42,419 nt of DNA from positions 1-42,419 of the IMG/VR virus record IMGVR_UViG_3300048855_000213; one strand, 5' to 3'. Below the pieces are notes generated by a model. It was not told the DNA's origin, searched no databases, and was given only the letters and a program-made list of their open reading frames with translations. The position numbers were made by a program, and so were the translations under genes. Below, one piece after another: positions 1 to 42,419 of this stretch; within the stretch, counting starts at the first letter, position 1; each line of letters starts with the position of its first letter. Source of the DNA: a virus (lineage: Duplodnaviria; Caudoviricetes).

Positions 1-357
1 TCACAGCTTCCCTCCTGTCGGTCGGATGATCGCAGCAACGTTGGACGCCTCAGCGAGGTTCCGGGCGCTGTCGAGCACCTGGGAGGCCTGCCGGGTGACG
101 CTGGCCACCTCATTGACAGCAGAGGCCGCCGTGGTCGCTGCGACCTGAGCCGTGGTCGCGGCCTGCTCCACCTTCTCCGCAGCCTTGGTGGACTTCTCTG
201 GCAGGAGCGCCGAGACCATGCCCAGCAAGGCCGTCGCCATCAGCGCGTACTGCGCCACCTCGGCTTCCGTCGTGGCATAGCCGGCCACGCTCAGGAGGAC
301 CCAGATAAGCGAACGCATGGTGCCCGGCTCCTTGAGCCGGTCCAGGACGTATTTCAT
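1..357 (-). CDS. Putative holin-like membrane protein
   Basis: MKYVLDRLKEPGT start, two hydrophobic segments, Ala-rich tail; AAGGAA RBS; distal end of the late operon. Confidence 0.55.
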   Translation of the reverse strand: MKYVLDRLKEPGTMRSLIWVLLSVAGYATTEAEVAQYALMATALLGMVSALLPEKSTKAAEKVEQAATTAQVAATTAASAVNEVASVTRQASQVLDSARNLAEASNVAAIIRPTGGKL

Positions 358-396
358 CGGATTGTTCCTTGATGCCGGGATGCCGCCCGGCGGCGG

Positions 397-951
397 TCAG
401 TCGGGCCGCTTGCCCTTGCGGGAGTAGAGCGGCGGTACAGGCGGAAGGCCCGACGGGGGATCGAGATTGAGCCGGCCCGCCGAGAAGGCCTGTTGGGCCA
501 GATCATTGCCCGCGTGCCGCATGGCATGCAGGGCGTCGTCGCATTCACGAGCGAGGTCCCAGCCCCGGTCGCGATCCTGCTCCACCGCAGCCAGAGCCGC
601 AGTCTTGGCGGCAAGCCTCTGGTCGAGACGGGCCATCTCCTCGCGGTGCCGCCTTCCCTCTTCGTCGAGAGCGTCGCTGAGCCGCGCGATCTGCTTGTTC
701 AGCGCCTCGATTTGATTGTCGCGGCTGGCGTCCAGTGTGGCGAAACCGCTGGTGAGGCGCCCCGCCCGCGCCGCCTCTTGCTGTGCATCCCGGGCAGCCT
801 TCTGCTCTTCTGCTGCCCGTTGATCTCGCTGCTCCTTCCGATATTCCTTCCACGCTCGCCACACCTGAAAGGCGAACCACACGCCGAAGCCGATGGCCCC
901 GCCGTAAACGGGATGGACCTGCTTGAGCAGATCGACAGGCACCGCATCCAT
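397..951 (-). CDS. N-terminal TM plus coiled-coil protein (lysis cluster, hypothetical)
   Basis: GGAIGFGVWFAFQVW TM segment then a long charged coiled coil; abuts the upstream stop. Confidence 0.6.
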   Translation of the reverse strand: MDAVPVDLLKQVHPVYGGAIGFGVWFAFQVWRAWKEYRKEQRDQRAAEEQKAARDAQQEAARAGRLTSGFATLDASRDNQIEALNKQIARLSDALDEEGRRHREEMARLDQRLAAKTAALAAVEQDRDRGWDLARECDDALHAMRHAGNDLAQQAFSAGRLNLDPPSGLPPVPPLYSRKGKRPD

Positions 952-1398
952 TTAACCACGGGCTCGAAACAGCACGTGGGCGACGATGTAAGCGTTCATG
1001 CCCACCGGCAGCAGGTACAGCGCCAGGAAGTGGTGAGCACCTAGCTTGATGGCCATCGACCACAGCAGGATGAAGAAAAAGCATCCGATGACCAGGGCTA
1101 GGACATTCCGCAGCCATTTGCTCCATTGCAGGAGCGGGTGACGCACGTCGCCTGGATCGTCGAGATGCAGGGCAACCGGCTGCAAGGCCGCCGCGATGCC
1201 GATCACGCAGAGCCAGATCCAGGATGGCGCCTTGTCGCTCAGGAAGGACAGGCTGGGCGCTGCTTGGGCGCTGTCGTGGTTCCATGCGACCAAGGCGATG
1301 AACAGCACCGTGGAGAAGCCGGAGGCGATGTCGAAGAGGTCGGCCGGCCGGTGCACAAGCCGGCTCAACCACGTGCGGATGCGCCTGATAGTGCTCAT
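952..1398 (-). CDS. Four-TM membrane protein (lysis cluster, hypothetical)
   Basis: Four hydrophobic stretches; ATGA overlap with the upstream gene. Confidence 0.65.
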   Translation of the reverse strand: MSTIRRIRTWLSRLVHRPADLFDIASGFSTVLFIALVAWNHDSAQAAPSLSFLSDKAPSWIWLCVIGIAAALQPVALHLDDPGDVRHPLLQWSKWLRNVLALVIGCFFFILLWSMAIKLGAHHFLALYLLPVGMNAYIVAHVLFRARG

Positions 1399-4361
1399 GC
1401 CGCCCTCGTCAGCGGCCGGATGTTGTCGATTGCCCCTGCCCGCAGCCCAGCGGCACTGATGCGCGGCGCGCCTCCGCTCACGTGCGCGGCGATGATGTCC
1501 GACACGTCATTACCGGTGGCCATGGAGATGAGCGACGCGGACCGCAGGCCGAGCTGGACGTAGTTACCCGCTTCCCAGCCGCCATCGTCGTCATTCTGAT
1601 AGGTGACGGCAGCCAGCGCCGCCCAGGTCCGCGCGTTGAAGTTGGGGGTCTTGATGTCCGACACGTTGCGGACGTACCAAGTCGCCTTCTTGAGTGGGTA
1701 ATCCGCCTGGCGGAACATGCCGAGGTGGAAGTTCGCCTTCCAGGCCAGATGGGTGGCGGCATCGACGCAGCCTGCCATCGCCCAGGCACAGTAGAGACCC
1801 GCGACAAGATGGTCGTCCATCCACCGCTTCAGGTCATAGACGGGATCGCTCTCGCAGCCAGCGTGGGCGCCAAAGACCACGTTCCCCTGCCCCGCCTGCC
1901 ATGCCGCCTGCTTGCCGACCAGATAGGCGGTGTTGATCTTCAGCAGGTTCCGCAGCGGCTCCCGGACAACGCTGGCGTCGTCCAGGATGTTGACGGCCAC
2001 CGCAACGTCGCGCAGGCGCCATCCCGCTTCACGCACCTGATAGCCCTGGCAGATCAACTGGTCATTGCCCTGGCCGTCGCGCGTGCGCCGGTTCGGCTCG
2101 GTGTCCATGACGGAGAAGCAAGCGAACTGCTCCACCCGATCACGCAGCCACATGCTTCCCGTCAGCACATACGCCAGGAAGGTAAGCTGCGGCTGGTGGG
2201 CCATGTCGATCTTCCAGCCGGTGCAGCCGGTGTCGGAGATCTGCGTGTTCGGAGGGTTGACGTTCAACTGCCCCGGCTGGCCACGGTAGTCCATCCACAT
2301 GCCCGGGTAGCCGACGCCGGGCAGGCTGTTCAGCGGACGGTTGTTCACGCTGTCATGGTGGCCCCAGGGGATAGCGCCTGAAGCCTCGGACTGCGCGATC
2401 ACTACCTTCCAGATGCGGCTGTCGCCGGTCATCAGCCAATCCGCCTGCACGCCGGTCAGGATGCCGAGGTCGGGCCGCTCGCCTGTGCCGCCCATGAACT
2501 TGTCGATGTTGGCGTTGGAGAGCGGCGCGCGGAAGCCAGCGGTGTCTGCTAGGCTGCCCCAGGCAGCGGCGGCGGTCTCGTTCAGACCCACATCATAGCC
2601 GTAAGGCGCCGTCCAGCCCTGCTGCGCCCACAGCGGCGCGTCCACCTGGATTTCGTGCAGCGGCGGGAAGGAAAGCGCGTTCTGGGTCGGCGTAAGGTCG
2701 GAGTAAAGCACCTTGCGGAAGGTCTGCGCGCGGGCGAAGCGGAGGTTGGTGAAGGAGAACACCGTCGTCCCGCTGTGCGTCAGAGAGCCGGTGACGTGCC
2801 AGGATGCCTGCGCCGTGCCGTCGTTGTAGAGGTTCTTTGTGGCATCGAACTCGTACTCGAGGGCCACCGCACCCGAGGCGTGCGCCCGCAGGTTCATCAT
2901 GACCCGGATGGCGCCGAGGATGCTCTTGGTGAAGCGTGCCTCAGTGCAGAGTGGGCCTTGCCGCCAGTATTTGGGTGCAGAGGCCGACCGCATGGTGGCC
3001 GGCGAGATGTCGAACGTCTGGTTGATGGCGGTAACGGCGCCGTTATCGGTGTAGATGTCGTCGGTATAGGTGCCGAAGGCGACGCCGTTCACGACGGTCA
3101 GAGAGCCCCCGAACATCGACACATTGGCGGTCATCACATCGACGTTGCTGCCAGTCGGCGCAGCGGCCTTCTTCAGCATGACCTTGCGGGATACGTTCAG
3201 GCCCGTGACGGCAGGCGCCGCGCCTGCAAGCAGGACGTGCTTGGACGAGCCATCGTCATGGGTCGATTTCACGTCCACCTGAACGGGCGTGTCGGTGCCG
3301 TCCAGCCTGTAGGCCATGCCCTCGCCCGGCTGGTGCAGGCCGCGTTGAAGCAGCAGACCCCAGGCGTGCTGACGGGCTGGGATGGACGCATTGGCGGTGA
3401 AGCCGAAGCCCTGAAGGTCACCGGCCGACGCGCGTTGCTGCATGATGGGGGCGTAGATCACCCCGGCGGTGGGCGTGGTCGGGATGCTCTTGGCGACGAA
3501 CAGGGCGGGGTCGTAGGAGCCGGCGGGCAGCGGGTCGGATGGCGGATCAACCGGCGGATCAACCACAACCGCCGTGAAGGTGAGCGCAAATCCGACCGTG
3601 TTCGGGCTGTTGACGGCCTCCTCCAAGGTATCCGCCACGGTGTACGCGGTAGATCCTGCGCTCACGGCCGCGCTGCCGCGAACCAGCGCCGTCTTGGCGC
3701 CATTGAACACCACGCGCCCGTCGTCCGGCGTGACTGTGCGGGTTGCTCCGGCAGGGACAGCGGATAGCGTCGTGAGGATGGTCCCATCCGCCACGTCGGT
3801 CGGCACAGAAGCCGAAGCCGGCGTTGCCGTGATGGGCGGCAGCGTGATGGGCGGTTCCACCACGGGAACGGCGGTGAACGTCATCGAGAACCCGGCAGAG
3901 CGCGGGCTGTTCGTGGCATTCGGGTGGGTGTCAGTGATGGTGTAGGCCGACGCGCCGACGCTGGCGGACGAGGCCCCCCGCACCACAGCAGTCTTGGCGG
4001 CGTTCAGGACCACGCGGCCATCAGCCGGGCTGATCGTGCGCGTGGCGCCGGCGGGGACGGCAGACAGGGCGGCAAACTGCGTGTTGGCCGCCACGTCCAC
4101 CTGAGCGGACGCCGTGACAGGAGTGATCACGAGCGCGGGCAGCGTCACCGGCGGATCAACCGGGGGAGGATCAACCGGCGGGGGCGTGACCGTGCCCGGA
4201 TGGGTCAGCAGCGCACCGCCAGCCTTGAGCAACTTGCCCTGGTAGGTGAGCATGTCGGTGCGTTCCGTCTTGGTCAGGGGAATGCTGCTGCTCAGCAGCT
4301 TCGTGAGCGCGGCGAACAGCGAGATGATCTGGCTGTTCGTCGTGCTAATGGACCTGCTCAT
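1395..4361 (-). CDS. 988-aa protein: two ~90-aa beta-rich repeats with Pro-rich linkers plus a C-terminal region resembling PcRGLX/YetA-type lyase-like proteins (alternative start 4253)
   Basis: Repeats TLP..TP..AS..LSAVPAGATRT..P.DGRVV.N.AKTA.VRG; PVQVDVKSTHDDGSSKHVLL, GGTGERPDLG, DMAHQP..AYVLTG and QVREAGWRLR motifs. Confidence 0.55.
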   Translation of the reverse strand: MSRSISTTNSQIISLFAALTKLLSSSIPLTKTERTDMLTYQGKLLKAGGALLTHPGTVTPPPVDPPPVDPPVTLPALVITPVTASAQVDVAANTQFAALSAVPAGATRTISPADGRVVLNAAKTAVVRGASSASVGASAYTITDTHPNATNSPRSAGFSMTFTAVPVVEPPITLPPITATPASASVPTDVADGTILTTLSAVPAGATRTVTPDDGRVVFNGAKTALVRGSAAVSAGSTAYTVADTLEEAVNSPNTVGFALTFTAVVVDPPVDPPSDPLPAGSYDPALFVAKSIPTTPTAGVIYAPIMQQRASAGDLQGFGFTANASIPARQHAWGLLLQRGLHQPGEGMAYRLDGTDTPVQVDVKSTHDDGSSKHVLLAGAAPAVTGLNVSRKVMLKKAAAPTGSNVDVMTANVSMFGGSLTVVNGVAFGTYTDDIYTDNGAVTAINQTFDISPATMRSASAPKYWRQGPLCTEARFTKSILGAIRVMMNLRAHASGAVALEYEFDATKNLYNDGTAQASWHVTGSLTHSGTTVFSFTNLRFARAQTFRKVLYSDLTPTQNALSFPPLHEIQVDAPLWAQQGWTAPYGYDVGLNETAAAAWGSLADTAGFRAPLSNANIDKFMGGTGERPDLGILTGVQADWLMTGDSRIWKVVIAQSEASGAIPWGHHDSVNNRPLNSLPGVGYPGMWMDYRGQPGQLNVNPPNTQISDTGCTGWKIDMAHQPQLTFLAYVLTGSMWLRDRVEQFACFSVMDTEPNRRTRDGQGNDQLICQGYQVREAGWRLRDVAVAVNILDDASVVREPLRNLLKINTAYLVGKQAAWQAGQGNVVFGAHAGCESDPVYDLKRWMDDHLVAGLYCAWAMAGCVDAATHLAWKANFHLGMFRQADYPLKKATWYVRNVSDIKTPNFNARTWAALAAVTYQNDDDGGWEAGNYVQLGLRSASLISMATGNDVSDIIAAHVSGGAPRISAAGLRAGAIDNIRPLTRAA
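3540..4190 (-). repeat. Intragenic tandem duplication of a ~90-codon domain flanked by PPVDPP linkers
   Basis: Two copies align with LSAVPAGATRT, DGRVV, AKTA.VRG, AYT..DT, NSP and TFTAV shared. Confidence 0.85.
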
Positions 4362-5830
4362 TGCTGCCCGACCAGTTTACGCAGGGTCGGTCGGCCAAAG
4401 CGGGCCGTCGCGTTGGTGGGCGCCACCGTGGAGTTGGTGATGAAGCGGAAGTTGAATTCGATCTTCGCCGTCGCCGGATCAACGACGGGCTGGACGACGT
4501 GCGGAGGGGTCCGCAGGACGCCAGTCCATGCTTCCGCCGGGAAGAAATACGAGGACAGCGTGTCCCCACTGTAGGTGTTGCGCGAAGCACCACCGGAACC
4601 ATCGTACTCGTTGATAACCAGCACCACGCCTGTAATGCGCGCGTCGGCCTCGACTTCTACTTCCACAGCGGCTTCCAGCACGTCTCCAACCGCGTACACG
4701 CCGCTGTTGTAGTTCAGTGTCTGAACCACCCGGAACTGCTCGCCCGCCGCACCAGTGGTGGCCGGAATTGTAATCTGCTGCCACTCGCCCAAACCATCGG
4801 CACGGGCAACCTTACTGAAGGTGGCGAGCACGCTGCCATTTACGCGAGAGCCAGACCAGCTAGCCGCGACGGAGCCGGAGTTAGAGTTCAGCGCACCGCC
4901 CGTGCCGATCAGGAAGCCATTCGTTAGAAGGTTCCCAGTCGGGTTCTCGGTGGCGTGATATACGTCGGACAGCTCGGTAAACAGGAAGTTGGAGGGGAAC
5001 AGGAAAGGCCGAACGGCTTCCGCCCATGCTTTTCCGACGTAGAACGCCCCCATCACGTTGGGGTGCAGAAGATCTGCGGTGACGCCGGTCTTTGCATACC
5101 CCGTGGAGAAGTTCATGAAGTACTTGCGTGCATCCGCAAAAATCATGCCTGGGGTACGGGATGCGAACAATTCGATCCAGCGGTTTACCTGGGCGACATA
5201 TCGCATCTTGAACGCAATCTGAGGGGCAGTGCCGCTGTATCCGCCGTCCTCGCGGGGCAGGATAGGAATGGCGACAACCGTAATCCCGGCCGCCAAGAGG
5301 GATAGGTACATAGCCTTCAGATTGTCGATGGTCTGCTGCGGCGTGAAGCCCGAAGACGGGTCATTTGTCCCCGCCAGCAACGACACGATGTCTGGCCCGG
5401 CAGAGAGAACGCTGGAGATACGCGCCAAGATCTGGGCGGAGGTTTCTCCGGACACGCCGAAGTTGTTGCTGATCGGGAAGTTTAGCGCCTGCCGGAGAAA
5501 GTTGTTCGCATGGGTCATGTACCCAATAGAGCGGTATCCTAGCGGCGTGGTGTTCTGGGCCGAGATGCTATCGCCATAGATAGCAACCGTCTTCTGGCCG
5601 GCCGAGAACTTCCTATCGACTGCACCGGGCGTCAGAACCTCGTCTTCCGCAGCAAGGCCAGTGATGGTCGACCCGTCCGGTGTGTAGCCGTCTGCGTATA
5701 GGCCAGCGCGCTCCAAGTCGGCCTTGCGCTTGCTATTGTCGGCGACGCCAGCGCCCCGCGCGCCGCGAGCAAGCGCCTGCGCCTCACCGTCAAGGCGCAC
5801 TTGTGCGCCACGGCCTGCATTCACTGCCAT
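4358..5830 (-). CDS. SGNH/GDSL esterase (putative polysaccharide O-acetylesterase) with N-terminal RGAQVRL module
   Basis: Blocks GDSIS, GVSG, AGTND and DLLHP; first ~66 aa match the 18998..19339 product. Confidence 0.85.
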   Translation of the reverse strand: MAVNAGRGAQVRLDGEAQALARGARGAGVADNSKRKADLERAGLYADGYTPDGSTITGLAAEDEVLTPGAVDRKFSAGQKTVAIYGDSISAQNTTPLGYRSIGYMTHANNFLRQALNFPISNNFGVSGETSAQILARISSVLSAGPDIVSLLAGTNDPSSGFTPQQTIDNLKAMYLSLLAAGITVVAIPILPREDGGYSGTAPQIAFKMRYVAQVNRWIELFASRTPGMIFADARKYFMNFSTGYAKTGVTADLLHPNVMGAFYVGKAWAEAVRPFLFPSNFLFTELSDVYHATENPTGNLLTNGFLIGTGGALNSNSGSVAASWSGSRVNGSVLATFSKVARADGLGEWQQITIPATTGAAGEQFRVVQTLNYNSGVYAVGDVLEAAVEVEVEADARITGVVLVINEYDGSGGASRNTYSGDTLSSYFFPAEAWTGVLRTPPHVVQPVVDPATAKIEFNFRFITNSTVAPTNATARFGRPTLRKLVGQQ

Positions 5831-5839
5831 GTCGGATAT

Positions 5840-5850
5840 CCTCAGATTGT
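5840..5850 (-). promoter_or_regulatory. ACAATCTGAGG leader/RBS motif, copy 1
   Basis: Identical 11-mer 9-10 nt upstream of both module-bearing genes; contains GAGG. Confidence 0.6.
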
Positions 5851-5900
5851 ACGGGAGAGGGCCGGTTAGCGGCCGTGGAAAGAGTGGGTGGTGCCGCTGA

Positions 5901-8132
5901 TCACAGCAGCACCTTTCCTGCGGTGACGCGGGCGAACCACGTCACGGCCAGGGAAGGGTCGCCTGTCACGAGGATCTTGAGGGCGCCTGCGGAGGCATCA
6001 GCCGAGACCACAGCATCCCAACCAGCGGCCACACCGGCGGACACCGTCGGGCTGGGGCCAACAAGCATGGAGGTGCCGGCGCCAGAGACGCGGCGGATCA
6101 GGCCGCTATAGGTGGCGTGGTAGAACTTGCTGGTGTCGGTGTCCGCGTAGCCGAACAGGTCGATGCGGTAGTCGAGCAGGCTATCCAGGTCGAGGACCAG
6201 CGATGCCGTGCCGGAAGGACCAGAAACCGCCAAAGACTTCGGTGTGGCATCCGTGGTCTTGGTCCCCAGGAAGAACAGGCTTTCCTGAGCATCGCCGGTC
6301 TTGGCCATCATCCAGCCGGCACGGGCTTGCTCGCCGGTCAGGGTCGTCCTGGCACGGGAACCGGTCGCTGATGAGCCAAGCGTGGTTGCTTGGACGTTGT
6401 TTCCGAGCGCCAGGGAGTTGATGCCGGACGCTGCCGCGTTGTTGCCCAGCGCGATGCCGCCGGATGCCGAAGACGACGTGCCAGGACCAATCGAGACCCC
6501 GAAGGCCTGAGAGGCATTGGCGCCGTGCCCGAACTGCACGGCTTTGAGCCCGCGCCCACCCGTCAGCGTGACGTTGGTATCGCCCGCCACCATGCCGTGG
6601 ACGGTATCCGTGCTGCGGGTCCAGCCGACCACAGGGGTATCCGTCGCGGTGGCATTGTACCCGCGCAGGCGGATGGTGTTGCTCCCGCCCGAATAGGTCA
6701 GGTCCACCAGCCCGAGATCGTTGTTGGTGAAGAAGCAGTCGATGTCGTTGTTGTAGGCGGCGAAGGAAGCCGACCCGACACGGATGCCCACGGCCTCGCG
6801 AGGCCCGATGTTCCCTGGGCTGCCCTTGACTTGGAGGACGTTGCCCGAGCTTTCGAGCAGCACGTTGGTGTCGCCCATGTAATTGTAGGTCAGCACGTTG
6901 GCCATCTGGTGGCCGCCGTCGCCGCCCAGCCGGATGTTCGCGGTCTTGCCAGTCTCGACGTGGGCATTCATCACCGTAGAGCCGCCCCCGTTCAGATTGA
7001 GGGCGTAGCGCATGTGGGGATCAGCGATGGCGCCGCCCCAGATGTTCACGGTGCCGATGCGCAGACCGAAGGCCGAGTAGACGCCATCGAATGTGTTGTC
7101 GGTGTTGATGCCAGCCCGGCGCACGTTGGCGCTTAGGACATGCATGTCCGAGACGGCGAGCCACAGGCCCTCTTCGCCTGTCATGTTCGTCAGCACACGC
7201 TCGATGTAGCCATTGAAGGGCGACGTGCCGACCGAACTGTTGCCGTATTCCAAGTGGATGCCCCGGCGCGCGGTGTTCTGCACCCGCACCATGAGGCGGA
7301 AGTTGCGGCCATAGACGGCGATGCCATGTCCCTGCCCGCCCTGGGCCGCCGTGTTGGCTGCGCGGTTGCCGTCCAGGGTGCCGTACCCGTCGAAGCCCCA
7401 ATCCGAGATGCCGGCCCCACTGTTCGTGCCGGTCAGGGTCTGGAAGCTCTCCCCCTCGAACATCGTGCAGTTGGCACCGTCCGCGAGCTTGATTACGGCG
7501 CGGCGATCCATGCTGATGTGAATGCCGGTGCGCAGGATCATCGTGCGGCTGATCACGTAGGGCGTGTTAGCCGCCTTGGGCCGGGGCACGCGGATCGTCG
7601 CCCCACCCTGCGCCGCGCCGTAGTCGATGGCGCGCTGGATAGCATTGCTCCAGTCCGCGTCCCCGGATCTCCAGAAGTTCCGGATCTGGAGTTCGTCATT
7701 GCTGATGGCGACCAACGCTCGGGGATCGCCGGCATTCGCATCGGCGACCGCAAGCGTGGTGGCACCCGTAACCTCGGCCAGTCGCGCTATTTGGCCGGGG
7801 AGCGTCGGCGCCGTCGCGATCTGAACGGCCTGAAGCTCCACCGCTCCCTCCAGCGCCTGCTGGACTGCTGCGGTTCCTGCTGTCGCGCCCGCCTCTATGG
7901 CAGCCTCGATGTTTGGCGCCTTTCCACCAGGCGCCAGAACCTCGTCTTTGGCCTCGTCGCCCGTGAGCGTGGAGCCATCAGGCGTGCTCCCATCGGCGTA
8001 GGCGCCAGACTGCTCAAGGAGGTGCTGCTGCAGCAGGGTATCGGCCAGCCGTGACGCGCCGCCGCCGCGAGCGACGCGCTGCAACTCGCCGTCCAGACGC
8101 ACCTGTGCGCCACGGCCCGGAGCAGATGCCAT
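5901..8132 (-). CDS. Right-handed beta-helix (pectate-lyase-fold) spike/depolymerase with YadA-head-like repeats and N-terminal RGAQVRL module
   Basis: DWSNAIQRAIDY..QGGATIRVP and LDGNRAAN beta-helix signatures; repeats such as GIALGNNAAASGINSLALG; first ~66 aa match the 18998..19339 product. Confidence 0.8.
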   Translation of the reverse strand: MASAPGRGAQVRLDGELQRVARGGGASRLADTLLQQHLLEQSGAYADGSTPDGSTLTGDEAKDEVLAPGGKAPNIEAAIEAGATAGTAAVQQALEGAVELQAVQIATAPTLPGQIARLAEVTGATTLAVADANAGDPRALVAISNDELQIRNFWRSGDADWSNAIQRAIDYGAAQGGATIRVPRPKAANTPYVISRTMILRTGIHISMDRRAVIKLADGANCTMFEGESFQTLTGTNSGAGISDWGFDGYGTLDGNRAANTAAQGGQGHGIAVYGRNFRLMVRVQNTARRGIHLEYGNSSVGTSPFNGYIERVLTNMTGEEGLWLAVSDMHVLSANVRRAGINTDNTFDGVYSAFGLRIGTVNIWGGAIADPHMRYALNLNGGGSTVMNAHVETGKTANIRLGGDGGHQMANVLTYNYMGDTNVLLESSGNVLQVKGSPGNIGPREAVGIRVGSASFAAYNNDIDCFFTNNDLGLVDLTYSGGSNTIRLRGYNATATDTPVVGWTRSTDTVHGMVAGDTNVTLTGGRGLKAVQFGHGANASQAFGVSIGPGTSSSASGGIALGNNAAASGINSLALGNNVQATTLGSSATGSRARTTLTGEQARAGWMMAKTGDAQESLFFLGTKTTDATPKSLAVSGPSGTASLVLDLDSLLDYRIDLFGYADTDTSKFYHATYSGLIRRVSGAGTSMLVGPSPTVSAGVAAGWDAVVSADASAGALKILVTGDPSLAVTWFARVTAGKVLL

Positions 8133-8142
8133 GTTGGGGAAC

Positions 8143-8153
8143 CCTCAGATTGT
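8143..8153 (-). promoter_or_regulatory. ACAATCTGAGG leader/RBS motif, copy 2
   Basis: Same 11-mer as 5840-5850. Confidence 0.6.
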
Positions 8154-8189
8154 GGTGACGAGAGGCGCTGGGCCGTTTAGGTTGGACGG

Positions 8190-8396
8190 ATGCCAGCCAT
8201 GCTTTTTCAGTGCGCGCTAACCTGCGCTTTCGGCTTCCTTGGCTTCTGGTGGGCCTTGGATGAGCCGAACAAAGCCGCCCGCACCCTCGCCGCGTTGGTG
8301 GCAGGGTTCGGCGGCATGTGGCTGACGATGAAGCTGTACGTGTGGGTCCGGTACGGCTGGAAGGCCGCCCGATCCCTGACAATGGACCCAGGCTAG
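8190..8396 (+). CDS. Small two-TM moron protein, antisense to the late operon
   Basis: Fills the intergenic gap; two TM segments; TAGGTT -10-like box 6 nt before ATG; stop overlaps the convergent stop (CTAG). Confidence 0.6.
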   Translation: MPAMLFQCALTCAFGFLGFWWALDEPNKAARTLAALVAGFGGMWLTMKLYVWVRYGWKAARSLTMDPG

Positions 8397-10045
8397 TCGG
8401 TCAGGCGGCCCACGGCCTGCTGAGTGAGCAGGTTGTTCCGCAGGCCGGTGATGGCGTCGCGTACGCCCGGCCTAACAGCCTGATTTCGCAGGTAAGTCTG
8501 CATCAGAGGATTGACGTAGGCCGCGCGGACTGCGGCCGGGAGCGCAAGGCCGGTCACCGCCCCAGCAGCAGCGCCCACCGGGCCGCCGATCAGCGCGCCA
8601 ACCGTTGATCCGCCAGCAGAGAGACCGCCGCCGGTGAGAAGCTGGTTCATCTGCGTGCGGCCGGCCGTGCCGCTATCCGGCGGCGCGCGCAGCACGCCTT
8701 GCCCGATGCGGGCCAACTCGTTCAGGTCGCCGCGCCCGAAGGCGTATCCGCCGCCGGTGCTCTGATCCAAGGCGCCACGCAGCGCCAGAGGGCTGATGTT
8801 GCCTTCCGCTGCGCCCGCACCCGCCCCGCCGGCAGCCTTCGCCGCCAGCATGAGGTTGGCATACTGGCGCCGGGCCTCGCGGAAGGCCTCCGCATCGTCG
8901 CCCGTGATGCTGTTGTCCATGCCCTCGCGCAGAGTATTGCGCAGGTCGCCGATGGCGTTGCGCAGGTCGCCGTTCGCCGTGCCCTTCATGCTGCGGCCGA
9001 GGGCGCTATCCAACTCGCGATAGAGCTGGCCCGGCACCTCGCCGTTCTCGTCTACCTGCCCCACGATCTGCATCATGCGCTCGCGGATCGGCCGGCTTAC
9101 CTCTGGCACAGAGAAGCGGCTGATCTCGTCTTCCTGCTGCGCCAGGCGGTTCAGCAGGTCGTCGTCAATGCGTAGGCGGTTGCGGCCTGCGATCTCCCCG
9201 ATGGTGCCGCCGATGCGTGCCCGCGCCTCGTTGAGCACTTCCGGCGCCGCGCTGTCCGCATCCACGCCAGCGCGCCGCAGCACCGCCCGGTTGAAGGCCC
9301 GCGCCTGCTCCTGCCCGAACGCCGCCTCGGCCCCAGACGTGCCGGGAAGCTGCTGAAAGGCTCCCTCCATGTTCTGAAGCGTGCGAGAGCCGGTCGCCTG
9401 CCCTGCCGAGAGGGGGATGCCTTCGCGCTCCGCAGCCTGAACCAGCGCCGCCCGTGCCGGGCTCAGGGTGTTCTGCACCGGCGAGATCAGCCGGGCACCG
9501 CCAGCCAGCCCGAGAGGCAGCGCCAGCGCCGTCGCCACACCGGCTAGCGGGCTATCGGTTGCCTCGGACACAGCGCCGCCAGCCGCTGCGCTGCCGACCT
9601 GGAGGCCGGGAAGCGCAGCAGCCTGTGTCGCCACCCGGTTCGCCAGTCCGCCGGCCTGGGACAGCCTTGCAACGCCAGCCGCCGGCACGAGGACCGTTGC
9701 CGCGTCGACAACGCCACGTCCCGCCCCACGCGCGCCTTCCTCCAGAGCGCCCTGTGGCACAGGAGGCTCGCCCGTGATGGAGCGGATGCCGCGCTGGATG
9801 CTGGCGGAGCCGCCGAATGCATCCTCTGGCACCGGCAGGCCCACGGCCCGGAGGCCGCGCCCCAGCAGGTCCACAGGGGCGCCAGCGACCTCGGCCAGAC
9901 GGTCATTGAAGCCCGATGCGGCCTGGACCGGGATGGCGGCTGCCTGCTCAAGAGCGCCACGGCCTTGCGTCGCTGGCTCGGCGTACCGCTCCCACGGCTT
10001 CGCATCGGCGGCAGGCTGGCTGTACCGCTCCCATGGCCCCGCCAT
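8393..10045 (-). CDS. DNA ejection/injection protein (third in the cluster)
   Basis: MAGPWERY..KPWERY start, Ala/Gly-rich, PDSGTAGR motif, hydrophobic C-terminal segment; position after the gp7-like gene. Confidence 0.7.
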   Translation of the reverse strand: MAGPWERYSQPAADAKPWERYAEPATQGRGALEQAAAIPVQAASGFNDRLAEVAGAPVDLLGRGLRAVGLPVPEDAFGGSASIQRGIRSITGEPPVPQGALEEGARGAGRGVVDAATVLVPAAGVARLSQAGGLANRVATQAAALPGLQVGSAAAGGAVSEATDSPLAGVATALALPLGLAGGARLISPVQNTLSPARAALVQAAEREGIPLSAGQATGSRTLQNMEGAFQQLPGTSGAEAAFGQEQARAFNRAVLRRAGVDADSAAPEVLNEARARIGGTIGEIAGRNRLRIDDDLLNRLAQQEDEISRFSVPEVSRPIRERMMQIVGQVDENGEVPGQLYRELDSALGRSMKGTANGDLRNAIGDLRNTLREGMDNSITGDDAEAFREARRQYANLMLAAKAAGGAGAGAAEGNISPLALRGALDQSTGGGYAFGRGDLNELARIGQGVLRAPPDSGTAGRTQMNQLLTGGGLSAGGSTVGALIGGPVGAAAGAVTGLALPAAVRAAYVNPLMQTYLRNQAVRPGVRDAITGLRNNLLTQQAVGRLTD

Positions 10046-11646
10046 TACACCGGCTCCCAGCTATTCGGGTCGGCTGGATTGCCACCCTTGAAGCGATAGC
10101 CGTTCTCAACCGTGCCGGGTGACGGACCCGAGGCGGCAGGAGCGGCCGAAGCGCGGCCACCCTCTGTGACGTTGGGCGGCAGGTTCGTGTAGGGCGACAG
10201 GTCCGCTTCCGGCAGGCCGAGTTCCCGACGCCGCCCCTGCACCCGCGCAGTTGCGATCTGCCGGGCGCGCTCCATGGCGCCGTTGAGCGACTGAAGGCCG
10301 CGCCTGACGGCTTCCTTGTCGTTGAGGTTGTTCAAGATCTGATCCCGCGCGCGCTGGGCGTCCTGATCCGTCTGCGGACCGGCGGCCTGGGAAAGCACCG
10401 CATTGACGCTCTCCGTGACGTGGCGCTCCAGGTCCGCGAAGTTGATGCTGTTCTCGTTCGAGAGACCGGCCGCGTTGCGCGCACGGGCGATGGTGCTGGC
10501 CCCCATGCCGAACTCCAGCTTCCCGCTGTCGATCATGCTCAGCAGGCGGTTGCCGTTGGCGATGATGCCGGAAGACGAGCCGATCCGCTCAAGCTGCGGA
10601 GCTTCCTGCTGCGTGATGGTCGCGAGCCGCTGCTGTTCGCTGGTCCGCTGAGATGCCGCGCGGCTTTCCTCCGCTCGCCTCTCGGCACTGTCCGCCCTGC
10701 GGTTCGCCTCTTCCCGCTGGCGGCGCTGTTCCTCGAATTGAGCGGTCTGCTGCTGCCTCGTCCACTCGAACTGTGCATCACGACGCGCATTGTCGCCCGC
10801 CCGCTCCTGTGCCATCGCGTTCTCCCGGAGGAACTGCGCCCTCATGGCGGGGACGCCTCCCGGGTTGGTGAGCACCAGGGCTTTCAGCGTGTTGGTCTGG
10901 TCTGCCGTAAGGCCACTGGCGCCGACTGTTGGGCTGCTGCTGGCCAGCACGGGCACCCCAGGGGCCGGCGCAGGGAGGCCTGCGAACACGCCTCCCTCGC
11001 CCGGGTTGGCCCGATACTGTGTCCCAGGCCCCTGCCCCGTGAGAGCCTGCGCGCGGCCGGCGCTGATCTCGGCCAAGCGAGCTTCCAGCGCTGGGCCTTC
11101 CAGGGTCCGCATGGCTTCGTCCCGCAGCGCGGCCGCCGAAGCATTGTCGGCGCGCACCGTGCCGCCGGTCCCGACCGGAGCGGGCGCCGCAGTCGGCATC
11201 GGCGCACCCATGGAGACGGGCGTGTATCCAGGCGCCGCAGCAGGCGCAGGGCCGCCGCCGACGAGGCCGGACATGGTCTCCGTCAGTCGACGCTTCTCCT
11301 CGATTTGCATCCGCTGGAAAGTCGTCAGGTCGGACGAAGCAACCGCCTTCAGCCGCTCCATGCCGGGGAACTGCTCGGGCAACCCCTGGCCGAAGCCCGC
11401 TTGCTGCAACCGCGCCCGCTCCGCCCCCCACTGCGCCGCCGCCTGGTCTTCCGGCAGGTTCACGAGGCTGCGGGCCAGCGCAATGCGGGCGTTGGTGTCC
11501 CGCTCGTATTGCTGCCCCGCCTGATCCTTCTGCGCGTTCTGCATAAGCAGTTGATTTCGCTGGAAGCTCTGCACATCGCGGTCGAGCTTGGCGGCATCGA
11601 ACAGGACATTGGGGGCAGCCGAGGCAATGGGGCCGAAGGTTGCCAT
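10045..11646 (-). CDS. DNA ejection/injection protein (second in the cluster)
   Basis: Gln/Arg-rich coiled coil, GPQTDQDA motif, C-terminal GYRFKGGNPADPNSWE; AAGGAG RBS. Confidence 0.7.
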   Translation of the reverse strand: MATFGPIASAAPNVLFDAAKLDRDVQSFQRNQLLMQNAQKDQAGQQYERDTNARIALARSLVNLPEDQAAAQWGAERARLQQAGFGQGLPEQFPGMERLKAVASSDLTTFQRMQIEEKRRLTETMSGLVGGGPAPAAAPGYTPVSMGAPMPTAAPAPVGTGGTVRADNASAAALRDEAMRTLEGPALEARLAEISAGRAQALTGQGPGTQYRANPGEGGVFAGLPAPAPGVPVLASSSPTVGASGLTADQTNTLKALVLTNPGGVPAMRAQFLRENAMAQERAGDNARRDAQFEWTRQQQTAQFEEQRRQREEANRRADSAERRAEESRAASQRTSEQQRLATITQQEAPQLERIGSSSGIIANGNRLLSMIDSGKLEFGMGASTIARARNAAGLSNENSINFADLERHVTESVNAVLSQAAGPQTDQDAQRARDQILNNLNDKEAVRRGLQSLNGAMERARQIATARVQGRRRELGLPEADLSPYTNLPPNVTEGGRASAAPAASGPSPGTVENGYRFKGGNPADPNSWEPV

Positions 11647-11693
11647 GGTTGCTCCTTGTGTTACCGTAGGTTGCAGTTTGCTTGGAGAATTTG

Positions 11694-11909
11694 ATGCGAA
11701 GCGTTCTGTTGGTGTTGTGCCTGGCCGTGGCCGGCTGCGCTCAGTCTGAAATGATTGTCCTGCGCGACCCGGCGACAGGTCAGATCACCCGGTGCGAGAA
11801 GAACTCTGGCCCGTCGCTCTTCCCGATTGCTCAGACGATGATCGACAACTCGGCCGCTCGGTCCTGCGCGGCAGGCTATGAGGCCGCCGGCTGGCAGCGG
11901 ATGAACTAA
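11694..11909 (+). CDS. Small lipoprotein moron (possible superinfection exclusion)
   Basis: Signal peptide with lipobox VAGC, further Cys pair; GGAG RBS; TAGGTT box upstream; antisense within the ejection genes. Confidence 0.75.
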   Translation: MRSVLLVLCLAVAGCAQSEMIVLRDPATGQITRCEKNSGPSLFPIAQTMIDNSAARSCAAGYEAAGWQRMN

Positions 11910-12580
11910 TAGACCCCCGAGGTCGTGTCGCTGTAGACTGGCACCTGGGCATAGGTTGACTGCTGCGGCGCCAGAGCGTTGGTCCGCTGCTGGTACTGGT
12001 AGTTCTGGATGCCCTGGTTGACCGCGCTGCCGATGCCCGACGCGGCGTTGCCGTAGATGCTGGCCTGGGCAGAGCCGAGGGACGCCGCCGTCTGCGCCAC
12101 ACCCGCCGCCGTCTGCACCCCGGAAGCACCCACCTGCGCCGCCGAGTTCTGGCCCATCTGCGCCATGCCCATCAGGCGGTTGTAGTAGGTGCTGAATTCC
12201 TGATTGGCGAGGTTCTGGCCGAAGGTCTGCTCAGCCTCTCGCGTCGCGCCAGACTGGAGCAGCCCACGGGCCGCCGCGCCGCTGTCAATCGCCTTCAGGC
12301 CCTCGGACATCTGGAAGTCGTAGCCGGGCGATACCTTGAACTTCGCCATGGCGGCATCGGCTGCCGTCTGGCCGTTCAGACCCAGCAAGTCCTGCGTCGG
12401 CGCCAGTGCATTGCGGCCGGCCGTCGTCCAGGGCTCCAGGTCAGCCCGCATCATTTCCTGGGCTTGCGCCTGCGCGTCCGCAGCCGTCTGCGCTGCCTTT
12501 TTCGTGGCCTTGGACTGCTTGTTGGCGGCATACATCGTGCCGGCTGCGGCGACACCGGCGGCTGCGACTGCGAACGGCAT
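11906..12580 (-). CDS. P22 gp7-like DNA transfer (ejection) protein
   Basis: Hydrophobic Ala-rich N-terminus; SPGYDFQ..EG....SGAAARGLLQSGAT motif. Confidence 0.8.
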   Translation of the reverse strand: MPFAVAAAGVAAAGTMYAANKQSKATKKAAQTAADAQAQAQEMMRADLEPWTTAGRNALAPTQDLLGLNGQTAADAAMAKFKVSPGYDFQMSEGLKAIDSGAAARGLLQSGATREAEQTFGQNLANQEFSTYYNRLMGMAQMGQNSAAQVGASGVQTAAGVAQTAASLGSAQASIYGNAASGIGSAVNQGIQNYQYQQRTNALAPQQSTYAQVPVYSDTTSGVY

Positions 12581-12583
12581 GGA

Positions 12584-12958
12584 TCAGCCCTCCACCAGAT
12601 GGTGTTCTTCGTGGATCTCGGCGGCCTCGCCATGGGCCGCATTGTGGATGCACAGGATCACGGTCCCGGCCTCCAGCACCTCGAAGGCATGCTTCACGCG
12701 CGCCGGCACCCGCACGAGCCCCGGCGCCTTGGTGACCCCCATGTCCTCCCCGTCCTGCCAGACCCGCACCGAGCCCTGTGCGATGGCCGAGAGGTGGTCA
12801 TACGTGTGCGCGTGCTGGGGCACGATCATGCCCGCGGCGGGCATCACCCAGGGCTTCACCCACACGTCGCCATAGAGCGCCGCCTCCAGGCCTTCGGGCT
12901 GGCTCGCGTGGCGCGTCAGGGCCGTGGGGCACTCGGCGCAGTTTCCGTCGCAGGTCAT
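12584..12958 (-). CDS. Cupin-domain protein
   Basis: PQHAHTYDHLS and VPARVKHAF cupin motifs; CxxxCxxC at the N-terminus; ATGA-coupled to the upstream gene. Confidence 0.75.
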   Translation of the reverse strand: MTCDGNCAECPTALTRHASQPEGLEAALYGDVWVKPWVMPAAGMIVPQHAHTYDHLSAIAQGSVRVWQDGEDMGVTKAPGLVRVPARVKHAFEVLEAGTVILCIHNAAHGEAAEIHEEHHLVEG

Positions 12959-13515
12959 GCGGTCGCGTCCCTCAGGGTGATGATCAGGTTGATGCGCTCT
13001 TCGCCGCCGTCGTTGTGGACCGAGTGCGGCACGAGGTTGTCGAACTCCCAGACCTCGCCGGCCTGGAACACCACTTCCTCGTCCAGCGTCACGTTCCGGC
13101 AGCCAGGGTTGGTCCGCAGCGGGATGTAGAACTTGCGATTGAAGTGCCGTGCGGTCCAAGCCGCGCCGTCCGTGTGCGTCTTGACCTCGCCGCCCGGCGG
13201 AATGCGGGAGATGAGGCAGCCGCCGAGTTCCACGCCACGGAAGGTGCTCATGAGAGCGAAGGCCACGGGATGAACGGTCGGCAGTGCATCCCACGCCGGA
13301 TAGAAGGCCAGCAGGCCCGGAGCCAGATAGGCCTCTTTGCTCGTCAGCACCTCGCGCGGGAAGTAGCGGAGCCAGATGTCGGAGGTGCCGCGCATGGGGC
13401 TATCGTCACGATCCGTCCGCTCCCTGTGCTCGTCCCAGAGGTGCGGGGACGCATCGAGTTGCGCCAGGATCGGCCCGACGTCCAGGCCCTCATGCACGCG
13501 GGAGAAGTATTTCAT
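12955..13515 (-). CDS. Aspartyl/asparaginyl beta-hydroxylase-like 2OG-Fe(II) oxygenase
   Basis: RIPPGGEVKTHTD (HxD), GEVWEFDNLVPHSVHN (distal His), ERINLII (2OG-binding Arg). Confidence 0.85.
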   Translation of the reverse strand: MKYFSRVHEGLDVGPILAQLDASPHLWDEHRERTDRDDSPMRGTSDIWLRYFPREVLTSKEAYLAPGLLAFYPAWDALPTVHPVAFALMSTFRGVELGGCLISRIPPGGEVKTHTDGAAWTARHFNRKFYIPLRTNPGCRNVTLDEEVVFQAGEVWEFDNLVPHSVHNDGGEERINLIITLRDATA

Positions 13516-13832
13516 CTTGCCGCCACGATGAAGTTGAAGAGGCCCGTGTCCGCGTCGTCGGGAACATTGGGCAGGTTGAAGGTTGTGCTGCCGTCGCCGG
13601 CGCCGAAGGTCTCGCCGATCACGTCAAACAGGTCGGCGTAATCGGTGCGGGAGACGGCGCTACCGTCAGCGCGCAGCCAGCCTTCGGGCCCGGTCTCGGT
13701 GAATGCCTGCCGAGCCTCGCCGATGACGTAGGGCGCGCCCCGCATCTCCTGCCAGAAGTTGTACCAGACCCAAGATGGGAAAAGCTCGCCCGCCTGGGTA
13801 AGCTGCTCCTGCGGCCCTGGCATCTCCTGCAT
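13512..13832 (-). CDS. Short tail protein with a phage tail-collar domain
   Basis: PEGWLRADGSAVSRTDYADLFDVIGETFGAGDGSTTFNLP; ATG 1 nt after the upstream stop. Confidence 0.8.
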   Translation of the reverse strand: MQEMPGPQEQLTQAGELFPSWVWYNFWQEMRGAPYVIGEARQAFTETGPEGWLRADGSAVSRTDYADLFDVIGETFGAGDGSTTFNLPNVPDDADTGLFNFIVAAR

Positions 13833-13833
13833 G

Positions 13834-15225
13834 TCAGTGCTCCCCAGCGACGATATCTGCGGCGGCACCAAGCAGGGATACTTGGCTGGAGCCTTGGATT
13901 ACGAACCGGATGGTCCTCTGTCGAAAGCTGCCGAGCCGGTGCCAATGCAGGCGCGTTCGGTAGGCGTCGACGGCACCGGATGTGGCGAGACGGGGTGTGC
14001 TCCAGTTCCGCCCGCCGTCATCGGAATAGCTCATACTCACCACAACCGGAGGCGAGACGCCCACTTCCATCTCCAACTCCAGAGACGCCATGAAGGCGCG
14101 GCGCGTGTCAGCATAGATCGGCGGCAGGATGGCCGTGCGCTGAACCGGAAGGCCGCCTTCGGTGAACATCCGATGATCCAGGCGCCAGACGCGACCAGAG
14201 AAGGCGTCTCCGACAAGCTGGAAGTCGCCGAACCGCGCGCCGCACTGACCCTGCCACCGCTGATCCGCCGGGCCAGTGGACCGGTTGTGCCAGAGCTTCG
14301 TGGCGAAATCGTAGACCCAGGTTCGGCCCGCATCGGGAAAGGTGATGGCATATTGGACATGCCCGGCGTGGCTCAGCGAATAGCCGATGGTCAGCGGCTT
14401 CCCCGCGTAGTTGTTGATCTCCCGCTCGATGGCGTAGGTGGAAATCCGCTGCGGCTGCGTGCCGTTGGCCTGGTAGACGATCAGGTCGTCTCCCACCCAG
14501 CAGACCGAGTTATCCGCCACAGCCGATGACCGGTAGGCAAGCGTGCCAACCTCGATGACGGCGCCCGTCTGGCGCTGGAATGGGCTGGCCTTGACGCCCG
14601 TGCTGGCCCAGATCTCAATCGTCCTCTGCCCGAACAGCCAGAGCTGGCCGCTGAAGGCCTGGATGCCCAGTAGATTATCCGGCGCGCGCTCCTGCGTGGC
14701 GAAGTTCTTCGCGCCAAAGTTCGACCCGTCATAAAGCTCGGACCACCAGAAGCGCCCCGTTCCCATCTCCGAGATCACGAAGCGCCCGTCGAGGTAGGTG
14801 ACGCTGCTGGCTTCCGGCATGCCATCGCGCGTGACCAGAGAGAAACTGGCGTCGTCGCGCAGCAGGTAGAGCTTCGGCGGCACGCAGACCATCACCTCTC
14901 GGTCAGAACAGGCGATGGTGGAGAGGTAAGGCGAGCCGTCCGCCGCCCAGGTTCCGACTTGGACGGCCGAGCCGTTACCGGAGATCCGGAACAGCGCATT
15001 GCCCGAGACCGCGAAGGCCTCCGTGCGCTGCACTGCCAGGGCGTAGACTGGCGCTTCCCCCAGGTAGGCGAACTCGATCAGGCCCGGCGTGTTCCGGACG
15101 ACAAACGACGAGCGCGCGGTCGGGGGCTGCGGCTCCAGGTAGAGGTTGATCAGCTTCTCCTGCGATACCGCGCTGTTCTCCAGCGGGTAGCTCTGGCTCG
15201 CGAAGGGGATCTGCTTCACGGCCAT
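13834..15225 (-). CDS. P22 gp10-like tail hub / packaged-DNA stabilization protein
   Basis: INLYLE, TPGL, SVTYLDGRF, FATQERAPD, SYSDDGGRNWS and WHRLGSFRQR motifs; position. Confidence 0.85.
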   Translation of the reverse strand: MAVKQIPFASQSYPLENSAVSQEKLINLYLEPQPPTARSSFVVRNTPGLIEFAYLGEAPVYALAVQRTEAFAVSGNALFRISGNGSAVQVGTWAADGSPYLSTIACSDREVMVCVPPKLYLLRDDASFSLVTRDGMPEASSVTYLDGRFVISEMGTGRFWWSELYDGSNFGAKNFATQERAPDNLLGIQAFSGQLWLFGQRTIEIWASTGVKASPFQRQTGAVIEVGTLAYRSSAVADNSVCWVGDDLIVYQANGTQPQRISTYAIEREINNYAGKPLTIGYSLSHAGHVQYAITFPDAGRTWVYDFATKLWHNRSTGPADQRWQGQCGARFGDFQLVGDAFSGRVWRLDHRMFTEGGLPVQRTAILPPIYADTRRAFMASLELEMEVGVSPPVVVSMSYSDDGGRNWSTPRLATSGAVDAYRTRLHWHRLGSFRQRTIRFVIQGSSQVSLLGAAADIVAGEH

Positions 15226-15249
15226 GGGTTATGCCCACTTCATCATGGT

Positions 15250-16956
15250 TCACGTGACCTGACGGGCGAGAAGCTCGAAGACGGTCCCGCTCTCCAACTT
15301 GAACCGAACCACATGCGTCGCCGTGGCTCCAGCCGCAGGAATGGCAGCGCCATAGCGGAGTAGGCCGTCGCCCTTTGTAACCACGGCAAAATCAATATGA
15401 GCATCTGCGCCGTCCACGCGCACGGCCGGGAACTGCCCAGCCAATCCGCCCGTCAGACGCACCCAGTTGACGACCGGGCCTGTCGTATTGCCCACCTTGG
15501 CCGCGACGCCGTTGGCGTTGCCGATGTCCACCAGCGTGGATACGGGGGCCGTGATGGCCGTGATGTTGTCGTCTATCCCGTAGCAGCCCTGGACAATGAC
15601 CTGTTCGGCCGCAGCCTGGTTCACCAAGGGGCCGGTGAGATTGCCACTCAGATCCACACCGATGACCCGCACGCGCCGCGCGCCATTCTCGATCACGACA
15701 CCGTAACGCTGCCCACCGGTGCCGTTCTCGTTCGAGCCGACAGCGCCGCCCATCACCTCCACGCTCTCAGCGGTGCTGCGGATCACGATGCCATCGTAGG
15801 TTCCGATGGCCGACTGCGAGTTGCGCGCAATCGTCGGGGTGACGATGCGGATGCGCTTCCCGGCCAGTTCCATGCCGTGGTTGTTGCCACCGCCCACACG
15901 GCCTTCCCACAGGAAACCGTCTACCTTCGGACCGACATAGACACCAGCCGCCTCGGCGCGGCCCTGGACCCATCCGTTGCGGATGCGGATGTCGGCGCCA
16001 ATCTCGGCGCGCACGCCATGCCGGCCGGTGTTGTCGCTCTGGAAATCGTCGAGGAAAATGAAGCCGGGGTTGGAGTTCGCGACCGTGTTGCCCACGTCGA
16101 GGATGGCCAGGGCGTCTCGGGCCCGCACCACCTGGATGCTCTTCCCGGTCACGGTGCCCACGGCGCCGCTGATCACCAGACCATCGGCTTCCATGCCCGA
16201 GCCATTGGAGGCCGTGGTGTCGGCGCAGTCCCACTTCACGTTGTCGATGTTCCACAGGCCGCCGGCGTCGCCGACGTTGCCATGGAGCCGCAGGCAGTAG
16301 CCGCCCGGCTTCTTCGCGGAGATCGTGGCGCAGTTCATGTAACCGCCGCGCGACCCTACAGCGTCGATGCCGCGATTGAAGCCCAGGATGGAGATGTGCT
16401 CAAAGCGGGGGTTCTGGCACTGGTCGAGGACAATGGCCCGGCCGCTGCTGTATCCGACGTGCGAGATCAGCATGCGGGAGAAAGACGGGCGCCGCATGGC
16501 CCGACCGGCTAGCGTGGACGAGAACACGAACCCGTCACCGTCATGCGTGAAGGTGATCTTGGTCCCGTTGTCGCTGTTGCCGCCCTTGCCGTCGAAGCTG
16601 CAATTCGGCGTCCTGCCGTAGATCGGGCCAGAGAGGATGACGTTGCCGGCGGGCCACCTCAGGTCCACTCCAGCATCGAACGCCTTCTGGAGCGCATCGG
16701 TGTCGTCTGTCGTGCCGTTCGCCTTGACGCCGAAGTCCCGCACGTCCACGAATTCGCGGAGCTTGGCGGTGATTGTGCGCGGCACCGCGCCGGGTGCGCC
16801 GAGGCTGTAGACGGGGGCGGTGCCAGTCGCGTAATCCGCCAGGCGGAACGGCGTGAAGCGGTAGGCATTGGCGCCGTCATCCAGTGGGATGTAGCCGCCA
16901 TCCTGAAGCTGACCGGGGAAATCGACCAGGGACGAGATCTTAACCGCATCAGCCAT
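15250..16956 (-). CDS. Tailspike with pectate-lyase-like beta-helix
   Basis: RTITAKLREFVDVRDFGVKANGTTDDTDALQKA followed by beta-helix repeats. Confidence 0.85.
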   Translation of the reverse strand: MADAVKISSLVDFPGQLQDGGYIPLDDGANAYRFTPFRLADYATGTAPVYSLGAPGAVPRTITAKLREFVDVRDFGVKANGTTDDTDALQKAFDAGVDLRWPAGNVILSGPIYGRTPNCSFDGKGGNSDNGTKITFTHDGDGFVFSSTLAGRAMRRPSFSRMLISHVGYSSGRAIVLDQCQNPRFEHISILGFNRGIDAVGSRGGYMNCATISAKKPGGYCLRLHGNVGDAGGLWNIDNVKWDCADTTASNGSGMEADGLVISGAVGTVTGKSIQVVRARDALAILDVGNTVANSNPGFIFLDDFQSDNTGRHGVRAEIGADIRIRNGWVQGRAEAAGVYVGPKVDGFLWEGRVGGGNNHGMELAGKRIRIVTPTIARNSQSAIGTYDGIVIRSTAESVEVMGGAVGSNENGTGGQRYGVVIENGARRVRVIGVDLSGNLTGPLVNQAAAEQVIVQGCYGIDDNITAITAPVSTLVDIGNANGVAAKVGNTTGPVVNWVRLTGGLAGQFPAVRVDGADAHIDFAVVTKGDGLLRYGAAIPAAGATATHVVRFKLESGTVFELLARQVT

Positions 16957-17425
16957 GGAATTTCCCCTGCGGAATGGAAAGGTCGCCGGTGTAGGCGTCG
17001 TATGGGTTGGCGGCCGGCGTCACGAGATCCGTATCCACGGTGGTGCGGTATCCTTCCGCTGGAAGAATGTTGATCGCGCCTGAGGCGATGACAGCGTTGC
17101 GTCCTTCAGGGCCGAGATTGCAGCGCCACCACGCTTGTCCGAAGCGGTCGAACGTATCGCCCGCAGCGAAGTCGAAGCAGAGCGTGCCGGCCGCCAGATC
17201 CAGGAAGGTCGCGTCCCTCATGATCCAGGCGCTGCGGCCGAAGCTGACGCGGAAGAACGCCGACATGCCCAGCAGGTTCAGCGGCTCAGGGGCGCCATCT
17301 TCCTCATAGACCCGCAGAAGGATGCGAACCTCTTCCCCGGCGGTCATGATGAAGTTGCGCTGCGCCGGCGCGGCCAGCGGCGGAACCTGCCGCGCGACAT
17401 CGAAGGAGAGGACACGGCCGGGCAT
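16949..17425 (-). CDS. Hypothetical virion protein (beta-rich, possible spike adaptor)
   Basis: Coupled between the connector and tailspike; GEEVRILLRV..PLNLLG pattern. Confidence 0.6.
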   Translation of the reverse strand: MPGRVLSFDVARQVPPLAAPAQRNFIMTAGEEVRILLRVYEEDGAPEPLNLLGMSAFFRVSFGRSAWIMRDATFLDLAAGTLCFDFAAGDTFDRFGQAWWRCNLGPEGRNAVIASGAINILPAEGYRTTVDTDLVTPAANPYDAYTGDLSIPQGKFHG

Positions 17426-18993
17426 CAGAAATAGTCCACCCGCATGGGCTCGCCCGTCGCGGGGATGGCGTTCATTTTGGTGATCTGCATTTCACCGCCG
17501 GCCCAGGCATTCGGGTCAGGCTGCAGCCCTGCTTCGGGCGCCATCAGTGTGGCCGCCATCATCACATAGGGCTCCTCGGCTGCGGTCGGGATGTCGGTCA
17601 GCAGCCAGCGCGTCTTGCGGCGCGAGGCCAGATTGGCGTGCACAGCGCGCACCTTCTCGGCCGCAAGTGCCACACCCAGAGGGCCTGCCAGCAGGAGCCG
17701 GCGCGCCGCAGTCATGGCCGCATCCACAGAGGCGGGATCGAACTTGCCGCCGTAAACCGGGGCCAGCCGCGCCACGACAATGCCAACGATACCGTCCGCG
17801 TAGGCCGATGGGGTCTGGTCAATAGACCAGTTGGCCAAGCCCGCCGCCACGAGGGACGCATGCGCCCTCTCAACCTCTTCTTCGGCCTGCACCTGCGCCC
17901 GCCGCCCCTGCACAGAGGTGCGGATGCGCGCTAGGGCGGCGCTGTAGAGGTCCGGCGCTTCCGGCCTGCCCAGCATCGGCCCCAGCATGGCTGCCGCCGC
18001 CGCAATCATGTCATTAGCGACCGAGTGCGGGGTCGCATCGACGGTCCAGTCAGCGACGCCCATATCGGCCAGCGCGTCATGCACAGACCGCAGGGCATTC
18101 TGTGCCTCGGCCTGCCCCCTGGCGCCCAGCATCATCGCCATCAGGATGCGCTGCTCTGCGGCAGCGGGGTCGAGCTTGATGTCGGCGCTGTAGATCGGCG
18201 CTAGGTGGGCAGCCACCAGAACGGCGAGGTCCCCGGCAACGGCAGCAGGGATCACGTCCAGGGGCCAGTCAGCGATGCCACGGCGAGCCAGGGAGCCGTG
18301 CACCTCGGCAACCTTCGCCTCAGCCAAGGCCTGCCCACGGCCTCCCGTCAGCGCGGTGGCATGGGCCTCCTGCAGGGCGGAGGCGTAATTCTCCCGGGTC
18401 GAGGTGCGGCCGAACGCCTGGGCTGCCAGGTTGGCCGCAAGGATCTCGTAGATCTGCGCCATGTAGCGCGGAACCTCGTCCGGGCCCCATGTGGCGATGC
18501 CGGCCGCCACGAGCCGCTGGTGCACATCACCAACCGTCTGTACCGCAGACGCCTGAGCGGCAGCCGATGGCGCCTCGCTCTCATCAATCACGCCTAGCCG
18601 CATCAGGGTACGCGTTGCGAGCGCGGAGGCAGCAACCGTGCCTGTGACGGTGCCAGGGCCGGCCGGGTTCACACCAACGATGCGCAGCGCGCGTGCGGCC
18701 ACCTCGGCGGCAGTCACAGCGCCAGAAGTGGTTGGGGTCTGGGAGGCAGGAACGGGCATCACGCCGAGATGGCGCAGGACGCCCGCTCCCATGTCCGCCA
18801 GCGTCCTGCTGCCCGAGCCAGAAGCCCGGTCAGCAGTATCCACGACCGTGACGCCAAGGCGCCGCAGAGCTTGGGAAGCCATGCGCGCCTTGGTCGTCGT
18901 GGCAGTCGAGGTGGGGCGGTCAGAGCCCGCGACCAGGGACAGCCCCAGCCGACGCAGAACACGCTGTGCGAGGGCGTCCACGGTCACGGGCAT
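17425..18993 (-). CDS. P22 gp4-like head-tail connector, five-fold nested repeat
   Basis: Five LRRLGV-type helices followed by five VH..L...G...W....P units; C-terminal DYF; position after the capsid genes. Confidence 0.7.
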   Translation of the reverse strand: MPVTVDALAQRVLRRLGLSLVAGSDRPTSTATTTKARMASQALRRLGVTVVDTADRASGSGSRTLADMGAGVLRHLGVMPVPASQTPTTSGAVTAAEVAARALRIVGVNPAGPGTVTGTVAASALATRTLMRLGVIDESEAPSAAAQASAVQTVGDVHQRLVAAGIATWGPDEVPRYMAQIYEILAANLAAQAFGRTSTRENYASALQEAHATALTGGRGQALAEAKVAEVHGSLARRGIADWPLDVIPAAVAGDLAVLVAAHLAPIYSADIKLDPAAAEQRILMAMMLGARGQAEAQNALRSVHDALADMGVADWTVDATPHSVANDMIAAAAAMLGPMLGRPEAPDLYSAALARIRTSVQGRRAQVQAEEEVERAHASLVAAGLANWSIDQTPSAYADGIVGIVVARLAPVYGGKFDPASVDAAMTAARRLLLAGPLGVALAAEKVRAVHANLASRRKTRWLLTDIPTAAEEPYVMMAATLMAPEAGLQPDPNAWAGGEMQITKMNAIPATGEPMRVDYF

Positions 18994-18997
18994 CGGG

Positions 18998-19339
18998 TCA
19001 GCCCTTCTTGGCTCGGGGAACGGTCTTGGCGGTGTCGGGCGGCTCCTGCTCCTCCACCTTTACGCGCGTGGTGCCTTCCTCGGCCGGCACTTCGCCGTCC
19101 GCCTTGCCCTCGGTGGTCACCACCACGTCGGGCGCAGGCTTGCCGGTCAGCGTGGAGCCGTCCGGGGTGCTGCCATCGGCAACGGTCCCGTCCGCCTCCA
19201 GCGCCTTCTTCACGAGGGTGTTGTCCTCGATGTCGCCGCCCATGCCGCCACGCGCGGCCATCTGGGCTTCACCCGTCAGGCGGACCTGCGCGCCCCGGCT
19301 GGGGAAACGCGGGCCTTCCACCTTCACTTCATCGGCCAT
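18998..19339 (-). CDS. 113-aa capsid-adjacent protein (stand-alone RGAQVRL module; possible decoration/cement protein)
   Basis: AAGGAG RBS directly after the capsid stop; RGAQVRLTGEAQ..ARG...ADGSTPDGSTLTG; charged disordered tail. Confidence 0.75.
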   Translation of the reverse strand: MADEVKVEGPRFPSRGAQVRLTGEAQMAARGGMGGDIEDNTLVKKALEADGTVADGSTPDGSTLTGKPAPDVVVTTEGKADGEVPAEEGTTRVKVEEQEPPDTAKTVPRAKKG

Positions 19340-19350
19340 GGTCGTTCTCC

Positions 19351-20478
19351 TTACGCATCCGCCACGGAAGCGGCGAAGATGGTGAAGATGCCCGCGTCCA
19401 CCGGAGCCGTGGTGTCGTTCACGGGGTCGCGGCCGAAGCGCAGCTTGTCGATGCCGCGCATCTCCTGGATGCCCACTCCGTGCATGAAGCCGTAGTCGCG
19501 GGTGTTGGTCGTGGACTTCATGCGCTGCGCCCAGGCGACGCCGAGAGCCTGTGCACCGCACAGGAAGCCCGGGGCCACGTCGATGCCAGCTGCGCCGGCG
19601 CCGGCCAGCTTGCCCAGCTCGGGGATCTCGCGAACGATCATCTGATCCCAGAGCAGATCGCCGCCACGGAACAGCGGGTTATCCTTGCCGCGCTCCATGG
19701 CGTCACGGTTGGCCTGCATGACCACCGGGTCGTTGCGGAAGTCGCGGAACTGATCACTGTTGAGGAAGACGGTGTACCATTCCTCATCGTCATTGACCGT
19801 AATCGGGCGAATGCGCGGGTTCGCGTTCTTCGCCAGACGCTTGGCCAGCGACAGTAGGTAGGCGTTCATCTTGCCGCCGGCGGTGCCGGAAGCCGGATAG
19901 GTGTTCGTGATCTTCGCCAGATCGGTGGACACCACGCCGCTGTAGTTGCTCTTGGACGAGCCATAGAGGATGCGGTCCTGGTTGTTCACGGACCACGTGT
20001 TCCGCTGGCCGGCAGTCGCGGCAGCGAAGGGCACCGAGACGTTGCCGTCCGCCGTGATGTTGGAGAACGCCGTGATGATGTCGGCGCGCATCTTCTCCAG
20101 CTCCCACACCATGAGAGCGTCGCGCGCGGCGTCGCGGAGGTCGATAACCGACTTCTGCTCGTCCCAGTCCGAGACGGCGACCGCGTGGCGGATCACGCTC
20201 ACCGGCAGCGTCATGGAGCGGGCGTTCAGCAGTTCCTCGTTGCCTTCGAGGATCTGGTTTCCGGTGACACCAGCGCCCACCAGACGGCGGACAGCGGCGA
20301 AAGTCACGCGGTCGCCAGCCTTGCGGGTCAGGTCTTCCTTGACCTGGATCATGGAGGAAATGGAAGTCCCCATGTACCGGGCGAACTGGTTCTTGCGGAC
20401 GTACTCGGTGAAAAAGCGATCGTCCCAGATCTGCGGCGTAAGCCCTGCACGGGCCGCCGTGATATTCATATCCGCCAC
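19351..20478 (-). CDS. Major capsid protein (N4-gp56/DUF4043-like)
   Basis: IQVKEDLTRKAGDRVTF, LEGNEE, NPLFRGG, FLCGAQAL and DYGF motifs; AGGAG RBS with GTG start. Confidence 0.9.
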   Translation of the reverse strand: MADMNITAARAGLTPQIWDDRFFTEYVRKNQFARYMGTSISSMIQVKEDLTRKAGDRVTFAAVRRLVGAGVTGNQILEGNEELLNARSMTLPVSVIRHAVAVSDWDEQKSVIDLRDAARDALMVWELEKMRADIITAFSNITADGNVSVPFAAATAGQRNTWSVNNQDRILYGSSKSNYSGVVSTDLAKITNTYPASGTAGGKMNAYLLSLAKRLAKNANPRIRPITVNDDEEWYTVFLNSDQFRDFRNDPVVMQANRDAMERGKDNPLFRGGDLLWDQMIVREIPELGKLAGAGAAGIDVAPGFLCGAQALGVAWAQRMKSTTNTRDYGFMHGVGIQEMRGIDKLRFGRDPVNDTTAPVDAGIFTIFAASVADA

Positions 20479-20521
20479 CGGATATACTCCTGATTTCGTT
20501 GAGGTGTGATTGTTCAGATCA

Positions 20522-20598
20522 CGCCCGAAGCCCGGCGGCGGCCTGGTCCCAGTATCGTCGGAACCCCACGAAATCGCCCGTTATCCTCGGCGGCAGGA
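20522..20598 (-). ncRNA. Tandem pair of putative cis-regulatory pseudoknot motifs in the capsid leader
   Basis: UCCU-GCCGCCG-AGGA-UAA-CGGGCG (20575-20598) and AGGCC-GCCGCCG-GGCUU-CGGGCG (20522-20544). Confidence 0.6.
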
Positions 20599-20607
20599 AT
20601 ATACCGT

Positions 20608-20636
20608 TCGACGTACTCTTTGCCCGCTGGTATGCT
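20608..20636 (+). promoter_or_regulatory. Putative sigma70 promoter of the HNH gene (leaderless)
   Basis: TCGACG-17 nt-TATGCT with extended TG, 6 nt before ATG 20643. Confidence 0.55.
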
Positions 20637-20642
20637 GCGCGA

Positions 20643-21173
20643 ATGGCAAAGAGCAAAATCCAACACATCACCGCAGAGCGGCTTCGCGAAGTGCTGGACT
20701 ATGACCCCAACACGGGGGCCTTCCGTTGGCGCTACCGCCCCGAGAGGGAGCAGCGCTGGAACTCCAGGTTCGCTGGCAAGGACGCTGGCCATCCCTGCAA
20801 GAGGCTGGGATACGTCCTGCTCAACATCGAAGGGCGCCTATGCCGAGCGCACCGCTTGGCGTGGCTGTTCATGACCGGCTCATGGCCGACCGTTGAGATT
20901 GACCATGCCGATGGTGATGGTCTCAACAACCGCTGGAAGAACCTTCGTCTCGCCACGCGAAGCGAGAACAACAGCAACACGCGACTGCCTCGCCACAACA
21001 CCAGCGGGCTAAAGGGCGCTTACTTCGACAAGCGCACTGGCCGTTGGCTGGCTCAGATCAGGCACCAGAAGCAGCAGATCTACCTCGGCAAGTTCGATAC
21101 CGCCGAAGAAGCGCACGCAGCCTACTGCGAAGCGGCAGCGCGCCATCACGGTGCCTTCGCCCGCACCGCCTAG
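20643..21173 (+). CDS. HNH homing endonuclease with AP2 domain
   Basis: LDYDPNTGAF, AHRLAW, IDHADGDGLNNRWKNLR, NTSGLKG and YLGKFDTAEEAH motifs. Confidence 0.92.
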   Translation: MAKSKIQHITAERLREVLDYDPNTGAFRWRYRPEREQRWNSRFAGKDAGHPCKRLGYVLLNIEGRLCRAHRLAWLFMTGSWPTVEIDHADGDGLNNRWKNLRLATRSENNSNTRLPRHNTSGLKGAYFDKRTGRWLAQIRHQKQQIYLGKFDTAEEAHAAYCEAAARHHGAFARTA

Positions 21174-21964
21174 CGCGGGAACAATTCAGTCAGCGGCACA
21201 GGTCCGGAGTAGGCGGGAGCACCGCGAGGGGCGGCGCTGCGGGCGGTGGCAAGGCTCGGCTGCAAGTTCGGCACTCGCGGCGCGGGGGCAGAAAGCGGAG
21301 CCTCCTGCTGCGGAGCGGACTTGGCGGCCAGTTCGGCCTCGATCTCGGCCCGGATCTTGGCGCGGAAGGCTGCGGGGTCGTCGCCGATCTCACGCTGCAC
21401 GCGGATCGCCTCGACCTGCTTCATCATCCACGCATAGGGATGCGGTTGGCTGTAGAGCTTGGTGCGCAGGCTGGGGTCTGCTTCCGCTGCCTGCTGGAAT
21501 TCCTTCACGGCGGCTTCGACCTGGGCGTCGCCGTGCTTCTCGCGCGCCTGCATCTCCGAGATGTTCAGGCGCTCGTTGATCATCAGTTCCTGCACGCGGG
21601 CGTGGTAGCCGGCGGGGTCTTCGGCAGGGTTGATCCACTGCGGCGCGGCGGGGGCCTGCTGCTGTGGCTGCGGCGCCTGCTGAGCGCGCTTCGACACCTC
21701 CTCGAACTGCCGGCGGAGTTCGGCAAGCTCGCCTTCGAGACGCGCCGCGCGCTCCTTGTGGTCCTTCCGCTGCGCCTGGAGAACGGCCAGAGGCACCGTG
21801 CGGCCATCAGCGGAGGCCGGCTCAGCGTCTTCGGGCTCGGGGGGGACTTCGGGTTCTGGCTGGGCGGGTGCTGCTTCAACAACGGGCTCGGGAGCCTGCT
21901 CAACAGGCGCGGCTTCCGGCTCCGACTTCCCGTTCAGGAAGCCGTCCAGTTCGTTCTCAGCCAT
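21170..21964 (-). CDS. Scaffolding protein
   Basis: Acidic Pro-rich N-terminus, TVPLAVLQ.., coiled coil, C-terminal PSLATAR; position between portal and capsid. Confidence 0.8.
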   Translation of the reverse strand: MAENELDGFLNGKSEPEAAPVEQAPEPVVEAAPAQPEPEVPPEPEDAEPASADGRTVPLAVLQAQRKDHKERAARLEGELAELRRQFEEVSKRAQQAPQPQQQAPAAPQWINPAEDPAGYHARVQELMINERLNISEMQAREKHGDAQVEAAVKEFQQAAEADPSLRTKLYSQPHPYAWMMKQVEAIRVQREIGDDPAAFRAKIRAEIEAELAAKSAPQQEAPLSAPAPRVPNLQPSLATARSAAPRGAPAYSGPVPLTELFPR

Positions 21965-22118
21965 TGGCAGGGGCCTCCGTCTCGGGAGACGGGGCGCCAT
22001 TCACGATGTACCGGAACAGCATCTCTGAGATCTCGATAACGCTGTCGGGCTGCACGAAGTGACGCGCAACAAGTTCGACCAGCGAATGCCGCAGCATCCG
22101 GGCTTCTTCTTCGCTCAT
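21957..22118 (-). CDS. 53-aa hypothetical protein
   Basis: GAGG RBS; overlaps the scaffold start by 8 nt. Confidence 0.55.
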   Translation of the reverse strand: MSEEEARMLRHSLVELVARHFVQPDSVIEISEMLFRYIVNGAPSPETEAPANG

Positions 22119-22130
22119 CTTGTCCTCAAT

Positions 22131-22183
22131 CGCCCGGTTACGGCCCGGCGGCAGCCATGCGCCCGTTGAGGTCGGCGGCACCT
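22131..22183 (-). ncRNA. Tandem pair of putative cis-regulatory pseudoknot motifs after the portal gene
   Basis: AGGU-GCCGCCG-ACCU-CAA-CGGGCG (22160-22183) and AUGGCU-GCCGCCG-GGCCGU-AAC-CGGGCG (22131-22158). Confidence 0.6.
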
Positions 22184-22194
22184 ATGAGGGAGGC

Positions 22195-24189
22195 TTAGAG
22201 CCCGCCCTGATCCTGTTGCTTAGGCTGAATGCCTGGTCCATCAATCGGCAGCACCGGGCTTTCGGCAGCCTGCTTGTGGACCTGCGCAATCTTCGCCACG
22301 GCCCCATGCATGCGTTCGGCTGCTAGAGCCTCGTCCGCGCTCGCCTTGGCATTCGCGCCCCGGATTTCCGCCTGCTGCTGGGCCTGCATGATCGGAGCCT
22401 GCTGCTGGGCCTGCTGAGCGGCGGCCTTCTCGGCCTCGTTCAGCACCTTCAGAAGGTCCGCCTTGTCCTTGAGATTGCTGGATTTAATCAGGGTTTTCCA
22501 GGCCGGCATCTGAAGCGGCGGCGGCAGGGCCGGCACCATCTGCGACAGGGCGTTGAACTGCTCTGCCTGAAGCGCCGGCACGTCGGCGCCTTCCTCGATG
22601 ACGATATCCACTTCCAGGTTGTGGATCTCGTTCTCGACGCGCACAACCTGGTTGAGCCGGGGATCGCCGGGCACAAGCTGCATCTGCTGCATCATCGCCG
22701 CGCGCTCGGGCTCCGGCTTTGACATCAGGTCCTCAACCAGCGTGATCGGCCGGTTGAGCGGCAGCCACTTGGTCGTGCCCTCGTCATCCGTGATGCGGAG
22801 AAACTTCTCTTCCCGCCAGAACTGACGAGCAGCCATCCACGCCATCTCGCAGACGCGGCGCTTCCACTGGCGCAGGGCATCGGCCAGGGGCTCATTCGCC
22901 GCAGCGCCGCCGGCCTGCTGGGCGATGATGGCCCGGCCCGACTGGTCGCGCGGGTCCGTACCGCTCATCGCCGCGTTCGGCCCCTTGGCCTGCATCTCGG
23001 CGGTGGCATGCTCCAGCATCTGCATCTGGCCCATGGCCAAATCGCCGCCGGGCAGGATCTCGAAGCGGAAGCCGTGGTTCACCTCGATGAAGCCGTCTGG
23101 CCTAGCGACTTCTTCCCGTGCCTTCTGGGCGTTATCGACCGCGCCCTGCTCCGCGATGGTGCGGTTGACGGAGAGTAGATGCAGGGCCTTGGAGCGCCGC
23201 TTGTTGATCTCGTCTTGAAGGCCCAGCAGACCCGAGACCATGCCGTAGCGGCGGTTCTCGCGGTCGATATAGGCGCTCATGAGGACCAGAGGGCAGGCAG
23301 AGCGGCCCTTGCGATCTAGGAACGGGCTCTGCTGCGGCTCGGCCAGGAAGCCAGCCCGGGAGATCGTCGCCAACCACCACGTGCCAGCCTCAAGCCAGTA
23401 GACCTGCACGATGCGGCACCGCTGGCGCTTCGTGTCCTGCCAGGCGATCTGTCCTGGGCGGTCGTCATAGGTGCCACTTTGCGGCGCGAAGGTGTCCGTG
23501 AGCACATCGCCGGCGCCAGGATACATCTCTTCAAGCTGGTCCCGGTCCATCCACAGCACGACGCCGAGATAGCGGGCATCGCCGAAGTCGCGCGCGCGGG
23601 CATGCGGATCACGCCAAAGGCGATCCCAGGGCACGCGGGTGACAGTGATGTTCACGCCCCCCTGCCCGTCGTCCTCAATGCCCAGCTCAGCGCCGCCGAA
23701 GCCTTCCACGAGCATATCCTCGTAGACTTCGCTGGTGACGATGGGGAGGTTGTTCTCGTCAGCAATGAAGCGCAGCGCCTGGGTTGCGGCCTCGGCGCGG
23801 TCTTCCTCAGTGGGCGTGCGAGGGTAAGCCTTAGGGTCAGTGCGCGCCTTGCGCTCCAGCCCGCACAGCAGAGCCACCTTGTCAGAGATCTTGTTGACGA
23901 CGATGGGGGCCTGTCCACGCTTCTCTAGCTTCTTGACCTCGGCTTCGGTCCACTGCCGGTTATCGTAATAATCCCGGCATTTCTCCGAAGCCTCACGCTC
24001 TCCTGTCGTGGCACGCTCGGCCTGCTCGAACCAGTCGACGAGCTTGCTGTGAAGCTGTCCCAGGTCGCCCGTGTAGGCATCAGGCCCCGCGTCTAGCCCA
24101 TTCACCGGCCGGCCGAGTTCCGCAGCCTCGATGGGGGAACCAAGCGCCTCGCGGGCAAGGAAGTCCTGGAGCGCCGATCCGTCAGCCAA
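22195..24189 (-). CDS. Portal protein (P22-like)
   Basis: DYYDNRQWT..E...LEKRGQ, DPKAYPRTP, QDEINKRRSKALH, SGRAIIAQQAGG; Gln-rich C-terminus; TTG start with RBS. Confidence 0.9.
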   Translation of the reverse strand: MADGSALQDFLAREALGSPIEAAELGRPVNGLDAGPDAYTGDLGQLHSKLVDWFEQAERATTGEREASEKCRDYYDNRQWTEAEVKKLEKRGQAPIVVNKISDKVALLCGLERKARTDPKAYPRTPTEEDRAEAATQALRFIADENNLPIVTSEVYEDMLVEGFGGAELGIEDDGQGGVNITVTRVPWDRLWRDPHARARDFGDARYLGVVLWMDRDQLEEMYPGAGDVLTDTFAPQSGTYDDRPGQIAWQDTKRQRCRIVQVYWLEAGTWWLATISRAGFLAEPQQSPFLDRKGRSACPLVLMSAYIDRENRRYGMVSGLLGLQDEINKRRSKALHLLSVNRTIAEQGAVDNAQKAREEVARPDGFIEVNHGFRFEILPGGDLAMGQMQMLEHATAEMQAKGPNAAMSGTDPRDQSGRAIIAQQAGGAAANEPLADALRQWKRRVCEMAWMAARQFWREEKFLRITDDEGTTKWLPLNRPITLVEDLMSKPEPERAAMMQQMQLVPGDPRLNQVVRVENEIHNLEVDIVIEEGADVPALQAEQFNALSQMVPALPPPLQMPAWKTLIKSSNLKDKADLLKVLNEAEKAAAQQAQQQAPIMQAQQQAEIRGANAKASADEALAAERMHGAVAKIAQVHKQAAESPVLPIDGPGIQPKQQDQGGL

Positions 24190-24207
24190 GGTGCGCTCCC
24201 TTCCTGT

Positions 24208-25722
24208 TCATGCTGTCCGCCAGTTGTCTGCGTCTTCAGTGTCGCCGAAGGCTCGGTCCCAACTGTCTCGGGGTGGCGGTGGAGCCTTCTGCTCCTGACC
24301 GCCCACCATCTTGTCCAGAAGCTGCCCCACGAGGCCCAGAGCATCGACCTGATCGTCGTGCTTGCCCGCAGGAAAGCTCATCATCTCGGCCTCAAGATCG
24401 GCCCGCCACGGCGCCTCGGCCGGGATATACAGACCGTCCAGCGCCAACCGGCCTCGGATCGACTGCGCCCGCACTGACTTATCGCCACGGGTCGGAAACT
24501 GCGTCCGGGCCACGTAGGCCTGCCGCTGCCGCATCCGCTGCTCCAAGAACGGACCAACACCGGCCTTGATCTGGCCGGTTTCCTCAGCCCATCCAATCGG
24601 GCGCCACTGCTTCACGAGGTCGCACATCGCCTCAACCCAGCGGTCGGAGGACGACTGCGAGCGCCACAGGTCCAGCAGCCACAGCCGGCGGTCAGGATCG
24701 ACGCCAATGACGACGTGAACCGTGTAGTCGCCATCGTCCTGCGTGACCGCGTAGTCCGAGGCGCCATAAACCCGCATCGTTTCGCGCGGCGGCAGCTTCG
24801 CCACAGGCCGCAGCCATTCACGGCGGAAATAATCACCGCTCTCGGGCGCCGGCCGCTGCTGGTAGAGCGCATTCTTTGTCCGAGGCAGGATGCGGGGCCA
24901 CCGCTCCTTCAGGTCGCGGGCGTATCCGTATCCGTCGTCATCCCAGAGCCATTCGCCCGGCTTGCGTCCCAGCGCATCGTCTGCGCTCTCGGCCACCATG
25001 GGCAGGCTGACCACCGTCCAGGCATCCGGCTCATGGGCCAGAAGGCGCCCGGCCAGGTCGTCCTCATGCCAGCGCGTCTGCACCAGAATGACCGATGCGC
25101 CAGGCTTCAAGCGGGTCTGGAGGTCGTCCTGATACCAGGACCACACCTTCTCCCGCCGCGTCTCGCTGTCGGCTTCCTCGCGGCCCTTGATAGGGTCGTC
25201 GATGACCGCCAAGTCGGCGCGCATACCGGTGATCGTGCCGCCCGCGCCGGCCGCTCGATACTGGCCGCCGTTGGTCGTAGTCCACAGATCCTCGGCTTCC
25301 CGGTCCAGGCCATAGCCCAGAAGGTCGCTGTGCTCCCTCACCCGCCCGCGCACCCGGCGCGAGAAACTGGCGGCAAGGTCGGCCGTATTGCTGGCCGTGA
25401 TGATGTTGCGGTCTCGGCCCTGTGCCAGATACCAAGCCGGGAACAGGTCAGAAGCGTATGTGCTCTTGGCGCTGCCGGGCGGCATGAACACCATCAGGCG
25501 CCGCGTCTCGCCCCGGGCTACAGCCTCAAGGTGGCGGATGAGCAGCAGATGGTGGCGCGCTGGCGTCTGACCCCGTGGAGCCAGGGCATAGGAACACCAC
25601 TCAGTTAAGCTGGTCTCGATCCGGCGTCGGGCCTGTTCCTTCAATGCCTCCGCCAAGGAAGGCGGCAAGTTCAGCCCGCACAACCTCGTCAAGCTGGGCA
25701 TCGGTAAGGGAGCGGACGTCAA
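24208..25722 (-). CDS. terL: Terminase large subunit (start uncertain; TTG with GGAGG inside terS)
   Basis: Walker A MPPGSAKS, Walker B AVIDDP, QTRWHEDDLAG, nuclease SDYA and HDDQVDA. Confidence 0.95.
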   Translation of the reverse strand: MTSAPLPMPSLTRLCGLNLPPSLAEALKEQARRRIETSLTEWCSYALAPRGQTPARHHLLLIRHLEAVARGETRRLMVFMPPGSAKSTYASDLFPAWYLAQGRDRNIITASNTADLAASFSRRVRGRVREHSDLLGYGLDREAEDLWTTTNGGQYRAAGAGGTITGMRADLAVIDDPIKGREEADSETRREKVWSWYQDDLQTRLKPGASVILVQTRWHEDDLAGRLLAHEPDAWTVVSLPMVAESADDALGRKPGEWLWDDDGYGYARDLKERWPRILPRTKNALYQQRPAPESGDYFRREWLRPVAKLPPRETMRVYGASDYAVTQDDGDYTVHVVIGVDPDRRLWLLDLWRSQSSSDRWVEAMCDLVKQWRPIGWAEETGQIKAGVGPFLEQRMRQRQAYVARTQFPTRGDKSVRAQSIRGRLALDGLYIPAEAPWRADLEAEMMSFPAGKHDDQVDALGLVGQLLDKMVGGQEQKAPPPPRDSWDRAFGDTEDADNWRTA

Positions 25723-25960
25723 CTTCTCCCTCCAGATGGACTTCCTGCCGGGCCTTGCCCCAACCGCGATCCAGAAGGGTGGAGGCTGCGGTGACGCGGG
25801 CGGCTGGCGCCTGCTCCGTGTCGTTCATGATCTCCGCCAGGGTCTTGATGGCGGCTTCCGTGTGCTCTCGGGCGGCAGCCTCCACGGAGCGGAGTGCCTT
25901 GGGGCGCCCGCTGGGATTGCCGCTCCTGCCCTTCTCAAACCGCTTGCCGACCGGCGGCAT
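25601..25960 (-). CDS. terS: Terminase small subunit (DUF5681-like N-terminus)
   Basis: FEKGRSGNPSGRPK, LLDRGWGK, LTDAQL motifs; directly upstream of terL. Confidence 0.8.
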   Translation of the reverse strand: MPPVGKRFEKGRSGNPSGRPKALRSVEAAAREHTEAAIKTLAEIMNDTEQAPAARVTAASTLLDRGWGKARQEVHLEGEVDVRSLTDAQLDEVVRAELAAFLGGGIEGTGPTPDRDQLN

Positions 25961-25972
25961 GTCTGACCTCAG

Positions 25973-26006
25973 AAACGAAAAACCCGCCAAGCTTTCGCCG
26001 GGCGGG
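25973..26006 (-). terminator. Intrinsic terminator (tR'-like) ahead of terS
   Basis: CCCGCCCGGC-GAAA-GCTTGGCGGG followed by TTTTTCGTTT. Confidence 0.75.
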
Positions 26007-26040
26007 CCAGAACTCCGGGCGCACTTCGCCCAGCGACATC

Positions 26041-26069
26041 ATTCTGGTTATGAATGATGAGGGTGTCAA
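26041..26069 (-). promoter_or_regulatory. Putative late promoter (pR'-like)
   Basis: TTGACA-17 nt-CAGAAT immediately after the stop of the putative late regulator. Confidence 0.65.
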
Positions 26070-26072
26070 GAT

Positions 26073-26561
26073 CTATCGAACGCCCCACCAATCCGCCAGA
26101 AACGCCAGCCCTTCCCGCACCATATGCGCGCGGCCAAGGGTGGATGGCTCCTCATAGACCACGGCCAGCCGCACCGCATCGGCATGGCGCTGGCTGCAAC
26201 GGCGCACCAGCTCGTCCATAGCGGCACAGTAGCCGTCCCATGCCTCCTGGGCTGCCTGCGGGTCGTCACAGCCGCCGCCGGCCCGTCCAGCGTCCCCGTA
26301 GGCCATGGGCAGCCCCCGCAGAGGCAGCGCGCCCCTCCAGAGCCCCTGGAGCTTCCTGGCCGCCGCCTGCTGCCTCCCACTCCAGCCCACCGCCTGACCG
26401 GGCTGCCGGTCCTCATACCGCCCGCTCGGCCGGGTGATGACGCGCGCGGTGTCGGTCTCGGCCACGGTGAGCAGGTAGCGGTCGCGGTCGGCGTCGGTGG
26501 TGATGTGGGCCCGGCTCTGCTGGACCGTGCCGACTGCGATGGTGATGCGCTGGTTGCTCAT
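26073..26561 (-). CDS. Putative late-gene regulator (Q position; DUF6456-like C-terminus)
   Basis: QQAAARKL..LW and VREGLAFLADWWG motifs; last gene before the promoter, terminator and terS. Confidence 0.55.
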   Translation of the reverse strand: MSNQRITIAVGTVQQSRAHITTDADRDRYLLTVAETDTARVITRPSGRYEDRQPGQAVGWSGRQQAAARKLQGLWRGALPLRGLPMAYGDAGRAGGGCDDPQAAQEAWDGYCAAMDELVRRCSQRHADAVRLAVVYEEPSTLGRAHMVREGLAFLADWWGVR

Positions 26562-26857
26562 GAGCGTTTCTCCACCCAGCCGACCCAAACATCTTTTGGA
26601 TTTCCTCCTGCGGCCTCGTATCCCTGGCAGTAGGATATAATGTTCGACACTCGAATATTCGCGCCGCACCGCAGGCATGGGCATTTATGATTGAGGCCGA
26701 GTTCCCGGATATTGTGTGGGAAAAGATGGCGCGAGCATTCCTTCGTGATGTTCTCGCGAACTTCCGCAGCGTTAGCTTTTTCCTGAGCAATTATGTCATC
26801 TCGCCTCGTTCGTTGCGGCTTGAGACGGGCTAGATCTGCAAATCCAAGGCGGCTCAT
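26558..26857 (-). CDS. Hypothetical Cys/His protein
   Basis: CSRH..CLRCG..YCQGYEAAGG; ATGA coupling; lower GC. Confidence 0.65.
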   Translation of the reverse strand: MSRLGFADLARLKPQRTRRDDIIAQEKANAAEVRENITKECSRHLFPHNIRELGLNHKCPCLRCGANIRVSNIISYCQGYEAAGGNPKDVWVGWVEKRS

Positions 26858-27072
26858 GGGTTCTCCCCCTCCTGTCCGTCCGCGGCTTTCTTCCGTAGCT
26901 TGCGGAGCCTGGATTGCGTGACGGTGCCGCCGTCGAAGGGGGCGTTGGCGGCGACCCAGGCGTCTCGGGCGTCGAGGGCGGCGGTGGCTAGATCTGGCCA
27001 ACTGCTGTCGCTGTGGGTCGCACGGGACAAAGACCGCGCCACAGCCTCTACAAGCTTGGGGTCATGGGTCAT
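26854..27072 (-). CDS. Hypothetical protein
   Basis: LVEAVARSL..LATAALDA pattern; coupled on both sides. Confidence 0.55.
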   Translation of the reverse strand: MTHDPKLVEAVARSLSRATHSDSSWPDLATAALDARDAWVAANAPFDGGTVTQSRLRKLRKKAADGQEGENP

Positions 27073-27347
27073 GGCTTGCATCCCATATGCTGGCCTTGGC
27101 CGTTCAGGCGGGGCGTAATGGCTCCGAGGGGAGCGGTCAGGTACTGGCACCCAGTCTCATGGTCGATGCGCAGGGAGAGACCACTGCGCCCCCTAGGCGG
27201 GTCCGTGACATCACGGTCGGGCTTTGGCATCAGCCACCACACGAAGGTGGCGGCTAAGGCCAGTCCGGTGAATTTGCCAAGGAAGCGGCCCAACGCCGGG
27301 AAAAACTCGTCTGCAAACTTGCCCATCACCGCCTTCTCCCCATCCAT
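27069..27347 (-). CDS. Small membrane-anchored phage protein
   Basis: TM segment plus RSGLSLRIDHETGCQYL. Confidence 0.65.
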   Translation of the reverse strand: MDGEKAVMGKFADEFFPALGRFLGKFTGLALAATFVWWLMPKPDRDVTDPPRGRSGLSLRIDHETGCQYLTAPLGAITPRLNGQGQHMGCKP

Positions 27348-27393
27348 TCGAGAACCCGCACCACGCCTTTGATCAGCCTCCAGAGGTCGCGCA

Positions 27394-27651
27394 TCAGGGG
27401 GTGTCCTTCTCGGCGCACAGGGCGATGAACTGCGGCTTGACCAGTTCCTTCAGCCGCTCCCAGACGCCTGGTGCCGCGAACTCATGGGTTAGGATCGGCT
27501 CTCCCAGGAGCTTCTCGGCGAGGATGTGAATGTCCACGAATGGCCCGCAGGATATGCCGGTGTAGAGGCCGATGATGGCGGCTTGCTCACGGGTGAGACG
27601 GCCCCTCCCCACCTCCCCCGTGCTCGTGCTCTGGTTGGCGCGGTCAGTCAT
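27394..27651 (-). CDS. Hypothetical phage protein
   Basis: LTREQAAIIGLYTG..AEKLLGEPILTHE; ATGA coupling. Confidence 0.6.
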   Translation of the reverse strand: MTDRANQSTSTGEVGRGRLTREQAAIIGLYTGISCGPFVDIHILAEKLLGEPILTHEFAAPGVWERLKELVKPQFIALCAEKDTP

Positions 27652-27833
27652 TTGCGGTTCGCCTTCCGTGCCTTGCGTTGGGCCTTCTGTGCGGCCTTCT
27701 TTCGGTTGATGCGCTTTTTCTTCGGCATGGGGAGGTAGCCAATTGGCTCGTAGTATTCCTCTCGGCGCAGTGGCGAGATGCCGCACATCGACGCCGCCAG
27801 CGCGTACATGGTCAGAGGTCCAACCCGCATCAC
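27648..27833 (-). CDS. Small basic hypothetical protein
   Basis: KKAAQKAQRKARKANRK tail; coupled. Confidence 0.5.
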   Translation of the reverse strand: MMRVGPLTMYALAASMCGISPLRREEYYEPIGYLPMPKKKRINRKKAAQKAQRKARKANRK

Positions 27834-28216
27834 TCCGCCCCTCCCCGGATCGCGGCGAGGGCAGAGCGGGCCCAATAAGCCGCGTCAGTGTCGGTTGTGT
27901 TTCGAGCGATGAGGTCCAGCGCCTCCACAGCCACCTCCAGCTTCCCCTTCGGCTCGGGTGCGGCATCCGGAACGATCCGGCAGGACCGACGCAGGGCGCC
28001 CCGCATGATCTTCTGCTCCTCCCGTGTGAGCGAAAACTGCTCCACAGGCTCCTTCGCCTCGCTGAGCAGGCCGCAAGCCTCGGCGGCGCGGAAGAGGCGT
28101 TCCCACACGGTGGACGCTGCCCTGCGGTTCTCCCAAGGCCCTACCGTGCCTGCCCGTGCAGCCTCCAGCGCCTCCCGCAGCGGAGCCAGGGCGGGCGTGG
28201 GGTTCTGCGGGGTCAT
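27830..28216 (-). CDS. Hypothetical protein
   Basis: ATGA coupling; ends ARSALAAIRGGAE. Confidence 0.55.
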   Translation of the reverse strand: MTPQNPTPALAPLREALEAARAGTVGPWENRRAASTVWERLFRAAEACGLLSEAKEPVEQFSLTREEQKIMRGALRRSCRIVPDAAPEPKGKLEVAVEALDLIARNTTDTDAAYWARSALAAIRGGAE

Positions 28217-28407
28217 GCGCACTTCTCCTCCGGCAGATCGAAGCAATGAGGATCGGCGCCGACCTCATATCCGTGCAGCCACTCGGACCATTCCTCGGAC
28301 AGAGCGTCGAAGGGGCAGTCAGATCGCCGCTTGCCAGCCTCGAATGCGTAGAGGCCCTGGATGATGACCGGCACTCCATTCGGCCAGTCAGGATGCTCGC
28401 TGCTCAC
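28213..28407 (-). CDS. Rmf/CrpP-fold-like small protein
   Basis: QGLYAFEAG....CPF.....W.EWLHGY pattern. Confidence 0.55.
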   Translation of the reverse strand: MSSEHPDWPNGVPVIIQGLYAFEAGKRRSDCPFDALSEEWSEWLHGYEVGADPHCFDLPEEKCA

Positions 28408-28601
28408 TTGCTCTGCTCCTGGGCGGTGAGGATGGCGCGGACTTCGCGGGCCAATTCAGTGAACCTCATGTGGTGCCCGCTATCGTGCAGGAGGCCCAAC
28501 TCAATGAGTTCCGGCCACTCGCGGCAATGCGCCGTCCTAGTCCTCACTGCGTCAGCCTGCGCCGGGCTCAGCCGGCGCGCGATCTCGGTGGGGGTCATCA
28601 C
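28404..28601 (-). CDS. Hypothetical protein (possible winged helix)
   Basis: LSPAQ..LIELGLL..FTELAREVR; coupled. Confidence 0.5.
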   Translation of the reverse strand: MMTPTEIARRLSPAQADAVRTRTAHCREWPELIELGLLHDSGHHMRFTELAREVRAILTAQEQSK

Positions 28602-28912
28602 TTCGACTTCCCCATCAGAAGCACATCAGGGTGGATCGCGAAGCCTGGCCCGCCCATGCCTGAGAGCGTCTTACCGGTTACAACGCACCGCATCAGCGCC
28701 GCCGACGCGATGCCGCCATATCCAGGCTCACCGGGGCGGAGTTCCCAGCCTGGAGACAGGTGGTAGTAATCAGGCGCGCGGCTCGGCTTTTCAGGCTCAG
28801 GAGAGAAGGCCAAGTCGATATGCCGGGCGCCTTGGCGCAGAGCCAGTCGGCGCTTCGGGTCTTTCTCGGTGCGTGCCATTTCCAGCAGCAATTCGGCCGA
28901 CTGATGCATCAC
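28598..28912 (-). CDS. Hypothetical protein
   Basis: GTGA coupling on both sides. Confidence 0.5.
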   Translation of the reverse strand: MMHQSAELLLEMARTEKDPKRRLALRQGARHIDLAFSPEPEKPSRAPDYYHLSPGWELRPGEPGYGGIASAALMRCVVTGKTLSGMGGPGFAIHPDVLLMGKSK

Positions 28913-29106
28913 TTCCCCTCCCCCAGCTCGCCGCTGTTCTGTGCGGAGGGGGGTGTGGGGAGGGTGTCGAAGGCCGCTTCGCCCGTCCCATCGCAATCGG
29001 GGCAGATGATGACGGCTTCATCGCCCGCGTCGCCTTTGTGAGGCTTCAGGTACCGGTCCCAGTCAGTGACGATCTCGCCGGTGCCTTGGCATGTGCTGCA
29101 CATCAC
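28909..29106 (-). CDS. Small CxxCxGxG zinc-finger protein
   Basis: CSTCQGTG and CPDCDGTG. Confidence 0.7.
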   Translation of the reverse strand: MMCSTCQGTGEIVTDWDRYLKPHKGDAGDEAVIICPDCDGTGEAAFDTLPTPPSAQNSGELGEGK

Positions 29107-29393
29107 CCAACCCTCCGTTCACTGGCGGCGGCCAGCATTGCCCTGAGAGCGTCCGATGCCCCTTGACCCTCCACGGGCTGCCGGGGCGCCTCAGACCGGC
29201 CTGTGCGCCAAACGTCGGGCCTTCTAGGCGCATTCCTGATGGCCTGGGCTGCGTCCACTTCCTTGCCGCGGACGTAGAAGAGCCCGCAGAAGTCGCTTTC
29301 GACGCGCACGGTGCCATCGGCGCAGGGTGTGAGGATCGCGCCGAGGTCGATCAGCCGGGCGAGGCGAAGCTGGGAGGGGAAGGGATCGGTCAT
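29103..29393 (-). CDS. Hypothetical protein
   Basis: ATGA coupling. Confidence 0.5.
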   Translation of the reverse strand: MTDPFPSQLRLARLIDLGAILTPCADGTVRVESDFCGLFYVRGKEVDAAQAIRNAPRRPDVWRTGRSEAPRQPVEGQGASDALRAMLAAASERRVG

Positions 29394-29560
29394 TCGCCGG
29401 CGTCCTCGAAACGCAGATCCAGGCAAGCCTTGGCTTCGCTTGGGGCGTGGCGCATGACCAGATCGCGGAAAGCGGTGGTGACGCCGTTCCTGGCTTTCGC
29501 AGCCTCGATGCGCCTGATCCACTCCCGCAGCGCGCGGTGGTCGTCGCTGTCGCGGGTCAT
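29390..29560 (-). CDS. 56-aa hypothetical protein
   Basis: Fills the gap with ATGA overlaps at both ends (below the ORF-track cut-off). Confidence 0.5.
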   Translation of the reverse strand: MTRDSDDHRALREWIRRIEAAKARNGVTTAFRDLVMRHAPSEAKACLDLRFEDAGE

Positions 29561-30249
29561 TCTGCGGCCATCCCCATCAGATCCTGCGGGCGCTGCGGCA
29601 GCCGGCGCGGCGGGCGAACCTCCAGCGTGGTGTCGGCCCCTTCGGCTTCGGCCTTGGCGATGCGCTTATCCAGCGCGGCGACGAGCCAGGGGCGCGGGAT
29701 GCTGTCGGCCTGGGTGACCTGCGCCCGGGTCTCCATTAGCCGCACCCAGCGCGAGGACGGATGCGGGTGGGCCAGGATCTGCGCCATGCGCTCGCGCCAC
29801 CATGCCCGGTCGTTGGCTTCCTCGTCGTCCAGCCACTGCGGCGCCAGGCCCTGCACCACGTCGCGATGCTCGCGGAGGACGTGCGCCCAAACTTCCGGGG
29901 CACCGTGCGCCCGGACCATGCCGAGGTACTGAAGCGTGCAGGTGCCGGAGGCGACACGGTTGTCGAACAGGCGCTTCCAGATGCCGATGGCCTTGCCCTC
30001 GCCGGATGCGGGCTCAGGGGCGCGCATGCTGGCGGGCAGGTTCTCCATGCAGGCGTCGAGGTCATCACGGCTGGGGAAGCCGGAGAGCATGCGGGCCACG
30101 GCATCCGCAGTCTGCTCGGTCAGCAGGCTCGCGGAGTAGCGGCGGGTCAGGTGGGTCACCAGCGGCGGCAGGAGGCGGTCAGGGATCACCTCCCCGTCCT
30201 GCTCCGTCAGCCGGTTGGCGACGCGCGCCATCCAGTCCTTGGGGGTCAT
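29557..30249 (-). CDS. Hypothetical protein at the helicase-loader (lambda P) position
   Basis: Directly after the initiator; FPSRDDL motif. Confidence 0.5.
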   Translation of the reverse strand: MTPKDWMARVANRLTEQDGEVIPDRLLPPLVTHLTRRYSASLLTEQTADAVARMLSGFPSRDDLDACMENLPASMRAPEPASGEGKAIGIWKRLFDNRVASGTCTLQYLGMVRAHGAPEVWAHVLREHRDVVQGLAPQWLDDEEANDRAWWRERMAQILAHPHPSSRWVRLMETRAQVTQADSIPRPWLVAALDKRIAKAEAEGADTTLEVRPPRRLPQRPQDLMGMAAE

Positions 30250-31055
30250 CAGTGCTGCCTCTCGGAGGGGCCGGACAGATCATCCAGCCAGCGTTTCTGG
30301 TTCAGCCATGTCGCGGGATGCGGCACGAAGCGGCCGTCCTCGCGAGTGTCGAAGAGGTGGAGGGCGGCCTTGAGAGACCAGACGATCTCGTTGGGATTGC
30401 CGCCGGCTTCCTTGAGTGCCTTGGGCCATGCGCGCTCGGCGGCGCCCTTGGCTGTCTTCCGGGGGTAGAGGGACCAGAAGTCTTCGAACCCCTGCATGTC
30501 GGACCCATCCCCCCGCTTGCGGGGGGTAGGGGGGTTCTTCTCTTCTTTAATCTCCCTCTCCCTCTCCCTTAACTCTCCCTTGGAGCCTGTTACAGAGTTT
30601 GGATCGCTCTGTGACAGAGACTGATCTCCCTCTGTCACAGGAGCATTCTTGTTCTTCAACAGCTTGGCGGCGCGCGCTGCGGCAGTACGCTCGCGTTGCG
30701 CCAGCTTCTTCTGCCACGAAGAAACGGCCTTCTCTGCGACGACGCTGTGGTACAGGCGGCCATCGCTGCACTTCACGAAGCCGGCCAGCGCACCATCCGC
30801 GCGCAGGCGCTTCCAACCGTTGATGTCGCGTCCGTAGCCAAGGAGGCGGCACAGGGTCACATCGTCATCAGGCAGGGATGCGGCCGGCAGTTGATGCCAG
30901 GACACGCACCAGGCCAGCACAGCGGCGCGAAACACCTCTGCGTCTGGCACAGCGGCCATGCCGCTATCCCGCAGCCGAAGAACCTCCAGGGGCATGAAGG
31001 CGAAGTCCCGAAGGTCGCAGTCAGCCGGGGTCAATGGCTCGGGCAGCTCGGTCAT
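30249..31055 (-). CDS. Replication initiator (DUF1376/YdaU-like)
   Basis: PLTPADCDLRDFAFMPL, ASLPDDD, DGRLYH, FEDFWSLYPRK and PHPATWLNQKRW motifs. Confidence 0.85.
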   Translation of the reverse strand: MTELPEPLTPADCDLRDFAFMPLEVLRLRDSGMAAVPDAEVFRAAVLAWCVSWHQLPAASLPDDDVTLCRLLGYGRDINGWKRLRADGALAGFVKCSDGRLYHSVVAEKAVSSWQKKLAQRERTAAARAAKLLKNKNAPVTEGDQSLSQSDPNSVTGSKGELREREREIKEEKNPPTPRKRGDGSDMQGFEDFWSLYPRKTAKGAAERAWPKALKEAGGNPNEIVWSLKAALHLFDTREDGRFVPHPATWLNQKRWLDDLSGPSERQH

Positions 31056-31417
31056 ACCGCCCAGATCTCCACCAGAAGGTGGCCCGGCTCGCGTGCAGGA
31101 TCACGGACGATGTGGATAGCCTGCGCTTGGCTGTCGTCCTTGATGACGCCGGCCTCCTGCAACAGGTCGCTGATCGGCTTCTCGTTGTTCCCGAGGTCGC
31201 GGCGCTGCTTCGGCACCGTGATGCGCATGGAGTAGGCGCCGGCGAACTGGTCGCACGGGGTCTGGTTCGCGACGCTGATGCCGGCCCTGAACAGCCAGTC
31301 CCGGTACTCCTTGGACTTCAGCGTGCGCGGCTTCCCGCCCATGACCACATTCCGCCAGATGCGGTTGGTGGAAGGGGGCTCCGGAAGCAGGAGAGTGATG
31401 TCGGCAGGGACGGTCAT
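31052..31417 (-). CDS. rusA: RusA-like Holliday junction resolvase
   Basis: PPSTNRIWR and RDLGNNEKPISDLL..GVIKDDSQ. Confidence 0.85.
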   Translation of the reverse strand: MTVPADITLLLPEPPSTNRIWRNVVMGGKPRTLKSKEYRDWLFRAGISVANQTPCDQFAGAYSMRITVPKQRRDLGNNEKPISDLLQEAGVIKDDSQAQAIHIVRDPAREPGHLLVEIWAV

Positions 31418-31608
31418 TGCCCCGCCTTCCGCCGATGCAGCGCGTTATGGGCGGCTACGAGGCAGTCGCGGTTGTCCTTGAGATCCTGCTGGATGTCTCC
31501 CGGCACGGACCAGAACCACAGACGCCAGAGACGCGGCGGCCACCAGCTTGGAGCCCACTCGGTCGTGAGACCGAAGGTCCGCAGGGTTTCTTTGATGCGC
31601 GCCGTCAT
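31414..31608 (-). CDS. Hypothetical Trp-rich protein
   Basis: ATGA coupling on both sides. Confidence 0.5.
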   Translation of the reverse strand: MTARIKETLRTFGLTTEWAPSWWPPRLWRLWFWSVPGDIQQDLKDNRDCLVAAHNALHRRKAGQ

Positions 31609-31892
31609 TCCGTACTCACGTCGACCATTCGAATGATCTCCTCGCGAAGCTCTTTGCATTCGCGCATGAGGGTCAGGAGGGTGGCGCTGTTGGGCGGGCA
31701 TTCCCCGCTCATCCAGTTTCGCGCAGCCCGAGGGGTAGCGTCGGCCATCTTGGCCAAGCGCTTGTCCGCGCAGCGCAGATCACCGAACTTCCGGCGCAGA
31801 ACCCGGGCGACGGTTTCGCCAAGCTGCTCGGTGGTGATCGTCGCGCTCATCGCGGCAAAACTTTTCCGGTTAGGATTGGACCTGTGATGCAC
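31605..31892 (-). CDS. HTH protein at the CII position
   Basis: KRLAKMADATPRAARNWMSGECPP. Confidence 0.7.
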   Translation of the reverse strand: MHHRSNPNRKSFAAMSATITTEQLGETVARVLRRKFGDLRCADKRLAKMADATPRAARNWMSGECPPNSATLLTLMRECKELREEIIRMVDVSTE

Positions 31893-32040
31893 TGCGGGAC
31901 CCGTTCATGTTGGTGGACATGAACGGACGTGCTTTTGAGGATCGGATCGGATTTAACGGGCTGGGGCTGGCACCCCGGCCCTTTCTCTGTCTGGTCCAGA
32001 CGGCAAAGCGCCTGGCATGAGGAGCAATCGTTGCCACACA

Positions 32041-32124
32041 TCAGTCGTGGCTCTCCTCGTCGTCACGCCGACGACCCAGCCAGACAGCCAGAGCGCCAAA
32101 CGCGAGAAGGGCGAAGCGCATCAT
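32041..32124 (-). CDS. 27-aa hydrophobic peptide MMRFALLAFGALAVWLGRRRDDEESHD
   Basis: ATGA-coupled to the HNH stop; GAGG upstream. Confidence 0.35.
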   Translation of the reverse strand: MMRFALLAFGALAVWLGRRRDDEESHD

Positions 32125-32621
32125 GCCGCCACCTCGCGGCTGGGAAAGTTCAGGCTGGCGAATTCGCCATGAAGCTTAATCGCAGCCTCATCGCGGACCC
32201 TCGCGGCCTCCTCAGCGGTGAGGAAAGTTCCCAGATGGATAATCTTGCCGCCGCAATTGATCTTGGCGGAAAACCTATTCGGGCTGGATTTCCAGACACC
32301 TCGGAAGCCGGATCTGCTGTTCGAATTAATCCGGCGGTTGCAGGAATTCTGCTGCGCCGTCGCGAGGCGCAGATTGCACCGCCGATTGTCCAGACCATCG
32401 CCGTTTATGTGGTCCACCAACACGCCCTTAGGGGCATCCATGACGAACCGGTGCATCTGGATGAAGTAAACCAGTTCGCCGCGCTCGAAGACGCGGTGAA
32501 AAGCATATGTGGTGTTGGGGGTCTTGGCTTGCCCCCAGGTCATAGCGAGGACGCGCTCCGCATCCTCCTCACTCACGAGCGCCACGAGGCCGCCGCGCAG
32601 GGGAACCTGCACCGGGCTCAC
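32121..32621 (-). CDS. HNH endonuclease with AP2 domain
   Basis: MHRFVM, VDHINGDGLDNRRCNLR, SGFRGV and HLGTFLTAEEAAR motifs. Confidence 0.92.
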   Translation of the reverse strand: MSPVQVPLRGGLVALVSEEDAERVLAMTWGQAKTPNTTYAFHRVFERGELVYFIQMHRFVMDAPKGVLVDHINGDGLDNRRCNLRLATAQQNSCNRRINSNSRSGFRGVWKSSPNRFSAKINCGGKIIHLGTFLTAEEAARVRDEAAIKLHGEFASLNFPSREVAA

Positions 32622-32821
32622 GCTGCGGCCTCGCGGCGCGGCACGAAATCTGAGGCGGTCACAGCTCCGGCGGTGGCCGTCTCAATGGCGTGGAGGTGCT
32701 CAATCCGCGGAAACTTCCGCTTGGCCCTCCAATGGTAGACGGTGACCAGATGCACACCAACCTTAGCCGCGAGGGCCTCGGGGGTCGTTCCAGTCTCCTG
32801 CATCCAGCTAGCGAGTTCCAT
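32618..32821 (-). CDS. cro: Cro-like repressor
   Basis: Short HTH ALAAKVGVHLVTVYHW..IETATAGAVTASDF; divergent from cI. Confidence 0.85.
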   Translation of the reverse strand: MELASWMQETGTTPEALAAKVGVHLVTVYHWRAKRKFPRIEHLHAIETATAGAVTASDFVPRREAAA

Positions 32822-32827
32822 GGCGGC

Positions 32828-32908
32828 AGTTTGCCTAATAGGCACATTGCCTGTCAAGCAAACTTTGCCCATCAGTCAATGGAAGGCAGTCCGCCTCAGC
32901 GCGACAAT
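32828..32908. promoter_or_regulatory. OR region: three 15-bp operators plus divergent pR and pRM-like promoters
   Basis: TTGCCTAATAGGCAC (32831), TTGCCTGTCAAGCAA (32847), TTGCCCATCAGTCAA (32865); minus strand TTGACA-18-CAAACT; plus strand GACAAT at 32903. Confidence 0.75.
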
Positions 32909-32914
32909 GTGCCT

Positions 32915-33259
32915 ATGCAAGACAAGTCACCACCCCCTTATGCGCCGCAGCCGACGATTAAACGCTGGCGCGAATTTAGGGGTTTGACATTAGAACAAGT
33001 GGGGAACAAACTAGGCATCGGAGGCCAAGCCGTCCATAAATGGGAAGCCGGGAAGACACCCTTGACGGTCGAAAAGCTCCGCTTGCTCGCTGAATTATAT
33101 GGGACAACGCCCGACGCTCTGCTGCACAACCCCGATGAGGCCGATTTGGTCGAACGAATGAAGCGAGCCTATGAGTTGTTGAGGCGCATGCCGGGCGGTA
33201 GCGCTGAGAAGTGGCTTGGGCTGGGGGAAGACCTCTCTCCACCGCCAGATAAAAAATAG
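32915..33259 (+). CDS. cI: CI-like XRE repressor lacking an S24 autopeptidase domain
   Basis: IKRWREFRGLTLEQVG...VHKWEAGKT HTH; 114 aa; flanked by operators. Confidence 0.85.
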   Translation: MQDKSPPPYAPQPTIKRWREFRGLTLEQVGNKLGIGGQAVHKWEAGKTPLTVEKLRLLAELYGTTPDALLHNPDEADLVERMKRAYELLRRMPGGSAEKWLGLGEDLSPPPDKK

Positions 33260-33308
33260 CCTAATGGGCAAAATCTAATTGACGACTACCTAGCCCATTA
33301 GGCAAAGT
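33257..33308 (+). promoter_or_regulatory. OL region: two operators and a pL-like promoter
   Basis: TAGCCTAATGGGCAA (33257) and TAGCCCATTAGGCAA (33291); TTGACG-18-CAAAGT. Confidence 0.75.
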
Positions 33309-33346
33309 ACCTCCAGCAGCATCCCGCTGCCCCGGAGGTACACCGA

Positions 33347-33709
33347 GTGACCACCACCGAGATTTCCGCCGCGGTTGAGCGTGAGGCTCCTGCGACACAT
33401 ACGCCCGGCCCCTGGAACGTCGGCGTCCAGCACCTTTCGCTGTTCATCGTCGCGGGTCGGGCCCCGTCTTCTGTCGATGTTGAGGCGTGGCACGATGCTC
33501 CGCGTGTTGCTGTTGCCAAGGTCATGCGGCCGTCGTCAGAAGACGCGCTTCCAATCCACGAAGAAGCGAATGCACGCCTTCTGGCCGCTGCGCCGGAGAT
33601 GTACCAAGCGCTTTTGGCGATGGTCATCCTGGCCAAGTCTGGCGCTGAGCCGGTCAGCGTTTTGGCTCAGGCCGAAGCCGCCATCGCCAAGGCGGAGGGC
33701 CGTTCCTGA
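33347..33709 (+). CDS. Phage early protein (HTPGPW...ANARLLAAAPEM family)
   Basis: Recognisable motifs; GGAGG RBS with GTG start. Confidence 0.8.
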   Translation: MTTTEISAAVEREAPATHTPGPWNVGVQHLSLFIVAGRAPSSVDVEAWHDAPRVAVAKVMRPSSEDALPIHEEANARLLAAAPEMYQALLAMVILAKSGAEPVSVLAQAEAAIAKAEGRS

Positions 33710-34152
33710 TGAACGCCCTCACCTACATCCCGGTCGAGCGCCCACCCGCTCCCGTGGCGATGCGCTTCCCCGCTCCTCGCACTCCGCTGGACGCCAAGCT
33801 GCGCAAGACGGCGCTGCGGGCGTTCTACCGGATGTGGTTCCGCGAGATGGCGGCGTTCAATGACGAAGCCGCGTTCACCGACCGCACCGCCGAGATGGCC
33901 CTGAAGCTCGAGATCGCGCGGTGTGAAAAGCTCGCCGCCAGTGAGCTGCGGGACAGCAAGCGCATCGAGAACATCCGCCGCCGCCACTGGTGTCTGCTCT
34001 GGAACGAGCAGTACCGCCTGCGGGCCGATGCCTGGCGGAACCTGCTGAACGGCGACCTCATCATGTGGCGGCTGTGCTTCCAGGAAATCCGCCGCGTGCG
34101 TCAGGACATCGCCGCCGAGCAGGCGCGCGTGTTCCCGGAGATGGTGTCTTGA
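33709..34152 (+). CDS. Hypothetical protein
   Basis: TGATG coupling; GC-rich codon bias. Confidence 0.65.
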   Translation: MNALTYIPVERPPAPVAMRFPAPRTPLDAKLRKTALRAFYRMWFREMAAFNDEAAFTDRTAEMALKLEIARCEKLAASELRDSKRIENIRRRHWCLLWNEQYRLRADAWRNLLNGDLIMWRLCFQEIRRVRQDIAAEQARVFPEMVS

Positions 34153-34913
34153 GCGGGCGCGTCGTCGCTTGGTTCAGCGCTGGCGCGGCTTCGGCCGTCG
34201 CTGCGAAGCTAGCACTGTGCCGGTACACTGACGCCGAGGTGGTGATTGCCCGCTGCGTCATCCCCTCCGAGCACGAGGACAATGACCGGTTCGCCGCCGA
34301 CTGCGAGCGCTGGTTCGGTCAGCCGATCCGTAACCTCCGCAGCACCGAGTTCGCCGACACCTGGGACGTGTGGGAGAAGCGCCGGTACATCGCCGGTGTG
34401 GCTGGCGCGCCATGCACAACCGAACTGAAGAAGGCAGTGCGACACCAGTTCGAGATGGACTGGCAGCCTGACGTGCAGGTCTTTGGCTACACAGCCGAGG
34501 AGCGCCTTCGGGTTAACCGGTTTCGTCAGAACAACCCGGAGGTGCGGCTTGTTGCGCCGCTGATCGACGCGGGGCTGAGCAAGGCGGACTGCCTCGCCAT
34601 GGTGGATCGCGCAGGCATCGAGATCCCCGCCATCTACCGCCTGGGGTTCCGCAACGCGAACTGCATCCCCTGCCCCAAGGCAACCGCTCCAGCCTACTGG
34701 AACCGCATCCGTCGCCACTTCCCCCAACGCTTCGACCGCATGGTCGATCTGAGCCGTCTTCTGAACGTGAGGCTGGTGGAGCTGAACGGGGAGCGGATTT
34801 TTCTCGATGAGCTGCCCCCAGCAGCCGGTGCGGGAGATCAGGAACCCGACATGGACTGCTCCCTCATGTGTGCCATCGCTGAAAGCAAGATGCTGGAAGG
34901 AGCCGCGTCATGA
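34149..34913 (+). CDS. PAPS-reductase-like (adenine nucleotide alpha-hydrolase) phage protein
   Basis: VVAWFSAGAASAVA PP-loop-like motif, APCTTELKK, YRLGFRNANCIPCPK; TTG start overlapping the upstream stop. Confidence 0.75.
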   Translation: MSGRVVAWFSAGAASAVAAKLALCRYTDAEVVIARCVIPSEHEDNDRFAADCERWFGQPIRNLRSTEFADTWDVWEKRRYIAGVAGAPCTTELKKAVRHQFEMDWQPDVQVFGYTAEERLRVNRFRQNNPEVRLVAPLIDAGLSKADCLAMVDRAGIEIPAIYRLGFRNANCIPCPKATAPAYWNRIRRHFPQRFDRMVDLSRLLNVRLVELNGERIFLDELPPAAGAGDQEPDMDCSLMCAIAESKMLEGAAS

Positions 34914-35116
34914 ACAACGTGATCCGCATTTCCGACCACGAAGCCCGTCGCGCCTACCGCCAGATTGGCGAGCGCATCCCGGCGAACCTGCGCGAGCCGA
35001 TCCTGCCGCAGATGCCGAACCCTTTGGCGTTCGTGGTTATCTTGGCAGCGAGCTTCATCGGCTGGACCTTGATGTTCATCACGGCGGTGGCCGTTGCTCG
35101 GGTGATGGAGCTGTGA
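34910..35116 (+). CDS. Small membrane protein
   Basis: C-terminal TM segment; ATGA coupling. Confidence 0.55.
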   Translation: MNNVIRISDHEARRAYRQIGERIPANLREPILPQMPNPLAFVVILAASFIGWTLMFITAVAVARVMEL

Positions 35117-35301
35117 CCCGCGCCCGCTGTGTCCTCGGCCGCGTGCTGATCGAGATGGCGAACCTGTCGGTGCAGGGCCGCAACTCTCCCGAGCCTGTGG
35201 TTCGCCGCGAGTGCCAGCGCGCGCAGCACGGAATGCGCCGCCGCGCCGAGATGGAGTGGCGGAAGCTGAAGTCGGCCATGCCGGGGAAGGAGGCTGAGTG
35301 A
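35113..35301 (+). CDS. Hypothetical protein
   Basis: GTGA coupling. Confidence 0.45.
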   Translation: MTRARCVLGRVLIEMANLSVQGRNSPEPVVRRECQRAQHGMRRRAEMEWRKLKSAMPGKEAE

Positions 35302-35435
35302 TGACCCCTCTCCTCCGGGCCTGGCAGCTCACCCGCCGCGCCTACGCGCTGTCCAACCAGCCCGCCGTCGAGGCCCTGTGCCTGGATGCCATGCGCGAGA
35401 TCGAAGTGGCGATGATGACGATGGAGAACCGGTGA
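35298..35435 (+). CDS. 45-aa hypothetical protein
   Basis: AGGAGG RBS; coupled on both sides. Confidence 0.45.
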   Translation: MMTPLLRAWQLTRRAYALSNQPAVEALCLDAMREIEVAMMTMENR

Positions 35436-35701
35436 TGGCTCTCAACGTAGAACGGTTCATTGCGCTGAATATCCAGAATGATGCGCCGCCCTGTGTGCGC
35501 AGGCACAACGCCATAGCGAACTTACGCGAGTTCGATGGGATGGAGGTTGGAGGGCACAAGTTCTTCGCTGGTGACGGCCGGGTCAGGAGAGCCTGGGCTT
35601 CTGCGGCAAAGAATTACACGCGGCGCAGCGGGGTGAAGTTCAAGGTCCTCACGGTGACCACCGGTGGCCTCGAAGGCGTCAGCATCCGGAGGACCGCCTG
35701 A
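35435..35701 (+). CDS. Small putative DNA-binding phage protein
   Basis: FDGMEVG..F....AKNY....GVKF......GVSIRRTA pattern. Confidence 0.55.
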   Translation: MALNVERFIALNIQNDAPPCVRRHNAIANLREFDGMEVGGHKFFAGDGRVRRAWASAAKNYTRRSGVKFKVLTVTTGGLEGVSIRRTA

Positions 35702-36411
35702 TGTCCAAGATGACCTGGAATGAAGAGCAGAACTCCATACTGCGCATCGGCTTCGCCAACTGGTCGCAGGATCGCCTGATCGAGGCCGTGCATCAGGCCG
35801 ATAGCGAAGGCAAGCCCCGCGTCTGGAGCCTGATCGCGCGCCATGCCTACCGTCTGGGCCTGCGTCGCGGTCGGGAGACGATCCGCTCCCTGGGCGATGA
35901 CAAGATGACCACCCGGCCCCGCCGAGGATGGACGCTGGAGCAGATGGAGTTCCTGCGGGAGCACTATGCAGCCATGCCGATGGCGGACCTGATCAAGGGT
36001 CTGGCGAAGCTGGGCGAGACCAAGGCCTACAGCGCGATCCAGACCTTTGCCGGCCGCAGCGGCCTGTCGCGTCCGCTGGTGCCGCCGCCAGTGCATACCA
36101 AGGGCAGCCGCCGATACACCACCATCCGCCGCCCGGTGCAGCCTCAGCGCCCGCAGGAGGGCGTCCGCACTCAGCGCAACGCCCTGACGCTGCTGCCGTC
36201 CCGCCCCGCCCCCGAACTCCGCACCATCGCCGCCGGCGAGCCCGACACCGCGCATGAGAAGGTGGTGTCGAAGCAGGAGAAGGCTTGGCGGATGCTGTGG
36301 GAGAGGAGGCCTGCGGAAGATGTCATCCGTGCCACCGGCCTCCAGCTGCGGGAAGTGCTGCGGATCAACATGGACGTGCGGGAAGCGCGGCGCGCGCAGA
36401 GGGCTGCGTGA
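35701..36411 (+). CDS. Protein with tandem Myb/GcrA-like HTH units
   Basis: WNEEQNSILR and WTLEQMEFLREHY repeats; third HTH-like segment at the C-terminus. Confidence 0.6.
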   Translation: MSKMTWNEEQNSILRIGFANWSQDRLIEAVHQADSEGKPRVWSLIARHAYRLGLRRGRETIRSLGDDKMTTRPRRGWTLEQMEFLREHYAAMPMADLIKGLAKLGETKAYSAIQTFAGRSGLSRPLVPPPVHTKGSRRYTTIRRPVQPQRPQEGVRTQRNALTLLPSRPAPELRTIAAGEPDTAHEKVVSKQEKAWRMLWERRPAEDVIRATGLQLREVLRINMDVREARRAQRAA

Positions 36412-37343
36412 TGGCCCTCCTTCCCATTCCCACCGATCGCGCCGAGTGGCTGGCGCTGCGCCAGCGACACATCGGCGCCAGCGAAGTGGCTGCGCTCTTC
36501 GGCCTTCAGGCTGACTACCAGCCGGGCATCTTCGCGCTCTGGCAGACCAAGGCCGGTCATCTGCCTGCCGAGGATATCCAGGGCGAGCGCCTGCGCTGGG
36601 GCCTTCTGCTGGAGGAAGCCATCGCCCAGGCGTGCCGTGAGATGCGCGGCTGGGACGTGCAGCCTGGCGTTTATGCCACCCATGAATGCGGCCTGGGCGC
36701 GACCCTGGACCGGATCATCATGAGCGCTGAGGGCATGGAAGGCGCTGCCCCGTTGGAGATGAAGAACGTCGATATGGCGGTCTTCATGCGGTCCTGGAAG
36801 GAAGCCGGCGAGCCGCCGATGCACATCCAGTTGCAGCTTCAGGCGCAGCTTCTGGCGACTGGCGCGCAATGGGGCGCGGTAGCCGCTCTGGTCGGCGGTA
36901 ACCGGCTGGAGACCTACATCGAGTACCGGCGCCCGGCCATCCAGGCCGAGATCATCAAGCGCGTGTCCGAGTTCTGGCGCAGGGTGCGGGAGAATGATCC
37001 GCCGGCGCCGGATGGCAGCGACAGCGCATTCCGCGCTCTGGTCGCCCTGACGCCGGAACTGGACAGCGAGCCCGCCGATCTGCGCGACGACGACGAGGCC
37101 GCCATGCTTGCCCAGGAAGCCGTGAAGGCTGCCGAGGCCCGCAAGGAAGCCGAGAAGGCCGAGAAGGCCGCCAAGAACCTGCTGCTCCAGAAGATCGGCG
37201 CCCACCGCTGGGCGATGATCGACGGCTTCAAGAGCAGCGTCCGTGTCACCCCCGACAACCCTGGCCGCACGGCCGAACCTGGCGAGATCGTTGGCGCCCG
37301 CAAGGGCAGCCGCTCGCTGGTTGTGGAGCGCTACACCCCATGA
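36411..37343 (+). CDS. YqaJ/lambda-type recombination exonuclease
   Basis: EWLALRQRHIGASE, WGLLLEE, ATLDR, LEMKN and QLQAQL motifs. Confidence 0.9.
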   Translation: MALLPIPTDRAEWLALRQRHIGASEVAALFGLQADYQPGIFALWQTKAGHLPAEDIQGERLRWGLLLEEAIAQACREMRGWDVQPGVYATHECGLGATLDRIIMSAEGMEGAAPLEMKNVDMAVFMRSWKEAGEPPMHIQLQLQAQLLATGAQWGAVAALVGGNRLETYIEYRRPAIQAEIIKRVSEFWRRVRENDPPAPDGSDSAFRALVALTPELDSEPADLRDDDEAAMLAQEAVKAAEARKEAEKAEKAAKNLLLQKIGAHRWAMIDGFKSSVRVTPDNPGRTAEPGEIVGARKGSRSLVVERYTP

Positions 37344-38437
37344 GCGAATATCAGGACAACCTGCCGGCCGTAGTCGGAACCGTGGACAACCCTTTCGCGC
37401 GCGGCGCCGTCCCGGCCCACGTGAACGCCGGCACGGTCGCCATCGAGAGCGAGCGCGCCGTTGCCGAGGCCCAGGGCAAGATGGTCCTGGCGAAGCGGTT
37501 CCCGCGCGACACGGCCATGGCAGCGGCCCGCGCCATCGACGCCTGCAAGCGCCCTTCCCTCGCTGAGGCGGGCCTCTACCGCTACAGCCGTGGCGGCGGG
37601 AACGTGGAAGGCCCGTCGATCCGCCTGGCCGAGGAACTGGCCCGGTGCTGGGGGAACATCGAATACGGTCTCCGCGAACTGTCCCGGAAGGAGGGCTACT
37701 CCGAGATGGAAGCCTTCGCCTGGGATCTGGAGACGAACGTCCGGTCGGTCCAGAACTTCACGGTGCGCCATATCCGGGACAAGAAGGGCGGTGGTCAGGC
37801 TCTCCACGAAGAGCGCGACATCTACGAGATCACGGCGAACATGGGCTCCCGCCGGGTGCGCGCCCGCATCCTGGCCATCCTGCCGCCCGACCTGACGGAT
37901 GCCGCGGTCGCCCAGGTCCGCAAGACCCTGCGTGATGGCAGCGAACTGCCGCTGGCCGACCGCATCAACAGCATGGTCCGGTTCCTCTCCGGCCACGGCG
38001 TCACCACCGCCATGCTGGTGGCCTATCTCGGCCACCCCATCGATCAGACCACGCCGGACGAGCTGGTTGACCTGAAGGGCATTGCGACCAGCCTGAAGGA
38101 CGGCCAGAGCAAGGCGGCCGACCACTTCGGCCCCAAGGCTGACGCTGTGGTGGACGCCGCCAAGCCGGGCAAGCTGGACGCGCTGGAGCAGGCCGTGAAG
38201 CAGCCGGCGCCCGCCACCTTCGCTATCAAGAGCCCGCGCGGCCAGATCGAGCACCCCACCATCGCGGCCTGGGAAGCGGCGTGGATGGACATCATCAAGG
38301 GCGAGCCTGCCGCCAACCTGAAGAAGGCCCGCGAGATGAACGGCGCCCTGATGGCCGAGTACGCCGCCGACCACCGCGAGGCCGTGATGCGCGTGCAGGA
38401 CGCGCTGGACGCCAAGACGAAGGGAGAGGCGGCATGA
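37340..38437 (+). CDS. Putative single-strand annealing/recombination protein
   Basis: Directly after the exonuclease; AKRFPRD, EGPSIRLAEELARCWGN, AWDLETN motifs; function by position. Confidence 0.55.
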   Translation: MSEYQDNLPAVVGTVDNPFARGAVPAHVNAGTVAIESERAVAEAQGKMVLAKRFPRDTAMAAARAIDACKRPSLAEAGLYRYSRGGGNVEGPSIRLAEELARCWGNIEYGLRELSRKEGYSEMEAFAWDLETNVRSVQNFTVRHIRDKKGGGQALHEERDIYEITANMGSRRVRARILAILPPDLTDAAVAQVRKTLRDGSELPLADRINSMVRFLSGHGVTTAMLVAYLGHPIDQTTPDELVDLKGIATSLKDGQSKAADHFGPKADAVVDAAKPGKLDALEQAVKQPAPATFAIKSPRGQIEHPTIAAWEAAWMDIIKGEPAANLKKAREMNGALMAEYAADHREAVMRVQDALDAKTKGEAA

Positions 38438-38483
38438 CCGCCTCCGACCGCCTCGACACGCTGGCCGATGCAGGGGGCGCGGA

Positions 38484-39623
38484 ATGAGCCTCAGGACCCT
38501 CGACCTGTTCAGTGGGATCGGCGGCTTCAGCCTCGGCCTGGAACGGACCGGCGGCTTCCAGACCGTCGCCTTCTGCGAGATCGAACCTTTCCCGCAGGCC
38601 GTGCTCGCCAAGCACTGGCCGGAGGTGCCCTGCTACGATGACGTGCGAACCCTCACGGCCGGGCGCCTGGCAGCAGATGGAATTTCCGTGGATGTCATCT
38701 GCGGCGGGTTTCCCTGCCAAGATGTCAGCCTTGCAGCCGGGAACACCAGCCGGGCCGGCCTCGACGGGGAGCGCAGTGGACTTTGGAAGGAGTTCGCCCG
38801 CCTCATCGGTGAGTGCGGACCCCGTTGGGTCATCGTTGAGAACTCACCTGCTATCCGGGTTCGAGGAGCTGACCGGGTTCTCTCTGACCTGGAAGGCCTC
38901 GGCTACACCCCAATGCCGGCCGTGGTGGGTGCTATCCATGCCGGTGCCGACCAGTGGCGCAAGCGGGCGTGGATTGTTGCCTACCGTGCTCTGCCGGGAC
39001 TGGAAATCCTGCGCCAAGGCGAAGCGAGCGAACAGCCGGCCGCTGTCGGAACTTCTGGATGGGCCACTGAACCCGGCGTGGGCCGAGTGGCATATGGGGT
39101 TCCCGATAGGGTGGACCGAATTACCGCCATCGGAAACGCGGTAGTGCCTCAAGTCGTGGAGGTGATCGGCCGCGCCATCCTGGCCTCTGACATGAGCCTC
39201 AATGCCACCCGCACTGGCCCCGGCACTTCCCGCTCTCCCAGAGCCCAGCGCCGCACGGTGCGGGCATCCACCTCCAGCGCCTGCGCCGCCGCTACCTGCG
39301 ACAGCCCCAGCGCCTCGATGGCAGCCCGGAACTCGTCAGCGGTCATCTCAGGGGCCGACGCTGTAGATGGTGACTTCGGTAGCGCCAGCGCGCTTCGCAG
39401 CCACCTTGGCGGCCTTGGCGATATCGGCAGCGCGGTCCTGGGTCAGAGCACCGGTCACATACACGACGCCGCTCTGCTTCGTGCCGGACACGCCGAACTG
39501 GAAGCGGCCCTGCACGTGATCCGGGCGGGTGCGGTCAGCGAAGGTCGGGGCGGTGATGATGTTCATAGGTCCTACGTAGGGCCAATGGCCCTAACAGTCA
39601 ATGGGAAAGGAGCCCCCGCATGA
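38484..39623 (+). CDS. C5 cytosine DNA methyltransferase, alpha chain (conserved part ends near 39190)
   Basis: Motif I DLFSGIGG, IV GGFPCQDVS, VI VENSP, VIII QWRKR, X GNAVVPQV; motif IX absent from this frame. Confidence 0.9.
   Translation: MSLRTLDLFSGIGGFSLGLERTGGFQTVAFCEIEPFPQAVLAKHWPEVPCYDDVRTLTAGRLAADGISVDVICGGFPCQDVSLAAGNTSRAGLDGERSGLWKEFARLIGECGPRWVIVENSPAIRVRGADRVLSDLEGLGYTPMPAVVGAIHAGADQWRKRAWIVAYRALPGLEILRQGEASEQPAAVGTSGWATEPGVGRVAYGVPDRVDRITAIGNAVVPQVVEVIGRAILASDMSLNATRTGPGTSRSPRAQRRTVRASTSSACAAATCDSPSASMAARNSSAVISGADAVDGDFGSASALRSHLGGLGDIGSAVLGQSTGHIHDAALLRAGHAELEAALHVIRAGAVSEGRGGDDVHRSYVGPMALTVNGKGAPA
38677..39144 (+). CDS. Putative methyltransferase beta chain in the +1 overlapping frame (start could be 38692)
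   Basis: Open alternative frame ending LLPT..RDWK..LNPAWAEWHMGFPIGWTE (motif IX-like). Confidence 0.7.
   Translation: MEFPWMSSAAGFPAKMSALQPGTPAGPASTGSAVDFGRSSPASSVSADPVGSSLRTHLLSGFEELTGFSLTWKASATPQCRPWWVLSMPVPTSGASGRGLLPTVLCRDWKSCAKAKRANSRPLSELLDGPLNPAWAEWHMGFPIGWTELPPSETR
39149..39346 (-). CDS. Small XRE-type HTH protein
   Basis: MTADEFRAAIEALGLSQ..AAQALEVDARTVRRWALGEREVPGPV. Confidence 0.8.
   Translation of the reverse strand: MTADEFRAAIEALGLSQVAAAQALEVDARTVRRWALGEREVPGPVRVALRLMSEARMARPITSTT
39348..39566 (-). CDS. 72-aa hypothetical protein paired with the HTH gene
   Basis: Own promoter; stop 1 nt before the HTH ATG. Confidence 0.6.
   Translation of the reverse strand: MNIITAPTFADRTRPDHVQGRFQFGVSGTKQSGVVYVTGALTQDRAADIAKAAKVAAKRAGATEVTIYSVGP
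39573..39601 (-). promoter_or_regulatory. Promoter with palindromic operator for the antisense two-gene cassette
   Basis: TTGACT-17 nt-TACGTA; palindrome TAGGGCCA-A-TGGCCCTA at 39577-39593. Confidence 0.65.
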
Positions 39624-40090
39624 CCCCGCCACCCCGCCCGCAGCCCGTGACGGATGGCGATGTGGAGGCGCTTGCAATGAGGCTGGAAGCCGAGTGGCAG
39701 GCAGCGGCTGACGAGATCGGTGGTGAGGTTTGCGCCGACATTTTCACGGAAGCGTCGGACATGCTTCGCACCCTCCTCACCGAACGCGCCGCCCACGCCC
39801 AAGCGGTCGCGCAGGCTCGGGAGGAGGGTGAGCGTGAGGGGATCAAGAAGGCAGCAGCAAAGTGTGAGCAGCTTGCAAGCGTGATTAAGCCAGGGGACGG
39901 CAATCTCGCCGCAGCATGGGCGAATGGTTGTGACGATTGTCAGAAAGCGATCGAAGGTATCGCCCTCATTCCCACGCCCAGCCAGGAGGACCCGCTCTCC
40001 GAGATGTCCCCCTTCGATGTGGAGGACGCAGATTTCGCAAAGCACGCCAGCACGGTGCAGACGGACGAGGAAGGGCGGAGCAATGGCTGA
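39620..40090 (+). CDS. Hypothetical protein
   Basis: AAGGAG RBS; coiled-coil AREEGEREGIKKAA. Confidence 0.65.
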   Translation: MTPPPRPQPVTDGDVEALAMRLEAEWQAAADEIGGEVCADIFTEASDMLRTLLTERAAHAQAVAQAREEGEREGIKKAAAKCEQLASVIKPGDGNLAAAWANGCDDCQKAIEGIALIPTPSQEDPLSEMSPFDVEDADFAKHASTVQTDEEGRSNG

Positions 40091-40619
40091 TGCCATGACG
40101 CTGACGGTGGAGCAGTTCGACGAGATTTACGAGGCAGCCCGCTATCGAGCAGAGGTCAAGGGAGGGAAGTTTGACCACGATGACCACGAAGTTCCGGCTG
40201 CCGATCTTGTCGATCTTGCGCAGTCAGTTCCTGAACGGTTCGTGGTCCTGTGTCGAATGGCCCGCGCGTCGTTGAGCCGCACGGAGGTGCAGGGGGTGGT
40301 GCCTGCTGGCTGGAAGTTGGTTCCGGTGGAGCCAACGCGGGAGATGATCCGTCCTGCCTGCGCCATGATCGACGACGAAAGCCCGTGGCCGTTCGTGGTC
40401 AACCTCTACACCGCCATGCTCGCCGCAGCCCCGCCCCCACCCGCCCCCAGCACGGACGCGAGGGAGGGGGAGGACCTTGTGACTATGCCTCGCTGGGTCG
40501 CGGAGAGGGTCGGCCGGTTCTATGTCCCCAAGGAGGACAGCGATGCCATCTTCTCCAGGCGTGAAGCTATCCGCCTATATCACGCCGCCCTCGCCAGCGG
40601 AGGCCGCGCCAATGGGTGA
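40083..40619 (+). CDS. Eaa/DUF551-like phage protein
   Basis: VPAGWKLVPVEPTREM...YTAMLAAAP motif. Confidence 0.65.
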   Translation: MADAMTLTVEQFDEIYEAARYRAEVKGGKFDHDDHEVPAADLVDLAQSVPERFVVLCRMARASLSRTEVQGVVPAGWKLVPVEPTREMIRPACAMIDDESPWPFVVNLYTAMLAAAPPPPAPSTDAREGEDLVTMPRWVAERVGRFYVPKEDSDAIFSRREAIRLYHAALASGGRANG

Positions 40620-40857
40620 GCCTCTCCACGCCAGCGAGTGCTACTCCGAGCCCTACAACGGGCAGGAGTGCTGGGAGAGCCGGCCGCGCGAGCCTGTTGG
40701 CCAGGAGAAACCGCCCGGTGTGTTCCGCGCCATCGAGGTGCCGTGCCGGAAGCAGAAAGCCTGGCTCGTCGGGTTCCGTGCCCAGCAGGACATCGCGCGA
40801 GCCGTCATCGCGGAGAGGCTGAGGCAGTTGGACGAGCGGAAGGAGAGCCGGAAGTGA
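40612..40857 (+). CDS. Hypothetical protein
   Basis: GGAGG RBS; overlapping coupling. Confidence 0.5.
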   Translation: MGEPLHASECYSEPYNGQECWESRPREPVGQEKPPGVFRAIEVPCRKQKAWLVGFRAQQDIARAVIAERLRQLDERKESRK

Positions 40858-41135
40858 GCAAGATCCCCGAGGCCCGGCGCCGCCTGGCTGAACTGAAGCA
40901 GCGGACCCGCAGCCCGGCCATGGCCGCCGAGATAGACGACATCATTGGGCTCATGATCCGGCGGCCCTACGCCCGGGGCCGATCCCCTGATCGCAGCCGC
41001 GTCGTGGATGAGGATCTTGCCGCACGCATCCGGAGCTTCGCCCACGCCCATCCGAAGATGAGCCAGCAGGATATCGCGGTTCACTTCGGGACCAACGCCG
41101 GGCGCGTCTCGGAGGCCCTCCACCATGACCGATGA
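40854..41135 (+). CDS. Small HTH protein
   Basis: HPKMSQQDIAVHFGTNAGRVSEAL; AGGAG RBS. Confidence 0.65.
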   Translation: MSKIPEARRRLAELKQRTRSPAMAAEIDDIIGLMIRRPYARGRSPDRSRVVDEDLAARIRSFAHAHPKMSQQDIAVHFGTNAGRVSEALHHDR

Positions 41136-41457
41136 GCCGAAGCCCGTGAGCAAGTGGATGACGTTGCCGAAGCGACGGAAGGAGGAAACGGAGGTGCAGA
41201 GGATTGGTCGCACCGGCGACACGCTGACCCCCTACGAGCGGCAGATGGTCCGGATGTCGGTTCGCATCGACATCCCCCTTCGCGACGCCATTGACCTGAG
41301 GCGGATTGCCCAATGGCTGATGCGCCTCGGGAGAGAACTGGACATGCTCTCTCGGTCGCGCGGCAAGGAGTTCTCCATCCTTTTAGAGGCGCAACAAAAA
41401 ATTCGCTTGACTAACCACGCGGTCAAATCAAAGGATGCGGTCGGAGATACTTCCTAG
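41125..41457 (+). CDS. Hypothetical protein (last prophage-like gene)
   Basis: GGAGG RBS; GC drops at the 3' end. Confidence 0.55.
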   Translation: MTDEPKPVSKWMTLPKRRKEETEVQRIGRTGDTLTPYERQMVRMSVRIDIPLRDAIDLRRIAQWLMRLGRELDMLSRSRGKEFSILLEAQQKIRLTNHAVKSKDAVGDTS

Positions 41458-41545
41458 TGCTGGATAGGAATGACCACCACTACATATGGTGGCAGTCCAG
41501 TTACTAGACTTAATTCTTGTTATCCGGTATTCTTGTATAAGAGCG

Positions 41546-42090
41546 ATATTGTCGCGTTCTCTAGATTTGGTCGGAACAAATTGGCTGAGCCAGGCTGGCG
41601 GATACCGTCCGGGCCCAGTCGCCCTCCAGGGGGCCGCTTCCCAGCCAAGGTCATCCAGCACGCTGTGTGGCTCCGTCACCTGTTCAGCCTGAGCCTGCGC
41701 GACGTCGAGCTGGTCCTCGCCTAGCAAGGCGTTGTCGGTAGCTACGAGAGCATCCGCCGCTACAAAGCTGATGTCGCGGCCAAGCTGCGCAAGCGCCGGC
41801 CGAGGCCGGGCGATACCTGGCACCTCGATGCGGTGTTCCTGAGGAACAATGGAGAGCTGCATCATCTCTGGTGCGCCGTCGACCAGTACGGCGTCGTGCT
41901 TGACATCCTGGTCCAGGGCGGGCCGTGACGCCGCGGCCGCTAAACGCTTCGTCAGGTGCCTACTGGCTGACCTCAAAGATAGGCGGCGGCAGTCATCCCG
42001 ATGGCCTGCGGAGCTACGTACAGTATGGCCTGATCGATGGCCGCTTGCGCCCGCGGCGGCACTTGATGGCCGCCAACTCTGGTCTCTTGT
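41546..42090 (+). pseudogene. Decayed IS6-family transposase (boundaries approximate)
   Basis: RFPAKVIQHAVWL..FSLSLRDVE, TAG at 41722, SYESIR, PGDTWHLD, LWCAVDQYGVVLDILVQ, frameshift, PRRH; ATTGTCGCG resembling an IS6 end near 41546. Confidence 0.85.
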
Positions 42091-42272
42091 TCACGTTGCG
42101 GTTATGGTCATACACCACCCTATCCGTACCAGTCGGCAAAGGAAGGGGAGAATTTGAGCCACTTGTCGATGGCCGTGCACGGCCAAGTAATCCCACCTGA
42201 GCGGGGATATCTGGCGGCGGTCGCGGCCCGGGCTAGGATGGAGTGTCCGTATTGATCTCGACTGCTGACGTA

Positions 42273-42419
42273 ATGTCGTCGGAACCGCGGGTCAGCGGCA
42301 ATGTTTCTGCGCGGACCTTTGAGGTCGAGGGGCCGTTGCTGTTGCAGGTGCGGCGTTTCGGCGACCATCGAGGCTTCTTCATGGAGACTTACAGCCAGCG
42401 GGATTTCGAGGCGGTGGGC
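42273..42419 (+). CDS. rfbC: dTDP-4-dehydrorhamnose 3,5-epimerase, 5' part (host gene, truncated by the window)
   Basis: EGPLLLQVRRFGDHRGFFMETY. Confidence 0.85.
   Translation, partial: MSSEPRVSGNVSARTFEVEGPLLLQVRRFGDHRGFFMETYSQRDFEAVG

What the first reader, a model, noticed from the sequence alone, without database searches (positions are those of the whole stretch)
4358..19339. A shared ~60-aa module links the capsid-adjacent protein to two carbohydrate-active proteins: candidate virion display/anchor system
Seen: three proteins share an ungapped block. The 113-aa gene after the capsid (18998..19339) has RGAQVRLTGEAQMAARG-x22-ADGSTPDGSTLTG..DVV. The SGNH esterase (4358..5830) has RGAQVRLDGEAQALARG-x22-ADGYTPDGSTITG..DEV. 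The beta-helix protein (5901..8132) has RGAQVRLDGELQRVARG-x22-ADGSTPDGSTLTG..DEV. In the small gene the module is the only conserved-looking part. In the other two it is the extreme N-terminus, followed by unrelated catalytic domains. The canonical tailspike (15250..16956) lacks it. Established: the gene after the major capsid often encodes a decoration/cement protein, and phage spikes attach through N-terminal anchors. Inference: the module docks on the head, and the phage makes one blank and two cargo-loaded versions that share binding sites. This would coat the particle with a deacetylase and a depolymerase, a natural plug-and-play display tag. I do not recognise it as a named domain.
Basis: partly seen in the sequence, partly recalled or inferred. 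Interest (0 to 1): 0.88.

Follow-up and report, generated by a model that had tools for sequence, protein, structure and literature searches.

The report
New capsid clip carrying sugar enzymes
Three genes of this uncultured short-tailed phage start with the same unnamed ~62-residue piece, which in related phages stands in the gene slot of the usual capsid cement protein and is fused to many different sugar-enzyme and fibre domains, so it likely clips such cargo onto the phage head, a known strategy built on a new domain.

Summary
The shared block is real: three copies, 35-37 of 62 residues identical, no fourth copy. It has no Pfam, PHROG, NCBIfam or PDB match, but 166 sequence clusters carry it. 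In all 69 long members it is the extreme N-terminus, followed by beta-helix, SGNH/SASA esterase, GH5, sialidase-like, lectin, cadherin or collagen cargo. A module gene lies between capsid and adaptor genes in 54 of 57 loci chosen by capsid protein alone; the 3 others hold a Pam1/GP4-type cement gene there. Cargo copies often sit among head genes and in none of 37 tailspike slots. Best reading (0.62): an outer-capsid anchor that replaced the ancestral cement and is reused for display. Binding itself is inferred, not shown. Corrections: the small gene is conserved over residues 5-93, and blank and cargo copies are two old subfamilies, so separate site classes are as likely as shared sites. The strategy is published (PhiM1 alpha-claw/alpha-paw, phi24B DUF1737-esterase), and this scan noted it on other domains, not this one. 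New variant of a known kind.

The parts
18998..19339 (-). Cargo-free member, 113 aa, first gene after the major capsid gene; conserved residues ~5-93, low-complexity tail
   Evidence: same slot in relatives
19112..19297 (-). Module copy 1 (residues 15-76 of the small protein)
   Evidence: AlphaFold2 gives two helices plus loops, pLDDT 79-89 over residues 21-70
5901..8132 (-). 743-aa fusion: module + Ala-rich linker + right-handed beta-helix (~135-520) + YadA-like repeats + C-terminal domain
7929..8114 (-). Module copy 2 (residues 7-68 of the 743-aa protein)
4358..5830 (-). 490-aa fusion: module + SGNH/GDSL esterase domain (GDS 86, G 125, GTND 154, DLLHP 253) + C-terminal domain; residues 80-486 match phrog_6102
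5627..5812 (-). Module copy 3 (residues 7-68 of the 490-aa protein)
19351..20478 (-). Major capsid protein (PF13252, phrog_334), related to solved capsids 9VYE, 7EEL (Pam1), 26DE and 8H89 (GP4); likely binding partner
17425..18993 (-). 522-aa gene in the head-tail adaptor slot, with nested ~104-aa repeats; rival docking site (adaptor identity inferred from position and from relatives)
15250..16956 (-). Canonical tailspike in the adaptor-gp10 slot; lacks the module (internal control)

Best explanation
The ~62-residue module is an unnamed N-terminal domain of one clade of P22/Pam1-like podophages, and it likely binds the outside of the capsid. Shown: every sampled member of the clade with a complete capsid-adaptor interval has a module gene there, in the slot where sister phages keep their Pam1/GP4-type cement gene. 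A second subfamily of the module is fused in front of very diverse sugar-acting or adhesive domains. Inferred: the cargo-free protein is the high-copy decoration that took over from the lost cement. It is mostly helix and loop and likely completes its fold on the shell or as an oligomer. The cargo-type copies likely bind a related, probably lower-copy, class of capsid site and hold out an esterase and a beta-helix spike. These would strip acetyl groups from, and cut or grip, host or biofilm polysaccharide, while the true tailspike with its own N-terminus works at the tail.
For: (1) Slot: a module gene lies between capsid and adaptor/gp10 in 54 of 57 complete intervals among 91 loci fetched by capsid similarity only, and in 75 of 81 when module-selected loci are added. 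(2) Replacement: 0 of those 75 loci has a hit to the cement profile within the DNA held, while 4 of the 6 module-free loci have one in that slot. The Pam5 slot protein matches solved cements 7EEL_H (E 2e-9) and 8H89_J. Module-bearing capsid proteins are one side of a branch with SH-aLRT 100. (3) Architecture: in 69 of 69 long members the module starts within 5 residues of the N-terminus. 34 of the 69 have a Pfam-labelled cargo: 19 beta-helix, 9 SGNH/SASA, and cadherin, collagen, Ig-like, LamG, BNR and GH5 once each as the main label (some below Pfam's cut-off). (4) Placement: of 24 full-length cargo-type module clusters, 15 lie among head genes (7 after the capsid gene, 4 between portal and scaffold, 4 just before the portal), 5 after the ejection genes, 4 unplaced; 0 of 37 adaptor-gp10 tailspike intervals hold one. 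Module-SGNH fusions are the first gene after the capsid gene in L042 and L046-L047. (5) Precedent in the same capsid family: phi24B hangs an esterase on a 54-residue capsid anchor (bioRxiv 10.64898/2026.04.10.717836, sections 8 and 11).
Against: No direct evidence of capsid contact or of presence in virions; no member is cultured (no hit in 50,697 phage records). The cement swap is one evolutionary event, not 75 independent ones, and the cement profile rests on only 4 sequences. Pan3 and CBW1004C-Prop1 have neither cement nor module, so the slot can be empty. The clade also has an enlarged adaptor-slot protein (mostly about 180-522 aa against 111 aa in two cement-bearing outgroups), a confound. 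In this window both cargo genes lie after the ejection genes, 11-14 kb from the capsid gene. Capsid-anchored loci reach only 10 kb, so that slot is under-counted. In the largest sub-clade the post-capsid protein keeps only the first half of the module while cargo copies keep all of it.
Confidence: 0.62

Rival explanations
1. The module docks at the neck or portal vertex, on the enlarged repeat-containing adaptor-slot protein or a collar, and carries extra spikes there; the blank copy would be a collar or adaptor ring subunit.
For: The adaptor-slot gene follows the blank gene directly and is expanded in this clade in steps of ~104 aa (214, 314, ~420, 522). Collar proteins give extra fibre sites in DEV and GP4 (PMC13730344, passage). 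Many cargos are tail-fibre or tailspike types, which are usually trimers at the tail (established knowledge).
Against: No module gene in 37 tailspike intervals, and the tailspikes there carry their own different N-termini. Cargo copies insert before and after the portal gene. Repeat number does not follow module count (215-aa protein with three module genes in L042; 522 aa with three in the window). It leaves the loss of the cement unexplained.
Confidence: 0.2
2. The module is only an oligomerisation, folding or assembly-sorting tag; the blank protein acts during assembly (chaperone or internal scaffold-like) and the fusions are released at lysis or packed internally.
For: The monomer model is only partly confident (mean pLDDT 67.5 and 68.9, pTM under 0.5). 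The blank proteins have acidic, Pro/Lys-rich disordered ends. The esterase cargo family is filed as a moron/lipase in PHROGs.
Against: Cargos such as collagen stalks, cadherin/Ig repeats, lectins and 500-900-aa spikes are surface-display types. A separate scaffold-slot gene is present. Some post-capsid copies carry a C-terminal domain matching virion structural PHROGs.
Confidence: 0.13
3. The N-termini are shared only because cargo genes were captured by recombination with a duplicated 5' gene end (a strong late translation start), and the module has no binding role in the fusions.
For: The module is always at the very start of fusions, and the two cargo genes share a similar upstream sequence.
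Against: Protein-level conservation of the same Gly/Asp/Arg positions over 166 clusters at 50% identity with synonymous DNA divergence. The cargo-type subfamily keeps its own signature residues. Such conservation implies selection on the protein.
Confidence: 0.05

Closest known systems
Pectobacterium phage PhiM1 alpha-claw (gp44) and alpha-paw (gp43) (PMC11440229, passages read)
   Same: Small helix-turn-helix motif shared by a blank and an extended paralogue in one podophage; both decorate the capsid. Closest match to the proposed design.
   Different: No sequence match of the module profile to any PDB chain and no fold match (inconclusive). T7-like capsid there, Pam1/GP4-like here. The alpha-paw cargo is one ~11-kDa helical arm; here cargos are 400-1900-aa enzymes and adhesins of many families. 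The PhiM1 paralogues bind different site classes (5:2).
phi24B gp84: DUF1737 (PF08410) capsid anchor + NanS-p/SASA esterase (bioRxiv 10.64898/2026.04.10.717836; abstract, passages, section 8, section 11 part 1 read)
   Same: ~55-residue N-terminal anchor on a capsid of the same protein family, fused to a carbohydrate esterase; the anchor also occurs alone (2528 single-domain, 481 with SASA, per the paper).
   Different: No PF08410 hit. DUF1737 is one helix plus three strands, hexameric at hexon centres, and coexists with the Ig-like cement. Here the cement is absent and the cargo range is far wider.
Pam1 gp6 / GP4 gp1 / A1002 gp49 / phi24B gp67 trimeric jelly-roll cement (PDB 7EEL_H, 8H89_J; PMC13730344 passages; the Pam1 paper itself not read)
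   Same: Same gene slot after the same family of capsid protein.
   Different: No homology to the module; ~140-160-aa beta-sandwich there, short helical module here; mutually exclusive in the loci examined.
crAss001 head fibres gp21 and gp29 (PMC10172136, passages); T4 Hoc, T5 pb10, N4 gp17, phi29 gp8.5 (PMC7602432, passages)
   Same: Short capsid-binding domain plus an outward-facing adhesion domain; two fibres using two pocket types in crAss001.
   Different: Different capsids; no sequence link found; cargo mostly non-enzymatic.

Membership tests
DUF1737 (PF08410) capsid anchor | Match to the PF08410 profile | tested here: not met
   No hit in the three window proteins at E<=0.05 or in 102 scanned homologues
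DUF1737 (PF08410) capsid anchor | One helix plus three antiparallel strands | tested here: inconclusive
   Models show two helices and no strands but mean pLDDT is only 67-69
DUF1737 (PF08410) capsid anchor | Hexamer bound at hexon centres | not testable with these tools
   Needs cryo-EM or a six-subunit capsomer model
Pam1/GP4-type jelly-roll cement | Gene directly after a PF13252 capsid gene | tested here: met
Pam1/GP4-type jelly-roll cement | Sequence homology to Pam1 gp6/GP4 gp1 | tested here: not met
   A four-sequence cement profile finds 5 loci, none with the module; the module profile has 0 PDB hits at E<=10 although 7EEL_H and 8H89_J are in the library
Pam1/GP4-type jelly-roll cement | Beta-sandwich fold, trimer at three-fold axes | tested here: inconclusive
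   No strands in the moderate-confidence model; 62 residues is short for this fold
PhiM1 alpha-claw/alpha-paw | Blank and cargo-bearing paralogues with one motif in one genome | tested here: met
PhiM1 alpha-claw/alpha-paw | Helix-turn-helix alpha-claw fold or sequence similarity | tested here: inconclusive
   Two predicted helices (7 and 14 residues); no sequence hit; I did not confirm that the PhiM1 chains are in the libraries searched
PhiM1 alpha-claw/alpha-paw | Homodimers across two-fold axes | not tested
   No oligomer model was run
P22 tailspike head-binding domain (PF09008) | Match to the PF09008 profile | tested here: not met
   No hit
SGNH/GDSL hydrolase (490-aa cargo) | Blocks I, II, III, V with Ser, Gly, Asn, Asp-x-x-His | tested here: met
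   PF13472 E 1.7e-20 above cut-off; motifs at 86, 125, 154, 253
SGNH/GDSL hydrolase (490-aa cargo) | Polysaccharide O-deacetylase activity | not testable with these tools
   Substrate inferred only
Beta-helix tailspike depolymerase (743-aa cargo) | Right-handed parallel beta-helix | tested here: met
   Atlas model TM 0.76-0.84 to pectate-lyase-like and tailspike models (both sides predicted); full-length similarity to P0098, which has PF12708 at E 3e-14
Beta-helix tailspike depolymerase (743-aa cargo) | Catalytic groove and polysaccharide cleavage | not tested
   No catalytic residues assigned

The most novel reading that the evidence does not exclude
In this clade the capsid cement was replaced outright by a small clip that serves as both stabiliser and universal socket. 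Each particle carries a mixed coat of blank clips and several different full-size enzymes (esterase, beta-helix depolymerase, and in relatives GH5, sialidase-like and lectin domains) competing for capsid sites, so the head itself is a tunable multi-enzyme device for boring through capsule or biofilm, and the 62-residue tag would display 900-aa cargos on demand.
Probability: 0.3. Interest if true: 0.75.

Novelty: new variant of a known kind. Interest (0 to 1): 0.5.

Why it matters
It names a function-bearing domain for about 166 sequence clusters with no annotation, and predicts that many genes now labelled tailspike, lipase or tail fibre in these phages sit on the head. If right, it shows a non-homologous swap of a capsid cement for a helical display clip within the Pam1/GP4/phi24B capsid family. 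It would extend head display from single esterases or Ig domains to a wide enzyme repertoire, and offer a short natural tag that tolerates very large cargos.

Tried and rejected
Complex prediction of two capsid subunits with residues 4-96 of the small protein gave no answer (score 0.00, partner fold uncertain, controls not run); it is no evidence either way. Fold searches with both monomer models found nothing (best Z 2.3 and 2.2 in the wide PDB search; no viral match under E 1.4; no Foldseek PDB match), which does not show the fold is new. The Atlas search of the small protein gave only hits under 0.8. Pfam, PHROG and NCBIfam scans of the module gave no family. No module in 50,697 phage records or by pattern scan of GTDB genomes (a divergent copy was later found by profile in four MAG contigs, L126-L128 and L130). 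A viral-contig scan with the 123-row alignment could not be run for lack of a conserved stretch. Rows dropped: P0197 and P0220 of the 150 listed profile hits were unrelated repeat proteins; 16 weaker hits were not listed; 24 of 225 modules under 55 residues were left out of the tree; 34 of 91 capsid-anchored loci lacked a complete interval. My script label 'half-cargo-type' was mostly the divergent post-capsid form and is not counted as cargo. Reversed-ORF control for the module profile: 0 hits. Literature searches found no description of this module; the library lacks most subscription papers, and PMC9796965 (passages) was not relevant. Rejected: chance similarity, membership in DUF1737 or the jelly-roll cements, and recent in-genome duplication as the source of the cargo copies. 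Host not established: capsid relatives sit in contigs binned to Acetobacteraceae but also to unrelated taxa.
Full report
Setting. The window is a whole 42.4-kb contig of a short-tailed phage with a P22-like portal, gp10-like stabilisation protein and ejection proteins. Its capsid protein belongs to PF13252/phrog_334. The nearest isolates are CBW1004C-Prop1 (43%) and the cyanophages Pan3, Pam5 and Pam1 (33-38%); solved relatives are 9VYE, 7EEL, 26DE and 8H89. The host is not established.

Observation. The 568-aa tailspike lacks the block. The 490-aa protein is a complete SGNH hydrolase after the module. The 743-aa protein is a predicted beta-helix and aligns over its full length with a module-bearing homologue that has the pectate-lyase-like Pfam domain. 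One detail is wrong: the small protein is conserved from about residue 5 to 93 in 55 homologues.

The family. The module matches no Pfam, PHROG or NCBIfam model and no PDB chain. A 33-sequence profile found 166 clusters at 50% identity among 1.84 billion proteins. Pooling searches gave 227 proteins, 225 with the module: 116 with a tail of 60 residues or less, 40 with 61-200, and 69 with more than 200. In all 69 long ones the module starts within five residues of the N-terminus. All 69 were scanned; 34 have a Pfam-labelled cargo (19 beta-helix types, 9 SGNH/SASA, and one each led by cadherin, collagen, Ig-like, LamG, BNR and GH5; some hits are below curated cut-offs). Several short fusions carry tail-fibre segments.

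Link to the head genes. To avoid circularity I fetched loci by capsid protein alone (91 loci). Of the 57 with a complete capsid-to-adaptor/gp10 interval, 54 hold a module gene in it. The three that do not are prophages of Variovorax, Pandoraea and Achromobacter, and each has a Pam5-type cement gene there. With all loci the count is 75 of 81 (19 of 25 groups at 90% capsid identity). None of the 75 has a cement hit in the DNA held; 4 of the 6 module-free loci do, and 2 have neither. The Pam5 protein is a true relative of the solved Pam1 and GP4 cements. On a capsid tree of 25 rows the 18 module-bearing ones are one side of a branch with SH-aLRT 100. So this is one replacement event, a single data point in evolutionary terms, but a complete one.

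Where cargo copies sit. Of 24 clusters of full-length cargo-type modules, 15 lie among head genes, 5 after the ejection genes (two of them the window's own) and 4 could not be placed. None lies in 37 adaptor-gp10 intervals, where the tailspikes are. In L042, L046 and L047 a module-SGNH fusion is the first gene after the capsid gene, and L042 has three module genes in a row. The 10-kb flanks under-sample the post-ejection slot, so 15 against 5 is not a true ratio; the empty tailspike slot is not affected.

Two subfamilies. On a 66-column tree of 201 modules, the 77 with an N-terminal extension (the post-capsid type) need 4 label changes against 61.6 shuffled, though the dividing branch has only 87 support. 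Cargo copies therefore are not fresh duplicates of each genome's blank gene. In the largest sub-clade the post-capsid gene keeps only the first half of the module, sometimes with a C-terminal domain matching virion structural PHROGs, while cargo copies keep the whole module. The shared core is thus the first ~35 residues. This fits two related site classes at least as well as one shared site.

Structure. AlphaFold2 monomers give two helices joined by a loop and followed by Gly/Asp-rich loops, mean pLDDT 67.5 and 68.9, and 79-89 over the core. That fits a piece that folds on a partner (inference). No structural evidence for the partner was obtained.

Mechanism. Shown: family, architecture, gene slot, exclusivity with the cement, placement of cargo genes. 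Inferred: outer-capsid binding; the blank protein as high-copy decoration in place of the cement; cargo copies at fewer sites holding an esterase and a beta-helix outward to act on surface polysaccharide (0.62). The main rival is docking at the neck (0.20), because the adaptor-slot protein is enlarged in the same clade in steps of about 104 residues and collars give fibre sites in DEV and GP4 (PMC13730344, passage). Non-display roles take the rest.

Comparison. PhiM1 has a blank alpha-claw and an extended alpha-paw sharing a helix-turn-helix motif at different two-fold sites, 5:2 (PMC11440229, passages). phi24B, with the same capsid family, binds the DUF1737 domain of an esterase as a hexamer at hexon centres, and the enzyme part appears to be cut off (bioRxiv 10.64898/2026.04.10.717836; its supplement on domain architectures could not be seen). 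crAss001 uses two head fibres in two pocket types (PMC10172136, passages). The module is not DUF1737 or a jelly-roll cement by profile, and its relation to the alpha-claw is unresolved. It likely works like these but is not shown to be a member of any. Eight literature searches found no account of it. Earlier notes of this scan describe the same strategy on other domains and none on this sequence or genome; they gave two paper leads and are not counted as support.

Verdict. A real and well-supported new domain family with a probable head-display role. The strategy is known; the new points are the domain, the loss of the ancestral cement in the whole sampled clade, and the breadth and size of enzyme cargo. 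Interest 0.5; 0.75 if a mixed multi-enzyme head coat is shown.

Noticed in passing
window 17425-18993 (-); L039:13852-14496, L002, L009:10716-11975, L056:11464-12735: The adaptor-slot protein has nested repeats and comes in lengths of about 111 (cement-bearing outgroups), 214, 314, 420 and 522 aa, steps of ~104 aa; possibly a telescoping neck or portal-wing extension.
   Followed up: partly
L049:634-838, L060:4254-4465, L069:2536-2747; same break in L053, L057-L059, L063, L068, L074, L129: The major capsid gene of 11 related loci is interrupted near codon 331 by ~280 bases; Rfam calls a group I intron above the gathering score in 3 of 3 tested. The window's gene is uninterrupted.
   Followed up: partly
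window 12955-13515 and 12584-12955 (-): An Asp/Asn beta-hydroxylase-like gene (PF05118) and a cupin gene sit between the gp10/collar genes and the first ejection gene, and are conserved there in many relatives; they might modify virion proteins.
   Followed up: no
window 1395-4361 (-); L040:10319-14131; L010:11408-13594: A 988-aa protein without Pfam/PHROG match follows the module-bearing genes here and in two relatives; the L040 homologue has a weak PcRGLX-like RIFT barrel hit, so it may be another polysaccharide lyase.
   Followed up: partly
L041:9426-9644 and 9641-11572; L040:9989-10318 and 10319-14131: Module-only genes directly abut a large cargo-like gene (a GH54 arabinofuranosidase-like domain in L041), raising the possibility of frameshift/readthrough fusion or non-covalent loading.
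   Followed up: no
L006, L007, L009:9403-9966; L052:6756-7001; L131-L134: A second small unnamed gene family (Pam5_07-like) lies between capsid/cement and adaptor in cement-bearing phages and persists beside the module in the deepest module-bearing branch.
   Followed up: partly
window 20499-21173 (+) and 32121-32621 (-): An HNH-AP2 endonuclease gene is inserted antisense between scaffold and capsid genes; a second ORF looks similar by eye (not scanned). Relatives often carry HNH-like genes right after the capsid gene.
   Followed up: no
protein P0195 (675 aa): One module-bearing protein combines a beta-helix with a Baseplate_J hit (E 1e-12), odd for a podophage; context unknown.
   Followed up: no
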